In this document: positions 1 through 64,000 of the stretch, one piece after another | How positions within the stretch are numbered: the stretch's first letter is position 1 | Layout of the letters: each line of letters starts with the position of its first letter | Assembly (NCBI GenBank): GCA_001788095.1 | Contig: MFZX01000029.1 | Span: 4,620 to 68,619 of the forward strand | DNA: 64,000 nt | Direction of reading: 5' to 3' | Origin: Candidatus Roizmanbacteria bacterium RIFCSPHIGHO2_12_FULL_37_23 | Lineage (GTDB): Bacteria > Patescibacteriota > Microgenomatia > UBA1406 > HO2-37-13b | Notes under the pieces: model-generated | What the model was told of the DNA's origin: nothing | Database searches by the model: none | What the model saw: the letters and a program-made list of their open reading frames with translations, nothing else | Translations under genes and position numbers: made by a program

Positions 1-1
1 G

Positions 2-1345
2 ATACCTTTTGCATACGATCTTAACGAAAGTGAAAAGAGAAAAGTAGAGAAGATGCAGATCAAAGGATTGGGATTTCAGGAGGATTCAAAACGATTCTAC
101 CCTGAAGCTTCAATAGCAGCTCAAGTTCTCGGTTTTGTAGGAAAAGATAAAGATGGTGATCGTTTAGGTTATTTCGGAATCGAGGGCTTCTACAACAAGG
201 ATTTAGAAGGTCTCCCTGGAATTCTTAAAACCGAAAGAGATCTCCTGGGGAGACCAATTGTCATTGGTACGCAAGATCGACTCAAGGGAGAGAATGGACG
301 AGATCTTGTTTTGACAATTGACAAAACTACACAAATGATTGCAAAAAGGAGATTAAAAGAAGGAATAGAAAGATTTAGGGCACAAAGTGGTTGCATTACG
401 ATAGCAGATCCTTATACAGGTGAGATTTTTGCGATGACATGTCTTCCGGACTTCGATCCAGTCGAATATTATAAGTTCTCAGAAGCCTATTTTAAAAATC
501 CTGTAATATCTGATGTGTTTGAACCTGGATCCATTTTTAAACCTCTCATTGTTGCAGCAGCGCTTGAAGAGGGTAAGATCGATGCAAGTGACACATATAA
601 TGAAAAAGGCCCAATAAAATCGGGGAAATATTATATTCGCACATGGAATGATGAATACCATGGTATTCTTACTATTTCTGAAATACTTCAAAAATCCTCA
701 AACGTAGGAATGGTTTTCATCGGTCATAAATTAGGTGATAAAAACATTCTTAAGTATTTAGAAAAATATGGTTTCGGGCAAGACACTCATATTGATCTTC
801 AAGGAGAAGCTCGAACACATGTTAAACCTAAGTCACAATGGTATCCTGTCGAATATTCTACTGTAACGTTTGGTCAGGGCATAGCAGTTACACAGATGCA
901 GATATTAACTGCATTTTCCGCGCTTATTAATGATGGATGGATTGTAAAACCGCACGTGGTAAAAGAAATGATATCTGAAAATGGAAATATTGAGAGGATT
1001 TCTCCTAAGAAGGTTCGTCGTATTTTAAGCACGAAAACCTCAAATATTATAAAAAAAATGTTATACGAAACTGTACTGTACGGTGAGGCAAAATGGCACA
1101 TACCTGAGGGTTATAAAATAGGCGGGAAAACAGGTACTGCTCAAATACCAGTTCAAGGAACATATGATCCATCTAAAACAAATGCATCGTTTATTGGGTT
1201 CGCACCATTGGATAAACCCAAATTTATAGTTTTAGTAACGCTGCATCAACCTGAAGCTTCACCGTGGGCATCAGAAACAGCTGCGCCACTTTTCTTCAGT
1301 CTCGCCAAGGATTTACTTGTTCAGTATAATATAGTACCGGACTAA
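2..1345 (+). CDS. ftsI: Penicillin-binding protein 2 / FtsI-type transpeptidase, 5' end cut by window edge
   Basis: Frame is open from nt 2, with no stop before the listed Met at 53. Transpeptidase motifs are present: SxxK (GSIFKP), SxN (KSSNVG) and KTG (GGKTGTA). It sits at the head of the mur/fts cluster. Confidence 0.85.
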   Translation: MPFAYDLNESEKRKVEKMQIKGLGFQEDSKRFYPEASIAAQVLGFVGKDKDGDRLGYFGIEGFYNKDLEGLPGILKTERDLLGRPIVIGTQDRLKGENGRDLVLTIDKTTQMIAKRRLKEGIERFRAQSGCITIADPYTGEIFAMTCLPDFDPVEYYKFSEAYFKNPVISDVFEPGSIFKPLIVAAALEEGKIDASDTYNEKGPIKSGKYYIRTWNDEYHGILTISEILQKSSNVGMVFIGHKLGDKNILKYLEKYGFGQDTHIDLQGEARTHVKPKSQWYPVEYSTVTFGQGIAVTQMQILTAFSALINDGWIVKPHVVKEMISENGNIERISPKKVRRILSTKTSNIIKKMLYETVLYGEAKWHIPEGYKIGGKTGTAQIPVQGTYDPSKTNASFIGFAPLDKPKFIVLVTLHQPEASPWASETAAPLFFSLAKDLLVQYNIVPD

Positions 1346-1366
1346 TCAGAAATTAGTCTAATTTTC

Positions 1367-2572
1367 ATGGTGTTTCAATTTCTCAAAAATACATTTCATA
1401 TTTTCGAATGCTTAGCAGCAGATATTTTCTATGGATTTCCAGGTAGGAAGTTGACGATAATTGGTGTCACAGGAACGGATGGAAAGACTACTACAGTACA
1501 TCTTATATATCATATTCTTAAGTCTGTAGGAAAACCAGTTTCAATGATTTCATCCATCTACGCAGACATTGGAGGTAAGATTGCCGAAACCGGTTTTCAT
1601 GTGACAACTCCAAGACCGTGGCAAGTTCGTAGATATCTTAAGAGTGCTCGTGAAGCAGGCTCAACACATTTTGTTTTAGAAACGACATCCCACGCCATAG
1701 AACAAAATAGGATATGGGGAATCAACTTTGCGACATCTGTAATCACAAATGTTTCGCATGAGCACCTTTACCATCATAAGTCATTAGAGAATTATATAAA
1801 GATAAAGACTAGCTTACTAATTCATTCTCGAGAAGCCCTCATTAATAAAGATACTCAATCTTTCGATAAAATAACGGAAATATTACAAAATCAAAAGAAA
1901 GATTATAAAACTTTTTCATTAAAAAATAGTGATGCTGATTTTACGTGGAATTCAAAAATCAAGACAAAGATTAAAGGTGACTTCAATAAAGAAAACATCC
2001 TTGCCGCTTATAGCATATGTCTAACACTGGGAATGACTCAAAGGGAAATTATGAACGCAATCACCTCGTTTGAGCTTCCAAAAGGTCGTCTTGAAAGAGT
2101 GTACGACAGAGATTTTAAAGTTATTATTGATTTTGCACATACTCCCCATGCTCTTGAGAGACTTTTAGAGACTGTAAGAAAGGAATTTATCAAAAAAAAC
2201 GGTCGTATTATTCATGTCTTTGGGGCAGCTAGTGAAAGAGATGATTCTAAGCGCCCAGAAATGGGAGAAGCAAGTGGGAAATATGCCGATATTATCATAT
2301 TGACAGAAGAAGACTATAGAAAGGAAAATATTATTACGATCTGTGATCAAATAGCACAAGGACTAAAAGGATATAAGTTTATTAAGGATAAGAATTACTT
2401 CGTAATTGCAGATAGATCGGATGCCATAGAAAAAGCAGTAATGATGGCGAAAAAAGGTGATGCTGTTGTTGTTACAGGAAAAAGTCACGAGAGGAGTCTC
2501 AATAGGGGAGGAAAAGAATATCCATGGGATGAATATAAAGCAGTTAGAAAAGCGTTGATTCTTAAGAAATGA
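1367..2572 (+). CDS. Mur ligase family protein, MurE-like (UDP-MurNAc-tripeptide synthetase-like), lacking the usual N-terminal domain
   Basis: P-loop GVTGTDGKTTT lies only about 35 aa from the start. MurE-like motifs: ETTSHAIEQNR, TNVSHEHLYHH, DFAHTPHALE, FGAASERDDSKRPEMG, TGKSHE. Length is 401 aa versus about 490 for typical MurE. Confidence 0.75.
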   Translation: MVFQFLKNTFHIFECLAADIFYGFPGRKLTIIGVTGTDGKTTTVHLIYHILKSVGKPVSMISSIYADIGGKIAETGFHVTTPRPWQVRRYLKSAREAGSTHFVLETTSHAIEQNRIWGINFATSVITNVSHEHLYHHKSLENYIKIKTSLLIHSREALINKDTQSFDKITEILQNQKKDYKTFSLKNSDADFTWNSKIKTKIKGDFNKENILAAYSICLTLGMTQREIMNAITSFELPKGRLERVYDRDFKVIIDFAHTPHALERLLETVRKEFIKKNGRIIHVFGAASERDDSKRPEMGEASGKYADIIILTEEDYRKENIITICDQIAQGLKGYKFIKDKNYFVIADRSDAIEKAVMMAKKGDAVVVTGKSHERSLNRGGKEYPWDEYKAVRKALILKK

Positions 2573-3345
2573 AGATTAAATTCATTACCCTAAACATTTT
2601 ACATGGTGGGGAATTGCTTGATTCTATCTTGGAGTTTTTGAATAAGGAAGATCCTGATATTATCGCTCTTCAAGAAGTCTGTGAAAGCAAAGATTTGAGC
2701 TTACCAAAAAATTTGAGAACTACGAGTGTTTTAACTGAATACTATAAAAATTACACTCTCAAATTTGCACCTGAACAACTCTGGATAAAAGAAGGTAACG
2801 TCGAGATTGGAAACGCAATATTATCAAAATTTCCTATTATTTCTCACAAAATCGAATTTTTTGATGTTAAATACGGTTATTATCCTGAATCACCTGAAAA
2901 GACTGATTTTTCAAAAGATCCACAAAACTTACAACACATAGAAATCGATATTCATGGGACTACGTTTAACATCATTAATGTTCATGGAATTTGGGGTTTC
3001 GATGGAGAAGATAATCCGCGAAGAGACGTTATGAGTAGTGTAATTACAAGAAGAATTAAAAATCTTTCTAATGTTATATTATCGGGCGATTTTAATACTC
3101 GACCGCATACTCATGCAATAAAAAACATTGAACATTACCTTAGAAACATATTTAAAGATGAACTAAAAACTACATTCAATGTCCCGCGACGGCTTAAAAA
3201 CATTCATAAACAGAATGAAACAGGTTACGCATCATCTGTTGTAGATATGATATTTATGAGCCCCCAATTAAAAATTGTTGACCATTACTGTCCTGCAGTA
3301 GATGTTTCTGATCATCTTCCTCTGGTTGCTATACTAGAGATATGA
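2569..3345 (+). CDS. Endonuclease/exonuclease/phosphatase (EEP) family protein, paralog 1
   Basis: N-terminal LNILHG...DIIALQEV and C-terminal SDHLPL are typical EEP catalytic motifs. The start overlaps the upstream stop (ATGA, 4 nt). Confidence 0.75.
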   Translation: MKIKFITLNILHGGELLDSILEFLNKEDPDIIALQEVCESKDLSLPKNLRTTSVLTEYYKNYTLKFAPEQLWIKEGNVEIGNAILSKFPIISHKIEFFDVKYGYYPESPEKTDFSKDPQNLQHIEIDIHGTTFNIINVHGIWGFDGEDNPRRDVMSSVITRRIKNLSNVILSGDFNTRPHTHAIKNIEHYLRNIFKDELKTTFNVPRRLKNIHKQNETGYASSVVDMIFMSPQLKIVDHYCPAVDVSDHLPLVAILEI

Positions 3346-4019
3346 TTATATTTGATCCTCGAAATAGGGTATATATATCGTCAAAATTACGAGACACGGG
3401 ATATACTTCAAGTTTTGGGACACGGTTAAGTAGAAATCCTCAAAATCATAGAATTGTCATGAAGCAGGTACATGGTGATAAAATCGTGAAAATTACAGCA
3501 CAGAATATAGATCGAGAAAAGTTTCAGAACACAGATGGAATGATAACTCGATTGAACGGTGTAACACTAATAGTCAAAACTGCAGACTGCGTTCCAATAA
3601 TTTTTGCTGATACCTTATCGAGTATCTTGGGTGTTTCGCATCAAGGATGGAGAGGAACACTACTGAATTTACCTCTGAAGATGGTTAATTTTTTGGCTAA
3701 AGAAGGGGTTCAGAAAGAGAATATTATTGTTGCAATTGGCCCGTCAATAAGCGCCTGCTGTTACAAAATATATGGAGATAGATTAGATCTATTTAGAAAG
3801 ACATTTCCTCGTTATGTAGACAGAATTTTTATAAAGAACAACAATGATATATTTCTAAACTTGGGATACCTTGCATATCTGCAACTCGTGGATGCAGGCA
3901 TACAAAAAAATAATATTGACTACTTTCCATTTTGTACAAGTTGTCACAAAGATCACTTTTATTCGTATAATAGAGATAAGTCTACAAAGCGGATGGAGAG
4001 TTGGATTGCTAAGTATTAG
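3342..4019 (+). CDS. pgeF: YfiH/PgeF family (DUF152, peptidoglycan editing factor / laccase-domain) protein
   Basis: Family motifs: QVHGDKIV, KTADCVPIIF, SHQGWRG and CCY in the C-terminal half. 4-nt overlap with the upstream gene. Confidence 0.8.
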   Translation: MIIFDPRNRVYISSKLRDTGYTSSFGTRLSRNPQNHRIVMKQVHGDKIVKITAQNIDREKFQNTDGMITRLNGVTLIVKTADCVPIIFADTLSSILGVSHQGWRGTLLNLPLKMVNFLAKEGVQKENIIVAIGPSISACCYKIYGDRLDLFRKTFPRYVDRIFIKNNNDIFLNLGYLAYLQLVDAGIQKNNIDYFPFCTSCHKDHFYSYNRDKSTKRMESWIAKY

Positions 4020-4047
4020 GTATTAAGTATTAAGTATTATGTATTAA
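4013..4047 (+). repeat. Heptamer tandem repeat array (GTATTAN)x5
   Basis: GTATTAG GTATTAA GTATTAA GTATTAT GTATTAA. The first unit contains the pgeF stop codon. The array ends 3 nt before the murC ATG. Confidence 0.9.
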
Positions 4048-4050
4048 TCT

Positions 4051-5463
4051 ATGCAAAATATTTATCTTGTCGGCATAAAAGGTGTTGGGATGACAGCTCT
4101 TGCTACATACTTAAAAGAGTGTGGAAATAATGTATGGGGCTCGGACATTCAAGATAAATTTCCTACAGATGAAGTTTTGCACGAGCAGCATATTAAAGTT
4201 CTCAAAGGGTTTTCGCCAAAAAATATTACTAATAATATTGACTTAGTTGTTACTACAGGAGCTCACGGAGGTCTTACAAATATAGAAGTCTTAACAGCAC
4301 AAGAGAAAGGTGTAAAAGTCATGACACTAGCAGAAGAAGTTGGACAACTGATGGATGGGTATGAAACAAAAATTACCATATGTGGTTCTCATGGAAAAAC
4401 AACAACAACGTCACTTATTTCTTTCATATTGAGGCAACTTAGATTGTCATCGAGCCACCTTGTCGGAACATCTAAATTTTCTGGTTATTATGGGGGATCT
4501 TTTGGAGGATCTGATTATTTGGTTGTTGAAGGAGACGAGTATGTTTCATCTCTAGGAACTGATAGTACTCCCCGCTTCATGTACCAGAGTCCTGATTATA
4601 TTATTTGTACGAATATCGATTTTGATCACCCTGATGTATATAAAGATATCAATGCAGTAAAAAAGGTTTTTGTTGATTTTTTTAAAAAGTTAAAAAAGAA
4701 TCCTAAGGGGAGATTGATTTACTGCATAGATGATGTCGCATTGCGTAGGCTTGCAGAAGTTCTTCCTGAGGAAAAACGGATGTCATACGGTTTTTCTGAA
4801 GATGCCGACCTCGTATTGCACTTCATGCATACAGAGGAATTTCAAAGAGCAGTTTTTAGTGCGCGATTACATGGTGAACATCTTGGTGTTTTTAAATTAC
4901 CATTCTTGGGTCATCACAATGTTCAAAACGCAGGTTCTGCCATTGCGCTATCTATCTTACTATCGCTTGATCTCACAAAAGTGAAGTCTGCAATCGCTTT
5001 GTTTAAAGGACTATCGCGACGACTAGAGTTAATCTATAAAAAGAACAATATATATCTCTTCGACGATTATGCACATCATCCAAGAGAGATTAGAGCATTG
5101 CTTGAAGCTGTTCGAGAAAAGTTTCCGAGATCTCGAAGGATTTTAGTTTTCCAGCCCCATACATACACTCGAACAAAGATGCTTCTCAATGATTTTGTAC
5201 ATGCGCTAGGAGATGCTGATAAATCATATGTTATTGATATTTTTGCATCTGCTCGAGAAAAGACTGATGGGAAAATTACATCAAAAGATTTAGAAGTAAA
5301 AGCAAACCAGATGCATATTAAAACCATCTCGTATGTATCGGATAAAAAAATAATGAGCGAACTCGCAAAAGAGCTTAAAAGAGGTGATGTTGTTATTACA
5401 GCAGGCGCAGGTGATGTGTATAAATTACATGAAGGAATAATAAGCGTCATGAATAAGTCATAA
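4051..5463 (+). CDS. murC: UDP-N-acetylmuramate--L-alanine ligase
   Basis: N-terminal GIKGVGMTALA Rossmann motif typical of MurC. P-loop GSHGKTTTT. DDYAHHPREI. Confidence 0.9.
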   Translation: MQNIYLVGIKGVGMTALATYLKECGNNVWGSDIQDKFPTDEVLHEQHIKVLKGFSPKNITNNIDLVVTTGAHGGLTNIEVLTAQEKGVKVMTLAEEVGQLMDGYETKITICGSHGKTTTTSLISFILRQLRLSSSHLVGTSKFSGYYGGSFGGSDYLVVEGDEYVSSLGTDSTPRFMYQSPDYIICTNIDFDHPDVYKDINAVKKVFVDFFKKLKKNPKGRLIYCIDDVALRRLAEVLPEEKRMSYGFSEDADLVLHFMHTEEFQRAVFSARLHGEHLGVFKLPFLGHHNVQNAGSAIALSILLSLDLTKVKSAIALFKGLSRRLELIYKKNNIYLFDDYAHHPREIRALLEAVREKFPRSRRILVFQPHTYTRTKMLLNDFVHALGDADKSYVIDIFASAREKTDGKITSKDLEVKANQMHIKTISYVSDKKIMSELAKELKRGDVVITAGAGDVYKLHEGIISVMNKS

Positions 5464-5469
5464 ATTAAT

Positions 5470-6399
5470 ATGGGGATTTTAGAACAGCTTGAAGCAAAAC
5501 TGGGAAAAGGAAGAGTGCGACAAAATATCAGTTTAGCTCCTTATACTACGTTCAAGGTTGGGGGACCAGTTGAATTCTATTTCGAAGCAAAAACCGATGA
5601 AGATATTATTAATGCTATACAAACTGCATCCAATCTAAACATTCCTTTTTTTGTTTTTGGTGGTGTTTCTAATGTCGTCGTTTCAGACAAAGGAATGAAA
5701 GGATTAGTTATTAAGAATCAGGTCATGTACAAAGAGATTGCTGAAGATAGAAGTGGTCATGTTATTCTTAAAGTATCTTCAGGATACTCTATGACTCGAT
5801 TAGCAAAAGAAACGGCAGATGAAGGGTGGTCAGGGCTTGAATATCACGTCGGTCTTCCTGGAACTCTCGGTGGGGCTTTATACATGAATTCTAAGTGGTA
5901 TATAAATCCAGGAAAGAATAGACAGGAGGTTTATGTTGGTGACCCGCTTGTGAGAGCAGGTTTAGTGACTCGAGATGGAGTATTTAAAAGTGTTCCAAAG
6001 TCATATTTTAATTTTGCATATGATTATAGTATTTTGCATGAAACAAAGGAGATTGTATTATGGGCTGAGTTCAAATTAGCTAAGATTTCTCCCGAAGAGA
6101 CAAAATTGCATGCGCAAACCTCAATGGATTACCGAAAACAAACTCAACCAATGGGAATAGCATCATCTGGTTGTTATTTTAAAAACGTAAAAGGTGAATC
6201 GGTTGGTAAAATGATAGATGAACTTGGTTTAAAAGGATATTCGATTGGTGGAGCACAGATATCTGAAAAACATGCAAATTTTATCGTTAATACAGGAAAT
6301 GCAACAAGCGAAGATGTTAAAAATTTGGTTACTTTTATAAAAAAGAGAGTAAAAGAGAAGTATGGAATAGACCTCGAAGAGGAAGTATTGACAATCTAG
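5470..6399 (+). CDS. murB: UDP-N-acetylenolpyruvoylglucosamine reductase
   Basis: FAD-binding N-terminus: LAPYTTFKVGGPVEFY, GGVSNVV. C-terminal SGCYFKN, GGAQISEKHANFIVN. Confidence 0.9.
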   Translation: MGILEQLEAKLGKGRVRQNISLAPYTTFKVGGPVEFYFEAKTDEDIINAIQTASNLNIPFFVFGGVSNVVVSDKGMKGLVIKNQVMYKEIAEDRSGHVILKVSSGYSMTRLAKETADEGWSGLEYHVGLPGTLGGALYMNSKWYINPGKNRQEVYVGDPLVRAGLVTRDGVFKSVPKSYFNFAYDYSILHETKEIVLWAEFKLAKISPEETKLHAQTSMDYRKQTQPMGIASSGCYFKNVKGESVGKMIDELGLKGYSIGGAQISEKHANFIVNTGNATSEDVKNLVTFIKKRVKEKYGIDLEEEVLTI

Positions 6400-6428
6400 T
6401 AGTTGCTCGAGGTTTTGATATTACGTAT

Positions 6429-7778
6429 ATGGATAATAGTGAGGATTCATTTATCGTCAGAGGAGGGAAGCCGTTGAAGGGACAAATACAGCTTTCAGGA
6501 GCTAAGAATGTTGCATTGAAAGTACTTATTGCAGCATTGCTTTTTGATAGTCCCATCACCTTCAAAAATATTCCTCGCATCAGAGACATCAATGAATTAC
6601 TCCATCTTATAAACAAACTTGGAGCACAAGCCGATTTTACTGATTCGAATACCGTGGTGGTTGATAGTCATGGACTCTCTTCAGATACTATTGATCTTTT
6701 GCATGCGGCAAAAATTAGAGCTTCTTTTATGTTTTTTGCTCCCCTACTATACCGTTTTGGTAAAGCTTTTATTCCTAATCCTGGAGGATGCAGGCTCGGA
6801 GCTCGGCCCATAGATAGGCATATTAGTATGCTTCAAGCGTTTGGAGTAAAGGTAACATATAATTCTGAAACGGGCTTTTATGAATCACAACTCAATGGTA
6901 ATTCTATCAGAGGCACAACATTTACGTTTGACAAACCAACACACACAGGAACAGAATTGGCTATAATGCTTGCATCCCGCGCAGATGGCGAATCTGTGAT
7001 TAAGAATGCTGCTCAAGAACCAGAAATCGATGATCTTATTAACTTGCTCAATCAGGCTGGAGCACACATAAAAAGAGAAAACGGCTCGGTTTTAATAAAA
7101 GGAACACCAATTCTGCATTATAAAAATGATTCCTTCACCATTATGGTGGATAGAAATGAAGCTCCTACTTTTGCATCATTTGGAATAACAACAAGAGGTG
7201 ATATCATGATTTACGGTATAAAAGAAAGTGACATTGAGTATTTTGCAACTGAGATAAAAAATATTGGCGCAGGTGTAGAAGTTTTACCTGAAGGTATACG
7301 ATTTTACTATAAAGGTGAGTTAAAAAGTAGTAGTATTACGACAGGACCGCATCCAGGATTTATGACCGATTGGCAGGGTCCATGGGCTGTGATGATGACA
7401 CAGGCACATGGTGTTTCTACAATCCATGAAACGATATTTGAAGATCGGTTTGGATATGTCTCCGAACTCCAAAAACTCGGTGCTGACATAGAATTTTATC
7501 AGCCAGAATTAGATAATCCAAGGAAAATTTACCAATTTAATATTGAGAATGATGATAATTTGAAGTCGCTACAACAAGCTATTCGTATAAAAGGACCAAC
7601 TCAATTGCATAATGGAGTTATGGATGTTAAAGATCTCCGCGCTGGAGCGACAATACTTATCGCTGCCTGTAGCGCAGAAGGTGAATCTGTCATAAATGGA
7701 GCATCAATTATAGATAGGGGCTATGAAGACATAGAGAGAAAGTTACAGAGTTTAGGGGCAGCTATTAAACGCGTGTGA
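6429..7778 (+). CDS. murA: UDP-N-acetylglucosamine 1-carboxyvinyltransferase
   Basis: GAKNVALKVLIAALL. The catalytic Cys loop is PGGCRLGARPID. Length 449 aa. Confidence 0.9.
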   Translation: MDNSEDSFIVRGGKPLKGQIQLSGAKNVALKVLIAALLFDSPITFKNIPRIRDINELLHLINKLGAQADFTDSNTVVVDSHGLSSDTIDLLHAAKIRASFMFFAPLLYRFGKAFIPNPGGCRLGARPIDRHISMLQAFGVKVTYNSETGFYESQLNGNSIRGTTFTFDKPTHTGTELAIMLASRADGESVIKNAAQEPEIDDLINLLNQAGAHIKRENGSVLIKGTPILHYKNDSFTIMVDRNEAPTFASFGITTRGDIMIYGIKESDIEYFATEIKNIGAGVEVLPEGIRFYYKGELKSSSITTGPHPGFMTDWQGPWAVMMTQAHGVSTIHETIFEDRFGYVSELQKLGADIEFYQPELDNPRKIYQFNIENDDNLKSLQQAIRIKGPTQLHNGVMDVKDLRAGATILIAACSAEGESVINGASIIDRGYEDIERKLQSLGAAIKRV

Positions 7779-8479
7779 ATATTTCCGTTGTATCTTGGAA
7801 TATTTTAAAAGGAGAGCGATATGATGAAATTCTTCAGGGACTTAAGGAACTCAACGCCGATGTCTTTGGACTTCAGGAGGTTGCTGTTTGGAAAGATAAT
7901 AGAGGAAACGTCGGAGAAAAATTAGCACAGGAACTTGGATACCATCTTTATTTTTGTCCTGCATTGCCATCTCAACAGTCGGGAAGACCATACGATCTGG
8001 GAAACGCAATTCTTTCACGTTTTGAATGTAAAAACCAAGTATGTCATCAATTGAGTCCTGCTGATTTATATGGTGATGATTGGACTACAGAGCCGAGAAA
8101 TGCAGTTGAAGTAGGGATGAATAGTAATGAAACAGATGTTCGTGTCATAAATACACATGTTTATTATCCCCGATATGGAGGGAAGTCTGAAATTAGCGAA
8201 ATGCACTTTCGCAATCTCGATGCTTTACTCTCGTACGAGAAAACTATTCTTGTTGGAGACTTTAACGCTACAATGAGTACAGAACCGATAAAAAAAATTA
8301 ACAAGATACTACCTAATGTTGACAGAGAAAACGAAGATTTTACCTTTATAGATAGGGAGCAGCAAAAAATGAAAATTGACCATATTTTTGTAAGTAAAGA
8401 TATAATAGTAAAAAGTTTTGAAGTTGTTGAGACCAAAGGATCAGATCACCTACCTATTAAAGTTGTGATTAAAGTATAA
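7775..8479 (+). CDS. Endonuclease/exonuclease/phosphatase (EEP) family protein, paralog 2
   Basis: WNILKG...DVFGLQEV and GSDHLPI motifs. Same architecture as the 2569-3345 protein. 4-nt overlap with the murA stop. Confidence 0.75.
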   Translation: MNISVVSWNILKGERYDEILQGLKELNADVFGLQEVAVWKDNRGNVGEKLAQELGYHLYFCPALPSQQSGRPYDLGNAILSRFECKNQVCHQLSPADLYGDDWTTEPRNAVEVGMNSNETDVRVINTHVYYPRYGGKSEISEMHFRNLDALLSYEKTILVGDFNATMSTEPIKKINKILPNVDRENEDFTFIDREQQKMKIDHIFVSKDIIVKSFEVVETKGSDHLPIKVVIKV

Positions 8480-8528
8480 ATTTTATAGGATTTATTGAAA
8501 ATCCCAAGGTTGCGAACCTAAACAACCT

Positions 8529-9779
8529 CTAAGGTTGAATTTTCGGTTTTAATTTTCCTGAGTGTGGAAGGCTAGTATACACTGTCATTGCAGGCCAGAT
8601 AGTTGATTTTTCACCTACGAGTATTCCAGGCATTGTTGAAACACGTACTCCAAATGACGTTTGTTTCCCGCATATAACTCCTAATGCATGTTCGGTTGTA
8701 TTTATCTCTGATTTATCCATATAGCTTAAAATGGGTTTTCTATCCATTCGTTTATTCGCTGTAATAAATCCTGCTCCGAGACGAGAAAAAGATCCAATTA
8801 CTGAATCACCAATAAAACCATCACCATGAAAATGAACGTCCTCCATAATAATAGAGCGTGCAATATCTGCATGAATTCCAATCTGAGCATTTTTTCCTAT
8901 ATCACTATCACGGATTACAGAATGGTCTCCGATATACACATTTCTACCAATATATGTATGACCTTTTATATGAGCACCGTCTAAGATAATCGCACCATCA
9001 TCTATATAGGCCGTATCTTCAATAATTGCCGTTTTTGCAATACTTGCATTAGGGCTAATGTATCCTATTTTTGTAAGTGCAAGATGTGTGAAGAGTTCTA
9101 AAAGATGCCATGGGTATTTTAAAGTAGGAATATACTGCTCCTTTTCTATTTTATGCATAAGGACTTTTTTATCATGAGCATAATCTGAAATAGCTTCTTC
9201 ATATGCATACTGATGGGATGTGCGGTTTTTGAGAGAGTGGATGAAGTCAGGTTTGAAAAGAAATGCTGACGTTGAGCGATAATGTGATGGTTCAGTGCCG
9301 GCTCGAGGTTTTTCAATAATACTCTTAATTCTTTCGCCGTCAAGATCAAGAGCTCCATATTCGTGAATACCTTCCTCATATTTCGCAGGGATGAGCCCAT
9401 CGAGGTCTTCAGTATTAAAGCGATCAATTAATGTTTTAAAAAGATTTTTTTCAAGAATATGATATGCATTAGGAATAATAAAAGACTCGTTGATAAGATC
9501 TGCAGCACATAATAGAGCATTTCCTTGTCCTTTAGGACTATCCTGATAGGCATATTGAATGGTGACACCGAGGTCCTCGCCTTTTTGTAAGTGCGTAGTA
9601 ATTACCTTATCACCCTTAGGAACAACGATTACAAACTGATGAATTCCACATTCGCGAAGGTCCTCAATAACATATTCAATTAAGGGCCTTCCATAAAGAC
9701 GAGTCATCGCTTTATGTCCCAGTGTTTCCAGAGGGAAAAACCTTTTATTTGCACCTGCCACAAGAAGTACCGCTTGCAT
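8529..9779 (-). CDS. Sugar-phosphate nucleotidyltransferase with C-terminal left-handed beta-helix (GlmU-like/bifunctional)
   Basis: N-terminal LLVAGANKRF...GRPLIEYVIEDL nucleotidyltransferase fold. The C-terminal half has hexapeptide-like repeats (IGRNVYIGDHSVIRDSDIGKNAQIG). Confidence 0.6.
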   Translation of the reverse strand: MQAVLLVAGANKRFFPLETLGHKAMTRLYGRPLIEYVIEDLRECGIHQFVIVVPKGDKVITTHLQKGEDLGVTIQYAYQDSPKGQGNALLCAADLINESFIIPNAYHILEKNLFKTLIDRFNTEDLDGLIPAKYEEGIHEYGALDLDGERIKSIIEKPRAGTEPSHYRSTSAFLFKPDFIHSLKNRTSHQYAYEEAISDYAHDKKVLMHKIEKEQYIPTLKYPWHLLELFTHLALTKIGYISPNASIAKTAIIEDTAYIDDGAIILDGAHIKGHTYIGRNVYIGDHSVIRDSDIGKNAQIGIHADIARSIIMEDVHFHGDGFIGDSVIGSFSRLGAGFITANKRMDRKPILSYMDKSEINTTEHALGVICGKQTSFGVRVSTMPGILVGEKSTIWPAMTVYTSLPHSGKLKPKIQP

Positions 9780-9803
9780 AATGTTATTATATAATAAGCA
9801 ATT

Positions 9804-10949
9804 ATGAAATGGCGATTAGTCGCTATTGTTAGTATTCGAACGATATGTCTTTTGACTGTTGCATTTCTTTCAGCACGACTTATTCCATATGCAGGTAATT
9901 TTCCATATAGAGACCTCCTCATAAGTTATAATTTATCTCAAGTACTGTACTCTTGGGCCAATTTTGATGGAGCTCACTATATAAATATTGCTCGAGATGG
10001 ATACCATCAGTTCGATCAAGCCTTCTTTCCTCTTTATCCCTTGATGATTCGTGCTCTCGGAGGACTCTTACATAAAGCTCATCTTTCTGCGGGATTGTTA
10101 GTATCTTATACCGGATTTTTTATTGGTATATATTATTTTCTAAAACTTTTTTCCTTTAAATATGACAAAAAGACAAGCGAATGGATTGTGATTTTTTTGG
10201 TGACGTTTCCTACTGCCTTTTTCTTTACTGCCGTATATACCGAAGGAATATTTCTCATGTTTATATGTTTGAGCCTTTATTTTTTTTATCAAAAAAAACA
10301 TGATAGAGCAGGAATTTTCGCTTTTTTAGCATCACTTACTCGCCTTCAGGGTTTCCTACTGATAATACCTTTCGTTATGTATTTCTATGAGAAGAAAAAG
10401 AATTTTATAAAAAATATTACTTACATGTGGTTCAAGCATCCTATTATATTGATCTCTCCATTTGCTGGACTTGGCGTCTATATGATCTTTCTCCAAGCAA
10501 AATTCGGAAATCCTCTTTATTTTTTTACTTCCCAACCTGCTTTTGGGGCGAATAGGTCAACATCACTCATATTACTTCCACAGGTTTATTACCGTTATCT
10601 ACGTATTTTTTTTACTGCAGATTTCACCTACCAATATTGTGTAGCCATGGTTGAGTTTATTTTTTTCAATTTTGTCTTAATTACAAGTCTTTTGTTTTTT
10701 ATCAATACTTGGCGAAGAAAAGACACATTTGGTATAGGAATTTCAATTTTTTCGCTTGCACACATCCTGCTTCCTCCACTTACGGGAACTTTTTCTTCAA
10801 TACCTCGATATGCTTTATTTGCATGGGCAATGTTTATACTTCTCGCTCAAATAAAGCACGTCGGAATAAAATACATCGTTATAGTTTTGTTTAGTATTCT
10901 TCAGATCATCTTCGCTTCACTTTTCATCCAAGGTTATTTTATAAGTTGA
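9804..10949 (+). CDS. Polytopic membrane protein, GT-C / PIG-V-like mannosyltransferase family (putative)
   Basis: About 10 hydrophobic segments. The N-terminal loop motif WANFDGAHYINIARDGY is typical of PIG-V/GT-C-like glycosyltransferases. Confidence 0.5.
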   Translation: MKWRLVAIVSIRTICLLTVAFLSARLIPYAGNFPYRDLLISYNLSQVLYSWANFDGAHYINIARDGYHQFDQAFFPLYPLMIRALGGLLHKAHLSAGLLVSYTGFFIGIYYFLKLFSFKYDKKTSEWIVIFLVTFPTAFFFTAVYTEGIFLMFICLSLYFFYQKKHDRAGIFAFLASLTRLQGFLLIIPFVMYFYEKKKNFIKNITYMWFKHPIILISPFAGLGVYMIFLQAKFGNPLYFFTSQPAFGANRSTSLILLPQVYYRYLRIFFTADFTYQYCVAMVEFIFFNFVLITSLLFFINTWRRKDTFGIGISIFSLAHILLPPLTGTFSSIPRYALFAWAMFILLAQIKHVGIKYIVIVLFSILQIIFASLFIQGYFIS

Positions 10950-10999
10950 TGCTCGGTTTGCAGTTTTCATATTAAGGATTATCGTGCTACAATATATAC

Positions 11000-11962
11000 A
11001 TGAAAAAAGTAGTTGTTATAGGTGGTGGTACAGGGACGTTTACTGTTTTGAGCGGAATCAAAGAAGAACCTTATGAAATTTCAGTGATTGTCTCTATGAT
11101 GGACAGTGGTGGAAGTACTGGTCGGCTCAGAGATCAGTTTGGTGTATTGCCACCAGGGGATATACGTCAATGTTTAGTAGCTCTTTCAGACGCCCCTGAT
11201 TTATGGCGTAAGCTTTTTCTTTATAGATTTGAAAATGGAGATTTTAGAGGTCATAATTTTGGTAATATTTTCCTAGCTGCGTTAGAAAAAACTACATCCG
11301 ATTATCAACAGGTTATTGATAGTGCTTCATATATATTACAAACAAAAGGAGATGTTATTCCCGTAACCTTTGACAAAGTTCATCTTTGTGCTGATTATGA
11401 GGATGGTGAAACACTTGAATCTGAAGAGCTTATTGATACAGCCTCACACAAAAAAAGTAGGATTTCAAAAGCATATCTTAAGCCTCGAGCAAAGGCTAAT
11501 CCACGAGCGCTCCAAGCTATACATAAGGCAGATTATATTATTATCGGACCTGGGGATCTTTATACGAGTCTTATTCCCAACCTACTCGTAGATGGAGTTC
11601 AGAAAGCTTTAGATAAATCAGAGGCAAAAATTATCAACTTTATGAACCTCATGACAAAATCAGGACAAACAACGCACTATACTGCCTCCGAACATGTTAA
11701 TGATTTAAAGAAATATATTGGAAGGAATATTGATTGTATTTTTGTTAATACAGGCAGAATTCGAGACGACATCCTTGATCATTATAGAAAATATAATGAA
11801 GATATTGTCGAAGACGACCTTGAAATGAATAGCAATATAATTCGTATAGATTTGGTTGCTAATGTGCGTTACAATGCTTCTAAGGCAGATAGGCACCCAA
11901 GGAGTATTCTGCGACATGATTCTGAAAAAGTTCTCAATGCACTTAAAAAGATTTTAACATAA
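11000..11962 (+). CDS. YvcK/CofD-family (UPF0052, gluconeogenesis factor-like) protein
   Basis: VVIGGGTGTFTVLSG, MMDSGGSTGRLRD, PPGDIRQC, IGPGDLYTSLIPNLLV. Confidence 0.8.
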   Translation: MKKVVVIGGGTGTFTVLSGIKEEPYEISVIVSMMDSGGSTGRLRDQFGVLPPGDIRQCLVALSDAPDLWRKLFLYRFENGDFRGHNFGNIFLAALEKTTSDYQQVIDSASYILQTKGDVIPVTFDKVHLCADYEDGETLESEELIDTASHKKSRISKAYLKPRAKANPRALQAIHKADYIIIGPGDLYTSLIPNLLVDGVQKALDKSEAKIINFMNLMTKSGQTTHYTASEHVNDLKKYIGRNIDCIFVNTGRIRDDILDHYRKYNEDIVEDDLEMNSNIIRIDLVANVRYNASKADRHPRSILRHDSEKVLNALKKILT

Positions 11963-12348
11963 TGGTACAAAGCATTAACAAGCGGGTAGAACAACACGGA
12001 AATGCCTTTAAAAACGCTATAAATGGTTTTAAATGGGCTATTCGATCTCAGGCAAACTACCAAATGCATCTTATCATCTCAATTATAGTAATGCTGGCGA
12101 GTTATATATTAAACATTAGTTATTTTGAATGGCTACTTGTTATTTTTGCAATAACAATCGGGCTCGTTGTTGAAGCGATTAATACAGCGATTGAAGCAAC
12201 AACAGATGCGATAACAAAGGAGTGGAAAAAAGAAATCAAAATTGCCAAGGATGTTTCAGCTGCTGCAATGTTAACCTACGTAGTCGGTGTAAGTATTCTT
12301 GCGTTGTTGATTTTTGTACCGAAGATTATTAACTTAATGGTTTATTGA
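11962..12348 (+). CDS. dgkA: Diacylglycerol/undecaprenol kinase (DgkA family)
   Basis: 128 aa, three TM segments, EAINTAIEATTD motif. The start overlaps the upstream stop. Confidence 0.7.
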   Translation: MVQSINKRVEQHGNAFKNAINGFKWAIRSQANYQMHLIISIIVMLASYILNISYFEWLLVIFAITIGLVVEAINTAIEATTDAITKEWKKEIKIAKDVSAAAMLTYVVGVSILALLIFVPKIINLMVY

Positions 12349-12366
12349 GAATGGGCTTCTAGGTTT

Positions 12367-13404
12367 ATGGCAATTTATTTACTCGTTTTTTTTATATCTT
12401 TCCTTGTTAATTTAGTTTTACTTATCCCTTTTATCAATTTATTGTACAAACTCAAATTTCAAAGGGCTTCTCAAGAAACACGAGACGCTTTTAACAAAAG
12501 AACGCCGATTTTCGATAAATTCCACAAACAAAAAGCAGGAACACCAGTTGGAGGTGGAATCCTCATAATTCTTACAACATTGTTCGGATTCACTTTATTT
12601 ATATTTTCCTTTGCCTTTATGGGAAAGGACATTGTATCTAATTATCAATCAATAACTTCTGAAATAAAAATTTTATTGTTTACGTTTCTATTTTTTTCCT
12701 TTTTAGGTCTCTATGATGATTTTAAAAAAATGTTCTTTTGGCGACAAGGATCCTTTTTTGGCCTTCGATTACGACATAAATTAATAATTGAATTACTATT
12801 GGCTACTATCGTTTCATATTGGATGTTTTCAGAACTCGACGTTAGTATTATCAACATACCTTACTTAGGGGTTTATGATCTTTCGTGGTGGTATATTCCT
12901 TTTGCAACATTTGTTATTGTTGCTTTTTCAAACGCTGTTAATATTTCCGATGGTCTTGATGGACTATCTAGTGGGGTGTTACTTATTGCACTTCTAGCCT
13001 TTTGGACGATATCTATATCTATACTAGACACTCCCTTATTAATATTTATTGCAGTATGGATAGGAGGACTTATTGCTTTTCTGTATTTTAATGTGTATCC
13101 AGCGCGACTTTTTTTGGGAGATACAGGAGCGCTATCATTTGGAGCAACTTTTGCTGTAATTGGACTCTTGCTTGGAAAAGTTTTTGCTCTGACTATTATC
13201 GGAGGCGTGTTCGTTGCGGAAATTCTTTCATCACTCATACAACTTGTATCAAAAAAATATCGAGGGAAAAAGCTTTTTCCTGTAGCTCCAATTCACCTAT
13301 GGCTTCAATATAAAGGATGGGAAGAACCTAAAATTGTTATGCGTGCTTGGGTCATCTCCATTCTCTTTGCCGTATTTGGACTTATGATTGCGTTTCTCAA
13401 GTAA
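12367..13404 (+). CDS. mraY: Phospho-N-acetylmuramoyl-pentapeptide transferase
   Basis: Polytopic membrane protein with NAVNISDGLDGL and LFLGDTGALSFG motifs. Confidence 0.9.
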   Translation: MAIYLLVFFISFLVNLVLLIPFINLLYKLKFQRASQETRDAFNKRTPIFDKFHKQKAGTPVGGGILIILTTLFGFTLFIFSFAFMGKDIVSNYQSITSEIKILLFTFLFFSFLGLYDDFKKMFFWRQGSFFGLRLRHKLIIELLLATIVSYWMFSELDVSIINIPYLGVYDLSWWYIPFATFVIVAFSNAVNISDGLDGLSSGVLLIALLAFWTISISILDTPLLIFIAVWIGGLIAFLYFNVYPARLFLGDTGALSFGATFAVIGLLLGKVFALTIIGGVFVAEILSSLIQLVSKKYRGKKLFPVAPIHLWLQYKGWEEPKIVMRAWVISILFAVFGLMIAFLK

Positions 13405-13433
13405 ATATACTATAAGTTTTCTATAATGAGTAT

Positions 13434-14780
13434 ATGATTTCGGCAAAAGAATTTGTATTTGTAGACTATAAACCAGATTGGCAAAAAGGTGAGATTTTCT
13501 TTACCTATTCAATTGACCTTGATGGGTCAACGCCAAAAACCTTTATTGAAAAACTTGAGCTTCCAAAACCAGTCGACATTAGCAAGATTTCGAATGTTAC
13601 TCTCAATAACATTCTCCAGAGTATTCATTTAGTTCTTGGAGTAAGTTATTATAAATTATTCGTTCCTCCAAAAATTTCAACTTCAAAATACACACTCACA
13701 AAGGAACAAGCACATTTTTGGGACATTCTTTATACAAAAGGATTAGGGGAATTTTTTTATAAGAATAAACTTGATTATCGCGGATTAATACACTTTCCTT
13801 TTGGTGATAATCCTTCGACTATTGATAGCAATACGCATCATCCTACGGATCGTTCACTCGTTACTCTTGGTGGGGGTAAGGACTCAATCGTTACATTAGA
13901 ACTTCTAAAGGAAAAGAATATAAATTTTGATCTTTTTTCTCTTAATATTTTTCCAGTACAAGAAAAAGTAGCAGCAATTGCTCAAAAAAAAGCTATGGTT
14001 GTTCGCAGGACGATCGACAAACAGATACTTGAGCTGAACCAAACGGGCCAGGTATATAACGGTCATGTTCCTATTTCTGCGATTTACGCATTTGTAGCCC
14101 TTCTATATGCTCTGCTGTACGATTATTCGTACATAGTTTTTTCAAATGAGAGAAGCAGTAATTATGGGAACATTACCTATTTAGATGAAGTTGTAAGCCA
14201 CCAATGGAGTAAGTCATTTGAATTCGAAATATTATTCTCAGAATATATAAAGATGTTTGTCTCTAAAGATGTGCAATACTTTTCTTTTATAAGACCATTT
14301 TATGAGATCAAAATTGCAGAAATTTTTACGCGCTTCCCACAATATTTTCAGACATTTTCAAGCAGTAATCATAATTTTAGAATAAACAAAAATAATAATT
14401 CACATCGGTGGGATTATTCATCAGCAAAGACCGTTTTTGTATTCTGTATTCTTTCCGCATTTCTCCCAAAAAAACACATGCTTGAGATATTCGATAAGAA
14501 TTTGTACAGCGAAAAAAGACTTATACCTATTTTCCAAGAACTCTTAGGAGAAGGAAACACGAAACCATTTGAATGCGTTGGAACTCCACAGGAAATGAAA
14601 GTTGCTTTATACAGAGCATATAGACGAGGAGAATATCTGAATGATTGTATTATGGAAGAATTAGAGGATAGATTGTTAAGTAATATTGAGAGCATCGCAC
14701 AAGCTGAGAGAGAAGTGTTTTCATATGGTAATGACAGTAATATCCCTGAGAAGTTTAAATCTATTATTCATGAAAATTGA
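13434..14780 (+). CDS. PP-loop (adenine nucleotide alpha-hydrolase-like) ATPase of unknown function
   Basis: The LGGGKDS motif (SGGxDS-type PP-loop) sits at about aa 145, followed by Rossmann-like alternation. No recognisable tRNA-modification C-terminal domain. The 3' end overlaps the murD start by 11 nt. Confidence 0.5.
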   Translation: MISAKEFVFVDYKPDWQKGEIFFTYSIDLDGSTPKTFIEKLELPKPVDISKISNVTLNNILQSIHLVLGVSYYKLFVPPKISTSKYTLTKEQAHFWDILYTKGLGEFFYKNKLDYRGLIHFPFGDNPSTIDSNTHHPTDRSLVTLGGGKDSIVTLELLKEKNINFDLFSLNIFPVQEKVAAIAQKKAMVVRRTIDKQILELNQTGQVYNGHVPISAIYAFVALLYALLYDYSYIVFSNERSSNYGNITYLDEVVSHQWSKSFEFEILFSEYIKMFVSKDVQYFSFIRPFYEIKIAEIFTRFPQYFQTFSSSNHNFRINKNNNSHRWDYSSAKTVFVFCILSAFLPKKHMLEIFDKNLYSEKRLIPIFQELLGEGNTKPFECVGTPQEMKVALYRAYRRGEYLNDCIMEELEDRLLSNIESIAQAEREVFSYGNDSNIPEKFKSIIHEN

Positions 14781-16011
14781 TGCTATTCGCGAATATAAAA
14801 AAATCCTTATTTTAGGATATGGTGTAGAAGGGAGATCTACAGAGAAATTTTTAAGAAAGTTTGCTCCAGATGTCACCATTGAAACAGCTGATCAAAAAGA
14901 TGGCCCAGATTACCTCGAAAAACAAAAATCATGCAACCTTGTAATTAAGTCACCAGGAATTCCTAAAAAGTTTGTAACAAAACCATACACAACTGCCACG
15001 AACATTTTTTTTGCAAACTCAAAATATAGAACTATTGGAATAACTGGTACAAAAGGAAAAAGTACAACAAGTCATTTGGTGCATAGTATTTTACGTAACG
15101 CGGGAAAAAGTTCAGAGTTGGCTGGAAATATCGGAGAACCAATGCTTGATCTTCTTTTAAGTGATATTGATGAGTCATCGATCATCGTTCTGGAATTGTC
15201 AAGCTATCAGTTGGAGGATATACAATATTCACCCCATGTTTCATGTATCCTTAATATTTATCAAGAACTACACAATCACGTATCCTTTGGAGCCTATTTT
15301 GAAGCAAAAGCTCAAATAGCTAAATACGCCTCGAAGAAAGATTATTATGTATATAACAGTGGTCAACTAGAACTTGAACAGCTGGTTTTTCATACAAAAG
15401 CTCAACCCGTAGCGTACAAGGACAATGATGAATCCGATATCGGACCTTTTTATCAATCTAATGTTTCAGCTTCTCTTACAGTAACCTCATTATTTGGTAT
15501 AAATCGAAATGCTGCGAGAGAAATAATTAGTCAAACAAAGCCGCTTCTTCATCGGCACCAATATGTCGGGATATTTAAAGGAATAAAATTTTATAACGAT
15601 TCTGCTGCAAATCATCCCGCTGCGACACTCCAAGCTCTCTCAAGAATTACGAATGTGAGTACAATCTTGTTAGGGGGACAAAACAGGGAGTATGATTTTC
15701 GAGACTTAGTAGAAAAACTTTTTGAATTACACATTGACAATATTGTACTTTTTCCTGATACTGAAATCGTTCTAGAAAAGTTAATCAATAAAAAGAGAGA
15801 ATATAGACCACGAATTTTTACAACAAACAATATGGAAGATGCGGTTGATTTTGCCTATAAACATAGTCCGTCGGGCACAGCATGTTTACTGTCTCCTGGA
15901 GCGCCTAGCTATACAATGTTTAGGAATTTCCCCGAGAGAGGAAATGAATTTATGAGGTGCGTAAAACAATATGAAGAAAAAGAAAAAAATCCTCAAAAAA
16001 CTTCAAATTGA
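14770..16011 (+). CDS. murD: UDP-N-acetylmuramoylalanine--glutamate ligase
   Basis: MKIDAIREYKKILILGYGVEGRS N-terminal Rossmann region. P-loop GITGTKGKSTT. SPGAPSYTMF near the C-terminus. The start is taken at the internal ATG 14770, because the 28-aa extension of the ORF track lies inside the upstream gene. Confidence 0.85.
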   Translation: MKIDAIREYKKILILGYGVEGRSTEKFLRKFAPDVTIETADQKDGPDYLEKQKSCNLVIKSPGIPKKFVTKPYTTATNIFFANSKYRTIGITGTKGKSTTSHLVHSILRNAGKSSELAGNIGEPMLDLLLSDIDESSIIVLELSSYQLEDIQYSPHVSCILNIYQELHNHVSFGAYFEAKAQIAKYASKKDYYVYNSGQLELEQLVFHTKAQPVAYKDNDESDIGPFYQSNVSASLTVTSLFGINRNAAREIISQTKPLLHRHQYVGIFKGIKFYNDSAANHPAATLQALSRITNVSTILLGGQNREYDFRDLVEKLFELHIDNIVLFPDTEIVLEKLINKKREYRPRIFTTNNMEDAVDFAYKHSPSGTACLLSPGAPSYTMFRNFPERGNEFMRCVKQYEEKEKNPQKTSN

Positions 16012-17074
16012 TCAAAAAAAACAGATAGGAACTCTTATTGGGGTGCCTTTACTACTCACTATTATTGGACTTTTTTTTATTTTTGAAGCATCATCGGTTA
16101 GTGCGTTTAGAGGTCTTGGAGATAGTTTTCATTACATGAAGCTTCAAATCATTTGGGCATCTCTGGGGTTTTTTATTATGATTTTCTTTTCTGTCTTCGA
16201 TTACCGTAAGCTTTACTATATATCCTTTCCTGCATTACTTATTTCAATAATATTTCTCATTCTTGTGCTTATACCAGGAATAGGAACCCATGTCGCGGGT
16301 GCGCGACGTTGGATAAGCCTGGGATCATTTACTTTTCAGCCTACAGAAGCTGCTAAGTTCTCTATTATTCTCTATTTATCTTCGTGGTTTTTGCATAAAG
16401 AAAGAGAGCGTTTTGTGTCGTTTTTATTACTTCTCCTTTTCATGATAGGTTTGATTATGGTGCAGCCAGATATGGGGACAGCTATCATTATTTTCTCGCT
16501 TTTTATTACAATATACTATTTTTCTGGCGAGTCACTAAAATATCTTTTTTTTCTTATTCCTATAGCTTTTGGAGGCTTTTTCTTTCTTATTGCAACATCA
16601 TCTTATCGTATGAGACGGCTAATGGCATACATAAATCCTAGTATTGACCCGGAAGGAATAGGTTACCATATCCGACAGATATTGATCTCGTTATCTGCCG
16701 GTGGAATTATAGGTAGAGGGTTTGCAAGCTCAAGGCAAAAATATCAATTTCTTCCTGAAGCTCATACTGACTCGATTTTCGCAATTATTGGTGAAGAGGT
16801 TGGTTTTATAGGCTCATTTATTCTTATAGTACTTTACTTAGTACTTATGTATACGCTTCTTAAGACTGCGAAACATGCAAAAGATCGATTTGGTAAATTA
16901 TTAGTAAGCTCAATATTTTGTCTTCTTTGTTTACAGCTTATTATTAATCTTGGTGGTATGGTAGGGTTAATTCCATTGACCGGTGTACCATTGCCGTTTA
17001 TTTCGTATGGAGGATCAAGTCTTTTAGTTTTCTATTCTCTCATTGGTATATCTATTAGCGTTGCTCGAAGATGA
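15971..17074 (+). CDS. ftsW: SEDS family peptidoglycan glycosyltransferase FtsW
   Basis: Polytopic membrane protein. SEDS motifs: QPTEAAKF, QPDMGTA, LPEAHTDSIFA, PLPFISYGGSS. Located between murD and murG. Confidence 0.85.
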   Translation: MKKKKKILKKLQIDQKKQIGTLIGVPLLLTIIGLFFIFEASSVSAFRGLGDSFHYMKLQIIWASLGFFIMIFFSVFDYRKLYYISFPALLISIIFLILVLIPGIGTHVAGARRWISLGSFTFQPTEAAKFSIILYLSSWFLHKERERFVSFLLLLLFMIGLIMVQPDMGTAIIIFSLFITIYYFSGESLKYLFFLIPIAFGGFFFLIATSSYRMRRLMAYINPSIDPEGIGYHIRQILISLSAGGIIGRGFASSRQKYQFLPEAHTDSIFAIIGEEVGFIGSFILIVLYLVLMYTLLKTAKHAKDRFGKLLVSSIFCLLCLQLIINLGGMVGLIPLTGVPLPFISYGGSSLLVFYSLIGISISVARR

Positions 17075-17089
17075 TACAATATTCTTAGC

Positions 17090-18166
17090 ATGAAGATATT
17101 AATAACTGGTGGACATGCTACTCCTGCTCTAGCTGTCATTGAGGAACTTCAAAAACGGAAAGACGTTCAGATTATATTTGTTGGCAGACAATATACGGTT
17201 GATAATGAACTAACGTTGTCATACGAATATACTCAGGTAGAAAAACTTAAAATACCTTTTATACATCTCACAACAGGAAAATTTTCTCGATCAATATCTT
17301 TGAAAAGCATTCTTAATATTGGTAAAATTTTTATCGGAATTCTCCAGAGCAGAAAGATTATACACGAGCATAAACCTGATGCAATTCTGACGTTTGGTGG
17401 GTATATAGGATTTCCAATTGCTCTAGCTGCACATGATCGGAAAATTCCTGTATACATACATGAACAGACTATTAATCCTGGCCTGACAAATAGACTTTTG
17501 GCGAGAATTGCAACCAAGATATTTATTGCATTTCCACAAGCACAAAGAGTCTTTCCAAGTAAAAAAACAATACTCACAGGTAATCCTATACGCACATCAA
17601 TTCTAAAAAATGTAGAAAAACCCTTTATAAAAATAGGAAATAATCCAATCCTTTTTATTATGGGTGGAACCCTTGGATCGCATAGTCTTAATGTTCATAT
17701 TGAAAATATCTTAGAAGAATTGACTAAAGATTTTATTGTTATACACCAAACAGGAAATATTCAGGAATACAATGACTTTGAGAGGTTATCTTCGCTTCGG
17801 ATAAAAAATTACTTCCCCGCACCTCATATGTATCAAAATGAAATAGGTTGGGTCTATAAACATGCTTCGATAGTTGTTTCTCGCGCGGGAGCAAATACAG
17901 TCTTTGAACTGATGCATTTTAATATACCTTCCGTGCTTGTTCCTCTGCCATGGTCAGCAGGAAAAGAACAAGACAAACATGCTTATTTTATGCACGAAGC
18001 AGGAGTCTCAGAAGTATTTGATCAATCAAAAGATAGCGAAGAGCTTTTGTTGTTAATAAAAAAGGTATTTTTTAATAATAAATACTATCAAGAACATTTT
18101 CCACAACTTAAAAAATATATTCAAGACGATGTTGCGGCGAAAATAGTGCATGAAATCCTACAATGA
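17090..18166 (+). CDS. murG: UDP-GlcNAc--undecaprenyl-PP-MurNAc-pentapeptide GlcNAc transferase
   Basis: ITGGHATPALAV N-terminal G-loop, HEQT, SRAGANTVFEL. Typical position after ftsW. Confidence 0.85.
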   Translation: MKILITGGHATPALAVIEELQKRKDVQIIFVGRQYTVDNELTLSYEYTQVEKLKIPFIHLTTGKFSRSISLKSILNIGKIFIGILQSRKIIHEHKPDAILTFGGYIGFPIALAAHDRKIPVYIHEQTINPGLTNRLLARIATKIFIAFPQAQRVFPSKKTILTGNPIRTSILKNVEKPFIKIGNNPILFIMGGTLGSHSLNVHIENILEELTKDFIVIHQTGNIQEYNDFERLSSLRIKNYFPAPHMYQNEIGWVYKHASIVVSRAGANTVFELMHFNIPSVLVPLPWSAGKEQDKHAYFMHEAGVSEVFDQSKDSEELLLLIKKVFFNNKYYQEHFPQLKKYIQDDVAAKIVHEILQ

Positions 18167-18894
18167 TGAGAATAAAAATCTTCATATTAAAAACTCTACA
18201 ACCTATTCGTAAAATTTCAACTAATATTTATTTACTAGTTTTTGTAGCAGCGCTTATAATCTTATTTTTTTCCAGATTTTTTTTCGTCATAAAACATATA
18301 AATATACAAGGAATAGATAATCTGAATGGGATTACACAATACTCACAAAAGTCATACTTTTTTATTTCTCCTAAAGAAATTGAGCAGAATCTTTACAGTC
18401 TCAATCCGAATATCAAATCTATAAAAGTTGAGACAAAATCCCCAGATACAATTGACATTGTTGTTGTAAAGAACAGAGTTACTGCTAAACTCGCAATCGC
18501 AGATGGGGAATTGCTTTTATCTAACGATGGAAGAATTATCGCTAAACAAAGAGAGAAGACATTGGTCCACTCAGTCCCGATCATCAATTATTATCAAAAA
18601 CTATATTTTAATCAATATCGAGCTGGTGAGGTTATACAGCACAAAGACATAGTGTATAGCCTTCAATTTGCAGACGGCATTAACGAGGTAGGGATTAAGG
18701 TTGAAGGCATTGATATTATGAATGAGAATATGATAGTATTAAGAGCAAGAGAAAGCCAGTATATATTCACCACAAACAGGGATATGAAAGCTCAGGTTGC
18801 TGAGATTAAGTTTATTATTGAACAATTGGTGATAAAAGGAACAAACTATAAAAGCATTGATGTTAGGTTTGAAAAACCAGTAATCATATATTAA
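18163..18894 (+). CDS. ftsQ: FtsQ/DivIB-like cell division protein
   Basis: Single N-terminal TM followed by a POTRA-like region (IKHINIQGIDNL...). Synteny between murG and ftsA. Sequence similarity is weak. Confidence 0.55.
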   Translation: MMRIKIFILKTLQPIRKISTNIYLLVFVAALIILFFSRFFFVIKHINIQGIDNLNGITQYSQKSYFFISPKEIEQNLYSLNPNIKSIKVETKSPDTIDIVVVKNRVTAKLAIADGELLLSNDGRIIAKQREKTLVHSVPIINYYQKLYFNQYRAGEVIQHKDIVYSLQFADGINEVGIKVEGIDIMNENMIVLRARESQYIFTTNRDMKAQVAEIKFIIEQLVIKGTNYKSIDVRFEKPVIIY

Positions 18895-18909
18895 TACCTC
18901 GTATAAAAT

Positions 18910-20181
18910 ATGGCAGACACTATATTGTGCGGGATTGACGTTGGGTCCTCAAAAATTTCAACGATAATCGCAAAGCAATCTGAAGAAGAACGCGAACCTC
19001 GTGTTATGGGTTTTTCAAGTATACCCTCAAGGGGAGTGAGAAGAGGTCAAATCGTTGACATTCATCAAGTCACTGATGCAGTTGAGGAATCCGTAGAAAA
19101 AGCTGAGCGTATGGCTGGAGCTAAAGTTCAATCCGCTTATATTGCTGTTGGTGGTCCTCATATTGAATCACTCAACTCACATGGAGTTGTTGCTGTGTCA
19201 CAACCAGATATTGAGATATCTCATGATGATATGGTTCGTGTTATTGATGCAGCCAAAGCGATTTCGATTTCCTCAACAAGAGAGGTAATCGAAGTAGTTC
19301 CTCGTGAGTATATTGTTGATGGTCAAGATGGTATTAAAAGTCCACTCGGAATGAGTGGGGTCCGTCTTGAAGTGAATACGCACATAATCACAGCAAGCTT
19401 GACCAATCTTAAAAACCTAGAGCGATGTCTTGCCGATCTTGGTATTGAAACCAGAGCATATGTGTTTTCTGGATTATCTTCTGCTTTAGCAGTATTATCT
19501 GATACAGAGAAAGAACTTGGGGTAGTTGTTGTTGATATTGGTGGTGGTAAGACTGACGTATGTGTTTATGTAGAAGGGGCTTTGAGTTATTCTTCTTCAA
19601 TTCCAATTGGCGCTCGTCACATAACTAATGATATAGCTGTTGGTCTTCGCATATCTCTAGAATCTGCTGAAAAAATAAAGTTGTATCTTACTGACGAAAA
19701 AGTCAAGCAAAAGATGAAGGAAGAGAAACAGGATGACATCGATGTCACGCATCTAGGTATTATTGAAGGACTAAAGTCATTTTCTTACAAGACGGTTATT
19801 GATGGTATAATAAGACCCCGCTCTGAAGAGATATTTGATAAGGTTTTAGAGGAGATTGATAAAAGCGGATTTATCAATCAAATACCTTCAGGACTTGTAA
19901 TATCAGGGGGTGGAGCTATGACCACAGGGCTTATTGATGCAGCAAAAAGAATTATCGGTATGCCTGCTCGTATAGGAAAACCGCAATTTATTAGCGGACT
20001 GATAGATGAGGTTATGTACCCTCAATACGCAAGTGTTGTGGGACTTCTCCTTTATGCCAGAGACGAGGGTGTTGTTGATCAGAAGCTACATTTTAAAGAT
20101 TTTGATAAAATATTCAGGAATTTATCATTAAAGGGCTCGTTTAAAAAGACTTTTGATTTATTCAAGTCATTTATACCCTAA
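18910..20181 (+). CDS. ftsA: Cell division protein FtsA
   Basis: Actin-fold motifs GIDVGSSKI, VVDIGGGKTD and ISGGGA. Confidence 0.9.
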   Translation: MADTILCGIDVGSSKISTIIAKQSEEEREPRVMGFSSIPSRGVRRGQIVDIHQVTDAVEESVEKAERMAGAKVQSAYIAVGGPHIESLNSHGVVAVSQPDIEISHDDMVRVIDAAKAISISSTREVIEVVPREYIVDGQDGIKSPLGMSGVRLEVNTHIITASLTNLKNLERCLADLGIETRAYVFSGLSSALAVLSDTEKELGVVVVDIGGGKTDVCVYVEGALSYSSSIPIGARHITNDIAVGLRISLESAEKIKLYLTDEKVKQKMKEEKQDDIDVTHLGIIEGLKSFSYKTVIDGIIRPRSEEIFDKVLEEIDKSGFINQIPSGLVISGGGAMTTGLIDAAKRIIGMPARIGKPQFISGLIDEVMYPQYASVVGLLLYARDEGVVDQKLHFKDFDKIFRNLSLKGSFKKTFDLFKSFIP

Positions 20182-20182
20182 A

Positions 20183-21310
20183 ATGCTCGTCAAACCTAAA
20201 GCAGGACAACCAGCACGGATAAAAGTCGTAGGAATTGGTGGTGGTGGTGGTAACGCATTAACCACAATGATTTCTGAAGAAGATATTGTAGGTGTAGAGT
20301 TTATTGCTCTGAACACCGATGCACAAGCCCTCCTTAATCATAAAGCTGATGTTAAAATCCAAATCGGTGAAAATCTTACTAAAGGGTTAGGTTCTGGTGG
20401 AAATCCGGAAATTGGTAGACAAGCAGCAGAAGAATCAAAAGAAAAAATAAAGGAACAACTTGAGGGTGCAGATATGATCTTTATTGCTGCTGGGGAAGGT
20501 GGGGGAACAGGAACAGGAGCTTCACCAATCATTGCAGAGATTGGAAAAGAAGTTGGAGCTTTAACTATAGCTGTTGTGACCAGACCGTTTGTCTTTGAGG
20601 GAGCCCGTAGAAAAGTTCTCGCACAAGAAGGGGTCGAAAATCTTCGAAGTAAAGTTGATACTCTTATTGTTATTCCAAATCAAAAGATATTAGAGATTAT
20701 TGACACAAAAGTTAGTATTCTTGAAGCTTTTAAAAAAGTAGACTCAATTCTTCATCAGGGTGTTAAAGGTATCGCCGAACTCATAACTACCCCAGGACTA
20801 ATAAATGTAGATTTTGCTGATGTGCGAACTATCATGCATGAAGCAGGAACCGCACTTATGGGGATAGGAACAGCTAGTGGTGAAAATAGAACTATCGCAG
20901 CTATAAAACAGGCAATTTCATCACCTCTTCTAGAAACTTCACTAGCAGGAGCTAAAGGAGTTTTGTTCAATATCGTTGGTGGGACAGACTTGAGCATGAG
21001 TGAGGTAAATGAAGCAGCTTCAGTTATTGCAAAATCAGTTGATCCTGATGCTGATATAATATTTGGAGCAGTTATTGATGAGCGCATGGTTGATCAAGTT
21101 CGTATTACAGTGATTGCTACAAAAATTGATGAGCGACGCTTACGATTATCACAATTAAGTAGATCAAGACCTGCACTTCTCAATGAGGAGGAGGTAGGTA
21201 AACAATCTATTGAATCACAAAATACGAAACAAGAAACAACTGATACACAAGATGAATTTATTGATGATGAAGAATTTGATACGCCTGCGTTTCTTAGAAA
21301 AAAAATATAA
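20183..21310 (+). CDS. ftsZ: Cell division protein FtsZ
   Basis: GIGGGGGNA and tubulin signature GEGGGTGTGASP. The start is taken at ATG 20183, just after the ftsA stop. Acidic C-terminal tail with a DTPAFLRKK peptide. Confidence 0.95.
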   Translation: MLVKPKAGQPARIKVVGIGGGGGNALTTMISEEDIVGVEFIALNTDAQALLNHKADVKIQIGENLTKGLGSGGNPEIGRQAAEESKEKIKEQLEGADMIFIAAGEGGGTGTGASPIIAEIGKEVGALTIAVVTRPFVFEGARRKVLAQEGVENLRSKVDTLIVIPNQKILEIIDTKVSILEAFKKVDSILHQGVKGIAELITTPGLINVDFADVRTIMHEAGTALMGIGTASGENRTIAAIKQAISSPLLETSLAGAKGVLFNIVGGTDLSMSEVNEAASVIAKSVDPDADIIFGAVIDERMVDQVRITVIATKIDERRLRLSQLSRSRPALLNEEEVGKQSIESQNTKQETTDTQDEFIDDEEFDTPAFLRKKI

Positions 21311-21312
21311 CT

Positions 21313-21645
21313 ATGTCGTCCGATCTCTTGCATAAAAAATGCATTCCATGCGAAGGAGGCGTAAATCCTTTGTCAGAGCATGAATATAAGAAGTATCTTG
21401 ACCAACTTAAGGGTTGGATAGTTAAAGATGGAAAAAAAATAGAGAAAGACTTTTCATTTAAGAACTTCAAAGAAGCAGTAGCTTTCATAAACTCAATTGC
21501 AACTATTGCAGAACACGAGGGACATCACCCAGACATCCTTTTATATCGGTGGAATAACATCAAGATAACTTGTTATACTCACACAATTAACGGTCTTCAT
21601 GAAAATGATTTTATTCTTGCAGCAAAGATAGATTCAATTAAGTGA
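21313..21645 (+). CDS. Pterin-4-alpha-carbinolamine dehydratase (PCD/DCoH)
   Basis: 110 aa, EGHHPDI motif. Confidence 0.8.
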   Translation: MSSDLLHKKCIPCEGGVNPLSEHEYKKYLDQLKGWIVKDGKKIEKDFSFKNFKEAVAFINSIATIAEHEGHHPDILLYRWNNIKITCYTHTINGLHENDFILAAKIDSIK

Positions 21646-21658
21646 AATATTCTTACGT

Positions 21659-24466
21659 ATGTTTAAACCTATAGACCCAAAGCCCGATTTTGCAAAAATA
21701 GAACAAGAGATTCTTCATTTCTGGAAAGATAATAATATTTTCGAAAAGTCAATTGAGTCAAAACCACCGAGTAAAACATGGACATTTCTCGATGGTCCAC
21801 CTTTTATTACGGGTTTACCTCATTATGGAAGTCTATTATCTTGTATTCCAAAGGATGTTTTTCCGCGTTTTTGGACGATGAAGGGTTATCGAGTTCGCAG
21901 AGTATGGGGTTGGGATTGTCACGGTCTTCCTGCAGAAAATAAAGTTGAGAATAAACTTGGATTAAAGCGAAAAAAAGATATTGAAGAAACAATCGGTATA
22001 AAAAAATTTATTGACGAATGCAAATTGTATGTTGGGGATGTTTCATCAGAGTGGGAATGGTACGTTGACCATATTGGTCGTTGGGTAGACTTCAAAAATG
22101 CTTATAAAACGATGGACAAAGAGTATATGGAATCTGTTATGTGGGTTTTCAAGCAAATGTATGATAAGGGACAGATTTATAAAGGACTCCGCGTTTCACT
22201 TTTTTGTCCTCATTGTTCAACACCGATTTCAAATTTTGAAGTTGCAATGGATAGTGAAAATTATAAACAAATTACAGATCTTGGGACAATATATAAATAT
22301 AAACTTACAAACTATGAAAATACTTACATTCTTGCATGGTCGACAACTCCCTGGAATAAAATTGTTACACCCGCGCTTGCAGTAAACCCTGTATTGACAT
22401 ATGTAACCGTAGAAATAGAGAATGAAAAATATATTCTTGCTCAATCAACGATAAAAATCCTTGATGGTCTCAAATATAAAATACTTGATACTTTTAAAGG
22501 GGAAAAAATTATCGGGGAATTTTTTGAACCTCACTATACTTTCTATACTATAGAAAAAGATAAAAAAGCATTCATCATAATTGGTGGGGATTTCGTAACT
22601 GCAGACGAGGGCACTGGGGTTGTTACGCTTGCTGCATATGGAGAGGAAGATCTTGAGGTGATGACAAAAGAAAATATTCAAATCGTTCTACACGTAGACG
22701 AGGAAGGTAATATACTTGATCATGTTCCTCAATTCGGTGGAATGTTTTATCTGGATGCTAATGAAGCAGTAAACGACGATCTTAGAAAGCGTGGTCTTAT
22801 CCTGAAAGAAGAGCCCTACACATATAGTATGCCGCATTGTTGGAGGTGCGGTACACAGCTTTTTTATGCTCCACAAAACGCGTGGTTTGTAAATATTCAA
22901 GATATTAAAAAAGAACTCTTTAAAACTAACGAGGCCATTAACTGGTATCCAAACCATTTTAAACAGGGAAGATTTAAAAAAAGCATGGAGGCAGCACCGG
23001 ACTGGTGTATTTCTCGCAGTCGTTATTGGGGATCACCGGTTCCAGTTTGGGAATGTTCTTGTGGGGAGCGATTTGTTCCGGGTTCGATAAAGGAGCTTGA
23101 AGAAGCTTCTGGACAAAAGGTGGTCGAATTGCATAAACCAGACATTGATGAAATTTTTGTTACATGCAAGAGATGTGGTAAAAAAGCAAAAAGAGTCCCC
23201 GAGGTGCTCGATAGTTGGATTGAAGCTGGATCAGCTCCTTATGCAGAACGACACTACCCATTTAATAAAAAGGAAAAACTTGGCGATTTTTTCCCTCCTG
23301 ATTTCATAGTTGAATATACCGGCCAAATTAGAGCGTGGTTTTATGTACTTCACGTTATTTCTAATGTTTTATTTAATTCACATGCATTTAAAAACGTAGT
23401 GGTAACTGGAGTAATACTAGGATCTGATGGGAGAAAGATGAGTAAGAATTATGGTAATTATCCTGATCCGCGCATGATGTTGGAAAAGTATGGAGGAGAT
23501 GCTTTAAGAATTTATCTCATGGGAAGCTCTGTCATGAGAGGTGAAGACATTTTAATTTCCGAGGAAGAATATCGAGAACAGCTTAGAGGATTATTATTAC
23601 CTTTATGGAATACATATAATTTTTTCACAACATACGCACTTCTTCATAAATGGACTCCTTCTCCAAATCTTTCAAAACCATCTACAAATGTTTTAGATAT
23701 GTGGATTGTTTCACGATTACACAATACAATACAAAGTATTAAAACTGCATTGGAAGCATACGATACAGTTTCTGCTGTTGGGTATACAAAGCATTTTCTT
23801 AATAACGATCTTTCTGGATGGTATATACGACGAATAAGAGACAGAGTTCGCGCTGACGCGGAAAATAAAGAAGATATTTCAATGACACTAAATACTCTTT
23901 GGTATGTGCTTGTTGAATATCTTAAGGCCCTTGCTCCTCTTGCTCCATTTATCACAGAAGCAATATTTAAGAATATTACTTCGGAATCATCTATTCATTT
24001 GCAAGATTGGCCTAAAGAAGGGAGAACAGACGACAAGTTAGAACAAGAAATGAAAAATGCTATAGAATTATCATCTGCGATTCATGCATTACGAAAGGAA
24101 GCTGGCATAAAAGTACGTATTCCTCTTCGAGAAGTTGAATACAAAGGCCCAATTAAGTTTTCTGATCTTATTGTTCGTGTAGTCTTAGATGAAATCAATG
24201 CATACGAGCTAAAATATACTGGGAAGGCAAAAGACATACAATCTAGGTTTGATACGCACGATAACAACCTAGACCGTGAAGCCGGAGACGCTCGAGAAAT
24301 TATCCGTACAATTCAGGTTGAACGAAAAAAAATTGGATTACATCCAAGTGATCAAGTTATAGTAACAATTCCTAGCTATCCTGCAAAATACAAGGATCTT
24401 ATAATGAAAAAGGTTGCAGCAAAAGAAATACGTAAGGGTGACAAGCTTGTTATAGAGAAGATATGA
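21659..24466 (+). CDS. ileS: Isoleucine--tRNA ligase (type 2-like)
   Basis: GPPFITGLPHYGS (HIGH region), GWDCHGLP, KMSKNYGNYPDP (KMSKS region). 935 aa. Confidence 0.9.
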   Translation: MFKPIDPKPDFAKIEQEILHFWKDNNIFEKSIESKPPSKTWTFLDGPPFITGLPHYGSLLSCIPKDVFPRFWTMKGYRVRRVWGWDCHGLPAENKVENKLGLKRKKDIEETIGIKKFIDECKLYVGDVSSEWEWYVDHIGRWVDFKNAYKTMDKEYMESVMWVFKQMYDKGQIYKGLRVSLFCPHCSTPISNFEVAMDSENYKQITDLGTIYKYKLTNYENTYILAWSTTPWNKIVTPALAVNPVLTYVTVEIENEKYILAQSTIKILDGLKYKILDTFKGEKIIGEFFEPHYTFYTIEKDKKAFIIIGGDFVTADEGTGVVTLAAYGEEDLEVMTKENIQIVLHVDEEGNILDHVPQFGGMFYLDANEAVNDDLRKRGLILKEEPYTYSMPHCWRCGTQLFYAPQNAWFVNIQDIKKELFKTNEAINWYPNHFKQGRFKKSMEAAPDWCISRSRYWGSPVPVWECSCGERFVPGSIKELEEASGQKVVELHKPDIDEIFVTCKRCGKKAKRVPEVLDSWIEAGSAPYAERHYPFNKKEKLGDFFPPDFIVEYTGQIRAWFYVLHVISNVLFNSHAFKNVVVTGVILGSDGRKMSKNYGNYPDPRMMLEKYGGDALRIYLMGSSVMRGEDILISEEEYREQLRGLLLPLWNTYNFFTTYALLHKWTPSPNLSKPSTNVLDMWIVSRLHNTIQSIKTALEAYDTVSAVGYTKHFLNNDLSGWYIRRIRDRVRADAENKEDISMTLNTLWYVLVEYLKALAPLAPFITEAIFKNITSESSIHLQDWPKEGRTDDKLEQEMKNAIELSSAIHALRKEAGIKVRIPLREVEYKGPIKFSDLIVRVVLDEINAYELKYTGKAKDIQSRFDTHDNNLDREAGDAREIIRTIQVERKKIGLHPSDQVIVTIPSYPAKYKDLIMKKVAAKEIRKGDKLVIEKI

Positions 24467-25500
24467 AAAAAAGATCGCTCGACTTGTGGGGATTGCTCTC
24501 AGTTGTAGGATTATTGATATTCGGATCTTTTAACATACTTGGAATCCGTCCTGATTTGTTTTTAAACTATATATTCTTCTCGCTTTTAGGACTTGCTTTT
24601 TTTGTGTTGTTTTTCCGTTTAAAGACACACTTCTTTAAGGATAATTACTTTATTCTTTTCATATGTTTTGTATTACTCTTTATTTTAACGGCTCTTCTTG
24701 GTGAAGAGGTTCGAGGTGCAAAACGGTGGATAAATTTTTTTATCTTTAATTTCCAAACCTCTGAGTTTTATAAGCCATTTTTTTTACTCATTATGGCCAC
24801 CTTATTGAGTACACATAATCGATTTATGACTCAAAGAATAATTGTGACATTTATGGCATTTTTTATTCCTTTCATTTTTGTCCTAACACAACCGGATCTT
24901 GGAAGCGCACTTATGTACTTGGTTGTTTTTTTTGCTATGCTATTCTATTCAGGTTACTCAACGATTAAGCTCCTATACATTTCGCTCGCTGGATTTGTTG
25001 GCTTACCAATTGGTTGGCAATTTCTACAAAATTATCAAAAATTGCGAATAATCGGTTTTATTAACCCTGATTTAGATCCTCGGGGGATAACATATAACCT
25101 TCATCAAGCAATTATTACTGTTGGTTCTGGAGGTCTCCTTGGGAGAGGGTTGGGGCTTAGTACCCAAGCACGACATAATTTTCTACCTGAATTCCATACA
25201 GATTTTGCTTTTGCCTCGCTTGTCGAACAATTCGGTTTTGTAGGTGGCCTCGTGGTTCTCCTTTTGTATATGGTACTTTTATATCGATTAACCGTGAAAA
25301 TTTTTACTCATAAAAATGATCTTTTTGCATATCTTTATCTCTCCGGTTCGCTTATATTTATATCGCTTGCAATTTTTGTCAATGTTGGCATGAACTTAGG
25401 TATACTCCCCGTGACTGGTATCGCACTTCCCTTTATATCATATGGAGGGTCTTCGATTGTATCGACAATGATTATGTTGGGATTAGCTTTTTCGATATAA
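24463..25500 (+). CDS. rodA: SEDS family protein RodA-like (second FtsW/RodA paralog)
   Basis: QTSEFYKP, QPDLGSA, LPEFHTDFAFA, ALPFISYGGSS. Confidence 0.8.
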   Translation: MKKRSLDLWGLLSVVGLLIFGSFNILGIRPDLFLNYIFFSLLGLAFFVLFFRLKTHFFKDNYFILFICFVLLFILTALLGEEVRGAKRWINFFIFNFQTSEFYKPFFLLIMATLLSTHNRFMTQRIIVTFMAFFIPFIFVLTQPDLGSALMYLVVFFAMLFYSGYSTIKLLYISLAGFVGLPIGWQFLQNYQKLRIIGFINPDLDPRGITYNLHQAIITVGSGGLLGRGLGLSTQARHNFLPEFHTDFAFASLVEQFGFVGGLVVLLLYMVLLYRLTVKIFTHKNDLFAYLYLSGSLIFISLAIFVNVGMNLGILPVTGIALPFISYGGSSIVSTMIMLGLAFSI

Positions 25501-25503
25501 AAC

Positions 25504-25532
25504 TTGTTTTTAGGTAGTTGATTTTATATAAT
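25504..25532 (+). promoter_or_regulatory. Candidate sigma70-type promoter (TTGTTT-N17-TATAAT) for rplU
   Basis: TATAAT at 25527-25532 lies only 6 nt before the rplU ATG (25539), which implies a leaderless or very short-leader mRNA. Confidence 0.35.
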
Positions 25533-25538
25533 GCAAGG

Positions 25539-25847
25539 ATGAAATTCGCTATCATCCGTACCGGTGGGAAGCAGTATCTCGTGGAGGAATCACAAGAGAT
25601 AATTGTTGATCATCTAAAATTGGATAAAAAAAGTATTATTGAATTTGAAACTCTTGCTCAAGGAGACGATGATAAGACAGTAATAAAACTGGGTACACCG
25701 ACCTTGAAAACAAAAGTCAAAGGAGAGATAGTGGATAACTTCAAGGGTGATAAAATAAATGTTGCACGTTTTAAAGCCAAGACAAGATATAGAAAGGTTC
25801 GAGGTTTTAGACCAATGCTCTCAAGGGTAAAAATTATCAGCGTTTAA
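25539..25847 (+). CDS. rplU: 50S ribosomal protein L21
   Basis: MKFAIIRTGGKQY start typical of L21. The listed TTG start at 25518 was rejected in favour of ATG 25539. Confidence 0.9.
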   Translation: MKFAIIRTGGKQYLVEESQEIIVDHLKLDKKSIIEFETLAQGDDDKTVIKLGTPTLKTKVKGEIVDNFKGDKINVARFKAKTRYRKVRGFRPMLSRVKIISV

Positions 25848-25882
25848 ATTATTGGTTTTCGTTTTGATCTTTATTCAATTGT

Positions 25883-26137
25883 ATGGCACATACAAAAGCA
25901 CAAAAAGCTGCAAAAGGAAACAAAGACTCTATTTCCAAAAGACTCGGAGTTAAATTATATGGTGGAGAAAAAGCACGTGCTGGTAATGTAATCGTTAGAC
26001 AGAGAGGAATGACCTTTAGAGCAGGAAAAGGAGCATACCATGGAAAAGATTATACGATTCATGCAGCTATTGACGGAGAAGTAAAGTTTATTACACAAAA
26101 AGGAAAGAAATACGTAACCATCATGCCGGGACAGTAA
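25883..26137 (+). CDS. rpmA: 50S ribosomal protein L27
   Basis: MAHTKAQKAAKGNKDSISKRLGVK...IVRQRG. Confidence 0.95.
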   Translation: MAHTKAQKAAKGNKDSISKRLGVKLYGGEKARAGNVIVRQRGMTFRAGKGAYHGKDYTIHAAIDGEVKFITQKGKKYVTIMPGQ

Positions 26138-26145
26138 TAAATGAA

Positions 26146-26682
26146 ATGTCTCAAGATATAGATTTTCTTATTCAACAGGTACAAAATGAATCCAATGTTC
26201 TGGTTAAAGCTCAACTGCTTAAAGACATTCAAAACCAGTACAATGTTCCGTTAAATTCTTTAGCTAAGTCACTACATCTTTCACCTACATATATTTCTCA
26301 CTATCTTAGATTATTGAAGTTGCCAGAAACTATTATTGATGGATATTATTCTCAATCCATATCTAAGACTCATCTCTATATAATTTCGCGGCTTAGGAAT
26401 GTTGAGGACATGGTCGATATATATGAACAGGTTCTTACAAATAATTTGACAACCCTTCAGACCGAGGAAATGGTTCGAGAAAAACTATATTCAGTAAATT
26501 CACAAGGGGAAAGAGCCTCTGAGGACATTGTAAAAAAAATAACGAACAAATTTTCAGGACTTGATAAAGACTTATCTACAAAAGTAATACAAACCAGAGT
26601 AAAGACAAAAGTTATTTTAGAAGTAAGAGGAAATCTTGAGAAAACTACCGAAATTCTTGGTAAACTAGCCTCACTGGAATAA
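26146..26682 (+). CDS. ParB-like HTH protein lacking the N-terminal ParB/Srx (CTPase) domain
   Basis: LAKSLHLSPTYISHYLRLLKLPETI matches the ParB HTH region. There is no GxRR-type N-terminal box. 178 aa. Confidence 0.5.
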   Translation: MSQDIDFLIQQVQNESNVLVKAQLLKDIQNQYNVPLNSLAKSLHLSPTYISHYLRLLKLPETIIDGYYSQSISKTHLYIISRLRNVEDMVDIYEQVLTNNLTTLQTEEMVREKLYSVNSQGERASEDIVKKITNKFSGLDKDLSTKVIQTRVKTKVILEVRGNLEKTTEILGKLASLE

Positions 26683-27244
26683 GTGATTGTTCAAAGGGAT
26701 TTTTAATCGTACCAATTTTTTCAGGAGGGAAATATCTGAAAAAAACGCGCCCTATGATATCCTGAGTTGGGACTGGTCCAAACATACGCGAATCTGATGA
26801 TCTTTGACGATTATCTCCCATGACAAATATATGCCCGTTGGGAATAATTTCCTCCTGACCTTCTTTTAAGTAAGCATCTTCCAAAGTGAGCGTTTGCCCC
26901 TCAATATACTGCTCCTTCAATGCTTTACCATTGATATATATAGTATTATTTTCAATTCGTATTTTTTCACCTGGGAGAGCGATAATTCTCTTTATGAAGT
27001 CGATGTCTTTATTATCTGGAGAACTAAATACGACGACGTCTCCTCGATGAGGAGAACCAAACTTGTAAGCGAGTTTATTTGTGAGTATATATTCGCCGTT
27101 ATGGAATGTGTTATCCATAGAAGATCCTTTCACTTGATGAGGCTGCATTATGAAAAGATATACAACGATAAAAAGTGACCCAACAAAAGTTACAGTCTCA
27201 AGGATATCCATGACAAATTCTATGATTTTCTTCACGATATCCAT
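26645..27244 (-). CDS. lepB: Signal peptidase I
   Basis: N-terminal TM. Catalytic Ser box GSSMDNTF, Lys box RGDVVVF and GDNRQRSSDSR. Confidence 0.85.
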   Translation of the reverse strand: MDIVKKIIEFVMDILETVTFVGSLFIVVYLFIMQPHQVKGSSMDNTFHNGEYILTNKLAYKFGSPHRGDVVVFSSPDNKDIDFIKRIIALPGEKIRIENNTIYINGKALKEQYIEGQTLTLEDAYLKEGQEEIIPNGHIFVMGDNRQRSSDSRMFGPVPTQDIIGRVFFRYFPPEKIGTIKNPFEQSLIPVRLVYQEFR

Positions 27245-27299
27245 GATTATTCCATTGTAAGTAAGCTAAAAGGAAAAAACAAGCGATGATGAACTTGTT

Positions 27300-27308
27300 T
27301 GATATAAT
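27300..27308 (+). promoter_or_regulatory. Candidate extended -10 promoter element (TGaTATAAT)
   Basis: TGATATAAT at 27300-27308, about 95 nt upstream of tRNA-Val. No good -35 element. Confidence 0.35.
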
Positions 27309-27352
27309 ATTCAAGTAGATCCTGCCATGTCGAACAGATTCGGCATCTCGGG

Positions 27353-27402
27353 ATCCTGAATTGAAGTTTCTCCGATGTAATCGGAGTTCAGGATGTTTTT
27401 TT
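27353..27402 (+). terminator. 42-nt nested palindromic element (copy A) followed by T7 run; terminator-like
   Basis: ATCCTGAA-N9-CTCCGAT GTA ATCGGAG-TTCAGGAT, then G and TTTTTTT (27396-27402), directly abutting the tRNA-Val 5' end. 35/42 identical to 31210-31251. Confidence 0.45.
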
Positions 27403-27476
27403 GGCCGATTAGCTCAGTTGGTCAGAGCGTTCCGTTCACATCGGAGAGGTCGAAGGTTCGAGTCCTTCATCGGCCA
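27403..27476 (+). tRNA. tRNA-Val (anticodon CAC)
   Basis: Manual cloverleaf: acceptor GGCCGAT/ATCGGCC, D arm GCTC/GAGC, anticodon loop TTCACAT, T arm GAAGG-TTCGAGT-CCTTC. CCA is not encoded. Confidence 0.9.
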
Positions 27477-27488
27477 CAAGACATTTTT

Positions 27489-28820
27489 TTACTGTTGATA
27501 TACTTCTTCAAGCGCTTTAATTCCTTTCCAAAACATATCCTCATCGACATTTTCATTAGGAGCATGAATTTGAGAATCAGGAAGTGGAAACCCAAACATG
27601 ACCATAGGTTTTTTATATAATCGATAAAGTATTTCAGCTGCTGGAACAGAACCACCAGTCATCGTATAGGAAGTAGGAGCTCTAAAAACCTTTGCTAATG
27701 CCTTTGCCGCCTTTTGGATATAATCGTTTTTTATCTCTATTCGCACCGGTGATGCCTGACTCTCAACATTCAAGTTATATATAACTCCAGAAGGCATACT
27801 ATGCTTTATAAAATTGGTGATTTTTTGTATGATGTCTGAGGGTGTTTGTTCTGCGACAAGTCTGCACGAGAACTTAAGAATTGCTGTAGAACCAATAACT
27901 GTTTTGAATCCTTCACCAGTATAACCACTGGATACCCCGTTAAAATCAAGCGAAGGCATTATTTTAGTTACAATGCTTGGAGGAATATCATCAATTGTTA
28001 TGATTTTAAATACGTGCGCCTTGTTCATTTCTTCTTTGACTGATAAAATTCCCTTCTTAAGCATTGTAAACTCCTTTTTACTCGGTTTTTTAATGTTGTC
28101 ATAGAATCTAGGGATTAATACTTTATTTGTTCTCAAATTTTTCATTTGAGATATGAGATAGCTTATTACATGAATGGGATTTAGAACTCGGTTACCAAAT
28201 GTACCTGAGTGAAGGTCAACTTCTCCAATTTTAATTTCAAGTTCAAATGTCACAATTCCTCTGAGCCCAAAAGATATAGTAGGTTCATTTGTTGCAGGCA
28301 TTCCAAGATCAACTATGTAGAATACATCAACCATAGACAATATATTTTGAAGATTTCGAGCATATTTTTCAAAGCCATAACTGCTTATTTCTTCACCACC
28401 TTCAAAAATAAATATAATATTATTATGCAGTTTTTTGTGATGGATGAGGTTTTTTATAGCCACTATGTTTTGAATTACATGGCCTTTAGTGTCAGCTACA
28501 CCTCTTGCATAAAGCTTGCCGTCTTTTTGCGTTAGTTTAAACGGTGGTGATCGCCATTCTAATAATGGATCTTCAGGTTGGACATCATAATGGCCATAAA
28601 TTCCTATCGTTTTAGCTTTTTTATTCATTGAATAGAGTCCAATAATAAGTGGAGGAGTATCTTTGATTTGAAAAACTTTCACATCACATCCAAAACTTTC
28701 TAAATTCTTTTTAAGAAATTCAGATGCCTTTAGAATTTGTGGAAAACGCTTTGGGTCAGTTGATACGGATTCGATAGCAATAAAATCTTTTAATAATTCA
28801 AGAATTTCTACTTTTTTCAT
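27489..28820 (-). CDS. M20 family metallopeptidase (dipeptidase/ArgE-DapE-CPG2-like)
   Basis: GHYDVQP, RGVADTKG, FEGGEEISS. 443 aa. Confidence 0.75.
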   Translation of the reverse strand: MKKVEILELLKDFIAIESVSTDPKRFPQILKASEFLKKNLESFGCDVKVFQIKDTPPLIIGLYSMNKKAKTIGIYGHYDVQPEDPLLEWRSPPFKLTQKDGKLYARGVADTKGHVIQNIVAIKNLIHHKKLHNNIIFIFEGGEEISSYGFEKYARNLQNILSMVDVFYIVDLGMPATNEPTISFGLRGIVTFELEIKIGEVDLHSGTFGNRVLNPIHVISYLISQMKNLRTNKVLIPRFYDNIKKPSKKEFTMLKKGILSVKEEMNKAHVFKIITIDDIPPSIVTKIMPSLDFNGVSSGYTGEGFKTVIGSTAILKFSCRLVAEQTPSDIIQKITNFIKHSMPSGVIYNLNVESQASPVRIEIKNDYIQKAAKALAKVFRAPTSYTMTGGSVPAAEILYRLYKKPMVMFGFPLPDSQIHAPNENVDEDMFWKGIKALEEVYQQ

Positions 28821-28863
28821 ATAGACTATTATAACACCCTATAAATAGTGATATAATTATTGC

Positions 28864-30321
28864 ATGGCCACGATTCGTGAATATATTGACGAAGTGAGGA
28901 AGGAAAGGCCAATTCTCGACAATCTCGTAACAAAATATGGCAACGAATCAATGTGGTCTGTAAGTGAAAGAGTATTGGACAGGGGAAAACAGCAAGCACA
29001 TTTTTATAGACCCGAGTTTATTCCGCTTTTTAAAAGAGCTTTTCCATATTTGCCCGTTGATGTATTAGAGCAATATGAGGAGACTTTAAAAAGCAATCCT
29101 TTAATTTCTACTGCTGACCATCATGGACCAATTGATCATCCCGCGTTTGTAAGCAGTAACATATTATTGAGTTTATACGGAAATATAACTATTCCTCCAA
29201 TATTATCTTTTAGTTCGATCCCCTTAAATAATGCTTCTTATCCCAGAGGCTTGTTGTTGGGAGGACCTGAGGGCATGAAGCGATTTTCGTTTTTCGGTTC
29301 ACGCGTAAGACATGAAACAGTGAACACGGTTGACGCACTAGAATTTAATAGTGGAACGATTAGCAATTGGACTCTTGAAAATAAGAAGAATTTTGATTCA
29401 TCAGAGCTTGAATTTATTGAAAGTATACTCAAGGATTTTACACGTTCGTCAAGCGTAAATGACTGTAATTCTTATAGCGAACAAGTTCGGATATGGAATT
29501 TATGGTTTTGGAAAAAGTTTTTTCCAAATAAACATATCTATTTTAATCCTATAGATGATCTTACATCAACTTTCTTTAAAGAGGTATTATGTAAAAATAG
29601 TGCATTACCAATATATAAAGTTCTATTCACACTACCGCAAGACAAACAAGAACGTATTTTCAATGGTGTTTATGGAGCTTGGAAGTCAGATAAACTAAAA
29701 TCATATTCACCAGGAGGCGGTACGTGGTATTTTTGGGGTATCAATAAAGCAAAAAGAATGATCCCTCTAAGAAGAGAAGGAGGCAAACTTACTGCTCACG
29801 ATAAAAGTTTTACATCAATTAACTGGACACCGGAATCATTAAGTGAAGCTTTATTTAATAAGAAAATCGTTCCAGCGCTTATCACTAATTATTTAGTTGT
29901 AGGTGGTCATTATGGATTATATTGTTCTGGTGGGAATAACCAAGTTTACTATTATGGTGAAATCATGAAAGGTTATGTTAAAGCATTAGAAAATATTGGA
30001 GAATTTGAAGAAGCAAAAAGGGTAAAAAAAATTGATACATCAGGCGTGCACCAATTACTTTGGTTATTATTTGGCAAAAACAAGAATAAAATCATACCGC
30101 TTTGTTCCATGAATATGTTCTATATTGAAAAGAAACTTCACAACATCATGAAAATTATCGATAGTATTGACTTTGAAATAGGATTTAACATTGCAGCAGC
30201 ACTACTCTTTCCATATATTGTAAGTCCGCAGAGAAGAAAAGAAATGAACTACACATTTGAGGATACTTTTATACAACTAAAGAATATAATGCCTAACGAT
30301 CTCATTTTTCAGGAATGGTAG
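28864..30321 (+). CDS. Hypothetical protein (485 aa), no family recognised
   Basis: Long uninterrupted ORF with host-like AT-rich codon usage. No motif I can assign. Confidence 0.5.
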   Translation: MATIREYIDEVRKERPILDNLVTKYGNESMWSVSERVLDRGKQQAHFYRPEFIPLFKRAFPYLPVDVLEQYEETLKSNPLISTADHHGPIDHPAFVSSNILLSLYGNITIPPILSFSSIPLNNASYPRGLLLGGPEGMKRFSFFGSRVRHETVNTVDALEFNSGTISNWTLENKKNFDSSELEFIESILKDFTRSSSVNDCNSYSEQVRIWNLWFWKKFFPNKHIYFNPIDDLTSTFFKEVLCKNSALPIYKVLFTLPQDKQERIFNGVYGAWKSDKLKSYSPGGGTWYFWGINKAKRMIPLRREGGKLTAHDKSFTSINWTPESLSEALFNKKIVPALITNYLVVGGHYGLYCSGGNNQVYYYGEIMKGYVKALENIGEFEEAKRVKKIDTSGVHQLLWLLFGKNKNKIIPLCSMNMFYIEKKLHNIMKIIDSIDFEIGFNIAAALLFPYIVSPQRRKEMNYTFEDTFIQLKNIMPNDLIFQEW

Positions 30322-30322
30322 T

Positions 30323-30916
30323 TTATATTCTTCGATAGATCATTACCGTAGTATTGCCCCAGCTCATAGCATGGGTATCTGAATGGATTTTTTCTAATTT
30401 ATCAGATTTAAATTTTTTTGTCAGTGTAATAATTCTTGTTCCTGGTTTAGTTAGTTCGATTTTCTTTGTTAATTTTTCCATAAATTCTGTACTAAAGCAT
30501 GTTGACGCAATGTATATGACATCACCGTTTGTAAAATCATAGTCCATCAAATCAGCTTTAATAAATTCAACATGATCTGCGTAATCGGGATATAATATTT
30601 CAAATTCTTCAAGAATTTTTTTTGAAAGTTCATGCAAGTCGTTAAGAATTTCCAACCCATATAATTTTGAAAATGGGAAAAGAAGCGCTGCTGAAATAAC
30701 AGGTTTTCCTGTTCCTGAACCAAGATCGTAAAATACTTCCCCAGCTTGTGGCTTAGTAATATCGAGTATTTTTTTGAAAGATTCAAAATCGATTTCGCCA
30801 TACGTATAGGATTTATCGTTTATACCAAGTCTCCTTCGGGCGGTTATCGAGACCTCAAAACCATGAATATTTTCGTATAGCAGATCGAAGATTTTCTTCG
30901 CTTGAACAGAATCCAT
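30323..30916 (-). CDS. Class I SAM-dependent methyltransferase (possibly DOT1-like)
   Basis: Motif I VFYDLGSGTGKPV followed by YGLEI. 197 aa. Confidence 0.7.
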   Translation of the reverse strand: MDSVQAKKIFDLLYENIHGFEVSITARRRLGINDKSYTYGEIDFESFKKILDITKPQAGEVFYDLGSGTGKPVISAALLFPFSKLYGLEILNDLHELSKKILEEFEILYPDYADHVEFIKADLMDYDFTNGDVIYIASTCFSTEFMEKLTKKIELTKPGTRIITLTKKFKSDKLEKIHSDTHAMSWGNTTVMIYRRI

Positions 30917-30939
30917 ACTCGTTATTGTATACTATCATT

Positions 30940-31731
30940 ATGCTCTCTGCTGTTATTATTGCAAAAAATGAGGAAAAGAATATTCAAAATGCGATTGAAT
31001 CCGTATCATTTTGTGACGAGGTTGTTGTTGTCGACAACGAATCAATAGATAAAACATCCGAAATTGCAATAAAAGCTGGCGCTAAGGTTTATAGAGATGG
31101 TGAAGCAGATTTTTCAAAGATCAGAAATTTTGCTATGGGAAAGACAAAAGGCGATTGGATACTGTTTATAGATGCGGACGAGAGAATACCTAAACGATTA
31201 AGTTATGAGGTCCTGAAACAAGCTTCCTCCGATGTAATCGGAGTTCAGGATGACAGTATGCAAGCCGACCGAACTGAAGTTTTTCGCATCAAGCGTCGCG
31301 ATTTTTTTTGGGGAACTGAATTAAGATTTGGTGAGACTCAACAAGTACGAAAGAAGGGAATGATCAGACTCATCAAAAAAAACAGCGGAACATGGAAGGG
31401 GAAAGTCCATGAAGAGTTCCATACGGATAAACCAGTTGGTCAGTTACAGTCATTTATAGATCATTATCCTCATCCTACAGTTGCAGAATTTCTTCAAAGC
31501 GTTAATCAATACAGTACATTGAGAGCTCAAGAGCTTTTCGAGAAAAACTACAACTCATCATTTGTTCAAATAATGTTATACCCAATTGGAAAATTTATTT
31601 ATACCTATATTATACTTCTGGGAATTTTAGATGGAGCTGCTGGTTTTGTATATTCATTTATGATGAGCTTCCATTCATTTCTTGTGAGGAGTAAATTGTA
31701 TTTACTTGCTATTAGTCCTTCTCGTAAATAA
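30940..31731 (+). CDS. Glycosyltransferase family 2
   Basis: LSAVIIAKNEEKNI, VVVDNES, FIDADE (DxD). The start is taken at ATG 30940 rather than the listed TTG 30925. It contains the in-frame palindromic element at 31210-31251. Confidence 0.8.
   Translation: MLSAVIIAKNEEKNIQNAIESVSFCDEVVVVDNESIDKTSEIAIKAGAKVYRDGEADFSKIRNFAMGKTKGDWILFIDADERIPKRLSYEVLKQASSDVIGVQDDSMQADRTEVFRIKRRDFFWGTELRFGETQQVRKKGMIRLIKKNSGTWKGKVHEEFHTDKPVGQLQSFIDHYPHPTVAEFLQSVNQYSTLRAQELFEKNYNSSFVQIMLYPIGKFIYTYIILLGILDGAAGFVYSFMMSFHSFLVRSKLYLLAISPSRK
31210..31251 (+). repeat. 42-nt nested palindromic element (copy B), inserted in frame in the GT2 gene
   Basis: GTCCTGAA-N9-CTCCGAT GTA ATCGGAG-TTCAGGAT. Exactly 14 codons (VLKQASSDVIGVQD). 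A 26-nt exact match (CTCCGATGTAATCGGAGTTCAGGATG) to 27370-27395. Confidence 0.85.
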
Positions 31732-32410
31732 CTTTAATTTCTTTTACTTCTTCATTTCCTGCAACATCAGTTGCAACTACGCGAATAATATTCTCTCCTT
31801 CTTTTATGCGAACGGAGTAGGTAAATTTACCATCACCGCTTACAACCACAGGTAGATTATTAATTTTGATCGACGTATCTTGACTCGTAGTCCCTTGAAC
31901 TAATATTTCATTGTTATTAATTTTTGTACCATCCTGAGGAGAGTCGATAGTTAATGTCGGTTTTTCCGAAAGATAGTATATGATATATGTTTCAGAATCC
32001 TCTGTCCGATTTCCTTCTTTGTTTTCAGAACGAGCAAAAATAGTATTTTTACCTTTTGTTAAAATAAGACTTGCTTCGAAATCATCCTCATCGAGTGTAA
32101 ACGTTTCTTGTTCTTCATTATTTACGAAGGTTGTTATTGAATCACCCTTGTGCGCTGTTCCTGAAACCGTAATTCGAGCAGAATTTGTAGCATCGGGAAT
32201 GTTAAATAGTTCGGGAGCAAGCAAGATGTCATTATCACTTTGAGTCTGCTCCTGCTGTGTATTGTTTCTGAAACCAGCGATATAGAGAGAAGCATTAATT
32301 ACGAACCTGAGCCCGACAGTTGCAAAAAAGATTATTAATAACACCAGCAGGACAAGATATGTGAGATTTTGCTTAGATGTATAATTTTGCCTTTTTTTAA
32401 ACTGTTTCAT
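31712..32410 (-). CDS. Membrane-anchored surface protein with Ig-like/beta-sandwich repeats (putative)
   Basis: N-terminal TM (LVLLVLLIIFFATVGL) followed by a beta-rich, T/N/E-rich ectodomain. The C-terminal ENIIRVVATDVAGNEE resembles Ig-like fold repeats. Confidence 0.5.
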   Translation of the reverse strand: MKQFKKRQNYTSKQNLTYLVLLVLLIIFFATVGLRFVINASLYIAGFRNNTQQEQTQSDNDILLAPELFNIPDATNSARITVSGTAHKGDSITTFVNNEEQETFTLDEDDFEASLILTKGKNTIFARSENKEGNRTEDSETYIIYYLSEKPTLTIDSPQDGTKINNNEILVQGTTSQDTSIKINNLPVVVSGDGKFTYSVRIKEGENIIRVVATDVAGNEEVKEIKVIYEKD

Positions 32411-32432
32411 AGTTTCGTAATAAAAATATCTG

Positions 32433-32505
32433 AGCCGCCTGACGGATTCGAACCGTCGACCTAACGCTTACGAAGCGTGCGCTCTACCAACTGAGCTAAG
32501 GCGGC
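32433..32505 (-). tRNA. tRNA-Thr (anticodon CGT)
   Basis: The reverse complement folds as a cloverleaf: acceptor GCCGCCT/AGGCGGC, anticodon loop TTCGTAA, T loop TTCGAAT. Confidence 0.9.
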
Positions 32506-32542
32506 TTAGACTCGTCTAAATTTTACCTCTCTAGAGGTTAAT

Positions 32543-33166
32543 GTGCAAGTTATGGTATACTGCAATATTTTGGTAAACGATAAAAAAAATACAATTAGAA
32601 TTGCAAAAATGATCTCATTAGTTCTTGGTGTCCCCTGGATTTTTACTGTTATTCTTACATTGCTTATTACTGCTGATATATCAACGTCTCAAACAATTTT
32701 GCTTATTTTCATATTTGTTATTTTCAATATTGGAATTCCACTCGGGTCTCTTTTTTATCTTTATAAAAAGGGTAAAATTAGCGATTTAGATGTAACAAAA
32801 AGAGATGAAAGATTTACTCCTCTTGCAATTGCAATGGTTTCGTTTCTCATATCATTAATACTTACTCAATTCGTAGGGGATAGGTTGATCTTCGAATTTT
32901 CTTCGATAATATTTATCATATTGCTCATAAATTTACTGATTACGTTTTTGTGGAAGATTAGTTTGCATATGGGTATAAATATCGCTTCTTCAATACTTGT
33001 TAATGCTCTTGTTGCATGGAAACTTCCGGTATTATTTTTGTCTATTCCCCTTGTATATTGGTCACGACGCACGCTTCATAGGCATTCACCGTTACAACTG
33101 ATTGCCGGATGTGTGGTGAGTGGTGGAATAGCGCTCTTAGGGCTTAGATACTTTGGGTATATATGA
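32543..33166 (+). CDS. Polytopic membrane protein, weakly PAP2-phosphatase-like
   Basis: Five to six TM segments. SRRTLHRHSPLQ resembles the PAP2 C3 motif SRx5Hx3D, but the other motifs are degenerate. The start is uncertain (GTG 32543, ATG 32552 or ATG 32609). Confidence 0.4.
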   Translation: MQVMVYCNILVNDKKNTIRIAKMISLVLGVPWIFTVILTLLITADISTSQTILLIFIFVIFNIGIPLGSLFYLYKKGKISDLDVTKRDERFTPLAIAMVSFLISLILTQFVGDRLIFEFSSIIFIILLINLLITFLWKISLHMGINIASSILVNALVAWKLPVLFLSIPLVYWSRRTLHRHSPLQLIAGCVVSGGIALLGLRYFGYI

Positions 33167-33175
33167 TTTAGTGTT

Positions 33176-33700
33176 CTACTCAATTATTTTATAGTGCAAT
33201 TGTAAAGTATTTTTGCTTATTTTCTTTGTCTCTACTAACATTAATTTGACGTTAAAAACTTCCGGTCGAAACAAAGGAATACCTTTTCCAATAAGATAGG
33301 GTTCGATATCAATATAAAGTTCGTCAACAAGACCCTTCTTTATAAAACTTGTATTTGCTCCCCCTCCTCCACAGATCATTATTGTTTGAAACCCTCGAGA
33401 CTTTAATATTTCTAGTGCATCTTCGGGCGTTTGGGCGAGGCGGACATGTTTCATGTCGTGGATTTTAAATTTGACATTATTTGTCAAAACTACAGTTTCG
33501 ACCTCGTCGAGATTTGATCTCTTAAATTCATTATTTTGCATCATGATGTCATATGTTCGTCTACCAATGATCATATTCCTGTTTTTCCTAATCATTCCAC
33601 TGAAGTTTTTCCATTCAATATCGCTCACCCAATCGGTATCATCGCGATCTTTTGTTATCATGCCGTTTACAGACATCGCCATGTAGAGAATTACTTTCAT
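33176..33700 (-). CDS. RibD C-terminal domain / dihydrofolate reductase-like reductase
   Basis: MKVILYMAMSVNGMI..., IGRRTYD, ICGGGGANTSFIKKGLVDELYIDIEP. Confidence 0.75.
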   Translation of the reverse strand: MKVILYMAMSVNGMITKDRDDTDWVSDIEWKNFSGMIRKNRNMIIGRRTYDIMMQNNEFKRSNLDEVETVVLTNNVKFKIHDMKHVRLAQTPEDALEILKSRGFQTIMICGGGGANTSFIKKGLVDELYIDIEPYLIGKGIPLFRPEVFNVKLMLVETKKISKNTLQLHYKIIE

Positions 33701-33764
33701 ACGTACTATTATACAGAGGTTTCGAGTTAAGATTAATTTAATAAATGTTTGGTATTATTTCATC

Positions 33765-33968
33765 ATGAAATACTCGAAAGACCAATTAAAGATAATTGCA
33801 ACCTTTTTTAGTAATATTGCAGTTGCTTGGTTTAGCGGAGGAATACTTGCTTCCTATTTTGTAGTAGCACCGATATTAAAAAAATTATTGCTGGCTGGTC
33901 CAGCAATCTTTTTTATGTATTTTTTCTTTATGATATCATTATATGTAAGTGAAAAAATAACAAAGTAA
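33765..33968 (+). CDS. Small membrane protein (67 aa, 2 TM)
   Basis: Two hydrophobic helices. First of three abutting small hydrophobic ORFs. Confidence 0.35.
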   Translation: MKYSKDQLKIIATFFSNIAVAWFSGGILASYFVVAPILKKLLLAGPAIFFMYFFFMISLYVSEKITK

Positions 33969-33969
33969 T

Positions 33970-34068
33970 ATGCCTTTTACAGAATTTGTCACAAATTACC
34001 TCCTTGCTGGAATTTTTAGCTCAATTGCTGGGCTGATCATTTATTACCAGTTCAAACGTCACAGCTAA
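33970..34068 (+). CDS. Small hydrophobic peptide (32 aa, 1 TM), putative
   Basis: ATG 1 nt after the previous stop. Sequence MPFTEFVTNYLLAGIFSSIAGLIIYYQFKRHS. Not in the ORF track because it is below the length cutoff. Confidence 0.25.
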   Translation: MPFTEFVTNYLLAGIFSSIAGLIIYYQFKRHS

Positions 34069-34069
34069 A

Positions 34070-34165
34070 ATGGAATTTTTTATTGGAGTAAATAAATATC
34101 TAACAGTAATACTTATTATCCTGATGTCAATACTTGGATACGTTATTTACAAAGAGGGGAAATAA
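34070..34165 (+). CDS. Small hydrophobic peptide (31 aa, 1 TM), putative
   Basis: ATG 1 nt after the previous stop. Sequence MEFFIGVNKYLTVILIILMSILGYVIYKEGK. Confidence 0.25.
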   Translation: MEFFIGVNKYLTVILIILMSILGYVIYKEGK

Positions 34166-34200
34166 GAGGGTCGTTTTTTTCTAACAAAAGTAAGCTGGTT

Positions 34201-35400
34201 TTATTTACTAAAATCCGTAGGATTAAAATCATTGGAGAGATCTAAACCTTCTTCTCTTGGAAATCCCATCGCTAAGGCATAAGCTGGAGCAGGCGAAATT
34301 CCAACATTATCAAATAAATGTATATCTCCAGGACGAACCACATAAAGCTGGAGATATCTACTGTCTTCTAATGGAATACTAATTACTCGCTGCCCTTCCT
34401 CAGCACGATAGGTTTTCCCATCATATACAACAGCTGGTTGACCATCAACCATTCGTGCACCAATCCTCGATAAATCAAGATCTGCATTAAAATTTGGGTC
34501 AGCAGTATATGTATGAATATCACCGACTCCATCATATTGCACTTTCAACATGACCGGACCCATAAGAGGAAGATAGACTTCAACTTTATTATTATGTGCG
34601 TGAGTATTAGCTACATCACTTGATCTTAGTGGTGGAACAGCGCCCGTGCTTCTAATTGTTCTCTTTTCTAATAGTTGAACTACTGTTCCTGGAGTAACTC
34701 CGGATTCTCCAGCAGTTATAGAAAGTAAATTTCTAGACAAATAATCTCTTTGAGGTAATTGCTTCGACGTTTGAGCTTCTTTGATCCAATTTAGAAGACT
34801 TGGATTCTCTCTCCCTTCTAAAAAGTCTACCCACCTCACTGAAAATCTCGTAGGCCCAATAGCATTTGCTAGAATTCTCATCTGGCTACTTCTATCAAGG
34901 ATCCTTTGTGTAAATATGTCAGCTAATTGATCTTCATATTGATTCGCACCTGGTTGACAATAGTGCTCAAGTGCTGTAGTGAGTGCATGGAGCTTAAAAA
35001 CAATCCTTTGTGCCAAAGGATGTACTTCTAGTCCGACTTTTCCAAATTGCCATCCTTCTCCCTTTTCTAAAAATACTCGTTGCTTTTCAACAAGATGATT
35101 AACAGTTCCTTGTGGTGATATATCTTTTGTAGGATTTATCAATGCATCAACAAATTCTTTTGCTTTTTCAGGATCAAATAGTTCTGGATCATCTAATATT
35201 TCAGCTGTTATAACCCCTATTTGAAGATTTAGCATATTGTCCTCAAGGGTTCTTTCTGAGCCTAACGGATGGGGCAGACTTTTATCAGTGAGGGCTTGAG
35301 TTGGTATTTGTGCGCCTAATTGATCAACGCTATCTAACCATTGAGCAATGGTTGAGGCTGGACCGAATGATGGAGTATCGTGTTCTAATTCAGCTGGCAT
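34201..35400 (-). CDS. Hypothetical protein (399 aa), compositionally atypical; possible C-terminal cupin-like beta domain
   Basis: Long ORF. Sampled GC is about 40-45% against a background of about 33-35%. The protein is Q/L/G/P/A-rich, unlike its K/I/N-rich neighbours. No family recognised. Confidence 0.55.
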   Translation of the reverse strand: MPAELEHDTPSFGPASTIAQWLDSVDQLGAQIPTQALTDKSLPHPLGSERTLEDNMLNLQIGVITAEILDDPELFDPEKAKEFVDALINPTKDISPQGTVNHLVEKQRVFLEKGEGWQFGKVGLEVHPLAQRIVFKLHALTTALEHYCQPGANQYEDQLADIFTQRILDRSSQMRILANAIGPTRFSVRWVDFLEGRENPSLLNWIKEAQTSKQLPQRDYLSRNLLSITAGESGVTPGTVVQLLEKRTIRSTGAVPPLRSSDVANTHAHNNKVEVYLPLMGPVMLKVQYDGVGDIHTYTADPNFNADLDLSRIGARMVDGQPAVVYDGKTYRAEEGQRVISIPLEDSRYLQLYVVRPGDIHLFDNVGISPAPAYALAMGFPREEGLDLSNDFNPTDFSK

Positions 35401-35461
35401 CTTTTAATTATATTATAGGATTTAAAGTTAGTCAAACACGCAATAAAAGTGTATCTGAATG

Positions 35462-35532
35462 AGCGGGTGAGGGGAATCGAACCCCCGGCTTCTCCTTGGG
35501 AAGGAGACATTGTACCACTCAACTACACCCGC
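35462..35532 (-). tRNA. tRNA-Gly (anticodon CCC)
   Basis: Reverse complement: acceptor GCGGGTG/CACCCGC, anticodon loop TTCCCAA, T loop TTCGATT. 71 nt. Confidence 0.9.
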
Positions 35533-35574
35533 ATATCTAAAGTGTATTATACCGTAAATACACGGGTGTAATAC

Positions 35575-36177
35575 TTATCGTGGTAGTTGCAACACCATAC
35601 CAGCTTCTATATAGTTAGGATTCCAGATATTATTTGCTTCCATTATTCTTGTATACATTCCTTCGTTTCCATAAGCTCGTCGTGCTATATCCATGAGATA
35701 GTCACCTTTTTGCACAGTATAAGTGTTCCCCGTTATAGATCCTTTTATCATTGCAGCTGGCTCTTGATTGATGACCCCATCATTTTCCTCAGTTACTTCT
35801 TCTTCATCCACTACATCTTCAGCTTGTTCATCACGAGCAATCTCGGGAAGAAGAATCTCTTGCCCAACTTCGATTCTATCGGGGTTTTCGAGATTATTTA
35901 ACTCAACGATTTCATCTGTATAATCCATTGAGCCAAGTTGATCACGTGCAATACTAGAGACAGATTCTCCAATTTTTACCGTGTATCGGGTACCTTGTGT
36001 TTGTGATTGCGCTTCATTTTGATTTTTGGCTGATTGTTTGGTAATTTCACCTGCAGATCTGAATATCAGCGTTATGGCAACAAGAAATACAAGGAGACCT
36101 AAAGCAACAGATAAATAATTTTCACGTATTCTGGTTAAAATCTCACCTTGAGAGCTATTCATTACGTTACTATCCAT
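35575..36177 (-). CDS. LysM-domain protein, membrane anchored
   Basis: N-terminal TM plus two LysM repeats (YTVKIGESVSSIARD...GQEILLP and YTVQKGDYLMDIARR...GMVLQLP), separated by an acidic linker. Confidence 0.8.
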   Translation of the reverse strand: MDSNVMNSSQGEILTRIRENYLSVALGLLVFLVAITLIFRSAGEITKQSAKNQNEAQSQTQGTRYTVKIGESVSSIARDQLGSMDYTDEIVELNNLENPDRIEVGQEILLPEIARDEQAEDVVDEEEVTEENDGVINQEPAAMIKGSITGNTYTVQKGDYLMDIARRAYGNEGMYTRIMEANNIWNPNYIEAGMVLQLPR

Positions 36178-36413
36178 ATGTTCACCTCCCTCCGTTAGAA
36201 ACTAAGAATCACTTTTTAGGTGATGTAGTTTCTTATGTTTATCAAATCGACAAATACTTTCATTGCAATTATAGCAATTATAGGTTGTATTTCAAGATGT
36301 CAAAAATAGTCAAAATAGTACTTAAGTAGTGATATTTGCTCAAAGATAGTGTTTGCTATGGAACTAATTATAAGATTATTCAAAGATATTTTGGAAATTG
36401 TATAATATCCTCT

Positions 36414-37067
36414 ATGACGAATATTTCGTATTGTACTTTTTATATAGCTCGTCATGGAGAGACAAAGTGGAATAAGGATAGACTGCTTTTAGGGCAAAGT
36501 GACATCGAATTGAATAAGAATGGGATACAGCAAGCAAGAGAACTTGCACAATCGTTACAGAAAATTCATTTTGATGCAGTTTATTCGTCTGATTTATTGA
36601 GAGCCAAACGAACTGCCGAGATTGTAGTGCTAGAAAAAAAACTCGCAGTGACAACAACAGAAGCATTAAGAGAAAGGTTTTTTGGTGAATTCGAGGGCAG
36701 AAAAATACCTGAATTAATTGAAGAGATTAAGGATTTATTGAAACAATTTAATGAACTTTCAGAAGAAGAAAAACACATATATAAATTTACATCCGGGTGG
36801 GAAAATGATAAGGAATTAATATCTCGATTTTTAACATTTCTAAGAGAACTTGCTGTTGCATATCTAGGTAAAAAAGTACTTGTTGTCTGTCACGACGGAA
36901 TTATTCGTACACTTTTATGGAAAATGGGGGAAGGAACATACAAGGAGCTTGATTATGATGTTCTTACTATCCATAATTCGGCATATATAGTTGCAGAAAG
37001 CGATGGCGTAGACTTCTTCCTTAAAGACACATTTAAGGTAGATGGTTTACCGAAATATAAAGGTTGA
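36414..37067 (+). CDS. Histidine phosphatase (phosphoglycerate mutase-like) family protein
   Basis: RHGETKWN catalytic motif near the N-terminus and a CHDGIIR region later. Start at ATG 36414. TATAAT at 36401-36406 lies 7 nt upstream, so the mRNA may be leaderless. Confidence 0.8.
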   Translation: MTNISYCTFYIARHGETKWNKDRLLLGQSDIELNKNGIQQARELAQSLQKIHFDAVYSSDLLRAKRTAEIVVLEKKLAVTTTEALRERFFGEFEGRKIPELIEEIKDLLKQFNELSEEEKHIYKFTSGWENDKELISRFLTFLRELAVAYLGKKVLVVCHDGIIRTLLWKMGEGTYKELDYDVLTIHNSAYIVAESDGVDFFLKDTFKVDGLPKYKG

Positions 37068-37268
37068 CTACTCATTACCTTCAGAAAAAACATCACTATA
37101 GAGATCGTAATCATCTTGAGAGAAAAGAATAAAGCGAATTTCATCAAGAGTATGTGGTCCTCTTAGATATTCAATAACTGTGTCTCTTACAATTTCAGCA
37201 ACACTTTCCTTGGGAAATCCATAAACACCTGTCGAGATTGCAGGAAAAGCTATCACGCTCAAGATAGC
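37068..37268 (-). pseudogene. Macro-domain (YmdB/O-acetyl-ADP-ribose deacetylase-like) gene remnant, C-terminal about 66 aa only
   Basis: The translation ILSVIAFPAISTGVYGFPKESVAEIV...FILFSQDDYDLY matches the C-terminal third of macro domains. The N-terminal two thirds are absent, and the upstream part of the listed ORF is antisense to tRNA-Asp. Confidence 0.55.
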
Positions 37269-37270
37269 TT

Positions 37271-37297
37271 CAAATCCCACCTCGGGAGTGGGATTTG
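37271..37297. repeat. Perfect 10-bp inverted repeat hairpin (CAAATCCCAC-N7-GTGGGATTTG)
   Basis: Seen directly. It lies at the point where macro-domain homology stops. No flanking U-run on either strand. Confidence 0.8.
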
Positions 37298-37363
37298 AGG
37301 CGAAATAGGGTTTAATTAATAAGATTTTAATAGTAAAAAATAGATGAAAATAGGTATAGGTTT

Positions 37364-37372
37364 GTGATAGAA
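37364..37372 (+). promoter_or_regulatory. Candidate extended -10 (TGaTAGAAT) upstream of tRNA-Asp
   Basis: TGATAGAAT ends 13 nt before the tRNA 5' end. Confidence 0.35.
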
Positions 37373-37385
37373 TAACTCGAATAAA

Positions 37386-37462
37386 GGGATCGTAGCTCAG
37401 TTGGTTAGAGCGCTGCCCTGTCAAGGCAGAGGTCGCCGGTTCAAGTCCGGTCGGTCCCGCCA
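37386..37462 (+). tRNA. tRNA-Asp (anticodon GTC), CCA encoded
   Basis: Acceptor GGGATCG/CGGTCCC, anticodon loop CTGTCAA, T loop TTCAAGT, 3' GCCA. Confidence 0.9.
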
Positions 37463-37491
37463 GATGTGTTTCAGATCCAACAAAACCTATT

Positions 37492-39261
37492 ATGCACCCT
37501 ACGAACAAGGAAATCGCACATATTCTTCGATCTGTAGCTACTGCATATGAACTTACTGGCGCTAACCGTTTTCGTATTATTGCTTACCAAAATGCTTCTG
37601 ATACTGTAGAACACCTTACGCAAGAAATTTTTGATATTTGGCAAAGTGGCAATTTGGGTAGAGTTGATGGGATAGGCCCAAACATCTCACAACACCTCGA
37701 TGAGTATTTTAAGAAAACAAAAGGATCATATCTTGAGAAACAAATGACGAAGATTCCTGCAACAGTTTACGAGCTTATGAAAGCACCTGGGATAGGTCCT
37801 AAAAAAGCATTCAAAATCGTAAAAGAGTTGGAAATAATTCATGTAAGCACAGTTTTTAAAGATGTAAAAAAAGCAGCCAAAAAAAATAAAATCGCACAGT
37901 TGGAAGGTTTTGGTGAAAAATCACAAGAAGACATAGTTAAAGCAATTGATATTTATTTGAACCGACAGCAAAAAGAAGAACGAATGCTTCTTCCCATTGC
38001 TTATTCACTTTCCCAAAAAATCATTGAGTACATGAAAAAAAATACATATGTTGGAAAGATCGAAGTTCTTGGATCCTTACGAAGAATGGTTGCAACTATT
38101 GGCGATATTGATTTAGCAGTAGTGGGAAAACCATATCATTCAAAAGATATTATTGAACACTTTATATCCTATCCTGACACTATTTCAGTTGAGGGAAAAG
38201 GAAATACGAAGGCAACTATAATACTTTCCGGGGGAAAACATGCAGACTTACGGGTGATCGATAAAGAACGATTTGGATCGATGCTGCAATATTTCACTGG
38301 TAGCAAAGCTCATAATATAAAAATGAGAGAGTATGCACTAAAGAATGATTATTCACTTTCGGAATATGGAATAAAGGAAAAAAAGAAGAGCAAAAGAGAG
38401 AGAATCCATTCGTTTCAGTCTGAAGAAGCTTTTTACACATTTTTGGGACTTCAATGGATCCCTCCTGAAATAAGAGAAGGGACAGATGAAGTTGAAAGAG
38501 CTCAAAAAGGAACTATTCCACGACTCGTTGAACCAAAAGATATAAAGGGAGATTTTCATATACATTCATCATTTAATATCGAGCCATCTCATGATCGTGG
38601 TTCAGATGATTTTAGAAAGTTAACAAAAAAAGCAGAGGATTTGAAATATTCTTATATAGCTTTTTCTGAACATAACCCTTCACAGAGTAATCATAAGGAG
38701 CAAGATATAATTAATCTTATTAAAAAGAAACAAGAAGCTATTAAACAGTTGAAAACTTCAGTAACTTGTTTTAATTCACTTGAAGTTGATATTTTACCTG
38801 ACGGTTCATTAGCGCTTCCAGATGCTGCATTGAAATATCTAGATTTTATTATCATTTCGATTCATAGTGTTTTTAGAATGAACAAAAATGATATGACAAA
38901 AAGAATTCTAAAAGCGCTTTCTTGCCCAAAAGTCAAAGTACTAGGTCATCCAACCGGCAGACTTCTTTCAAAACGGGAAGAAATAGAAGCTGACTGGACA
39001 ATGATTTTTACTGAATCAAAAAAAAGAAATATTGCGCTTGCAATAGACGCGTGGCCAGATAGATTAGACTTACCTGACAGCATGGTCCGCCTGGCGGTTG
39101 ATAAGGGTAACCTCCTCGCTATTGATTCAGACGCGCATGCTGTGGATCAAATGGAAAATATGCTGTATGGAGTTTCTGTAGCAAGGCGTGGATGGGCGAA
39201 GAAACATGATATAATAAATACGAATTCACTGAAAAATATTCAAAAGTGGTTGAATTTATAA
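37492..39261 (+). CDS. polX: DNA polymerase X family protein with C-terminal PHP domain
   Basis: N-terminal 8-kDa/HhH region (NKEIAHILRSVATAYELTGANRFRIIAYQNA; GIGPKKA). Nucleotidyltransferase motif GSLRR...GDIDL. PHP motif GDFHIHSS...SEHN...DSDAH. Confidence 0.85.
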   Translation: MHPTNKEIAHILRSVATAYELTGANRFRIIAYQNASDTVEHLTQEIFDIWQSGNLGRVDGIGPNISQHLDEYFKKTKGSYLEKQMTKIPATVYELMKAPGIGPKKAFKIVKELEIIHVSTVFKDVKKAAKKNKIAQLEGFGEKSQEDIVKAIDIYLNRQQKEERMLLPIAYSLSQKIIEYMKKNTYVGKIEVLGSLRRMVATIGDIDLAVVGKPYHSKDIIEHFISYPDTISVEGKGNTKATIILSGGKHADLRVIDKERFGSMLQYFTGSKAHNIKMREYALKNDYSLSEYGIKEKKKSKRERIHSFQSEEAFYTFLGLQWIPPEIREGTDEVERAQKGTIPRLVEPKDIKGDFHIHSSFNIEPSHDRGSDDFRKLTKKAEDLKYSYIAFSEHNPSQSNHKEQDIINLIKKKQEAIKQLKTSVTCFNSLEVDILPDGSLALPDAALKYLDFIIISIHSVFRMNKNDMTKRILKALSCPKVKVLGHPTGRLLSKREEIEADWTMIFTESKKRNIALAIDAWPDRLDLPDSMVRLAVDKGNLLAIDSDAHAVDQMENMLYGVSVARRGWAKKHDIINTNSLKNIQKWLNL

Positions 39262-39289
39262 ATATTGACTGAGAAAGGGGTGAAATAAA

Positions 39290-39841
39290 ATGGATATTAA
39301 TCTCATTATTATAGGCGCTGTTGTTATCGTAATAATTTTTATCATCGGTATATATAACTCTCTTCAAACTCTCAGAATGCGTATTAAAGAAGCTCTATCG
39401 GGAATCGATGTGCAGCTTAAACGCCGGATTGACCTTATACCGAACTTGGTGGAAACTGTAAAAGGATACGCTAAACATGAAAAATCTGTTTTTGAAAACG
39501 TGACAAAAGCTCGAGCAAGTCTTATGAAGGCAGGGTCTTTACAAGAAAAGGCAGAGGCAAATAACATGCTTACTGATGCCTTGAAATCTCTTTTTGCAGT
39601 TGCGGAAGCTTATCCTGACCTCAAGGCAAGTACTAATTTTTCAGAACTTCAGAGACAATTAGAAGACACTGAAGATAAAATAGCATTTGCTCGTCAATTT
39701 TATAACAGTAATGTTTTGGAATATAATACAAAAATAAAAGTCTTTCCAAGCAACTTTATAGCAAATATATTCGGATTTACCATGGAAGAATTCTTTGAAG
39801 CTGAACCTGAAGAGAAAAAGAAGGTCGAAGTGAAATTTTAA
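39290..39841 (+). CDS. lemA: LemA family protein
   Basis: N-terminal TM, then [24 protein letters not shown] and [14 protein letters not shown]. Confidence 0.85.
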
Positions 39842-39854
39842 GTACTAAATTCGA

Positions 39855-40748
39855 ATGAATATATATAGTCAGATACGTGCTAATAAATTGAAGTCGTACT
39901 TCATTATCTTTCTTTTTATTGGGCTTATAAGCCTGGTGTTTTATGTGATTGGTCAATATTATAGTGACCCGACAACGTATTTTATCATCGGTTTAGTTTT
40001 TGCACTCTTTACAGGAATAACAAGTTATTTTTATTCTGATAAATTAGTTTTGAAAATGTCTAGTGCAAAACCAGCTTCAAAAGAAAAGTATTTTGACTAT
40101 TATACAGTTACAGAAAATTTAGCAATCGGAGCAGGAATACCTATGCCTAAACTATTTGTCATCGACGATCCAACGCCAAACGCATTTGCAACAGGTCGAG
40201 ATCCAAAGCATGCTGTTGTTGCTGCAACAACTGGATTACTAGAAAGACTAGAACGATCTGAAATTGAAGGTGTCATTGCGCATGAATTATCTCATGTAAA
40301 GAATTACGATATTCTTGTTATGACTATTGTTACTGTTCTCGTTGGTACAGTAGCATATGCTGTGGATTTTTTTACCCGTAGTTTATGGTGGGGAGGGTCA
40401 AGAGATCGAAATAATCGATCGGGAGCACTAGGTCTAGTCTTCTTAATTTTCTTTATCATCCTCATGCCACTTATTGCATCGTTGATACAAATGGCGGTTT
40501 CAAGACGACGTGAATTTTTAGCTGACGCGTCTGGGGCTTTATTAACAAGAAATCCAGATGCATTAGCAGACGCTCTTGAAAAAATTTCACACGATCCTCA
40601 CATGATGAAGCATGCTTCCACAGCAACAGCACATCTATATATTTCCAATCCACTAAAGAAAGATTCTAAATCAAGAAACTGGATAACAAGTCTTTTCAGC
40701 ACACATCCACCAATTGAGGAAAGAGTTCGAATTCTTCGATCGATGTAA
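39855..40748 (+). CDS. htpX: M48 family zinc metalloprotease HtpX
   Basis: HELSHVKNYD (HExxH), TM segments, EFLADASGA, STHPPIEERV. Confidence 0.85.
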   Translation: MNIYSQIRANKLKSYFIIFLFIGLISLVFYVIGQYYSDPTTYFIIGLVFALFTGITSYFYSDKLVLKMSSAKPASKEKYFDYYTVTENLAIGAGIPMPKLFVIDDPTPNAFATGRDPKHAVVAATTGLLERLERSEIEGVIAHELSHVKNYDILVMTIVTVLVGTVAYAVDFFTRSLWWGGSRDRNNRSGALGLVFLIFFIILMPLIASLIQMAVSRRREFLADASGALLTRNPDALADALEKISHDPHMMKHASTATAHLYISNPLKKDSKSRNWITSLFSTHPPIEERVRILRSM

Positions 40749-40753
40749 ATTTT

Positions 40754-41413
40754 ATGAATACAAGAGAATCAGTTAAGGAATTTGAGCTGCGAAAAAAAAG
40801 AGCTCGCATTGTAAACAAACAACTTAAAGAACTCTTCCCAAAAGCAGACACTGTTCTCAATTGGTCCAATCCTTGGGAACTTACAGTAGCGGTCATTTTA
40901 TCAGCGCAGTGTACTGATAAGAAGGTGAACGAGGTTACGAGTAAACTTTTTAAAAAGTATTCAACACTTCATGATTATATAACAGCTGATGAGGAAATAT
41001 TTCAACAGGATATTCGATCAACAGGATTTTATAAAGCAAAAACTACATATATTTTGACAGCAGCGAAACGGATTGAAAAAATTTTCCAGGGAAAAGTTCC
41101 ACAAACGATGGATGAGTTGAGAACGCTTCCTGGAGTTGCACGAAAAACTGCTAACATTATTCTTGATAGAGCATTTGGAAAGGTTGTTGGTATTGCAGTT
41201 GACACTCATGTAAAGCGTTTATCTAATAAGTACAAATTAACAGATACGAGTGATCCAAATAGAATTGAGCAAGATCTTATGAAGGTTATACCAAAAAAAG
41301 ATTGGATGAATTTTACGTACCGAATGATTATGTATGGAAGAAAATACTCTCCTGCCCGAAAAAAAAATGATGTCGATGATCCAGTGAGCAAGATATTAGG
41401 TACACTGAGATAG
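40754..41413 (+). CDS. nth: Endonuclease III-like HhH-GPD DNA glycosylase (no Fe-S cysteine cluster)
   Basis: LSAQCTD, LPGVARKTANIIL (catalytic Lys), VDTHVKRL (Asp). The C-terminus has no Cx6Cx2Cx5C motif. Confidence 0.75.
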   Translation: MNTRESVKEFELRKKRARIVNKQLKELFPKADTVLNWSNPWELTVAVILSAQCTDKKVNEVTSKLFKKYSTLHDYITADEEIFQQDIRSTGFYKAKTTYILTAAKRIEKIFQGKVPQTMDELRTLPGVARKTANIILDRAFGKVVGIAVDTHVKRLSNKYKLTDTSDPNRIEQDLMKVIPKKDWMNFTYRMIMYGRKYSPARKKNDVDDPVSKILGTLR

Positions 41414-41493
41414 TGTGACCGATATAATCATAGTTGTAATACTGATATCAATATACTATAGTTTCTGCAATTGGACATTTTCACAAAAATCGA

Positions 41494-42939
41494 GTGCCAA
41501 ATAACACACTCATAAGAAACACGGAAAGACTTATTCAGAGTAAAAAGATCCAATATTTAAGCTTGCGTATATGTGATCTTCCCGGCAGGTGGCTTCATTT
41601 TTCAGTTCCTACGGAAAGATTTTTTACTAACGGGAAACTTCAGAAAAAGCTTCTTACCGATGGCCTTGCGTTTGACGGATCCTCTTTTGAAGGATTCAAA
41701 TCTATTGAGCAAAGTGATACCTTAGCAATTCCTGATCTTGCATCAGCTACTGTTGATCCTGTTTCCCCTGTTCCTACATTAAGTTTCGCATGTACCCTAC
41801 GAGAGCCTGAAACAATGGAGACATATTGGAGAGATCCCCGAGCTGTTGCCCAAAGAGCGGAAGAGCATCTTAAAAAAACAGGTATTGCTGATGCTGCATA
41901 TTTTGGTCCTGAAATAGAATTTTTCATATTCGATTCTGTTGCGTGGAAAATTAGAGAAGGTTACAGTTTGATGAATGTTGTTTCAAGAGAAGGTGGCGTT
42001 GGTGAATATGAAGATGTAGGCGACACATTTAAAGTACGTACACAGGAAGGATATTTTGTCATGCCGCCGTATGATTATTATTTCACCATGCGTGAAGAGA
42101 TGGTAAGACAACTAAAAAGTGCAGGAATCGAAATAGAAAGAGATACTCATGAGAGAGCAACGGCAGGATCTGCAGAGATCGATATTCGATATGAGACATT
42201 ATTGAGCATAGCAGACAAAATGCTTCTCTTTAAGTATATTGTGAAAAACGTGGCCCACAAATATGGAAAGCTTGTAACGTTTATGCCAAAACCTCTTTTT
42301 GGCCATAACGGAAGCGGAATGCACACACATCATTCCTTGTGGAAGAGTAATAAGCCCGTGTTTTATGATGAAAAAGGGAAGTATCATCGATTATCAAAAA
42401 TCGCTATGTATTATATCGGTGGGCTTCTCAAACACGCACGTGCATTAGCGGCAATCACCACACCAACTGTCAATTCATATAAAAGGCTTGTGCCAGGATT
42501 TGAGGCACCAACAACTATTGCTTTTGGTTATCGTAACCGAAGTACCTGCGTACGTATTCCAGCGTATCCGACAACTCCGGCATCTAGGAGAATTGAGTTT
42601 AGAATTCCCGATCCTTCAGCGAATCCATATTTATGTTTTTCTGCAATGATGATGGCAGGTCTTGATGGAGTTAAAAACAAAATCGACCCAGTTAAGGAAG
42701 GATATGGTCCATTGGAGATAAGCGGGTATTCTGCAGAAGGTGCAAGAAGGGCGTCATTTACACCAAGTTCACTTGAAGAGGCCCTGAATGCACTTGAGAA
42801 TGATCAGGCGTTCTTGCTTGAGGGGAATGTGTTTACCAAGGAATTCGTAAGATTATGGATTGATTATAAACGAGAAGAAATTGCAAAAGTTAACAAACAT
42901 CCAACAGCTCCAGAACTCGATCAGTACTTCGACTGCTAG
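41494..42939 (+). CDS. glnA: Glutamine synthetase, type I
   Basis: GPEIEFF, NGSGMHTHHSLW, SYKRLVPGFEAP, NRSTCVRIP. GTG start. Confidence 0.9.
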   Translation: MPNNTLIRNTERLIQSKKIQYLSLRICDLPGRWLHFSVPTERFFTNGKLQKKLLTDGLAFDGSSFEGFKSIEQSDTLAIPDLASATVDPVSPVPTLSFACTLREPETMETYWRDPRAVAQRAEEHLKKTGIADAAYFGPEIEFFIFDSVAWKIREGYSLMNVVSREGGVGEYEDVGDTFKVRTQEGYFVMPPYDYYFTMREEMVRQLKSAGIEIERDTHERATAGSAEIDIRYETLLSIADKMLLFKYIVKNVAHKYGKLVTFMPKPLFGHNGSGMHTHHSLWKSNKPVFYDEKGKYHRLSKIAMYYIGGLLKHARALAAITTPTVNSYKRLVPGFEAPTTIAFGYRNRSTCVRIPAYPTTPASRRIEFRIPDPSANPYLCFSAMMMAGLDGVKNKIDPVKEGYGPLEISGYSAEGARRASFTPSSLEEALNALENDQAFLLEGNVFTKEFVRLWIDYKREEIAKVNKHPTAPELDQYFDC

Positions 42940-42964
42940 TATAAGGTTGTGTTAGAATAGATAC

Positions 42965-43270
42965 ATGGCTGATTCCGTAAAAAAACTAACCAAAGAAGAT
43001 ATTAAGCATATCGCTCAACTAGCAAACCTAGATATTGACAATGACGAATTGGAGGCTTATTCCAAACAATTGACTGATAGTTTGCACTATGTAGAAAATC
43101 TCGAGGACATTGATACATCTGGCGTCCCAGATACGTTTTTTACCACTCACGCTAAAAATAGTATGCAGGAAGATGTAATTGATGAAAGTGTCACGCTCCC
43201 TCAAGAGGAAGTTCTCCAAAATGCTCCAAAAAAAAGAAACGGTTATTTTGTAGTGAAACGAATTTTATAA
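42965..43270 (+). CDS. gatC: Asp/Glu-tRNA(Asn/Gln) amidotransferase subunit C
   Basis: 101 aa, VKHIAQLANLDI motif. Immediately upstream of gatA-gatB. Confidence 0.8.
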   Translation: MADSVKKLTKEDIKHIAQLANLDIDNDELEAYSKQLTDSLHYVENLEDIDTSGVPDTFFTTHAKNSMQEDVIDESVTLPQEEVLQNAPKKRNGYFVVKRIL

Positions 43271-43271
43271 T

Positions 43272-44651
43272 ATGGATTTTCGAGGCATTTCGTTGACCGA
43301 GCTTCTTGTTCAAAAGAATAACCCTCAGGACGTAATCAACTATTTCTATAATCGAACCAAAAGACACAATGATGCGATTAATGCTTATTTGTATGTAGAT
43401 GAGTCAGAACCTATTGCTAAAAAGAATCGTGTTTCATCCCTTCTGAATGCGATTCCCTTAGCGTTAAAAGACAATATTCTCACAAAGCATCAACCAACAA
43501 CAGCTGCTTCTCAGATACTTAGTAATTTTATGTCACCTTATGCCGCCACAATAACACATAAACTTACCCAAGCAGGTGCAACAATTTTAGGTAAAACCAA
43601 CATGGACGCATGGGCGCATGGATCATCAACAGAAACATCGGATTTTGGAATAACGACGAATCCTTATAATGTTGCATTTGTTGCAGGGGGATCGTCAGGT
43701 GGATCTGCTGCCGCAGTAGCAGCAGGATTGGTTCCTGCAGCTATAGGAACGGAAACTGCAGGCTCTATCCGAGGACCAGCTTCATGGAGCGGTGTTGTGG
43801 GATTAAAGCCTACCTATGGACGGGTATCCCGTTATGGAATTATCGCAATGGGATCTTCTTGGGATTGTCCTGGACCAATAACTCAAACTGTTGAAGATGC
43901 AGCTTTACTTCTTGAAATTTTAGCAGGTGTTGATCGATACGATGCTACTTCGATTAATGCCCCTGTTGAACGATATAAAAAACAGCTTGAGGAAAATAAA
44001 AAGTTTACCATTGGTGTTGCAGATGAGTATTTCGATGGAGTTGATAAGGATGTTATGAAATCTGTTGATTCCTCACTTTCACGACTTACGAAACTTGGTC
44101 ATCGAATAAAAAAAATTCATCTTATGCATCCAAAATACGCTATTTCTGTATATATGCTTCTCCAACGGTCTGAAGTATCTTCCAACCTCGGTAGATATGA
44201 TGGGATCAGATATGGGAAAAATCGTTCTTACTTTGGTCAGGAAGCTCAACGACGTATTATGTTAGGTTCGTATGCTTTATCTACGGGATATTATGATAAA
44301 TATTACAAAAAAGCACAGAAAGTTCGTTATATTATTCGAGAGGATTTCGAGAAAGTTTTTCAAGATGTTGATATTATATTTGCTCCAACAATGCCTATTA
44401 CAGCGACCCGAATTGGAGACATATCATCGTTTTCGTTTTACGGAGAACAGATGGATGTATTAGCAGAGCCAGCTGCAGCTGCAGGTATTCCAGCAATTAC
44501 TATTCCAGCTGGTATTGATCACAAAGGTCTTCCTATAGGAGTACAATTTATGGGACCGTATTTAGGTGAAAGTCTTATTTTACAGGCTGCGTATCAACTC
44601 GAGAAGGAAATTCAATTTGACCGTTTATCAGTCATGAAAAAGTATGAATAA
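43272..44651 (+). CDS. gatA: Asp/Glu-tRNA(Asn/Gln) amidotransferase subunit A
   Basis: Amidase signature [14 protein letters not shown]...[13 protein letters not shown]. Confidence 0.9.
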
Positions 44652-46005
44652 TCAAAAGGAATTTATACCGGTAATAGGTTTGGAAATTCATGTTCAGCTG
44701 GCAACAAAAACAAAACTTTTTGATAGGGGCTCAGCTGATTGGTTCGGAAAAAAACCCAATACTGTTGTTGGTCCTCTTGCATTAGGTTTACCAGGAACGC
44801 TTCCTGTACCAAACAAAAAAGCAATCCAATGGGCGATGCTCCTTGGAAAATCGCTTAATTGCAAAATAAATAAGATTTCGAAATTTGACAGAAAGCACTA
44901 TTTTTATCCAGATTTACCAAAAGCCTACCAAATTAGCCAATATGATCAACCTTTTTCCTATGACGGCTATTTTGAATTCATTTCCCCCGTAACTGGTACT
45001 AAAAAGAACATTACTATTACGCGAGTACACCTTGAAGAAGATACTGGTAAACTTATTCACCAAGGGAATGAAACACTCATAGATTTTAACCGTTCAGGAG
45101 TTCCTCTTGCTGAGATTGTGACAGAACCTGATTTTGACAACTCAGATGATGTAAAAAGATTTCTTGAGGAACTGCAGGTACATGTTCGTTATTTGGGAAT
45201 TTCAGACGCGGATATGGAAAAAGGGTCAATGAGACTCGAACCGAATATTTCAGTCAGGCATAGGAAGTCAGAGCAGAAACTACCTAACTATAAGGTGGAA
45301 ATAAAGAACATTAATTCATTTCGATACGCTAAGCAGGCGATTGAGTTTGAAATTAAACGGCAGGAGCACTTGATTCGATCGGGTGAAACTCCCGTTCAGG
45401 AAACACGAGGGTATGATGAATTCAAAGGTGTTACATTTTCACAGCGTCGTAAAGAGGGAGCCGAAGACTATAGATATTTTCCAGAACCTGATATTCCACC
45501 TTTTATTTTCGATGACGACTTTCTCAAGGTTATTGATGATATGATGCCGGAGTTACCACATGAACGGCTTGCAAGGTTTATAGCTCAGGGAATAAAACCG
45601 GGGGATGCATATGTTTTAACACGATCAAAGTCGATTTCGGATACCTATGAACTTATTATAAAGGAAATAAAATCTAGTGTTGAGAAACTTACACATAAAA
45701 GTAAAACACTTGAAGGAGAAATTGCTAAACTCATTGTTAATAAAAAAGTATCTATAGAGAAGGATACGAGAAGTGTCATTAAGGAAATTATTCAACAACT
45801 TACGCCGCAAGAAACGAATGAAGAAGAATTAATACAGGTCATCGAATCAGTTATAGAAACAAACCAAAAACCAGTGCAAGATTTTAAGAATGGAAAGGAA
45901 AATTCTATAACATTTCTCATTGGACAAGTAATGAAAACAATGAAAGGGAAAGCCGATCCAGTTGGAGTAAGAAAATCATTAGAAAAAAAACTCACCGATA
46001 CCTAA
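44644..46005 (+). CDS. gatB: Asp/Glu-tRNA(Asn/Gln) amidotransferase subunit B
   Basis: VIGLEIHVQL, HYFYPDLPKAYQISQ, RVHLEEDTGK, NRSGVPLAEIVTEPD. Confidence 0.9.
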   Translation: MNNQKEFIPVIGLEIHVQLATKTKLFDRGSADWFGKKPNTVVGPLALGLPGTLPVPNKKAIQWAMLLGKSLNCKINKISKFDRKHYFYPDLPKAYQISQYDQPFSYDGYFEFISPVTGTKKNITITRVHLEEDTGKLIHQGNETLIDFNRSGVPLAEIVTEPDFDNSDDVKRFLEELQVHVRYLGISDADMEKGSMRLEPNISVRHRKSEQKLPNYKVEIKNINSFRYAKQAIEFEIKRQEHLIRSGETPVQETRGYDEFKGVTFSQRRKEGAEDYRYFPEPDIPPFIFDDDFLKVIDDMMPELPHERLARFIAQGIKPGDAYVLTRSKSISDTYELIIKEIKSSVEKLTHKSKTLEGEIAKLIVNKKVSIEKDTRSVIKEIIQQLTPQETNEEELIQVIESVIETNQKPVQDFKNGKENSITFLIGQVMKTMKGKADPVGVRKSLEKKLTDT

Positions 46006-46015
46006 TACCTAATAC
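45995..46015 (-). repeat. Heptamer tandem repeat (GTATTAG-type, reverse orientation), 2 exact + 1 degenerate unit
   Basis: The plus strand reads CCGATAC CTAATAC CTAATAC. The gatB stop codon TAA lies inside the first exact unit. Confidence 0.7.
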
Positions 46016-46046
46016 ACAATCCCCCGCGCTACGTTATAATATCAGC

Positions 46047-49000
46047 ATGAGCTTTGTTCATCTACATGTTCATAGTGAATATTCCCTTTTGGATGGACTT
46101 ACCAAAATAGAGGATCTTCTTGAAAAGGTTAAGAATGAAGGCATGAATTCGGTTGCTCTAACAGATCATGGAGCAATGTATGGTGCCTTCAGATTTTATA
46201 TTGAGGCAAAAAAGAGGGGTATAAAGCCGATTATCGGATTAGAAGCATATAAAGCTGAAGCTTCCAGGTTTGATAAAAATAAAAAGCTAGGTAATGACCA
46301 GTTTCACCTTACACTTTTAGCCAAAAATCTAGAAGGGTATAAAAACCTCATGAGACTTACCACACTCGCACATTTAGAAGGATATTATTATAAACCACGC
46401 ATTGATTTTGAGCTACTGGAAGAACATCATGAAGGCATTATTGCTTTGTCAGGATGTTTAAATGCTGAAATCCCAAGCGCACTCAGAGATGGTCAAAAAG
46501 ACAAGGCTGAGAAACTCTTAAAAAGATATGTAGATATATTTGGAGAAGATTTTTATATTGAAATCCAACGTATACCAGGAATCGACGAGTTGGATGATAT
46601 AAACAATCAACTGATACATCTATCCAGAAAATATTCTATTCCAATAGTGGCTACCAATGATGTTCACTATCTCGATAAAGACGATGCCTATGCTCAGGAG
46701 GTTCTTCTCTGTATTCAAACATCACATACCATTTATGAAGATAGACCCTTGACTATGATTAACACTCCAGAATTTTATTTTAAAACAGAAAAAGAAATGC
46801 AGGGGTTGTTTCTTGATTTACCCGAGGCAATTGAGAATTCACAAAAGATTGCAGATATGTGTGATGTGGATGTTCCACATGGTAAATGGATATTGCCTAT
46901 TTATCCATTACCAGAAGAGGAAAGTCCTGAAGAACATCTGAGGGAGATGGTCAAAGAAAGAACTGAAAAGCGTTTGCAGATAACAGAAGAAGCAAAGATA
47001 AGGCTAGAATACGAGTTAAATATCATCTGTACAAAAGGTTATGCAACATATTTTCTCATTGTTCAAGATTTTGTAAACTGGGCTAAAAAAAATGGGATTG
47101 CAGTTGGCCCAGGTAGAGGTTCAGTTGCAGGATCACTAGTTGCGTATGTGCTGGCAATTTCTGATATTAATCCACTTGATTACAATGTTCCTTTTGAGCG
47201 ATTTCTAAATCCAGACAGGCCAACTCCTCCTGATATTGATATAGATTTTGCAGATAAACGTCGCGATGAAGTATTAGCATATGTAACAAACAAATATGGG
47301 GGAGATAAAGTCGCACAAATAATTACATTTGGAAGAATGGAAGCTCGTTTAGCTGTTCGAGATGTTGCGCGAGCACTTGGTCTTCCATATAGTCAAGGTG
47401 ACAGAATTGCCAAGATGATGCCTCAAGGAAAACAAGGATTTGCCATCACTATCGATAAAGCACTTGAGGAAAGTTCTACTCTTAAGCTTGCATATGCTCA
47501 GGAAGAAGATGTAAAAAAAGTGCTTGATATTGCTCGGAAACTTGAAGGAGTAGCTCGTCATTCTTCTGTGCACGCGGCAGGCGTAATAATAGCAGATAAG
47601 GCTCTTCTAGAATATGTACCTTTGCAAAGAGAAGCAAAAGCCGGAAAGATAATAACGCAATACGATATGTATTGTCTTGACCTTAATGCGGTTTCTAACA
47701 ATGAAGCGGTTGGTTTAATGAAGATAGATATTTTAGGTCTCCGAAATTTAACTATCATTGAGGATGCGTTAGCATTTGTAGAAAAAAAGTTACATAAACA
47801 CATTGATATTCATAATATCTCTCTTGATGATGAAAAGACATATAAACTTATTTCAGATGGAAGAACAATAGGAGTATTCCAGCTTGAATCGCGTGGAATG
47901 CGCAGACTAGCAAAAGATCTAAAGCCGTCAAAACTCTCTGATATAACAGCAATGGTTGCTTTGTACAGACCTGGACCAATGGATCTTATACCAAGCTTTC
48001 TCAAGGGAAAGAAAAGTGAAAGAAGTATTCGGTACTTGCATAAAGATTTAGTTTCAGTTTTACAAGAAACATATGGTGTTCTTGTTTATCAAGAACAAGT
48101 TATGGAAATCGCACACAAAATTGCAGGATATTCAATGAGTGAGGCAGATGCATTACGAATGGCCATGGGAAAGAAGAAGAAAGCGCTCATGAGAAAAGAA
48201 CGAATGAAGTTTATTGAGAGAGCTGTATCTCAAGGTTATACAAAAAAATTGGCTGAACAGATTTTTAACTTTATAGAAAAATTTGCGGCTTACGGATTCA
48301 ACAAACCTCACTCAGCATCCTATGCTCTTATTGCATATTGGACTGCATTTATGAAAGCAAACTATCCGGTCGAATATATGACTGCACTATTGACTGCTGA
48401 ATTGCAAGGCGCCGCAGGAGCACAAAGAGAAGCCAAAATGTTTCAAGCCATTGAAGAGTGCAGGTCGATGGAGATCAATGTACTACCTCCAGATATCAAT
48501 AAATCCGAATATGATTTCTCAATCGAGAAGGAATCTATCCGCTTTGGTCTTTCTGCAATTAAGAACGTTGGAAAATCTGCAATAGAATCAATGCTTGAGG
48601 CCCGATCACAAAATATATTCATTGGTCTTAGAGATTTTCTATCTCGTGTTGATGTTAGACGAGTGAACAAAAAAACAGTTGAGAGTCTCATTAAGTCAGG
48701 TGCATTTGATTCTTTTGGAACAAGAGCGTCTTTGCTTACCTACTACCCGAAAGCTTTAAACGAAGCATCGTCTCAAAAAAAACAAGTCGAATCAGGTCAA
48801 TATGATCTTTTTGGCGCAAAACGTGATCAACGATTATCAGATTCTGATTTGGAAAATATCCAGGAATTTTCTGAAGACGAATTGTTACTTATGGAAAAAG
48901 AAGTTATTGGCTTTACCATTAGTACCAATCCATTGAGCCAATATCATGATATCATTGCAAGAAAAGTAACTAAAAAAATTGGAGAAATAAGCGAAGATGA

Positions 49001-49268
49001 TATTGGTTCTACACATATTATTGCAGGAAATATTAGTCAAGTAAGAAAGGTTACCACAAAAAAAGGAAATAATAGAATGGCATTTGTATCAGTTTTCGAT
49101 GAAACAGGATCTGTCGATACTGTAGTTTTTCCGAAAATTTATGCATCGACAAAAAATATTTGGATTGAAAATACAACAGTGCTTCTTAAAGGACGCATTA
49201 ATGAAAGAGGAGATGGACTGACTATAGTCGTTGATAATGTTATTGATTTAGCAACGACGAAAAGATGA
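46047..49268 (+). CDS. dnaE: DNA polymerase III subunit alpha
   Basis: PHP domain FVHLHVHSEYSLLDG, GRGSVAGSLVAY, FNKPHSASYA. 1073 aa. Confidence 0.95.
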   Translation: MSFVHLHVHSEYSLLDGLTKIEDLLEKVKNEGMNSVALTDHGAMYGAFRFYIEAKKRGIKPIIGLEAYKAEASRFDKNKKLGNDQFHLTLLAKNLEGYKNLMRLTTLAHLEGYYYKPRIDFELLEEHHEGIIALSGCLNAEIPSALRDGQKDKAEKLLKRYVDIFGEDFYIEIQRIPGIDELDDINNQLIHLSRKYSIPIVATNDVHYLDKDDAYAQEVLLCIQTSHTIYEDRPLTMINTPEFYFKTEKEMQGLFLDLPEAIENSQKIADMCDVDVPHGKWILPIYPLPEEESPEEHLREMVKERTEKRLQITEEAKIRLEYELNIICTKGYATYFLIVQDFVNWAKKNGIAVGPGRGSVAGSLVAYVLAISDINPLDYNVPFERFLNPDRPTPPDIDIDFADKRRDEVLAYVTNKYGGDKVAQIITFGRMEARLAVRDVARALGLPYSQGDRIAKMMPQGKQGFAITIDKALEESSTLKLAYAQEEDVKKVLDIARKLEGVARHSSVHAAGVIIADKALLEYVPLQREAKAGKIITQYDMYCLDLNAVSNNEAVGLMKIDILGLRNLTIIEDALAFVEKKLHKHIDIHNISLDDEKTYKLISDGRTIGVFQLESRGMRRLAKDLKPSKLSDITAMVALYRPGPMDLIPSFLKGKKSERSIRYLHKDLVSVLQETYGVLVYQEQVMEIAHKIAGYSMSEADALRMAMGKKKKALMRKERMKFIERAVSQGYTKKLAEQIFNFIEKFAAYGFNKPHSASYALIAYWTAFMKANYPVEYMTALLTAELQGAAGAQREAKMFQAIEECRSMEINVLPPDINKSEYDFSIEKESIRFGLSAIKNVGKSAIESMLEARSQNIFIGLRDFLSRVDVRRVNKKTVESLIKSGAFDSFGTRASLLTYYPKALNEASSQKKQVESGQYDLFGAKRDQRLSDSDLENIQEFSEDELLLMEKEVIGFTISTNPLSQYHDIIARKVTKKIGEISEDDIGSTHIIAGNISQVRKVTTKKGNNRMAFVSVFDETGSVDTVVFPKIYASTKNIWIENTTVLLKGRINERGDGLTIVVDNVIDLATTKR

Positions 49269-49540
49269 TGCGTGATTTTGAGATTGATAAGGATTTTAAT
49301 GTAATTCCTAAACAAAAAGAGAAGATTGCTAGGAAAAAACAGAATAATCTTTTCCTTATTGCAAAATATTCAAATATCGGTTATTATTTAGTAGCTCCTT
49401 TGATACTGGGAGCTTTTATTGGTTTTGGAATAGATCTTTATTTTAATACAAAACCATTCTTTACCGTATTGCTTTTGATTATTGGAGTAGTATCAACATT
49501 CTATAATTTGATAAAGCTAGTACGGAGCGAATCGAAATAA
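49265..49540 (+). CDS. AtpZ/AtpI-like small membrane protein of the ATP synthase operon
   Basis: 91 aa, two TM helices, immediately upstream of atpB. Confidence 0.4.
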   Translation: MMRDFEIDKDFNVIPKQKEKIARKKQNNLFLIAKYSNIGYYLVAPLILGAFIGFGIDLYFNTKPFFTVLLLIIGVVSTFYNLIKLVRSESK

Positions 49541-49549
49541 AAATTTGTC

Positions 49550-50269
49550 ATGATACACATAAGTATCAAACCGGAAATAGTATTTCATTTTCTTGGTTTT
49601 CCTGTAACTAATTCGCTCATAACGAGCACAAGCATTGTCATCGTTTTTTTTATACTGAGTGTTTATTTTTACTACGCGAGTATGTCAGGTCATTCCAAAC
49701 TCGTTTTCTTCGTTCGCTTCCTTATTTCTAAACTATATGATCTTTTTAAGCCAATATCAAAAGAAAAAACTGATGAACTCTTTCCATTTTTTGCTTCTCT
49801 ATTTCTTTTTATCATTCTGTCGAATTGGCTTGGGCTGTTTCCTGGGGTTGGGAGCATTATTATAAGAGAAGGAACGGAAACGATCCCACTTTTAAGAGGC
49901 TCTACAGCTGATCTAAACACAACGCTCGGATTAGGTTTGACTGCATTTGTTCTTATTCAGTTTTATGGATTTAAGTTTCTAGGATTTAATTATCTAAAAA
50001 AGTTTATTTCCCTGGGAAATCCAATAGCTTTTTTTACAGGAATTCTTGAAATTATTTCAGAATTTTCTAAAATCATATCGTTTGCATTCCGATTATTTGG
50101 TAATATATTCGCAGGTGAGGTATTGATTACGGTTGTAGCTTTTTTGATACCAGCATTGGCATCGTTTCCATTTTTAGTTCTTGAAATTTTTGTTGGATTT
50201 ATACAAGCATTAGTATTTTCGATGTTGGCAGCCGTATTTATTAGTGTTGCTACAGCAGAACACCATTAG
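49550..50269 (+). CDS. atpB: F0F1 ATP synthase subunit a
   Basis: Polytopic membrane protein. FRLFGNIFAGE contains the essential Arg. Confidence 0.85.
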   Translation: MIHISIKPEIVFHFLGFPVTNSLITSTSIVIVFFILSVYFYYASMSGHSKLVFFVRFLISKLYDLFKPISKEKTDELFPFFASLFLFIILSNWLGLFPGVGSIIIREGTETIPLLRGSTADLNTTLGLGLTAFVLIQFYGFKFLGFNYLKKFISLGNPIAFFTGILEIISEFSKIISFAFRLFGNIFAGEVLITVVAFLIPALASFPFLVLEIFVGFIQALVFSMLAAVFISVATAEHH

Positions 50270-50527
<258 letters not shown>

Positions 50528-50536
50528 CCAAAGTTT

Positions 50537-51043
50537 ATGGAAGCACTTGGAATAGATATAAAACTCTTGTTTGCACAAATTATTAACTTTGTCCTTTTTG
50601 CATTTATTTTTAAGAAGTTTATGTATAAACCCTTTCAAAAATACCTTAAGGACCAAGTAAAAAATGAAGAGGAAAAAGATCGTCTTCTTCATGAACTTCA
50701 GGAAAAGGAGCTTTCTCTAGAGGCTAAGGAGCGAGAGATGGTCGAAGACGCCCAGGCACGCGCTCTTAAAATTATTAAAGAAGCTGAAAGCACTGCGCTT
50801 AAGAAGAAACAAGAGATTCTAGATAAAACTCAGCATGAAATTGTTGAGATAAGACAGAAAGCTCATGAAGATATTAATAAAGAAAGAGAAAAACTATATG
50901 ACGAAGTCAAGGGTCGAGTTATTGAAACAAGTCAAGTACTCACTGAAAAAGTGCTTTCGGAATTTATTGATGAAAAACGTCAAAAAGATATGCTCAGTCA
51001 TCTACTAAAACAGCTCAAGAAGACAAAAGTATATGAAAATTGA
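50537..51043 (+). CDS. atpF: F0F1 ATP synthase subunit b
   Basis: N-terminal TM followed by a long charged coiled coil. Operon position. Confidence 0.75.
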   Translation: MEALGIDIKLLFAQIINFVLFAFIFKKFMYKPFQKYLKDQVKNEEEKDRLLHELQEKELSLEAKEREMVEDAQARALKIIKEAESTALKKKQEILDKTQHEIVEIRQKAHEDINKEREKLYDEVKGRVIETSQVLTEKVLSEFIDEKRQKDMLSHLLKQLKKTKVYEN

Positions 51044-51317
51044 TAAAAAATTGCGATTAAAACTCAAAAAAGCGCTCTTACAACAGATCAAAAAACCCGA
51101 ATTTAGGGAGATAATCGTAAAGACTCCATATAACCTGACTACCGAGGAAATAAAATCTCTCAAACAATCAATTCCTTATCTCAGTGTTGGACACATTACA
51201 AACGAAGTAGATCCAAGGATATTAGGAGGATTAATTATTATAGATGGTTCAACCATTTTAGATTTTTCAGTAAAAGGTAGAATGTCACAAGTTTTAGACA
51301 CAATCCAAGGAAGTTAA
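51033..51317 (+). CDS. atpH: F0F1 ATP synthase subunit delta (OSCP), short form of 94 aa
   Basis: The C-terminal VDPRILGGLIIIDGSTILDFSVKGRM matches the delta/OSCP C-terminal domain. The N-terminal helical domain is absent. Confidence 0.6.
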   Translation: MKIDKKLRLKLKKALLQQIKKPEFREIIVKTPYNLTTEEIKSLKQSIPYLSVGHITNEVDPRILGGLIIIDGSTILDFSVKGRMSQVLDTIQGS

Positions 51318-51325
51318 ATAATTAT

Positions 51326-52846
51326 ATGAAAGTTGTAGACGAGATAATTCGAGAGGTTGAAAAAGAAATTAAATCAGCACAACCTCGAACAACGAAAAAA
51401 AATATAGGTTATGTCGTAGAAGTAAAAGATGAAATCGTATTTATTGATGGTCTTTATGATTCACCGTATGGTGAAATGGTTGAGTTTGGGAGTGGTAACA
51501 GAGGGATGATAGTTGACTTATTTGAGGATCGCGTTGGTGTGATTGTATTTGGAGATTTTGAAAAAATTAAGGAAGGCGATATCGTAAAAGGGACGGGAGA
51601 TGTATTTAAAATTCCAATTTCCGAAGATTATATCGGTCGTATAGTTAATGGCATTGGAGAGCCAATTGATGGTAAAGGGAAGATTAAGGCAAAACAACAA
51701 GCCTTTATAGATCCAATTGCACCTGGAGTCATCGAACGACAATCTGTGAACCAACCTGTACAAACTGGCATTAAAGCAATAGATGCACTTATCCCAATAG
51801 GGAGAGGTCAAAGAGAATTAATTATTGGAGATAGAAGAACTGGTAAAACGACTGTTGCTGTAGATACTATTCTGAACCAAAAAGATCAAAATATGATTTG
51901 TATATATTGTGCTATTGGGCAAAGATTATCCAGTACTGCAATCCTTAGTGATTTACTCCAGCGTGAAGGAGCAATGAAATACAGTATCATTGTTGCTGCA
52001 TCTGCTTCTGATCCCGCATCAATGCAATATGTTGCTCCATATGTAGCAACTACCATTGGAGAGTACTTTATGAGCAAAGGAAAAGATGTACTGATTGTTT
52101 ATGATGATCTTTCGAAACATGCTTGGGCATATAGGCAAGTTTCACTTATTCTTAGGAGACCATCAGGACGAGAAGCTTACCCTGGTGATATTTTTTACCT
52201 TCATTCTCGATTATTGGAGAGATCCTGTCGACTCAATGATAAAATCGGAGGAGGATCAATAACTTCACTTCCTATAGTCGAAACACAAGAAGGTGATGTT
52301 TCGGCATATATTCCTACAAATATAATTTCGATTACGGATGGACAGATATATCTTGAATCTGATTTATTTAATGCGGGAATTCGTCCTGCTATTAATGTTG
52401 GACTTTCTGTATCTCGAGTCGGTAGTACAGCTCAGGCGAAGGCAATGAAAACCGTTGCAGGAAAGTTAAAAAACGATTTAGCACAATATCGTGCGCTTGC
52501 AGCATTTGCACAATTTGAATCCGAGCTCGATGAAGAAACCAAGAAATTTATTGATCGAGGAGCTCGGATGACTCAACTTCTTATTCAGTCAAAAAATCAA
52601 CCATACGATCTTGCCCGACAAGTAGTGGTCTTTTGGGCCGGAGGGAAAGGTTATCTTGATAGTATCCCAACAGATAAGATCAAGGAATTTGAATCAAAAT
52701 TTATTGAATTCATGGAACTTTCTCATAAAAAAATATTGGAAGCAATAAGTACTCAAAAATCTATTGATGAAAAAATTGAGAAACAATTAAAAAAAGTGAC
52801 TGAAGAATTTATGAATTTACATTACAGTAATGTAGAGAAAAAATGA
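51326..52846 (+). CDS. atpA: F0F1 ATP synthase subunit alpha
   Basis: Walker A GDRRTGKT. Also REAYPGDIFYLHSRLLER. Confidence 0.95.
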   Translation: MKVVDEIIREVEKEIKSAQPRTTKKNIGYVVEVKDEIVFIDGLYDSPYGEMVEFGSGNRGMIVDLFEDRVGVIVFGDFEKIKEGDIVKGTGDVFKIPISEDYIGRIVNGIGEPIDGKGKIKAKQQAFIDPIAPGVIERQSVNQPVQTGIKAIDALIPIGRGQRELIIGDRRTGKTTVAVDTILNQKDQNMICIYCAIGQRLSSTAILSDLLQREGAMKYSIIVAASASDPASMQYVAPYVATTIGEYFMSKGKDVLIVYDDLSKHAWAYRQVSLILRRPSGREAYPGDIFYLHSRLLERSCRLNDKIGGGSITSLPIVETQEGDVSAYIPTNIISITDGQIYLESDLFNAGIRPAINVGLSVSRVGSTAQAKAMKTVAGKLKNDLAQYRALAAFAQFESELDEETKKFIDRGARMTQLLIQSKNQPYDLARQVVVFWAGGKGYLDSIPTDKIKEFESKFIEFMELSHKKILEAISTQKSIDEKIEKQLKKVTEEFMNLHYSNVEKK

Positions 52847-52847
52847 C

Positions 52848-53705
52848 ATGAATTTTAGACAAGTCAGAAAAAAAGCGAAAACAGTTCAAAATGTAAAAAA
52901 AATAACAAATGCTATGCAAATGGTTTCTGCAGTAAAAATGAGAAAATCACAGAGGGAAGCTCTAGAGGGTAGAGAATATCGTGCGATGCTAGATGAGGTA
53001 ATTTCTGAGGTGTTAAGTAGCAAATCTATGTTAAAGGAAAGTAAAATACCATGGATCGAAACAACTGTAGGAAGTAGAAGTCTTTGTATCCTCATCTCAT
53101 CAAACAAAGGTTTATGCGGATCATTCCATTCGTACCTTTTCAAAGAAGTACTTGATAAGCAAGATTTAACAACAGCTGATTTTATCGTGATAGGTAAGAA
53201 AGCTGCAGAGTTTATAACACGAACTAGGACCAAAATTATAGCTGATTTTTCAAGCCAAATTCCTTTTATTGATAATGTTTCAGCTGTTTTCTCAGTTATA
53301 GAAGAGAGATATGTTAGTGGCCAATATAGTAAGGTGTTTGTTATTTATAACAAATTTATAACCTCCTTTAAAAATGAACCAACAATTGAAAAACTATTAC
53401 CTATCACAGAAATAAAACAGCTTGATAAAGAAAATAAGGAAATAAGAACGGCAGAAGCTGATTATTTGCTTGAACCATCAGGAAGCGATTTGCTCAAACC
53501 ACTTATTGATGATTATTTAAAAGAAAAGATACGTGGAGCCATTCGTGACAGTGAAGCCGCAGAACATTCTGCACGCATGATGGCAATGAAAAGTGCTACA
53601 GACAATGCCACAGAACTTATTTTTAACCTGACATTACTAGGAAATAAACTTAGACAAACACAAATTACAAACGAATTACTTGATATGGTTGCAGCTACCT
53701 CGTAG
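52848..53705 (+). CDS. atpG: F0F1 ATP synthase subunit gamma
   Basis: ITNAMQMVSAVKMRK N-terminus and ITNELLDMV C-terminus. Confidence 0.9.
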   Translation: MNFRQVRKKAKTVQNVKKITNAMQMVSAVKMRKSQREALEGREYRAMLDEVISEVLSSKSMLKESKIPWIETTVGSRSLCILISSNKGLCGSFHSYLFKEVLDKQDLTTADFIVIGKKAAEFITRTRTKIIADFSSQIPFIDNVSAVFSVIEERYVSGQYSKVFVIYNKFITSFKNEPTIEKLLPITEIKQLDKENKEIRTAEADYLLEPSGSDLLKPLIDDYLKEKIRGAIRDSEAAEHSARMMAMKSATDNATELIFNLTLLGNKLRQTQITNELLDMVAATS

Positions 53706-53754
53706 GTATTAGGAATTACGTATTACGTATAACGTATTAAGTATTACGTATTAT
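53706..53754 (+). repeat. Heptamer tandem repeat array (GTATTAN)x7
   Basis: GTATTAG GAATTAC GTATTAC GTATAAC GTATTAA GTATTAC GTATTAT. It starts immediately after the atpG stop and ends 14 nt before the atpD ATG. Confidence 0.9.
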
Positions 53755-53756
53755 GA

Positions 53757-55145
<1,389 letters not shown>

Positions 55146-55147
55146 AT

Positions 55148-55573
55148 ATGCTTCACTTGAAAATAATTACTCCAAAAAAGGTGGTACTTGAGCATGAAGT
55201 CCGTTCTGTCACAGCTCCAGGAGCTGATGGAGAATTTACTGTTTTGCCACGACATACAAAACTTTTTAGTTTGTTGAAGGAGGGAATCGTAAGAATTGAA
55301 GATGAGAATAAAGGAGAATCCTTTTTTTCAATTGGCGGTGGATATCTTCAAACTAATGGAAAAGAAATTAATCTCTTAGTTTCAAGAGCATACGGACAAG
55401 ATGAGATTGATGAAGCCGAGGTCAGAAAAGCGAGGGAGAAAGCTGAGAGATTGCTCACTGAGACTTCAGACGAAACACAGCGCCAGCAGGCGCTTCAAAC
55501 TCTTCGTCGCTCTATGATCGATCTTAAAGTCTTTGGAAAAATAAAGCGCAAAAAATCCATTAATACAAATTAA
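55148..55573 (+). CDS. atpC: F0F1 ATP synthase subunit epsilon
   Basis: 141 aa. N-terminal beta-sandwich (LKIITPKK...VTAPGADGEFTVLPRH) plus C-terminal helices. Confidence 0.85.
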   Translation: MLHLKIITPKKVVLEHEVRSVTAPGADGEFTVLPRHTKLFSLLKEGIVRIEDENKGESFFSIGGGYLQTNGKEINLLVSRAYGQDEIDEAEVRKAREKAERLLTETSDETQRQQALQTLRRSMIDLKVFGKIKRKKSINTN

Positions 55574-55618
55574 GATTCTCCTGTAGCTTCAGGGATGACG
55601 AATTAATTTTAAAAACTG

Positions 55619-55647
55619 TTGACAAGCTTTACTGTATTTGATACCAT
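55619..55647 (+). promoter_or_regulatory. Candidate promoter of the tRNA-Ala/23S unit (TTGACA-N17-TACCAT) with A/T-rich upstream tract
   Basis: Perfect -35 TTGACA at 55619-55624, 17-nt spacer, TACCAT at 55642-55647. AATTAATTTTAAAAA lies just upstream. Confidence 0.5.
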
Positions 55648-55798
55648 AACACTACCTATTTTATGCTTAATAGAACTAAGCAGTGTCGCTAGGCATTCGG
55701 AGCGTGCACAAACGTCTCCTATCAGCCTTCGATCAACAGCGAAAGTTGTGTTGATTTAAGTAAGTGCACGAATAAGTTGAGTCTATTTTAACCTTTTT

Positions 55799-55872
55799 GG
55801 GCCTGTAGCTCAGCTGGCCAGAGCGCTCGGTTTGCATCCGAGAGGTCAGGGGTTCAAATCCCCTCGGGTCCA
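55799..55872 (+). tRNA. tRNA-Ala (anticodon TGC)
   Basis: Acceptor GGGCCTG/CGGGTCC with the G3:U70 identity pair, anticodon loop TTTGCAT, T loop TTCAAAT. Confidence 0.9.
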
Positions 55873-55924
55873 CCGCACTTTGACAATTAAACAGGAAGAA
55901 CGCAATTAATTAATGCAAATCAAA

Positions 55925-55951
55925 TCTTAAGTTTTGATTTGCGGGATATTG
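55925..55951 (+). other. 5' strand of 27-bp 23S processing stem
   Basis: TCTTAAGTTTTGATTTGCGGGATATTG pairs with 59320-59346 (CAATATCCCGCAAATTGAAACTTAAGA): 25 Watson-Crick pairs plus 2 G.U pairs. Confidence 0.8.
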
Positions 55952-56096
55952 TAATTAAAGCTAGTGGTGAATGCCTAGGTAATTTGAGCCGAGGAAGGAC
56001 GTGTGTATGGACACGATATCGTCGATAAGTCTCCTAACAGACATTACAATCGGCGGTTTCCCAATGGGATAACCCCACTGATAGTAATATCAGTGA

Positions 56097-56115
56097 CCCC
56101 CGATTTTATCGGGGG
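56097..56115 (+). repeat. rRNA hairpin repeat copy 1 (CCCCCGAT TTT ATCGGGGG)
   Basis: Seen directly. 8-bp stem, TTT loop variant. Confidence 0.9.
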
Positions 56116-56171
56116 AGGATACCTGGTGAACTGAAACATCTCAGTAACCGGAGGAAAAGAAATCAAAATGT

Positions 56172-56197
56172 CTCAATTAGACGCAAGTTTAGTTGAG
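56172..56197 (+). repeat. 26-nt hairpin with GNRA loop (CTCAATTAGAC GCAA GTTTAGTTGAG), apparent insertion in 23S domain I
   Basis: 11-bp stem (2 G.U pairs). It lies between GAAATCAA and CGAGATTCC, which are contiguous in the E. coli 23S as I recall it (GAAAUCAACCGAGAUUCC). Confidence 0.6.
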
Positions 56198-56200
56198 CGA

Positions 56201-56231
<31 letters not shown>

Positions 56232-56241
56232 GGAGCCTAAA

Positions 56242-56258
56242 CCCCGATTTAATCGGGG
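56242..56258 (+). repeat. rRNA hairpin repeat copy 2 (CCCCGAT TTA ATCGGGG)
   Basis: Exact 17-mer. Confidence 0.9.
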
Positions 56259-56542
56259 GGTTGCGGGAGTCTGCATACCTACACTTTTTTTCTAGATGAA
56301 TGTCATGGAAAGGACAACCAAAGAAAGTGATAGTCTTGTAGTTAAAAGAAGAAAAGTGTAAGCGGAATTTCCCAAGTACCACGGGACACGGAAAACCTTG
56401 TGGGAAGCTAGGGCGGTCATGCTCTAAGGCTAAATACTCAAATTAACCGATAGTGAACCAGTACCGTGAGGGAATGGTGAAAAGTCCCCCGGCGAGGGGA
56501 GTGAAATAGAACCTGAAACCGCTAGCTAACAAGCAGTGAGAG

Positions 56543-56559
56543 CCCCGATTTAATCGGGG
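56543..56559 (+). repeat. rRNA hairpin repeat copy 3 (CCCCGAT TTA ATCGGGG)
   Basis: Exact 17-mer. Confidence 0.9.
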
Positions 56560-56651
56560 TAATCGCGTGCCTATTGAAGAATGAGCCAGCGAGTTTTCAA
56601 GAGCTGCTTAAGGTTAACCAATAAAAAGTTGGGTAGCCATAGCGAAAGCAA

Positions 56652-56669
56652 TCCCACCGAAAGGCGGGA
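56652..56669 (+). repeat. Second hairpin family copy 1 (TCCCACC GAAA GGCGGGA)
   Basis: 20/21 identical to 56738-56758, including the AA prefix. One A/C mismatch in the stem. Confidence 0.8.
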
Positions 56670-56739
56670 ACGTCTGAATAGGGCGTTGGTAGCTTTTGAA
56701 AGACCCGAAACTGGGTGATCTAACCATGGGCAGGGTGAA

Positions 56740-56757
56740 TCCCGCCGAAAGGCGGGA
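56740..56757 (+). repeat. Second hairpin family copy 2 (TCCCGCC GAAA GGCGGGA)
   Basis: Perfect 7-bp stem with a GAAA tetraloop. Confidence 0.8.
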
Positions 56758-57147
56758 GGAAGCCCGAACCCGTTATCGGTGAAATGATATGGGATGACCT
56801 GTGGTTAGGGGTAATATGCTAATCGAACCCAGAGATAGCTGGTTCTCCCCGAGATATATTTAGGTATAGCCTTCCTGCTCATAAAACACCTGGGGTAAAG
56901 CACTGAATAGTCCAGAGAGTCTAGTACAATTTGGATTAATCAAACTCTGAATACAGTCGTGTTTTGGCGGGAGGAGTCAGACTCACTAGGATAAGCTAGC
57001 GTGGTCGAAAGGGAAACAGCCCAGACTCCCATCTAAGGTCTCTAAATGGTTATTAAGTGGGAAAGGTAGTGAGATTTCAAAGACAGCCGGGAGGTTGGCT
57101 TAGAAGCAGCCATCCTTTAAAGAAAGCGTAACAGCTCACCGTAATAG

Positions 57148-57164
57148 CCCCGATTTAATCGGGG
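57148..57164 (+). repeat. rRNA hairpin repeat copy 4 (CCCCGAT TTA ATCGGGG)
   Basis: Exact 17-mer. Net insertion relative to the recalled E. coli segment CACUGGUCGAGUCGGCCUGCGCGGAAG. Confidence 0.9.
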
Positions 57165-57573
57165 ATGAGGTCTTGCGCCGAAAATGATCGAGGCTTAAAT
57201 AATCTACCGAAGATGGAGATGCTTGTGCTTTGCACAAGTGTGGTAGGGGAGCGTCCCGTGTACGATGAAGATCTACCGTAAGGTGGGTTGGAGTTAACGG
57301 GAGTGAGAATGCTGGCATAAGTAGCGATTCTCCCGCTGAAAATGCGGGATGCCGTATGTCCAAGGTTTCCTCAGCAACGTACATCGGCTGAGGGTTAGTC
57401 GGATCTAAGGGCTCTGCCGATAGGCGAGTCTCGATGTCCAAGCTGTTAATATTCAGCTACTCTTTATAAAGCGTTACTACTTTTATACTAACGAAATCTG
57501 ATAATCGAAGCCTTCTATATGAGGGTCTAAATGGTAAGCACCACCAATTGGTGGGACCGAGCCATGAATGCGA

Positions 57574-57590
57574 CCCCGATTTTATTGGGG
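57574..57590 (+). repeat. rRNA hairpin repeat copy 5 (CCCCGAT TTT ATTGGGG)
   Basis: Variant with a TTT loop and one G.U pair. Confidence 0.85.
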
Positions 57591-57753
57591 GAGCTCGATG
57601 CGTTAAGTTTCCGGGAAAAGGTATAAAAGGAGTTTTATAAGGATCCGTACCGCAAACCAACACAGGTGGACTGGTAGAGTATACTAAGGCAATCGAGTAA
57701 TGGTGGTTCAAGGAACTCGGCAAATCAGCTGGACGTAACTTTGGAGATGTCCT

Positions 57754-57770
57754 TCCCGCCTTTGGCGGGA
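57754..57770 (+). repeat. Second hairpin family copy 3 (TCCCGCC TTT GGCGGGA)
   Basis: Same 7-bp stem as 56740-56757 with a different loop. Confidence 0.7.
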
Positions 57771-57980
57771 CACAGCAAATGATTTCCATCTAACTGTTTA
57801 CCAAAAACACAGCTCCCTGCAAACCGGAAACGGGAAGTATAGGGGGTGAGGCCTGTCCAGTGCCGGTAAGTTAAGGATCGGGGTTAATCCCGATATCACG
57901 AAAGTAATATCGGGAAAGGCTCTGATTCAAGCTCCGGTGAACGACAGCTCTAACTCTGAGAGTTCTAAGGTAGCGTAGTC

Positions 57981-58018
<38 letters not shown>

Positions 58019-58225
58019 TAAGATGGAAACTGTCTTGAACCATTGCTCGGCGAAATTGAAATGGCTGTGAAGATGCGGCCTTCCTGCACCAGGACAAGAA
58101 GACCCCGGGAGCTTTACTGAAGCTTATTATTGACAAGAAATTATTAACTGTCTAGCGTAGGAGGGAGTTTTGGCAGCAATGCCGGACACCAATGAAACAC
58201 CTCTCTTTGATAATTTTGAGTCTTA

Positions 58226-58242
58226 CCCCGATTTAATCGGGG
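58226..58242 (+). repeat. rRNA hairpin repeat copy 6 (CCCCGAT TTA ATCGGGG)
   Basis: Exact 17-mer. Confidence 0.9.
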
Positions 58243-58446
58243 GACAGTAGTAGGTGGTCAGTTTAACTGGGGCGGTTTCCTCCAAAAGGGTAACGGAGGA
58301 GCGCAAAGGTTGGCTTTTTCCGGATGGAAATCGGAATGTACGTGTAAACGCATAAGCCAGCTTAACTGTGAGGAATACAATCCGAGCAGATCCGAAAGGA
58401 GGCGTTAGTGATCCCCCGATCGGTTATGATTACCGGTGGGGCTTAT

Positions 58447-58477
<31 letters not shown>

Positions 58478-58625
58478 GGTCTCCCCTAAGAGTTCACATC
58501 GACGGGGAGGTTCGGCACCTTATGAGCCAAATAATTGGGGTGCCTTCAGTAGCAATACTGATAAAAAAATGTGACTTATAACGGTGGACTCCATAAATGC
58601 CCGATGATAGAATATCATCGTTATT

Positions 58626-58797
58626 ATGGACAATACCGTGGGAAGTCTAACTCGAGCTCAAAAATCTGTTATCATAGGGTCTATTCTTGGAGATGGCTAA
58701 TTTTAGAATTCGTTTTCTAAAATCTAGCTTACCAAGATTACATGATCTTATTGGTAAAAATCTTATACCTTCAATGAAGTATAAACTTGAGTTATGA
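58626..58797 (+). pseudogene. Decayed LAGLIDADG homing endonuclease ORF
   Basis: ATG at 58626 gives MDNTVGSLTRAQKSVIIGSILGDG then a stop. A +1 shift continues NFRIRFLKSSLPRLHDLIGKNLIPSMKYKLEL then a stop. Only the first LAGLIDADG motif region survives. Confidence 0.55.
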
Positions 58798-58811
58798 CCC
58801 CGTAGAGACTT

Positions 58812-58828
58812 CTCCGATTTAATCGGGG
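58812..58828 (+). repeat. rRNA hairpin repeat copy 7 (CTCCGAT TTA ATCGGGG), inside the intron
   Basis: Variant with CTCC on the 5' strand (one G.U pair). It lies just downstream of the endonuclease remnant. Confidence 0.85.
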
Positions 58829-58985
58829 AGAGTTCAATAAAAAATTGAGCTAATACGTCACCCCCAGATTTCAGATATCTGGGTGAAGATATAGTCCGCG
58901 CCATTAGTAATAATGGATTATCATGCGATGTCGGCTCATCGCATCCTGGGGCCGTAGCAGGTCCCAAGGGTTGGTCTGTTCGCCC

Positions 58986-59033
<48 letters not shown>

Positions 59034-59216
59034 ACTCTATCCGGTGCAGGCGTTTGGATTCTTGAAAAGGCTCTTCTCTAGTACGAGAGGACCGAGAAGA
59101 GGGAATCCCTGGTGTATCAGTTGTCCTATAAGGGCATTGCTGAGTAGCTATATTCCTATGAGATAAGTACTGAAAGCATCTCAAGTACGAAGCTTACTTT
59201 AAGATGAGGAATCCAC

Positions 59217-59233
59217 CCCCGATTTAATCGGGG
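59217..59233 (+). repeat. rRNA hairpin repeat copy 8 (CCCCGAT TTA ATCGGGG)
   Basis: Exact 17-mer near the 23S 3' end. Confidence 0.9.
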
Positions 59234-59319
59234 ATAAATCCCCCGGTAGATGACCGGGTTGATAGGCGCATGGTGTAAGTCCAGTAATGGATTTAGCCTA
59301 TGCGTACTAATGGATGATT

Positions 59320-59346
59320 CAATATCCCGCAAATTGAAACTTAAGA
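59320..59346 (+). other. 3' strand of 27-bp 23S processing stem
   Basis: Complementary to 55925-55951. Confidence 0.8.
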
Positions 59347-59353
59347 ATAGCAT

Positions 59354-59374
59354 GTATTACGTATTATGTATTAA
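59354..59374 (+). repeat. Heptamer tandem repeat array (GTATTAN)x3
   Basis: GTATTAC GTATTAT GTATTAA, immediately after the 23S processing stem. Confidence 0.85.
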
Positions 59375-59466
59375 GGATCTAATTCTTTTGACCCCCTGTA
59401 TTTGATCTATTGCAATTTGTTTTATCTTTTATTACTATCAAGAGACATGGGCAAGTTTCCTATGGC

Positions 59467-59515
59467 ATTATACGTAATACCTAAAACGAAATACCTAATA
59501 CCTAATACCTAATAT
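59467..59515 (-). repeat. Heptamer tandem repeat array, reverse orientation, x7
   Basis: The plus strand reads ATTATAC GTAATAC CTAAAAC GAAATAC CTAATAC CTAATAC CTAATAT. The last unit overlaps the topA ATG (59514). Confidence 0.9.
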
Positions 59516-61559
59516 GGATCTAATCATTGTAGAATCTCCGACCAAAGCAAATACATTTAATAAGTATCTTAAGAGCAACGAATATCAGGTCGAAGCTACC
59601 ATTGGTCACGTTCGAGATTTGCCGCAAAAAAAAATAGGAATAGACCTTGAGCATGGTTTCAAGCCAGACTATGTTTTAAACGAGGAAAAAAAAGAAACCA
59701 TTGAAAAAATTAAGAAGCAAGCTCAGAAAGCATCTTCTATCATTCTTGCAACTGACGCGGACAGAGAAGGGGAAGCAATTGCCTATCATATCGCTCAAAT
59801 TCTTGGATATATTAAAGAGGATTGGCCACAGAGCACACTTAAGAAACAGAATAAACTTAAAAGAATTGTTTTTCATGAAATAACCAAAGACGCTTTAGAA
59901 GAAGCTTTAAAATTACCTCGCGAGTTAAATTTTAACTTAATTGACGCTCAACAAACTCGACGTATTCTCGATAGAATTGTAGGATACAAGCTCTCCCCTC
60001 TTTTATGGAAGAAAATAGGAAAGAGATGGCTTTCCGCAGGTAGGGTTCAGACCGTTGCGTTAAGATTTATCGTCGAGAGGGAGAAGGAAATTGAAAAATT
60101 TGCATCAGAAGTCTTCTTTAGGGGTACTGGACGTTTTAAGAGCGACGATACAGGAGATGATGTTCTTGAGGCTCAACTCCATGCAAAAGATGACCAGAAA
60201 TACGAACAAAAATTTACCGTCAATCTATTTGATGGAGATTATACATACACCAAAACGTCTATTCTCAAAAAGGATGTTGAAAGTCTGACTAAAGATATTG
60301 AATCAGATACGTTTTCTATAGAAAGCATTCAAGAAAAAGTTTCTTCTCGAAGTCCTGCTCCTCCTTATATAACATCAACACTTCAGCAAGACGCAGCAAG
60401 AAAACTGGGATATTCTTCCAAGCAGACCATGAGACTTGCTCAGAATTTATATGAAAAAGGTATGATCACTTATCATAGGACTGATTCTGTAACTATTTCC
60501 CCAAAATTTATTCAGCAAGCATCAGAATTTATTAGAGAAAAATATGGAAATCAGTATGTTCTTGAAAGCCCAAGATTATATAAAACTTCTACGAAAAGTG
60601 CTCAGGAAGCTCATGAGGCAATACGACCAACCGATGTTACTCGCCAGATTTCTGGAGAAAAAGGTATAACAAGTAGACACGAGCGACTTTACAGTATTAT
60701 TCTAAATAGAGCACTTGCAACACAAATGAAAGATGCTCAAATCAAAACATTATCGATAAGCATTAAAGGCAAGAAAGGATATATTTTTAAAACAAAGCAA
60801 GAACAAGTAATGTTTGACGGGTATCTTAAACTTTATCCAAAAATTGAATACGGAACAATCACATTTTCCAAGAAAGAAGGAGATGAAATTAGTCTCAATA
60901 ATATAGATTTTGTTGAATCTGCTACACAACCCCCGCCTCGGTATTCTGAGGCATCGCTTATTAAAACACTCGAGAAACGTGGAATAGGGAGACCGTCAAC
61001 CTATGCTCCGATAATTTCTACTATTGAAACGAGAAATTATGTAGAAAAAATGGAGGGTAGATTTTTTCCTACTATTTTGGGTAAAGCTGTGAGTGATTAT
61101 CTCTCAAAAGCCTTTGTTGATCTTTTTACCGTTGATTTTACTGCTGAAATGGAGGATAAGCTCGATAAAATTGCAGAAAACAAACACGATATGATAAAAA
61201 CTCTCACCGAGTTTTATAAACCTCTTGAGAAAAACATCGTTAAAGAACAGAACAGTAAAGGTCATATTGATGTACAAGAAGAAACAAATGAAAAATGCCC
61301 TGAATCTGAACATCCATTAGTTATTCGGTTTTCTAAGTTTGGGAAATTTTTAGCCTGTTCTGATTATCCGAATTGTAAATACACTAAGAATTTTATGCAG
61401 AAAGTGGATCAAAAATGTCCTAAATGTAAAGGCGGGGACATCATTGTGAGGTTTACCAAAAGAAAGAAAAGATTTTATGGTTGTTCTAACTATCCAAAAT
61501 GTGATTTTGCTGCGTGGAAATTGAATGAAATTGAATCTTCATCCCCGTCCTCTGAATAA
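59514..61559 (+). CDS. topA: DNA topoisomerase I
   Basis: Toprim LIIVESPTKA, DADREGEAI, active-site ITYHRTDS, C-terminal Cys4 zinc ribbons (CPKCKGG...CSNYPKC). Confidence 0.95.
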   Translation: MDLIIVESPTKANTFNKYLKSNEYQVEATIGHVRDLPQKKIGIDLEHGFKPDYVLNEEKKETIEKIKKQAQKASSIILATDADREGEAIAYHIAQILGYIKEDWPQSTLKKQNKLKRIVFHEITKDALEEALKLPRELNFNLIDAQQTRRILDRIVGYKLSPLLWKKIGKRWLSAGRVQTVALRFIVEREKEIEKFASEVFFRGTGRFKSDDTGDDVLEAQLHAKDDQKYEQKFTVNLFDGDYTYTKTSILKKDVESLTKDIESDTFSIESIQEKVSSRSPAPPYITSTLQQDAARKLGYSSKQTMRLAQNLYEKGMITYHRTDSVTISPKFIQQASEFIREKYGNQYVLESPRLYKTSTKSAQEAHEAIRPTDVTRQISGEKGITSRHERLYSIILNRALATQMKDAQIKTLSISIKGKKGYIFKTKQEQVMFDGYLKLYPKIEYGTITFSKKEGDEISLNNIDFVESATQPPPRYSEASLIKTLEKRGIGRPSTYAPIISTIETRNYVEKMEGRFFPTILGKAVSDYLSKAFVDLFTVDFTAEMEDKLDKIAENKHDMIKTLTEFYKPLEKNIVKEQNSKGHIDVQEETNEKCPESEHPLVIRFSKFGKFLACSDYPNCKYTKNFMQKVDQKCPKCKGGDIIVRFTKRKKRFYGCSNYPKCDFAAWKLNEIESSSPSSE

Positions 61560-61692
61560 ATGTTATCTTCAAAGGACGAAGATGAAAAACAAAGGCGAGC
61601 TGACTCGCGGAATATGGCACGCAGGTGGCCAAACCGCAAAATAAGCTGCCTACAGCTTGTTCTTCACCCTCGTGACTTCGCTTTCGCTTCCT

Positions 61693-62643
61693 CTAGGAGA
61701 GCACTTCCGACCTCCAGTTCGGTAGCGTCTCCTCAAGTCCCCACACAAGACCGACCTTGGACATGCACCAGATAACGATCCACGAAGGATCGAACTGATA
61801 CCATGCGAGGCCATGCCGAGGACTTCTCGGGAATCTGTGATGGTTGTGATGCCATCCTTCCCCTGCTGAGAAAAGCGCGACGATCCAGTTGTTCATACTT
61901 CGATCGCTCGTAATAAACATTCTGGATCCCCATGTGTGGCAGACTGAGTTCACGCTCCATGTTGCGTGGTTGGTAAGACCAACGCGGACGAGTCCACCCC
62001 AGACGAATGCCTGCCATGCAGAGCCCCAGCTCCACGCATGCGTGTTGCCCCAGTATCCGGAGATTCCTCCAATGAGGAACGGAACCACCAGACTGACGAC
62101 GCACCACAGCGGGAACGTTTTACTGAAAAAGGCCAGCATGGGGTCTTTCGACATGAAGGTGCGCGCGTATCGACGTTCCGCAGGCGTAGGTCCGGTGAAA
62201 AGCCACCACATGTGGGCGTACCAGAACCCCTGGAGCGGGCTATGTGGGTCGCCTTCCTTGTCTGAGTACTTATGGTGGATGGTATGGATAGCCTTCCATA
62301 TCGCAGCAGCTCCCTCAAATGCCATGGAGCCCAGCGCTAGGAAGAATGCTTTCACATACCACTTTGCCTTGAACCCGTCGTGGGTCAGCATGCGGTGGAA
62401 GCCGATAGTGACGCCCAGTCCGGTCAGTTGCCACCCCCCGATAAGGAGAGCTACGTCGAGCCAAGTTGCTCGATCTCCCCACAGGGTGTAGAGGGCGTAG
62501 ACCAGTCCAACAAGGGGCGACACGACCAGAACGAGCACAGCGATCTTGTGTTGCAGGGTCCCCTCCTCGGAGACGTAATCCTGCGTGCTTGCGGAAGACA
62601 CGATAGGTCCTTTCTGCGACTTTTGCGAAGTCACGATTGTCAA
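61693..62643 (-). CDS. Membrane fatty-acid (acyl-CoA/acyl-lipid, delta-9-type) desaturase on a GC-rich island
   Basis: Three His boxes: HRMLTH, HTIHHKYSD and GEGWHHNHHRFP. Four TM segments. TTG start preceded by GGGAG 4 nt upstream. Sampled GC is about 55-57% versus about 33-35% in the flanks. Confidence 0.85.
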   Translation of the reverse strand: MTIVTSQKSQKGPIVSSASTQDYVSEEGTLQHKIAVLVLVVSPLVGLVYALYTLWGDRATWLDVALLIGGWQLTGLGVTIGFHRMLTHDGFKAKWYVKAFFLALGSMAFEGAAAIWKAIHTIHHKYSDKEGDPHSPLQGFWYAHMWWLFTGPTPAERRYARTFMSKDPMLAFFSKTFPLWCVVSLVVPFLIGGISGYWGNTHAWSWGSAWQAFVWGGLVRVGLTNHATWSVNSVCHTWGSRMFITSDRSMNNWIVALFSAGEGWHHNHHRFPRSPRHGLAWYQFDPSWIVIWCMSKVGLVWGLEETLPNWRSEVLS

Positions 62644-62738
62644 CGTACTCCCTAGTCCCGAATGGACAGAGATCTGATTATTATATCAAAGACATAGCAT
62701 GCTATTGATTTTTACTCCTCTATTTATTATGCTTTCTT

Positions 62739-64000
62739 ATGCCTAAATACATATTTATCTCCGGTGGAGTTATTTCTGGTCTTGGGAAAGGTATTACCTC
62801 TGCATCAATAGGCCTACTTCTTAAATCTTCTGGTCATAAAGTCGTTCCTATAAAATGCGAGAATTATTTAAATATTGATGCAGGCACTATAAATCCAATT
62901 GAACATGGAGATGTATTTTTATGTGAAGATGGCACTGAAGCTGATATGGATATAGGAAGCTATGAGAAATTTCTTGACCAAAATATGTCGCGTGGTAATT
63001 TTATTACTATCGGTCAAATTTATAAGTATGTAATAGATAAAGAAAGAAGATTTGAATATGATGGAGAAGATGTTGAGGCGATTCCTCATGTAACAGACGA
63101 AATACTACGCCGTATTGACAAAGTTATTAAAGATCAGGGCGGGGAAATAGGTCTTATTGAGCTAGGAGGGACAGTGGGCGAATATCAAAACGCTTTATAT
63201 TATGAGGCGGCTCGTATGCTTTCGTTTAGAAAGCCAGGAGATGTTTTACATATTCATGTGAGTTATGTTCCTAATCCGCAGCATCTTGGTGAGCCAAAAA
63301 CCAAGCCTGCTCAACTTTCGGTGAGAACTCTAAATTCCTTAGGAATTCAGCCTGATATCCTCATAGCCCGATCACACAAGCCATTAGATAAACGTCGTAA
63401 AGAGCGTCTTTCCTTGTTTTGTAATCTTATGGAAGAAGATGTTATGACAAGTTATGACGTTAGTTCTGTGTATGAAATTCCCTTGATTTTACACAAACAA
63501 AATCTTGCTGCAAGAATTTTACTTAAACTTAACATTAAGCATATTCAACCTCAACTAAACGAATGGAATAAATTTGTTGAAAAGGTACAGGTAAAAAAGA
63601 ATAAGAAAATTCGAATAGCAATTGTTGGTAAGTATTTTGCCACAGGTGAATATCAATTACGTGATTCCTACGCAGCTTTATTCGATGCTATAGATCATGC
63701 AAGTTGGGCGCACAATATTGAATCTGAAGTTGATTGGATTGACGCTGAAAAGGTGGAAAAAGAAGGCATAGAAAAATTTATACAAAAAGTAGATGGCATT
63801 ATTGTTCCAATAGGTTGGGGCGAGCGTGGAGCTGAAGGTATGATTCAAGCAGCGAGCTATGCTCGAGAGCATAAAATTCCTTATCTAGGTCTATGTTATG
63901 GTATGCAGTTGGCGGCTATAAGCTTTGCCAGAGATGTATTGGGATTGCACAAAGCAAACACTGAGGAAAACGATCCAAATACTCCAGATCCTATTATTCA
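62739..64000 (+). CDS. pyrG: CTP synthase, 3' end beyond window
   Basis: Hand translation from ATG 62739: MPKYIFISGGVISGLGKGITSASIGLLLKSSGHKV...DAGTINPIEHGDVFLCEDGTEADMD. The frame is open to the window end, so it is not in the ORF track. Confidence 0.95.
   Translation, partial: MPKYIFISGGVISGLGKGITSASIGLLLKSSGHKVVPIKCENYLNIDAGTINPIEHGDVFLCEDGTEADMDIGSYEKFLDQNMSRGNFITIGQIYKYVIDKERRFEYDGEDVEAIPHVTDEILRRIDKVIKDQGGEIGLIELGGTVGEYQNALYYEAARMLSFRKPGDVLHIHVSYVPNPQHLGEPKTKPAQLSVRTLNSLGIQPDILIARSHKPLDKRRKERLSLFCNLMEEDVMTSYDVSSVYEIPLILHKQNLAARILLKLNIKHIQPQLNEWNKFVEKVQVKKNKKIRIAIVGKYFATGEYQLRDSYAALFDAIDHASWAHNIESEVDWIDAEKVEKEGIEKFIQKVDGIIVPIGWGERGAEGMIQAASYAREHKIPYLGLCYGMQLAAISFARDVLGLHKANTEENDPNTPDPII

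Follow-up and report, generated by a model that had tools for sequence, protein, structure and literature searches.

What do short tandem arrays of a single heptamer, GTATTAN, do where one bacterial gene ends and the next begins? Five such arrays lie in a 64-kb stretch of DNA (hereafter, the window) from a Candidatus Roizmanbacteria (CPR) MAG population with a small genome and 37% GC. About 79 kb of this genome was covered, and within-genome statistics therefore consist of these five arrays. They fit among the dispersed heptanucleotide repeats (STRR/LSSR), a long-known bacterial class of which GTATTAN is a new example, in Roizmanbacteria. We put at about one half the probability that they form a lineage-specific family, generated by slippage in the manner of STRR/long-SSR heptamers and retained only in translation-compatible orientations, as passive punctuation.

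The arrays and their gene boundaries

Tandem Repeats Finder and a unit-based scan both confirmed the five period-7 arrays where an earlier note on this DNA had placed them. These and the associated features are as follows.

4001..4049, no strand assigned: hypervariable patch, strain contig L124 compared with the window
4013..4047, + strand: array 1 (pgeF-murC), 5 units, GTATTAG GTATTAA GTATTAA GTATTAT GTATTAA
45995..46022, - strand: array 2 (gatB-dnaE), read on the - strand as GGATTGT GTATTAG GTATTAG GTATCGG, about three good units and one degenerate unit
46035..46040, + strand: TATAAT box, 6 nt upstream of the dnaE ATG (46047)
53706..53754, + strand: array 3 (atpG-atpD), 7 units, GTATTAG GAATTAC GTATTAC GTATAAC GTATTAA GTATTAC GTATTAT
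59354..59374, + strand: array 4 (after the 23S rRNA gene), 3 units, GTATTAC GTATTAT GTATTAA
59375..59466, + strand: inter-array spacer, 92 nt
59467..59515, - strand: array 5 (before topA), 7 units, read on the - strand as ATATTAG GTATTAG GTATTAG GTATTTC GTTTTAG GTATTAC GTATAAT

The unit-based scan returned arrays 1, 3, 4, and 5 with the coordinates, strands, and unit numbers listed, and Tandem Repeats Finder gave copy numbers of 5.4 (4010-4047), 2.6 (45998-46015), 6.9 (53706-53753), 2.9 (59354-59373), and 6.4 (59470-59514). The "strict" 7-nt periodicity described earlier holds for phase but not for sequence, because arrays 3 and 5 hold degenerate units. With up to two mismatches allowed, a three-unit GTATTAN pattern gave 16 matches in the window, where dinucleotide-preserving shuffles predict 0.02. 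The lone hexamer GTATTA occurs 44 times against ~38 expected, which is chance level, and the tandem arrangement alone is therefore special. No comparable array of any other heptamer unit was found in the window.

All five arrays are non-coding, lie outside ORFs, and contact stop or start codons, and the boundaries first given for them (the stops of pgeF, gatB, and atpG; the starts of murC, topA, and atpD) proved correct. The four spacers that carry them each separate co-directional genes, the flanking genes being housekeeping ones (ATP synthase, murC, dnaE, topA). Judging by the lack of promoter-like boxes, these spacers appear to be co-transcribed.

The 31 nt between pgeF and murC are taken up by array 1, which is in forward orientation with respect to the two genes. 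The pgeF stop TAG (4017-4019) is the TAN of its first unit, the murC ATG (4051) follows 3 nt past its end, and its sense strand is stopped in every frame. At 4003-4009 there is a degenerate unit (GGATTGC) that is 3 nt out of phase. Array 2 is reverse relative to gatB and dnaE and contains the gatB stop TAA (46003-46005). Forward array 3 begins immediately behind the atpG stop (53703-53705), and 14 nt separate its end from the atpD ATG (53769). Its N = C units create TACGTA palindromes that fold (-7.8 kcal/mol), and it is atypical in that the N position is a purine in just 2 of 7 units.

Array 4 lies forward, 24 nt past the 3' end of the 23S rRNA gene (59329), and is the left arm of a convergent inverted pair with array 5, which is reverse relative to topA and overlaps the topA ATG (59514-59516) with its end. 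The suggestion that the two could pair stands in so far as their 15-nt arms are 93% complementary and do pair in the MFE fold, but the energy of that fold is unremarkable (z = -0.40). The intervening 92 nt open with GGATCTAAT, a 9-mer that recurs at the topA start, and have no Rfam match, 5S rRNA included.

Strain variation and promoter signals

Array lengths were compared between strains, and no length difference was found among ~10 strain-level contigs from several metagenomes (99.8-100% identity). Contingency (phase-variation) loci, as in Haemophilus, Neisseria, and Moraxella, are found at surface or virulence genes, and the lengths of their tracts change from strain to strain as well as within a strain. 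Tandem short repeats near start codons or promoters are common to these loci and GTATTAN, they are a classic slippage substrate, and a period of 7 is no multiple of 3, so that one might imagine unit-number changes switching the expression of the flanking genes. However, the arrays are constant in length, lie outside ORFs, and are flanked by the housekeeping genes named above rather than by surface or virulence genes; the heptamer loci of Rehm et al. are likewise unusually stable (PMC4692102). The earlier idea of slippage-prone contingency repeats must be given up, and we regard this explanation as scarcely credible.

Sequence does vary at array 1. Strain contig L124 differs from the window at 12 positions over 14,019 aligned bases, and all 12 fall within 4001-4049 with the length unchanged. 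Its array reads GTATTAG GTATTAC GTATCAC GTATTAG GTATTAG, and the pgeF tail changes from AKY to RRY. The window allele recurs in three further strain contigs, and array 3 is identical across all strain contigs. This concentration of every difference in 14 kb within one patch is our reason for proposing conversion-like turnover, in which short-patch recombination or gene conversion between arrays would maintain one unit family in the genome. The conversion step depends on this one allele.

The same allele bears on whether the arrays are internal promoters or UP elements, whose -10-like TATTAT/TATTAA hexamers would serve the downstream genes. TATTAT equals TATAAT at 5 of 6 positions, and N = T units are found close to the 3' ends of arrays 1 and 3. 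In addition, -10-proximal, leaderless-type starts are used in this genome: a TATAAT ends ~6 nt before the ATG in 15 of 56 window genes, and many genes look leaderless. The hexamers, however, stand 10 nt from the ATG of murC and 14 nt from that of atpD, with none for topA, against a mode of 6. A consensus scan made zero promoter calls at arrays 3-5, the murC-side allele of L124 is without any TATTAT unit, the topA array is oriented so that no TATTAN falls on the sense strand, and start-proximal arrays in other genomes are 22 to 1 in the "wrong" orientation (below). The internal -10 elements first suggested are therefore not supported, and we consider them very improbable.

An UP-like or -35 role is possible only for array 2, at gatB-dnaE. 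The TATAAT box before dnaE resembles a leaderless-type promoter, so that transcription of dnaE probably starts separately, a short way past array 2, and the array ends 12 nt upstream of the box, over the -35/UP position.

That position also suits a reading of the arrays as operator-like sites for one sequence-specific DNA-binding or nucleoid protein that reads 7-bp heptads, as do the single unit at all loci, the near-perfect 7-bp palindrome of the N = C unit (GTA-T-TAC, fit for a dimer), and the presence of both orientations, as expected for recognition of double-stranded DNA. On inc18 plasmids, heptads are bound by the omega repressor. In Vibrio cholerae, ToxT/H-NS sites lie in the TTTTGAT heptads of the ctxAB promoter (bioRxiv 10.1101/2021.05.14.444153). 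Both resemble GTATTAN in their contiguous 7-bp units, direct or inverted, beside genes, but they occupy single regulatory regions upstream of promoters and have a known cognate protein, whereas the GTATTAN family is dispersed, lies mostly inside operons, and has a gene-sense polarity. Many unrelated units in many genomes follow the same placement and polarity rules (PMC4692102), and each would therefore require its own cognate protein, which makes the one-regulator array of the earlier note unparsimonious. Further points against it are that polarity is defined by gene sense and codon content, that three of the four spacers lie inside operons with no promoter-like box, that no candidate regulator gene was identified, and that five array bases are altered in L124 with no apparent constraint. 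We judge such an operator improbable.

Orientation relative to genes

Polarity statistics were drawn from 120 bacterial loci in other species. Stop-proximal arrays were forward in 49 cases and reverse in 15, start-proximal arrays forward in 1 and reverse in 22 (Fisher p = 7e-10), and inverted pairs were convergent in 12 of 12. This recovers the published polarity of the heptamer class, with the G-bearing strand sense by stops and antisense by starts, and four of the five window arrays keep to it; array 2 violates it if assigned to the gatB stop. Other heptamer units behave similarly, with a sense GC skew of +0.11 by stops and -0.14 by starts (p = 2.6e-5). Viral contigs do not show the rule, so neither the ORF caller nor the sequence itself can have produced it as an artefact. 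GTATTAN is unable to form G-quadruplexes, so the rule is independent of them; class placement rules need no G-quadruplexes.

Per array, N is a purine in 87% of units where forward arrays follow stops, which creates UAR; for reverse arrays in that place the figure is 47%, and these already contain UAA (MWU p = 0.0013). Of 87 boundary arrays, 77 have sense-strand stops in every frame. The distance from the end of a reverse array to the ATG is 4-10 nt, and (NUAAUAC)7 has an MFE of 0.0 for N = G, A, or T. The sense RNA of array 5, likewise predicted to be unstructured (MFE 0.0), lacks a start codon and is stopped in every frame. With the most structured ranked first among 55 start regions, topA and atpD rank 47th and 48th, and murC is rather structured at 9th.

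In our preferred reading, the spacers would be transcribed, and an array would persist there only if its orientation is compatible with translation signals. Immediately downstream of a gene, a forward array (GUAUUAR) would form a trailer with UAA or UAG in each unit, so that all three frames would be stopped within 21 nt. A reverse array (YUAAUAC) just ahead of a start codon would form a G-poor leader, predicted to be without secondary structure, in which AUG, GUG, and UUG are impossible and incoming ribosomes would be halted in all frames. Such a leader would keep the next start codon accessible where Shine-Dalgarno is hardly used. Any function would therefore be passive "punctuation" between cistrons and no switch, and the arrays may be no more than tolerated. 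A translation-related role, one of four that the earlier note listed without choosing between them, thus fits the evidence best, but the supporting remark that genes after arrays lack an obvious Shine-Dalgarno, although true, is not specific to them, because only ~10 of 56 window genes have an SD-like match. Against the preferred reading, the codon-content argument does not account for GGGAATC, which has the same polarity and a G-strand without a stop triplet. The structured murC start region, the purine-poor array 3 with its folding palindromes, and array 2, if it belongs to the gatB stop, also count against it.

The forward unit GU/AUU also fits RN/WUU, the single-strand cleavage consensus of RNase E/G type, and could mark RNA-processing sites. 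Forward arrays after genes or 23S rRNA would then serve endonucleolytic cistron separation or 3'-end formation. A cut within a 5' leader would inactivate the mRNA, which would keep forward arrays out of such leaders. In Salmonella, the consensus is enriched near stop codons and counter-selected at initiation regions (PMC5222698), a distribution in line with this idea, as is array 4 behind the 23S gene. Sense RNWUU density agrees as well, at 0.63 per unit stop-proximal and 0.09 start-proximal for GTATTAN-type arrays, and 0.32 and 0.05 for other heptamer units (p = 0.004). However, so short and degenerate a motif is confounded with the very G/C and A/T content by which orientation is assigned, and cleavage does not explain the positive placement of reverse arrays at ribosome-binding-site distance. 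We think this quite unlikely.

Known heptamer repeats and the origin of the family

Period-7 repeats are common beyond this family: unselected loci (1.03 Mb) held 26 period-7 SSRs per Mb against 1 per Mb for period 8. In a large collection, GTATTAN arrays occurred in 40 contigs, against 19 and 33 for two composition-matched shuffled heptamers. Close relatives from related genera, with 70-81% atpD identity, have atpG-atpD spacers of 21-37 nt in which the array is absent, in keeping with a lineage-specific expansion. A conserved cross-phylum element was rejected on both grounds, shuffled heptamers being about as common.

These observations suit an account in which the arrays are wholly neutral by-products of tandem duplications seeded at stop-codon contexts (TAA-G/TAG-G) and start-proximal sequence, with expression unaffected, so that polarity and register reflect place of origin and not selection. 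The unit is not privileged over shuffled controls, the heptamer excess is general, and relatives lack the arrays. In addition, 13 of 34 stop-forward cases (38%) have the stop codon of the gene in phase with the units, against 4.9 expected, an excess that fits the translation-linked reading too, and d = 0 is the commonest stop-to-array spacing. A stop-codon origin nevertheless leaves unexplained why forward arrays are shut out ahead of starts (22 to 1), and the account covers neither the missing purine bias of stop-adjacent reverse arrays nor the single unit at all five loci; the length stability over ~10 contigs is unexpected for unconstrained slippage tracts. We consider it unlikely. The predictions of a selection filter and of an origin from duplicated stop-codon contexts are much alike.

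Retention in translation-compatible orientations, the reading we prefer, would begin with replication slippage of 7 nt, which would generate and resize arrays. Slippage accounts for the period, not for the use of a single unit. It has also been proposed as the source of the short tandemly repeated repetitive (STRR) heptanucleotides of heterocystous cyanobacteria (Mazel et al. 1990) and of long SSRs, among which heptamers are in excess (Mrazek et al. 2007; both as cited in PMC4692102 and PMC4679880). As those citing accounts describe them, they share with GTATTAN tandem heptanucleotides in non-coding DNA at many loci, and long SSRs share the over-representation of period 7 over neighboring periods, seen in our unselected loci too; STRR genomes, by the same accounts, carry several unit types, whereas the window, from another phylum, holds one.

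The G-rich heptamers GGGAATC (Xanthomonas) and GGGGA(C/T)T (Nostoc PCC 7120) of Rehm et al. 2015 (PMC4692102) are close in behavior. Like GTATTAN, each is one dispersed heptamer per genome, strongly intergenic, and mostly between aligned ORFs, with the G-bearing strand sense within 50 bp of, or overlapping, a stop codon and antisense within 50 bp upstream of ORFs. Convergent inverted pairs are shared (many in GGGAATC/GGGGAYT), and loci are stable in position while their sequence varies between close relatives. Rehm et al. proposed G-quadruplexes as the key property of their repeats (PMC4692102), whereas GTATTAN is AT-rich with a single G; its host is a small-genome CPR bacterium, and the 4-unit preference is absent.

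The TAACTGA direct repeats of marine Beggiatoaceae, some cyanobacteria, and Bacteroidetes (MacGregor 2015; PMC4679880), for which a putative translational role was proposed, likewise consist of one heptamer unit, in sets of 2-6 copies. They too are mostly intergenic, end a few nt upstream of starts at the ribosome-binding-site position, occupy spacers in which a canonical RBS is rare, sometimes overlap the end of the upstream ORF, and include housekeeping genes. GTATTAN differs in unit sequence and in occurring in both orientations, TAACTGA being overwhelmingly in one orientation toward starts, and its density (5 in 64 kb) exceeds that of TAACTGA in BOGUAY (~170 sets, roughly 5,330 genes).

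Anatomy and class of the GTATTAN arrays

All five of the period-7 GTATTAN arrays that the earlier note had read from the sequence were recovered, both by Tandem Repeats Finder (TRF) and by a unit-based scan. They are listed in TRF coordinates; here, “forward” denotes GTATTAN on the sense strand of the gene concerned, and “reverse” denotes GTATTAN on the antisense strand, the sense strand then reading NTAATAC.

GTATTAN arrays of the window
Array 1 (pgeF-murC), 4010-4047, + strand: 5 units; pgeF stop within unit 1, murC start 3 nt downstream
Array 2 (gatB-dnaE), 45998-46015, - strand: about 3-4 units; gatB stop inside the array
Array 3 (atpG-atpD), 53706-53753, + strand: 7 units; adjoins the atpG stop, atpD start 14 nt downstream
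Array 4 (post-23S), 59354-59373 (59354-59374 in the unit scan), + strand: 3 units; begins 24 nt past the 23S gene
Array 5 (pre-topA), 59470-59514 (59467-59515 in the unit scan), - strand: 7 units; overlaps the topA ATG

The three-unit pattern, allowing ≤2 mismatches, has 16 matches in the window versus 0.02 expected from dinucleotide-preserving shuffles of it. The lone hexamer GTATTA occurs at chance frequency (44 observed, ∼38 expected), and arrays of any other heptamer unit are absent from the 64-kb window. One GTATTAN unit is common to five loci in 64 kb; ∼79 kb of the genome has been seen overall. All arrays of the window are non-coding, the spacers that contain them being flanked by + strand genes or rRNA, and the gene calls bear out the contacts with stop and start codons that had been described for them. 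It is important to remember that these contacts are partly forced. Every reverse-strand unit contains TAA, and the forward strand has TAA or TAG wherever N is a purine, so the arrays cannot sit inside ORFs. In addition, the window is 37% GC and ∼88% coding, with spacers between co-directional genes of mostly -4 to 50 nt, so that an insert outside the coding regions can hardly avoid contact with the end of a gene.

Dispersed heptamer repeats are on record since 1990, the STRR being a dispersed single-unit heptamer family of Calothrix; heptamers are described as the most abundant class of long simple sequence repeats (SSRs) in many bacteria, with polymerase slippage as the proposed source (Mrazek 2007, via PMC4679880). 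Other single-unit families are GGGAATC in Xanthomonas and GGGGAYT in Nostoc (PMC4692102), and TAACTGA in Beggiatoaceae, cyanobacteria, and Bacteroidetes (PMC4679880). Rehm et al. reported that heptamer repeats prefer aligned ORFs, that sense-strand repeats overlap the stop codon or sit ≤50 bp from it, and that antisense-strand repeats lie ≤50 bp upstream of ORFs; they counted ∼70 convergent inverted pairs per genome, found the loci unusually stable, and identified no function (PMC4692102). MacGregor observed that TAACTGA sets finish a few nucleotides short of a start codon, their spacers being devoid of ribosome-binding sites, and proposed a translational role (PMC4679880).

The GTATTAN arrays very probably belong to this STRR/long SSR class. 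They consist of exact 7-nt head-to-tail units in at least three copies, with the unit repeated at several loci; they are non-coding between aligned ORFs, polar with respect to the G-bearing strand, and positionally stable, and they include a convergent inverted pair. Searching the literature for units of the GTATTAN type turned up no pertinent paper. The family is an addition to a known class, new as to both unit and phylum, and incremental if taken alone. The unit itself is different: the GGGAATC and GGGGAYT families have been interpreted through G-quadruplexes, whereas the GTATTAN unit has one G (two if N is G) and offers nothing like ≥4 tracts of ≥3 G, yet it keeps the same placement rules. 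The explanation must therefore lie outside G-quadruplex formation. That contacts with stop and start codons, strand polarity, a convergent pair, and stable loci are all kept by a CPR genome with such a unit is of relevance to intercistronic translation start in organisms that barely use Shine-Dalgarno sequences.

Polarity relative to genes

Orientation was scored in 120 bacterial loci from other genomes, with a boundary cut-off of 30 nt from a stop or start codon. Seventy-six of these placements are tandem, 25 convergent, and 11 divergent, and six lie inside ORFs. Stop-proximal arrays (≤30 nt) are forward in 49 cases and reverse in 15, and start-proximal arrays (≤30 nt) are forward in one and reverse in 22 (Fisher p = 7e-10 for the stop versus start contrast, or 2e-6 without pairs). 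Inverted pairs are convergent in 12 of 12 instances in other genomes, as is the pair in the window, 59354-59374 (+) with 59467-59515 (-). Four of the five window arrays follow the rule, those after pgeF, atpG, and the 23S gene being forward and the one before topA reverse. The reverse array between gatB and dnaE is ambiguous; 31 nt separate it from the dnaE ATG downstream, and the TATAAT box of dnaE follows it immediately. Other heptamer units behave similarly, with a sense-strand GC skew of +0.11 beside stops and -0.14 beside starts (p = 2.6e-5).

GTATTAN arrays in viral contigs (IMG/VR, L207-L326, many of them from giant-virus MAGs) have neither an orientation bias relative to ORF ends nor inverted pairs. 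As polarity is absent there, the bacterial rule is not an artefact of the ORF caller or of the sequence itself. The published polarity rule is thus independently reproduced, and it extends to an AT-rich unit incapable of forming G-quadruplexes.

Two models were rejected. Healing of double-strand breaks, or telomerase-like addition, was considered for the convergent pairs, but single arrays are also polar to the nearest gene end, which this model does not predict. Loading of Rho on a rut-like C-rich strand is at odds with the preference for the C-bearing strand immediately ahead of start codons. Cyanobacteria are not known to have Rho, yet the same polarity is seen in Nostoc.

Start context, promoters, and RNA structure

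The composition of the arrays varies with their position. In forward arrays after stops, the N position is a purine in 87% of units per array, giving UAA or UAG in every unit, compared with 47% in reverse arrays after stops, which already hold UAA (p = 0.0013 for the difference). Sense-strand stops occur in all three frames in 77 of 87 boundary arrays, and in 13 of 34 cases, versus 4.9 expected, the array keeps the register of the stop codon of the gene itself. A gap of 4-10 nt separates reverse arrays from the ATG that follows. The RNA of these arrays, (NUAAUAC)7, has a predicted minimum free energy (MFE) of 0.0 and contains no G unless N supplies one, and so cannot encode AUG, GUG, or UUG. 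On its sense strand the topA-proximal array likewise has a predicted MFE of 0.0; it lacks start codons and has a stop in every frame. Few start regions in the window are less structured than those of topA and atpD, but this does not hold for murC. The purine bias, together with a reverse strand free of both structure and start codons, points to translation or RNA processing.

The genes that follow arrays had been said to lack an obvious Shine-Dalgarno sequence. This holds, but not as a special trait of theirs, as only ∼10 of the 56 genes in the window have an SD-like match. A TATAAT-like box ends 4-9 nt (mode 6) before the ATG in 15 of these 56 genes, dnaE included (46035-46040). From the sequence, such start-proximal boxes suggest the signature of leaderless mRNAs, widespread in the window. 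At 9780-9803, a 24-nt divergent spacer has overlapping -10 boxes for both flanking genes.

Are the arrays themselves promoters? The earlier note had pointed to -10-like hexamers within the units. The best of these fall short of the ATG by 10 nt (murC) and 14 nt (atpD), and topA has none; no array places a sigma-70-type hexamer at ∼6 nt (range 4-9) before a start. The TATTAT hexamer is missing from the alternative pgeF-murC allele carried by the strain contig L124, and a consensus promoter scan found no promoter at arrays 3-5. A promoter role is therefore unsupported, given the wrong spacing, the loss of the hexamer in L124, and the opposite orientation of start-proximal arrays across genomes. 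Binding of all arrays by a single regulator, another suggestion in that note, is unparsimonious, because the placement rules are independent of unit sequence. Heptad operators bound by a cognate protein (omega or ToxT type) would be expected at regulated promoters; a promoter-like box is missing from three of four array spacers.

The two arrays after the 23S gene can pair, as had been supposed: the arms are 15 nt and 93% complementary, and the MFE fold joins them in an A/U-rich stem that closes a 92-nt loop. The fold is, however, unexceptional (z = -0.40), and a hairpin function was rejected because its energy does not improve on that of shuffled sequences. No intrinsic terminator (G+C-rich hairpin plus U tract) is found at the arrays, nor does Rfam return a 5S rRNA or other structured RNA in 59330-59513 at E-values up to 1. 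With respect to the neighboring rRNA, the 23S gene (55944-59329) measures 3386 nt versus a 2925-nt model and has a group-I-intron-like element at an insertion of ∼58511-58917 (Rfam RF00028, E = 1.5e-4, below the gathering score). A tRNA-Ala lies upstream of it at 55799-55874. With neither a 16S nor a 5S gene in the vicinity, the rRNA genes are apparently unlinked.

As regards possible RNA processing, Salmonella has RNase E sites of consensus RN|WUU concentrated around stop codons and depleted from initiation regions (PMC5222698). This consensus is also fitted by GU|AUU in the forward unit, which may thus be a cleavage site. The density of RNWUU tracks polarity in other heptamer units too, but the whole pattern is confounded with base composition.

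Stability, spread, and origin

Array lengths are identical in ∼10 strain-level contigs from several samples (99.8-100% identity, all shared arrays), and the consensus assemblies compared (L001, L002, L123-L126, and L711-L717) have no indels in arrays. The suggestion that these are slippage-prone contingency repeats finds no length variants to draw on; identical lengths among strains are evidence against such behavior. Nor are the arrays associated with surface, restriction-modification, or virulence genes, the flanks being pgeF, murC, gatB, dnaE, atpG, atpD, 23S, and topA. In the L124 allele of the pgeF-murC spacer, all 12 differences over 14,019 aligned bases fall inside 4001-4049, with no indel, and judged by this clustering the allele looks like a short-patch replacement. 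A second localized patch resembling it is seen in another strain contig, L126, in which 9 of 11 differences from the window over 5.9 kb cluster at 55118-55146 (atpD 3' end/atpC start), a gene junction without a heptamer array.

Identical proteins come from Candidatus Roizmanbacteria MAGs of the Rifle aquifer (CPR/Patescibacteria); the closest non-identical atpG has only 63% identity. The organism itself was not among the results when metagenomes were scanned with atpD; the top match there had 81% identity. In relatives with 70-81% atpD identity, the atpG-atpD spacers are 21-37 nt and array-free, so the arrays are lineage-specific expansions and not conserved regulatory sites.

Elsewhere, (GTATTAN)3, scanned for in one genome per species, has, among the matches listed, representatives from many phyla, some in genomes with a GC content of 60-66%, and other heptamer repeats are frequent in the flanks of these listed matches. 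The initial reading, a GTATTAN element conserved across phyla, was refuted by composition-matched shuffled heptamers. When shuffled control units were scanned in viral contigs, three were, like GTATTAN, abundant at three units among the matches listed; at five units the counts were 40 for GTATTAN versus 19 and 33 for the controls. A background of 1.03 Mb of unselected bacterial DNA (80 loci, L127-L206, mostly unrelated phyla) has ∼26 period-7 tandem repeats per Mb, of highly diverse units, versus ∼1 per Mb for period 8. In some of these loci (L132, L139, L140, and L176), several distinct heptamer units lie next to each other. In general terms this is the known excess of heptanucleotide SSRs; the feature peculiar to the present case is one genome with one unit.

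For what is observed (anatomy, stability, lineage specificity, polarity, and codon and structure statistics), our preferred reading, which we would put at about even odds, is of repeats made by slippage, homogenised by conversion, and kept only in orientations compatible with translation. Slippage would generate the heptamer SSRs, and short-patch conversion between arrays would homogenise them within the genome. If the spacers are transcribed, arrays would be retained there only where translation tolerates them, serving after genes as a stop-rich trailer and before genes as an unstructured leader without start codons. Any function, through an effect on translation, would then be passive punctuation between cistrons.

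A wider reading, which we consider unlikely, makes heptamer arrays an active, orientation-dependent boundary signal in many phyla, independent of unit sequence. Behind a gene, the strand that bears the G would be a module for multi-frame stops, RNase cleavage, or both; ahead of a gene, the G-free strand would be an SD-independent ribosome landing pad; and dedicated copying or conversion, not random slippage, would spread the family within the genome. Were this true, nature would offer no cleaner test case than the AT-rich, quadruplex-incapable GTATTAN family of a minimal CPR genome.

A shared flanking element, MITE, or target-site duplication was also considered and rejected, as the oriented flanks of ∼150 arrays have no sequence in common. 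Within the window, the sole common flank is the 9-mer GGATCTAAT, at 59375-59383 and 59516-59524, directly after arrays 4 and 5 despite their opposite orientation. The second copy (59516-59524) forms topA codons 1-4, and the pair may be a trace of duplication.

Some further observations may be recorded. In L099, a locus from the comparison set, positions 2809-3053 hold seven copies of a 37-nt super-repeat with three GTATTAT units each, and a Flavobacterium isolate genome (L053, 1704-1955) has a GTATTAN array of 36 units. Finally, 3-9 kb past the 3' end of the window, strain contigs L711-L714 encode a large serine recombinase (Resolvase/Recombinase/Zn_ribbon_recom), beyond which gene content varies among strain contigs; an element has probably integrated here, at a locus that is variable.

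Follow-up and report, generated by a model that had tools for sequence, protein, structure and literature searches.

A putative MurL-family epimerase gene coupled to a MurD2-type ligase gene in the dcw cluster of a Candidatus Roizmanbacteria bacterium

The stretch of DNA analysed here (the window, 64,000 nucleotides in full) comes from a Candidatus Roizmanbacteria host of the Patescibacteria (CPR), whose mur/dcw cluster is otherwise ordinary. The window encodes MurE, PgeF, MurC, MurB, MurA, MraY, FtsW and MurG, and with this set in place D-Glu is needed. The original prediction had placed a 448-aa ORF carrying an LGGGKDS motif between mraY and murD, with its end overlapping murD by 11 nt, and this arrangement is confirmed by the sequence, Pfam and TIGR01087. 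The features of the locus are as follows.

12367..13404, forward strand: mraY, next upstream in what looks like one operon (Pfam PF00953 Glycos_transf_4, E 2.8e-32)
13434..14780, forward strand: murL-like ORF, 448 aa, ATG start (ORF list, NF041275, Pfam domains, match to X. sacchari MurL)
13866..13886, forward strand: PP-loop (LGGGKDS at residues 145-151), predicted to bind the pyrophosphate moiety of ATP (translation, alignment, Foldseek)
14364..14432, forward strand: four-cysteine region C-x15-C-x2-C-x2-C, replaced here by S311, D327, S330 and T333 (alignment)
14562..14585, forward strand: KPFECVGT motif, residues 377-384, with the candidate catalytic residue Cys381 (translation, alignment)
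14770..14780, forward strand: 11-nt murL-murD overlap, murD ATG at 14770 and murL TGA at 14778-14780 (direct sequence reading)
14770..16011, forward strand: murD, MurD2-type by residue alignment, 413-aa product (237 bits with TIGR01087, cut-off 212, a model that does not discriminate MurD from MurD2)
15971..17074, forward strand: ftsW, the downstream neighbour, overlapping the end of murD (public gene call with PF01098, ORF list)

The murL-like ORF closes with CAT GAA AAT TGA, and the 11-nt overlap that this creates is read as predicted translational coupling of the two genes. Both orthologue alignment and public gene calls (413-aa product) back the murD ATG at 14770, from which the protein begins MKIDAIREYKK; the mechanically called TTG start at 14686 was rejected on the same evidence. 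The order mraY-murL-murD is found again in the relatives L086 and L087, which, like the window copy, have lost a four-cysteine site described below. More broadly, murD stands directly 3' of murL at 75 of the 78 Patescibacteria loci compared; in 25 of these both genes are joined in a single frame, and the fusions are confirmed as MurL + MurD polypeptides. The adjacency that the original prediction had cited for Xanthomonas was also seen in our X. sacchari control (a 508-kb record from the plasmid collection), where murL precedes murD with a 20-nt overlap. In both organisms murL directly precedes a MurD2-type ligase gene and overlaps it; the settings differ, the window pair occupying the mraY-ftsW interval of the dcw cluster and the X. 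sacchari pair lying beside lysA-type genes.

That the 448-aa ORF is not a chance reading frame follows from its 5533 homologues at E<=1e-5 and from the presence of the exact sequence on at least 24 public contigs. GenBank labels the product hypothetical, and the UniRef name for the identical sequence is MurL-type epimerase (UniProt automatic annotation). The protein matches NF041275 (MurL_Xanthmoales) over residues 4-446 of 448 and model positions 7-444 of 447 (E 1.1e-100), scoring 337 bits, far below the 700-bit equivalog cut-off of a model built on Xanthomonadales, with which the other CPR homologues tested, ten out of ten, reach 285-403 bits; X. sacchari MurL itself scores 836 bits. A local copy of Pfam-A without the MurL models gave no match for the ORF, and the precomputed Pfam domains of an identical protein are PF26299 MurL_N and PF26298 MurL_epimerase_C. 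BLASTP against X. sacchari MurL yields a full-length alignment at 35% identity (E 3e-76), and the two proteins share their length and two-domain architecture. The MurL-type epimerase put forward in the original prediction is thus well backed by homology; the amidating enzyme it offered as an alternative has gained no positive support, and the match to TilS, QueC or Dph6 that it held would speak against MurL was absent, the sole other NCBIfam match being TtcA at E 0.083. Assignments to TilS, TtcA, TtuA and QueC were rejected, with no Pfam match and with only short alignments to TtcA (36 residues) and TtuA (E 0.58, 53 residues). One homologue carries the name QueC in a JGI record. MurL-like paralogues are also carried on Pseudonocardia plasmids away from any murD, and family membership alone therefore leaves the substrate unfixed.

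Across 82 aligned MurLs (81 from Patescibacteria plus X. sacchari), 46 positions are at consensus in at least 80, among them the PP-loop residues G147-S151, and the window protein deviates from these only at four cysteines and at N255 (N255S). It retains the residues common to Xanthomonas and Patescibacteria MurLs, namely G147-S151, H211, P213, H256, Q257, K260, R287, E291, K377, P378, C381, G383 and E387, and the PP-loop, H211, HQWSK, R287, E291 and KPFECVG are conserved between the window protein and the Xanthomonas enzyme. Within the KPFECVGT motif K377, P378, C381, V382 and G383 are invariant in all 81 Patescibacteria sequences, and likewise in X. sacchari and a Pseudonocardia paralogue.

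The exception is the four-cysteine site, which reads CCCC in every one of 80 GTDB Patescibacteria loci and in X. sacchari MurL (SSCNRNF...WCGxCPKC), and SDST in the window. This site is probably a metal site. The zinc of QueC is bound by a C...CxxCxxC site similar to the pattern of typical MurLs. The window protein is not alone in this loss: 28 of its best 120 matches are Cys-less, all in one monophyletic clade, and at 43-55% identity these retain the PP-loop and KPxxCxG motifs. This clade is in effect a natural test of whether MurL needs the cysteine site.

An AlphaFold2 model of the window MurL (pLDDT 90.8) places LGGGKDS after the strand 138-144 and into the helix 149-160. The best Foldseek matches in the PDB are PP-loop ATPases (3k32, QueC 3bl5, TtuA, Cap9 and argininosuccinate synthase, with ThiI also among the matches), at a probability of 1.00, a target-normalised TM of about 0.5-0.57 and about 175-195 aligned columns over the PP-loop core. 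The PP-loop ATP pyrophosphatase superfamily is defined by a motif of the SGGxDS type placed N-terminally in a Rossmann-like alpha/beta domain, and the modelled window MurL has it. A PDB sequence search with the same protein found marginal PP-loop matches only, in which LGGGKDS aligns with SGGKDS of TtuA, and no solved MurL structure. What is shared with QueC (3bl5) and other PP-loop ATP pyrophosphatases is the alpha/beta nucleotide-binding core, some 190 residues only; nothing there corresponds to the MurL_N domain or to the helical C-terminal domain that carries KPFECVG, and the substrate and outcome differ, epimerisation being predicted for MurL. MurL has been described as without known conserved domains (PMC8788868); contrary to this, the model suggests that its catalytic core is a PP-loop ATPase. 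A core of the QueC/TtuA type would fit adenylation of the Glu alpha-carboxylate and would give a structural reason for the ATP-to-AMP stoichiometry reported for MurL (PMC8788868).

The downstream ligase was compared at the residues known to set chirality. Mutagenesis of Xoo MurD2 attributed L-Glu specificity to Glu197 and Arg358, with the double mutant switching chirality, and E. coli MurD K319T accepts L-Glu (PMC8788868). At E. coli positions 182, 319, 348, 414 and 416, where E. coli has D182, K319, K348, A414 and L416, the window MurD carries E166, A279, R306, P379 and Y381, and X. sacchari MurD2 carries E206, I339, R367, P443 and F445. The window and X. sacchari ligases thus agree on Glu, Arg, Pro, an aromatic and a non-lysine at positions 182, 348, 414, 416 and 319, and differ in Tyr for Phe at 416, Ala for Ile at 319 and a window protein about 65 residues shorter; Lys occupies 319 and Ala 414 in the four canonical MurDs compared (the E. 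coli protein and three PDB chains). Of the CPR MurDs linked to MurL, 61 have E and 17 have D at position 182, and all 75 read at position 348 have R. A canonical murI together with a MurD of the D-Glu-specific clade had been named beforehand as evidence against the MurL reading; at its chirality-setting residues the adjoining MurD is instead, as judged by alignment, of the MurD2 (L-Glu-adding) type. In these genomes GenBank probably mislabels the adjoining MurD in calling it 'D-glutamate ligase'. A one-residue deletion in the window MurD eliminates the equivalent of E. coli His183, a change common only to its nearest relative.

Taken with the gene linkage, these data make it likely that the product of the 448-aa ORF is a MurL-family enzyme that works with the coupled downstream ligase in a two-step alternative route to D-Glu. 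The MurD2-type ligase would add L-Glu in the first step. In the second, going by the characterised Xanthomonas homologue, MurL would spend one ATP, held by the PP-loop of its QueC-like alpha/beta domain, on adenylating the terminal L-Glu at its alpha-carboxylate and would so acidify the C-alpha proton, which would be taken off and then restored on the opposite face, with hydrolysis of the acyl-adenylate. Cys381 of KPFECVGT, together with His211, His256 and Lys260, are candidate acid/base (or thioester) residues. MurI with a canonical MurD likewise ends with D-Glu as residue 2 of the stem peptide. There the substrate is free glutamate, which MurI, a two-thiol racemase with no cofactor, converts reversibly and independently of ATP; in contrast, epimerisation in the MurL route is predicted to follow ligation, to cost one ATP and to be irreversible. 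Reports of MurL biochemistry cover the enzymes of Xanthomonas, Micromonospora and Salinispora (PMC8788868), and growth of the D-Glu auxotroph E. coli WM335 in the absence of D-Glu took both genes in Feng et al. 2017; for the CPR host of the window the pathway is a prediction.

It should be considered whether the window copy is still an active enzyme. A decaying or non-catalytic remnant of MurL, with D-Glu supplied by a host, or by murI or a D-amino-acid transaminase encoded in another part of the genome, and used directly by MurD, could explain both the disappearance of a Cys4 site kept elsewhere and a score of 337 bits, under the equivalog cut-off. Searches with E. coli MurI and IlvE by phmmer gave no match in the 64-kb window or in 80 related loci (about 0.9 Mb), which has little bearing on the genome as a whole; going by a title cited in PMC11974145, at least one CPR bacterium is credited with an active glutamate racemase. 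We nonetheless regard loss of function as unlikely, given an intact ORF, a confident structure model (pLDDT 90.8), a ligase whose residues are MurD2-type rather than D-Glu-type, and no MurI-like or IlvE-like ORF in the window. Moreover the Cys-less form persists in 28 homologues diverged to 43-55% identity with PP-loop and KPxxCxG intact, and the mraY-murL-murD synteny is maintained in Cys-less relatives. An unrelated tRNA-modification enzyme of the TilS, TtcA/TtuA, ThiI or QueC type, lodged in the dcw cluster by chance, is a highly improbable reading. TtuA and ThiI are among the fold matches, and an SGGxDS-like motif accounts for the marginal hits to TtuA (E 0.58) and TtcA (E 0.083), but these span about 50 residues at the PP-loop only (36 for TtcA, 53 for TtuA) against a full-length MurL match at E 1e-100; the tRNA-binding or substrate domains of the TilS, TtcA/TtuA, ThiI and QueC families were not found, and murD is linked or fused in 75 of 78 loci.

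Two further readings accept the pairing and alter the chemistry. A QueC-like enzyme could adenylate a UDP-MurNAc-peptide carboxylate and hand it to ammonia or another nucleophile, giving for example iso-glutamine and no epimerisation, with loss of Cys4 marking the change of chemistry in the lineage. Among the nearest solved folds are QueC and other amidotransferase-type PP-loop enzymes that adenylate carboxylates, the window MurL belongs to a distinct Cys-less clade, its partner MurD likewise deviates at the His183 position, and a homologue bears the QueC label in one JGI record. We give this little probability, as full-length homology is to MurL with no QueC match in NCBIfam or Pfam, the conserved non-cysteine residues common to Xanthomonas MurL are all retained except for N255S, the L-Glu-type signature of the partner ligase makes an epimerase necessary, and neither the ORF list nor public gene calls place a glutaminase or GatD-like partner next to it. 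It is similarly improbable that the pair in this clade has drifted from the Xanthomonas chemistry towards a different position-2 residue, such as a modified glutamate (amidated, for instance) or another amino acid, an idea that arises because a MurL without the Cys4 site is found here with a ligase without the His183 equivalent. Were such drift true, it would mean a new peptidoglycan-precursor modification by a QueC-like fold.

On the favoured MurL reading, the window protein is an uncharacterised member of a known family, and the pathway is a known, seldom-noticed one with no new kind of enzyme. Its distribution merits attention. The MurD2/MurL route has been described as limited to a small number of genera, proteobacterial and actinobacterial (PMC8788868), and we found no literature linking MurL to Patescibacteria or the CPR. 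Contrary to that restricted range, a scan of genome contigs returned at least 590 matching stretches, with only Patescibacteria among the matches listed, and the MurL family comprises 3535 clusters at 50% identity. These data suggest that the murL-murD pair is widespread in Patescibacteria, often as one MurL-MurD fusion protein. Metabolic reconstructions that score CPR bacteria as negative for D-Glu synthesis may therefore overlook the MurD2/MurL route.

Coordinates, profile matches and the sequence itself fully bear out the original observation of a 448-aa PP-loop ORF (LGGGKDS) lying between mraY and murD and overlapping the latter by 11 nt. The gene downstream encodes a MurD-family ligase (TIGR01087, 237 bits; cut-off 212). 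The 3' end of murL reads ...TCT ATT ATT CAT GAA AAT TGA and contains the murD ATG at 14770, which we take as the start because its N-terminus, MKIDAIREYKKILILGYG, is in line with orthologues and the product is 413 aa long in public gene calls. A mechanically called TTG at 14686 was set aside on the same two grounds. The window also encodes a PBP (FtsI-like), MurE, PgeF, MurC, MurB, MurA and MurG, together with FtsQ-like, FtsA and FtsZ division proteins, and from this mur/fts gene set it follows that the cell makes peptidoglycan and needs D-Glu.

Features of the window discussed here
1367-2572, plus strand: MurE, 401 aa only; TIGR01085 match from model position 70 onward
2569-3345 and 3342-4019, plus strand: two Exo_endo_phos genes
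7775-8479, plus strand: PgeF, peptidoglycan editing factor (TIGR00726)
8529-9779, minus strand: archaeal-type bifunctional sugar-1-phosphate nucleotidylyltransferase/acetyltransferase (TIGR03992 Arch_glmU, 236 bits, below cut-off)
12367-13404: mraY, upstream of murL (Pfam Glycos_transf_4, E 2.8e-32)
13434-14780, plus strand: window MurL ORF, ATG start
13866-13886, plus strand: PP-loop, residues 145-151, from the translation
55799-55872: tRNA, just upstream of the 23S rRNA gene
55944-59329, plus strand: 23S rRNA gene, 3386 nt against the 2925-nt Rfam model

Some features of the surroundings should be recorded in their own right. MurE apparently lacks its usual N-terminal domain, the Exo_endo_phos and PgeF genes are interspersed among murE, murC, murB and murA, and the nucleotidylyltransferase gene is the sole minus-strand gene of the cluster and a poor match to bacterial GlmU. 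The 23S rRNA gene has ~460 nt inserted relative to the Rfam model, such insertions being typical of CPR rRNA genes; no 16S or 5S rRNA gene was detected within the whole window.

The suggestion that the PP-loop protein is a MurL-type epimerase is supported. Searched against NCBIfam, it matches NF041275 'MurL_Xanthmoales' (UDP-N-acetyl-alpha-D-muramoyl-L-alanyl-L-glutamate epimerase) at full length (337 bits, E 1.1e-100), its residues 4-446 aligning to positions 7-444 of the 447-position model, and the only other family found was TtcA, at E 0.083 over the PP-loop; a local copy of Pfam gave no match. As a direct control we used the murL-murD pair of Xanthomonas sacchari, taken from a 508-kb record in a plasmid collection, whose MurL scores 836 bits against NF041275 and shares 35% identity with the window protein over 385 residues (E 3e-76). 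Homology of the window protein to a bona fide MurL is thereby established. Its 337 bits lie below the 700-bit equivalog cut-off, as do the 285-403 bits of ten further CPR homologues, because NF041275 is tuned to Xanthomonadales. Homologues at E<=1e-5 number 5533 in a large protein database, and clustering at 50% identity leaves 3535 family clusters at E<=1e-3 and 1608 at E<=1e-30; among the homologues listed, precomputed matches name PF26299 and PF26298 (MurL_N and MurL_epimerase_C). The control record itself (NZ_CP010410.1, 508,653 bp) is labelled 'plasmid unnamed' and typed non-mobilizable, and its housekeeping genes include murL and murD as well as one for a bifunctional aspartate kinase/diaminopimelate decarboxylase; rather than a plasmid, it seems to be a piece of chromosome or a chromid.

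Whether the partner ligase is L-Glu- or D-Glu-specific bore directly on the original prediction. The 'D-glutamate ligase' match is uninformative on chirality, since X. sacchari MurD2 also exceeds the TIGR01087 cut-off. We compared the window MurD with E. coli MurD and X. sacchari MurD2 in an alignment, and tallied residues in the MurDs adjoining MurL in Patescibacteria loci plus the window MurD.

Residues at determinant positions (E. coli MurD numbering; X. oryzae MurD2 from PMC8788868)
182: E. coli Asp182; X. oryzae Glu197; X. sacchari E206; window E166; tally Glu 61, Asp 17
319: E. coli Lys319; X. sacchari Ile339; window Ala279; tally Lys in none, Ile in 68
348: E. coli Lys348; X. oryzae Arg358; X. 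sacchari R367; window R306; tally Arg in 75/75 sequences with a residue there
414: E. coli Ala414; X. oryzae Pro433; X. sacchari P443; window P379; tally Pro in 70
416: E. coli Leu416; X. oryzae Phe435; X. sacchari F445; window Y381; tally Tyr 67, Phe 5

An E197D/R358K double mutant switched MurD2 to D-Glu, and K319T lets E. coli MurD accept L-Glu (PMC8788868). In the four canonical MurDs available, from E. coli and three PDB chains, position 319 is Lys and position 414 Ala, and the motifs FPEH, D[SA]ISTTP, DRG and PS[YF] of the MurL-linked MurDs are nearly identical to those of Xanthomonas. By the published determinants, the residues of the window MurD make it a MurD2-type ligase. It shares with its nearest relative (related locus L086, 4811-6052) a one-residue deletion at residues ~164-172, so that neither has a counterpart of E. 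coli His183, both reading YQE-LH-NH where X. sacchari has FPEHLD-WH and other CPR enzymes have FPEHMD-YH or similar (FPEH[LM]D-[WY]H).

Gene order argues in the same direction. Scanning GTDB, with each species represented by a single genome, gave at least 600 pattern matches and at least 590 confirmed relatives, and the best 80 of these were compared as loci. All 80 look like Patescibacteria, their titles naming Roizman-, Levy-, Woese-, Staskawicz-, Taylor-, Moran-, Uhr-, Falkow-, Kerfeld- and Sungbacteria, Peregrini-/Peribacteria, Gracilibacteria and Saccharimonadia, with a few automatic ones. Several MAG records with CPR-type murL-murD loci (L003, L004, L008, L010, L011, L012, L020, L031 and others) bear automatic taxon labels that are probably wrong: 'uncultured Gammaproteobacteria', 'Pseudomonadales', 'Weeksellaceae' or 'Bacillota'. 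A murD was found in 78 of the Patescibacteria loci; in 75 it comes immediately after murL in the same orientation, and in 25 of those 75 (L014, L018, L019, L021, L022, L026 and 19 further) the two occupy one reading frame. NF041275 and TIGR01087 match a single chain, MurL N-terminal and MurD C-terminal, in the L014 frame and in the homologous proteins P0136 and P0148 (~800-890 aa); the open-access papers on the pathway do not mention such fusions. That MurL and MurD act jointly is strongly and independently supported by the fusions, by the conserved neighbourhood of the two genes and by their identical, overlapping arrangement in X. sacchari.

A confident AlphaFold2 model of the window MurL (mean pLDDT 90.8, pTM 0.92) comprises an N-terminal beta/alpha domain (residues ~1-125), a central alpha/beta domain in which a first strand (138-144) leads through the PP-loop into helix 149-160, and a helical C-terminal part bearing KPFECVGT. 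For the central domain, Foldseek searches of the PDB returned PP-loop ATP pyrophosphatases only (3k32, QueC 3bl5, TtuA, Cap9, YcfA, argininosuccinate synthase, NMN synthetase), the best single-domain matches (3k32, QueC 3bl5, Cap9) reaching a target-normalised TM of ~0.5-0.57 over ~175-195 aligned columns; PDB sequence and Foldseek searches found no solved MurL structure. Enzymes of the PP-loop superfamily activate carboxyl or carbonyl groups by adenylation, releasing PPi, and the fold therefore offers a rationale, missing so far, for adenylation of the alpha-carboxylate by MurL. [quoted passage not shown] Positions with the consensus residue in at least 80 of 82 aligned MurLs (81 Patescibacteria and X. 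sacchari) include G147-S151, H211, P213, H256, Q257, K260, R287, E291, K377, P378, C381, V382, G383 and E387. Cys381 with His/Lys residues might abstract and return the proton, or form a thioester, before hydrolysis.

Four other cysteines (SSCNRNF ... WCGxCPKC, i.e., C-x15-C-x2-C-x2-C), a pattern which we take to resemble the QueC zinc site, occur in X. sacchari MurL and in 80/80 of the best GTDB loci (of at least 590). The window MurL has Ser311, Asp327, Ser330 and Thr333 instead. CxxCxxC is missing from 28 of the 120 closest homologues, and a neighbour-joining tree places these 28 in one clade; KPxxCxG is kept in 120/120. Among the homologues scored against NF041275, Cys-less ones reach 285-337 bits and Cys-containing ones 346-403. 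The array CofD-DAGK-MraY-MurL-MurD-FtsW-MurG is conserved in close Cys-less relatives. Loss of the cysteines in a clade keeping all else, synteny included, suggests a dispensable structural site.

Three Pseudonocardia plasmids (pLS1-1, NZ_CP011869.1, 3878-5287; NZ_CP010991.1; NZ_CP052772.1) encode MurL-like 'hypothetical proteins' of 27-29% identity. The one on pLS1-1, the plasmid examined, has retained PP-loop, KPLECVG and all four cysteines but adjoins no murD; it is perhaps a paralogue acting on a different substrate, so family membership alone is no proof of substrate. For the window MurL the assignment comes from synteny and the MurD2 signature. As to other sources of D-Glu, no MurI-like or IlvE-like ORF was seen in the window or in ~0.9 Mb of related loci. 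Glutamate racemase activity is reported for Ca. Saccharimonas aalborgensis, according to a title among the references of PMC11974145, by which CPR as a whole would use both routes.

In homology, domain architecture, conserved residues and MurD2 linkage the window protein resembles Xanthomonas MurL and would work alike; it differs in the Cys4 site and in scoring below the equivalog cut-off. We think it quite probable that it is a functional MurL with a MurD2-type partner. The original inference of a MurL-type epimerase has proved correct and mechanistically apt. The sequence is already classified in databases, by name in UniRef and by domains in Pfam: identical entries (OGK15282.1 and other Candidatus Roizmanbacteria accessions) are a 'hypothetical protein' in GenBank and 'UDP-N-acetyl-alpha-D-muramoyl-L-alanyl-L-glutamate epimerase' in UniRef, and GCA_001787915.1 contig MFZE01000027.1 matches the window. 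The published distribution of the pathway is narrow, in Proteobacteria and Actinobacteria, with orthologues of low similarity reported from cyanobacteria, one fungus and one amoeba (PMC8788868), and we found no open-access paper treating MurL together with Patescibacteria or CPR. The pathway is thus a known one, met in a new group of hosts, with the window protein an uncharacterised member of the MurL family; what deserves a short note is its spread across CPR, the fusion of MurL with MurD, the QueC-like PP-loop fold and the clade without the four cysteines.

What the first reader, a model, noticed from the sequence alone, without database searches (positions are those of the whole stretch)
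31210..31284. 42-nt nested palindrome inserted exactly in frame (14 codons) in a GT2 glycosyltransferase gene
Seen directly. 31210-31251 reads GTCCTGAA-N9-CTCCGAT GTA ATCGGAG-TTCAGGAT. It is 35/42 identical to the intergenic element at 27353-27394, including a 26-nt exact match, and has the same outer and inner stems. It spans exactly 14 codons (VLKQASSDVIGVQD) in a loop-like region after the DxD motif of the GT2 enzyme. The inner hairpin (CTCCGAT-GTA-ATCGGAG) shares the core CCGAT-NTA-ATCGG with the 23S hairpin family. A further 12-mer, GAACTGAAGTTT (31271-31282), matches GAATTGAAGTTT (27358-27369) inside copy A at 11/12, so the inserted segment may extend to 75 nt (25 codons). In-frame palindromic insertions in ORFs are the hallmark of RPE-like selfish elements.
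Basis: partly seen in the sequence, partly recalled or inferred. Interest (0 to 1): 0.7.

Follow-up and report, generated by a model that had tools for sequence, protein, structure and literature searches.

The report
Nested hairpin repeat inside enzyme gene
A glycosyltransferase gene of a tiny groundwater bacterium (Roizmanbacteria) carries, in frame in a floppy surface loop, a copy of a widespread short DNA hairpin repeat that has a second small hairpin inserted into its loop; this is a new variant of the known "selfish palindromes inside genes", not a new kind of biology.

Summary
Window 31210-31251 is a nested palindrome, 35/42 identical to 27353-27394. The two share a 26-nt exact block, and the palindrome spans 14 codons of a GT2 gene.

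The reading "one 42-nt element inserted as 14 codons" is only partly right.
- **Outer arms.** With their flanks (31207-31256) they belong to a dispersed short-palindrome family that I call SP: AGA-TCCTGAA-ACAAG-TTCAGGA-TGACA. A covariance model built only from other genomes finds this site (28.9 bits, E about 1e-4).
- **Bare SP in relatives.** It sits at exactly the same codons in orthologues from other Roizmanbacteria and in one paralogous GT2.
- **What is specific to this genome.** A 21-nt insertion (7 codons, ASSDVIG) lies in the SP loop. It carries the 17-nt hairpin CTCCGAT-GTA-ATCGGAG.
- **Protein context.** The first six of the 14 codons encode part of a conserved helix. Only residues about 97-104 form a low-confidence loop.
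- **The 75-nt extension** is refuted.

This loop is a hairpin hotspot: 14 of 61 orthologues carry one. SP is widespread (69 instances in viral contigs), and its stems covary.

The inner hairpin shares its core with eight hairpins in the 23S rRNA. Only two composite copies exist in 79 kb. The mobilising mechanism is inferred, not shown.

The parts
30940..31731 (+). GT2 glycosyltransferase gene (263 aa as called in public records; the longest ORF starts at 30925)
   Evidence: Pfam PF00535, E 1.1e-17. The product is identical to P0001/OGK15297.1 of Candidatus Roizmanbacteria. The closest solved relative is the GmaR GT2 domain, E 3.6e-25.
31207..31256 (+). Composite palindrome: an SP-family element (flank GAG, arms, loop, tail TGACAG) with a 21-nt insertion in its loop
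   Evidence: Covariance model R1 was built from 14 SP copies of other genomes. It matches here over all 29 model positions at 28.9 bits, with E 1.6e-4 in 1.27 Mb and 1.2e-5 in 96 kb. Twenty-two nt stand in place of one loop position.
31210..31217 (+). Outer 5' arm GTCCTGAA (codons V91-L92-K93; the first pair is G-T)
   Evidence: It lies in predicted helix 85-96 and aligns with the EIL(K) helix residues of orthologues.
31218..31222 (+). SP loop ACAAG, identical to the family consensus loop
   Evidence: Alignment A2; comparison with L013 and L009.
31223..31243 (+). Lineage-specific 21-nt insertion CTTC + CTCCGAT-GTA-ATCGGAG; the inner 17-nt hairpin is 31227-31243. In codon terms it is ASSDVIG, residues 95-101.
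   Evidence: It is absent from the bare SP at the same codons in L013 and L009/L014. pLDDT is below 50 at residues 101-103 and averages 57 over residues 101-110.
31244..31255 (+). Outer 3' arm TTCAGGAT plus the family tail GACA (codons V102-Q103-D104-D105)
27353..27394 (+). Copy A: same arms and inner hairpin but a different 9-nt bulge (TTGAAGTTT). It lies in the tRNA-Val leader.
   Evidence: It matches the SP model only weakly (12.8 bits, model positions 4-25).
27370..27395 (+). 26-nt block identical to 31227-31252
   Evidence: 2 matches, none in 100 shuffles.
27396..27402 (+). Run of seven T directly after copy A. Hairpin plus T-run is terminator-like and sits 0-8 nt before tRNA-Val.
   Evidence: Sequence; the function was not tested.
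27403..27477 (+). tRNA-Val(CAC). Its acceptor stem GGCCGAT/ATCGGCC shares CCGAT/ATCGG with the hairpin.
   Evidence: sequence.
56098..59233 (+). Eight related 17-nt hairpins (CCCCGAT-TTA-ATCGGGG and variants) in the 23S rRNA gene, at 56098, 56242, 56543, 57148, 57574, 58226, 58812 and 59217
   Evidence: They cap peripheral helices when aligned to E. coli 23S. The 58812 copy (CTCCGAT-TTA-ATCGGGG) is 15/17 identical to the inner hairpin and lies in a sub-threshold group I intron.

Best explanation
The feature is a two-layer, non-coding-in-origin palindromic repeat that a permissive surface loop of the GT2 enzyme tolerates.

**Layer 1: the SP repeat.** The arms, the ACAAG loop and the flanks nAG / TGACA are a copy of a dispersed, REP-like short palindrome family (SP). 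Its members have an invariant loop and flanks and covarying stems. They occur singly or as inverted doublets, in intergenic DNA and in ORFs, and in many genomes. In ORFs only the stop-free frames survive. In this orientation that frame reads (E/Q/K)-ILKQVQDD.

**Why this site.** The helix end nine residues after DxDE normally reads E-I-L. At the DNA level this is close to the element's AGATCCTG end, and it is followed by a length-variable loop. I infer that target preference plus purifying selection explains why SP and other hairpin repeats recur at this exact spot.

**Layer 2: the inner hairpin.** A 21-nt segment carrying the 17-nt hairpin CTCCGAT-GTA-ATCGGAG was later placed between the SP loop and its 3' arm. 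It adds seven residues (ASSDVIG) to a disordered loop. The same segment sits at the same relative position in a second SP-like palindrome 3.9 kb away, in the tRNA-Val leader.

**Shown.** Family membership, the nesting, the in-frame position, the loop location and the hotspot.

**Inferred.**
- The repeats spread as single-stranded DNA hairpins, through a hairpin-recognising enzyme or hairpin-templated repair.
- They have no function for the enzyme.
For: - **B is an SP member with a loop insertion.** The covariance model built without the window hits 31207-31256 at 28.9 bits.
- **Bare SP at identical codons.** It is found in L013 and L009/L014. SP with 27-nt loop insertions at the same junction is found in L088 and L055. 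A decayed SP sits at the homologous loop of a paralogous GT2 in L035.
- **SP elsewhere.** It occurs in other genes and in intergenic DNA of the same genomes, for example three copies in 17 kb of L009.
- **SP is widespread and structured.** An unbiased search found 69 distinct instances in IMG/VR. The two free stem positions pair in 68 of 69 instances, across six stem types.
- **Inverted doublets.** Seen in L031, L044 (twice), L061 and L055.
- **Hotspot.** In 61 orthologues, perfect inverted repeats of at least 7 bp occur at 4.2 per kb in the loop DNA against 1.1 per kb in the rest of the gene (binomial p 4.5e-6). Fourteen orthologues carry one, of several hairpin types, most ending in ATGACA.
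- **Patchy distribution.** SP-bearing orthologues are scattered in the tree, and the nearest relatives L011 and L072 lack SP.
- **Tolerance by the protein.** AlphaFold gives mean pLDDT 92, with the only stretch below 50 at residues 101-103. The loop is 36 aa against a mode of 24-27 aa.
- **Non-random inner hairpin.** Its 12-base core otherwise occurs only in the 23S rRNA within 79 kb.
Against: - No transposase or other partner was linked to SP. The two Y1_Tnp homologues found in related loci are flanked by different hairpins, and no gene recurs next to SP in viral contigs.
- No presence/absence polymorphism was found. All strain-level contigs are identical.
- No target-site duplication is evident.
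- Only two composite copies occur in 79 kb, and B is the only clear SP member there. The family therefore looks inactive in this genome.
- SP-bearing orthologues (26-27 aa) are not longer than SP-less ones. SP therefore did not simply add 7-8 codons there.
- Exact nucleotide conservation at one codon position, across orthologues about 55% identical and in a paralogue, could also mean a function at the nucleotide level.
- The rest of the source genome could not be searched.
Confidence: 0.6

Rival explanations
1. The hairpin is a functional cis-element of the GT2 gene or mRNA, kept by selection at the nucleotide level rather than a neutral passenger. It could be a translational pause site ahead of the C-terminal membrane helices, an mRNA-stability or RNase site, or a binding site for a protein that also recognises the 23S hairpins.
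For: - The same palindrome sits at exactly the same codon in orthologues about 55% identical in protein, and in a paralogous GT2.
- The stems covary, so the structure is maintained.
- Copies A and B differ at 6 of 9 unpaired bulge positions and at none of the 33 positions of the 5' arm (excluding its first base), inner hairpin and 3' arm.
- The inner hairpin shares its core with eight rRNA hairpins.
Against: - The closest syntenic orthologue (L011/P0002) and most of the 61 orthologues lack it.
- The same repeat occurs in unrelated genes, in intergenic DNA and in viral contigs.
- In other orthologues the loop holds unrelated hairpin types, in either orientation. This fits tolerance better than a specific function.
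Confidence: 0.15
2. The similarity between A and B is a purely local event. A short ectopic gene-conversion or repair patch, or a local duplication, copied about 26 nt (inner hairpin plus 3' arm) between two pre-existing palindromes 3.9 kb apart. On this view there is no independently mobile 17/21-nt module.
For: - Only two copies occur in 79 kb, 3,857 bp apart and in the same orientation.
- Identity is perfect over 26 nt and then stops abruptly at the bulge.
- Two independent assemblies contain contigs that join the left flank of B to the right flank of A through the block. This shows the block is long enough to mislead assembly, or to recombine.
Against: - The hairpin core recurs eight times in the 23S rRNA, with compensatory differences.
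- Loop insertions at the same junction of SP elements occur independently in L088, L055 and L085.
- The four bases before the hairpin differ between the copies (CTTC vs GTTT).

This rival concerns only how A and B came to share the block. It is compatible with the main explanation for the outer palindrome.
Confidence: 0.2
3. Chance resemblance or assembly artefact.
For: None beyond the chimeric contigs L006 and L007.
Against: - The 26-mer has 0.00 expected matches in shuffles.
- The locus is identical in contigs of 85-108 kb from several samples and assemblers.
Confidence: 0.01

Closest known systems
REP elements and REPIN doublets (mobilised by RAYT Y1 transposases), including REPs located inside ORFs (Di Nocera et al. 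2013, PMC3733652; Bertels & Rainey 2011, PMC3116915)
   Same: - Short (about 20-40 nt) palindromes with a conserved tag at the ends and variable, pairing stems.
- They occur singly and as inverted doublets.
- They are mostly intergenic, but some lie wholly inside ORFs and add a few residues.
   Different: - The end tags are AGAT / ATGAC(A), not GTAG or CGTC.
- The pentaloop ACAAG is itself conserved.
- Copy number in this genome is very low.
- No RAYT flanked by these hairpins was found. The Y1_Tnp genes seen in related loci carry other hairpins.
- The host is a CPR bacterium, and copies also occur in many viral contigs.
Rickettsia palindromic elements (RPE)
   Same: Palindromic repeats inserted in frame into protein-coding genes at positions the fold tolerates (PMC3733652 describes intragenic RPEs as CGTC-tagged repeats).
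   Different: RPEs are roughly 100-150 bp (from my own knowledge) and CGTC-tagged. Here the unit is 21-29 nt, or 50 nt with the nested insert. There is no sequence similarity.
Insertions targeted to the loops of palindromic repeats (IS1397/ISKpn1 into REP/BIME loops; from my own knowledge)
   Same: A second element sits inside the loop of a pre-existing palindromic repeat and preserves the outer stem.
   Different: Those are full insertion sequences of about 1.4 kb that encode a transposase. Here the insert is 21-27 nt and encodes nothing.
GC clusters of yeast mitochondrial DNA (from my own knowledge)
   Same: Short G+C-rich palindromic hairpins in an A+T-rich genome. They are found in rRNA variable regions and in frame inside an ORF (var1).
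   Different: Different organism, sequence and size; no evidence of relatedness.
Intrinsic (rho-independent) terminator, for copy A only
   Same: A stable hairpin immediately followed by seven T (27353-27402).
   Different: It lies 0-8 nt in front of a tRNA gene that has no room for its own promoter after it, so efficient termination there would silence the tRNA. Copy B has no T-run.

Membership tests
SP short-palindrome family (defined here, alignment A2 / model R1) | 8-bp stem A-T-N-C-N-G-A-A / T-T-C-N-G-N-A-T with the N positions complementary | tested here: met
   Copy B has 7 Watson-Crick pairs plus G-T, and copy A has 8 of 8. In the family the free positions pair in 68 of 69 instances.
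SP short-palindrome family (defined here, alignment A2 / model R1) | Conserved pentaloop ACAAG (variants ACGAG, ATAAA) and flanks nAGA... / ...TGAC(A) | tested here: met
   Copy B has loop ACAAG, 5' flank GAG(G) and 3' tail TGACAG. Copy A does not meet this: loop region TTGAA..., flanks GGGA / TGTT. It scores 12.8 bits, E 6.4.
SP short-palindrome family (defined here, alignment A2 / model R1) | Significant score to a model built without the candidate | tested here: met
   28.9 bits, E 1.6e-4 in a 1.27-Mb search.
REP / REPIN-RAYT system | Conserved GTAG (or CGTC) tetranucleotide at one end | tested here: not met
   The ends are AGAT and ATGAC. The tags are as defined in PMC3733652.
REP / REPIN-RAYT system | Many copies per genome | tested here: inconclusive
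   There is one clear SP and two composite copies in 79 kb of the source contig, and up to three per 17 kb in L009. The whole genomes could not be scanned.
REP / REPIN-RAYT system | Inverted doublets (REPINs) | tested here: met
   Head-to-head pairs in L031, L044 (twice), L061 and L055. There are none in the window.
REP / REPIN-RAYT system | A cognate RAYT (Y1 transposase) gene flanked by the same repeats | tested here: not met
   Y1_Tnp homologues in L025 and L076 are flanked by GTTAAC-type hairpins, not SP. This is a limited sample of loci.
Rickettsia palindromic elements | In-frame insertion in ORFs at structurally permissive sites | tested here: met
Rickettsia palindromic elements | Element length about 100-150 bp and a CGTC end | tested here: not met
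   The element is 29 nt, or 50 nt with the nested insert, and has no CGTC end.
MITE | Terminal inverted repeats plus a target-site duplication, derived from an IS | tested here: inconclusive
   The arms could be read as terminal inverted repeats, but no duplication flanks A or B. A 5-nt duplication, CTTCG, flanks a nested hairpin in L085. No parent IS was identified.
GT2 glycosyltransferase (host gene) | GT-A domain with a DxD motif | tested here: met
   PF00535 at 64.9 bits; D78-A-D80-E invariant; GmaR at E 3.6e-25.

The most novel reading that the evidence does not exclude
The 17-nt hairpin (CCGAT-NTA-ATCGG core) is a module that is propagated specifically into the loops of pre-existing hairpins. 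This could happen by a loop-targeting insertion or repair mechanism, or because a dedicated protein recognises the hairpin. That would explain why it caps seven peripheral helices of the 23S rRNA, sits in a group I intron stem, and occupies the loops of two SP palindromes, one in a tRNA leader and one inside an mRNA. The mRNA and leader copies would then be either by-products of that mechanism or regulatory mimics of the rRNA sites.
Probability: 0.12. Interest if true: 0.8.

Novelty: new variant of a known kind. Interest (0 to 1): 0.5.

Why it matters
- **For annotation.** Odd peptides such as ILKQVQDD or ASSDVIG in proteins of CPR bacteria and phages are translated hairpin repeats, not protein motifs.
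- **A new family to study.** SP is a widespread hairpin family (AGAT-stem-ACAAG-stem-ATGAC) with covarying stems. It is absent from Rfam 15, and I found it in no paper in the searchable library. It can now be searched genome-wide for its mobilising enzyme.
- **A natural experiment.** One loop of a conserved enzyme has been hit repeatedly, and at one exact codon, by several hairpin repeat types in different lineages. This allows study of the target choice of such elements and of how much insertion a protein tolerates.
- **A link to the 23S rRNA.** The shared core ties this locus to the unusual identical hairpin caps of this organism's 23S rRNA. That may be the more important lead.

Tried and rejected
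1. **Scan of GTDB species genomes** for the 21-mer CCGATGTAATCGGAGTTCAGG: 0 hits. The source genome is not in that collection, and no other species has the block.
2. **Scan of JGI metagenome contigs** for the 20-mer: three hits, all in unrelated contigs of 49-55% G+C with different flanks, so chance hits. The collection did not even return the source contig.
3. **Two contig look-ups failed** because my start codons differed from the called genes. Later look-ups extended the contig to 79 kb and found no further copy.
4. **Strain variants.** The 263-aa variant P0122 carries the insert and differs by one residue elsewhere. The 109-aa member P0121 comes from the junction contigs described in full report section 6, not from a deletion allele.
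5. **Orthologous tRNA-Val leader.** The syntenic relative L011/L012 has no tRNA-Val next to the M20 peptidase, so A has no orthologous site to compare.
6. **Permuted longer element.** I tested whether the region upstream of A and the region downstream of B are related. They are not: local alignment score 11, at the null median.
7. **75-nt version.** Rejected, because it would delete conserved strand residues. The 12-mer match remains an unexplained oddity.
8. **Rfam.** At permissive thresholds, nothing matched on the two copies or on SP-rich loci.
9. **Literature.** Searching by sequence and by translated peptide gave 0 papers. No paper on palindromic repeats in CPR bacteria turned up.
10. **Partner gene.** Clustering of ORFs within 3 kb of SP in 68 viral loci found no family in more than 5 loci. 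A RayT-based search found Y1_Tnp genes flanked by other hairpins.
11. **Homing-endonuclease remnant.** My guess of a LAGLIDADG remnant in the 23S insertion was not confirmed by translation.
Full report
**1. Observation**

- Window 31210-31251 is GTCCTGAA / ACAAGCTTC / CTCCGAT-GTA-ATCGGAG / TTCAGGAT.
- Window 27353-27394 is ATCCTGAA / TTGAAGTTT / CTCCGAT-GTA-ATCGGAG / TTCAGGAT.

The two are 35/42 identical. They share the exact 26-mer CTCCGATGTAATCGGAGTTCAGGATG. No shuffle of the window produced even one match within three mismatches (family D8).

Both fold into an 8-bp outer stem, a 9-nt bulge on the 5' side and a 7-bp inner stem with a triloop. The energies are -18.7 and -18.1 kcal/mol, with z-scores of about -3.

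Copy B starts on a codon boundary of a GT2 gene and spans 14 codons, VLKQASSDVIGVQD.

The organism is a Candidatus Roizmanbacteria (CPR) population from the Rifle aquifer. The same protein is found in four NCBI MAGs and on contigs of up to 108 kb.

**2. What the protein says**

I aligned the protein with 26 homologues of 50-57% identity. The residues after the DADE motif form a helix that every homologue has. V91-L92-K93-Q94-A95, the product of the 5' arm and bulge, align with that helix without gaps.

AlphaFold2 gives a confident model with mean pLDDT 92.3.
- Helix 85-96 includes those residues.
- The only stretch with pLDDT below 50 is residues 101-103.
- The block of residues 101-110 averages 57.

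The distance from DxDE to the RRD motif is 36 residues here. The mode is 24-27 in 110 homologues, with a tail up to 51.

So there is extra material of about 9-12 residues in a naturally length-variable loop. The 42 nt are not a clean 14-codon insert. The proposed 75-nt, 25-codon version would remove V114-F115, which align with the conserved strand AYYI, so it is rejected.

**3. The key result: the outer palindrome is older and belongs to a family**

*DNA of orthologues.* In orthologue P0006 (L009/L014, another Rifle Roizmanbacteria) the same codons read GAG ATC CTG AAA CTA GTT CAG GAT GAC. That is ATCCTGAA-ACTAG-TTCAGGAT-GAC: the outer stem without the inner hairpin.

I fetched 80 orthologous loci from GTDB genomes and found the following.
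- L013 has ATCCTGAA-ACAAG-TTCAGGAT-GAC at the same codons.
- L088 and L055 have the same arms with 27-nt interiors.

*The palindrome elsewhere.* It also occurs away from this gene. L009 has three copies in 17 kb: one inside a polysaccharide-synthase-like ORF, one intergenic and one in GT2. Stem variants TGCTGAA, TCCCGAA and TTCCGAA occur in L031, L044, L055 and L061.

*Defining the family.* I aligned fourteen members from six genomes. They share invariant flanks (nAGA...TGAC) that were not part of the search pattern. Their stem covariation is biased, because I had required perfect pairing when collecting them.

A covariance model built from these 14, with the window excluded, gave these results in a 1.27-Mb search.
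- It recovered them all.
- It found imperfect members.
- It hit window 31207-31256 over the full model at 28.9 bits (E 1.6e-4), with 22 nt in place of one loop position.
- L088 and L055 scored alike (29.2 and 29.9 bits), each with 28 nt there.

Copy B is therefore the family palindrome GAG-GTCCTGAA-ACAAG-[21 nt]-TTCAGGA-TGACAG. The 21 nt are CTTC + CTCCGATGTAATCGGAG, equal to the seven codons ASSDVIG.

Copy A has the arms but neither the loop nor the flanks. It scores only 12.8 bits (E 6.4).

**4. How broad the family is**

I searched IMG/VR with AGATNCNGAAACAAGTTCNGNATGAC, a pattern that leaves the two variable stem positions and their partners free. It returned 68 stretches holding 69 distinct instances, in contigs of 28-57% G+C.
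- The free positions form standard pairs in 68 of 69 instances.
- Six stem combinations occur: C-G/T-A 21, G-C/T-A 19, T-A/T-A 11, C-G/C-G 6, G-C/C-G 5 and T-A/C-G 5.

This is unbiased evidence that the hairpin, and not just its sequence, is maintained.

About two thirds of the instances are intergenic or lie only in short open frames. The rest lie in open frames of at least 120 codons. There they read EILKQVQDD on one strand, and VILNLFQDL or CHPELVSGS on the other. Those are the frames without stop codons.

In the CPR loci the elements often form head-to-head doublets, as REPINs do.

No Rfam family matches them. No paper in the searchable library contains the sequence or its translations.

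**5. The GT2 loop is a hotspot**

In 61 orthologues, perfect inverted repeats of at least 7 bp occur at 4.2 per kb in the DNA of this loop. The rest of the gene has 1.1 per kb (binomial p 4.5e-6; the loci are related, so this is indicative only).

Fourteen orthologues carry one. The types differ, and most end in ATGACA.

| Hairpin type | Loci |
|---|---|
| SP (ATCCTGAA / TTCAGGAT) | window, L009/L014, L013, L055, L088 |
| ATTCCCGC-N4-GCGGGAAT | L015, L051 |
| TCCCGAC-N3-GTCGGGA | L049, L057 |
| ATCCCGCC-N3-GGCGGGAT | L081 |
| TCCCCTCCTT-N3-AAGGAGGGGA | L048 |
| 13-bp stem | L085 |

SP starts exactly nine residues after DxDE, after an E or Q codon (nAG|AT), in the window, L009, L013 and L088. 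It does the same in a paralogous GT2 of L035, DSDE...KKEILKLVQDDK.

In a neighbour-joining tree the SP-bearing genes fall in at least three places. Their nearest relatives lack SP, including the syntenic L011/P0002 at 62% identity.

SP-less orthologues normally read E-I-L at this point. At the DNA level that resembles the element's AGATCCTG end. I infer that a target preference, plus selection for the one open frame and the one tolerant loop, explains the recurrence. Nucleotide-level function is the alternative (rival 1).

One fact is against simple insertion: SP-bearing loops of L009 and L013 (26-27 aa) are no longer than SP-less loops.

**6. The inner hairpin and copy A**

*Relation to the 23S hairpins.* The 17-nt hairpin differs from the 23S hairpins CCCCGAT-TTA-ATCGGGG at three positions. 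Two of these form a compensatory pair, C-G to T-A. It differs at only two positions from the copy at 58812.

Outside the rRNA, the core occurs only in A and B within 79 kb of contig. About 0.005-0.01 chance matches are expected.

The 23S copies cap peripheral helices or add a small helix when aligned to E. coli 23S. The 58812 copy lies in a 405-nt insertion at E. coli position about 2500. That insertion matches the group I intron model below its threshold (28.8 bits, E 1.9e-5).

*Context of copy A.* It lies in the leader of tRNA-Val.
- By eye, an extended -10 box (TGATATAAT, about 27299-27307) lies roughly 45 nt upstream of it.
- It is followed by seven T and then by the tRNA.
- It looks like a terminator, but efficient termination there would silence the tRNA. 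I regard it as a passenger or a weak attenuator. This was not tested.

*How A and B compare.* They differ at 6 of the 9 bulge positions and at the first base of the 5' arm. They differ at none of the other 32 positions. B's bulge begins with the family loop ACAAG, while A's begins with TTGAA.

The simplest reading is that two different palindromes received the same segment at the same junction. This could be by insertion or by a short conversion patch (rival 2). With two copies I cannot choose between these.

*Junction contigs.* Two independent assemblies contain short contigs that join B's left flank to A's right flank through the 26-mer. This may be assembler confusion at low coverage or real recombination.

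**7. Mechanism**

My best-supported account has confidence of about 0.6. A REP-like hairpin repeat occupies a permissive loop, and a second small hairpin is nested in its loop. Both are tolerated because they add a short disordered segment far from the DxD site.

Spread through single-stranded hairpin DNA, recognised by an HUH/Y1-type enzyme, is inferred by analogy with REP/RAYT and IS200/IS605. The search for direct support gave the following.
- Y1_Tnp homologues do exist in related Microgenomates loci (PF01797, E 8e-8 and 3e-11).
- They are flanked by different hairpins.
- No gene recurs next to SP in viral contigs.

**8. Comparison with known systems**

REPs inside ORFs and in-frame RPEs are documented (PMC3733652). 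The kind is therefore known.

What is new here:
- the family itself, with AGAT/ATGAC tags and a conserved ACAAG loop, in CPR bacteria and phage contigs;
- the hairpin-in-hairpin nesting, also seen in L088, L055 and L085;
- the same-codon recurrence in orthologues and a paralogue;
- the shared core with the rRNA hairpin caps.

**9. Limits**

- No close relative without the insert exists in the databases.
- The tree is a rough neighbour-joining tree.
- No function was tested.

Noticed in passing
window 55944-59329 (hairpins at 56098, 56242, 56543, 57148, 57574, 58226, 58812, 59217): The 23S rRNA gene carries eight copies of an almost identical 17-nt hairpin, CCCCGAT-TTA-ATCGGGG. When aligned to E. 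coli 23S they cap peripheral helices (about 150-175, 275, 545, an insertion at 1114, 1530, 2205 and 2795). Identical caps on many helices of one rRNA are unusual and share their core with the finding.
   Followed up: partly
window 58521-58925: A 405-nt insertion in the 23S rRNA at E. coli position about 2500. It matches the group I intron model RF00028 over its full length but below threshold (28.8 bits, E 1.9e-5). It contains hairpin copy 58812.
   Followed up: partly
IMG/VR loci L097-L164; CPR loci L009, L013, L031, L044, L055, L061: The hairpin family AGAT-NCNGAA-ACAAG-TTCNGN-ATGAC is widespread, with 69 instances in viral contigs of 28-57% G+C. Its stems covary strongly, and it often forms inverted doublets. 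It matches no Rfam family and appears in no paper in the searchable library.
   Followed up: partly
L006 1468-1602 and L007 576-664: Contigs from two independent assemblies join the left flank of copy B (GT2 gene) to the right flank of copy A (tRNA-Val) through the 26-nt block. This gives a truncated 109-aa 'protein' (P0121). It is either assembly confusion or real recombination, duplication or excision of the 3.86-kb segment.
   Followed up: partly
window 27403-27477: The tRNA-Val acceptor stem GGCCGAT/ATCGGCC shares the five inner pairs CCGAT/ATCGG with the hairpin family. ATCGGAG also forms the 3' side of its anticodon stem. This is possibly coincidence.
   Followed up: no
window 31271-31282 vs 27358-27369: The 12-mer GAACTGAAGTTT matches GAATTGAAGTTT at 11/12. 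A match this good to copy A occurs in only about 0.5% of random 120-nt segments. Yet it encodes conserved strand residues, and the surrounding flanks are unrelated. Unexplained.
   Followed up: yes
L085 12136-12185: Another AGAT...ATGACA hairpin repeat (stem ATTCCTCGA) has an inner hairpin, GGACGT-CAA-ACGTCC, nested in its loop. The inner hairpin is flanked by a duplicated CTTCG, which looks like a target-site duplication.
   Followed up: no
L025 239-907 and L076 15456-16130: IS200-like Y1 transposase homologues (PF01797) in related Microgenomates genomes. Each is flanked on both sides by GTTAAC...GTTAAC hairpins, a RAYT-like arrangement with a different repeat.
   Followed up: partly
window 4010-4060, 53703-53758, 59354-59378; complements at 45983-46014 and 59483-59514: Short arrays of the heptamer GTATTA[AC] (or TACCTAA on the other strand) lie in several intergenic regions, including both sides of the 23S rRNA gene (families D4, D5 and D12).
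   Followed up: no
L095 16439-18130 (about 2-3.6 kb beyond the right end of the window): A large serine recombinase (Resolvase + Recombinase + Zn_ribbon_recom), followed by small ORFs without known families. This is possibly an integrated element.
   Followed up: no
window 1-64000: No 16S or 5S rRNA gene was detected next to the 23S gene; only tRNA-Ala lies upstream. The rRNA genes appear to be unlinked.
   Followed up: no
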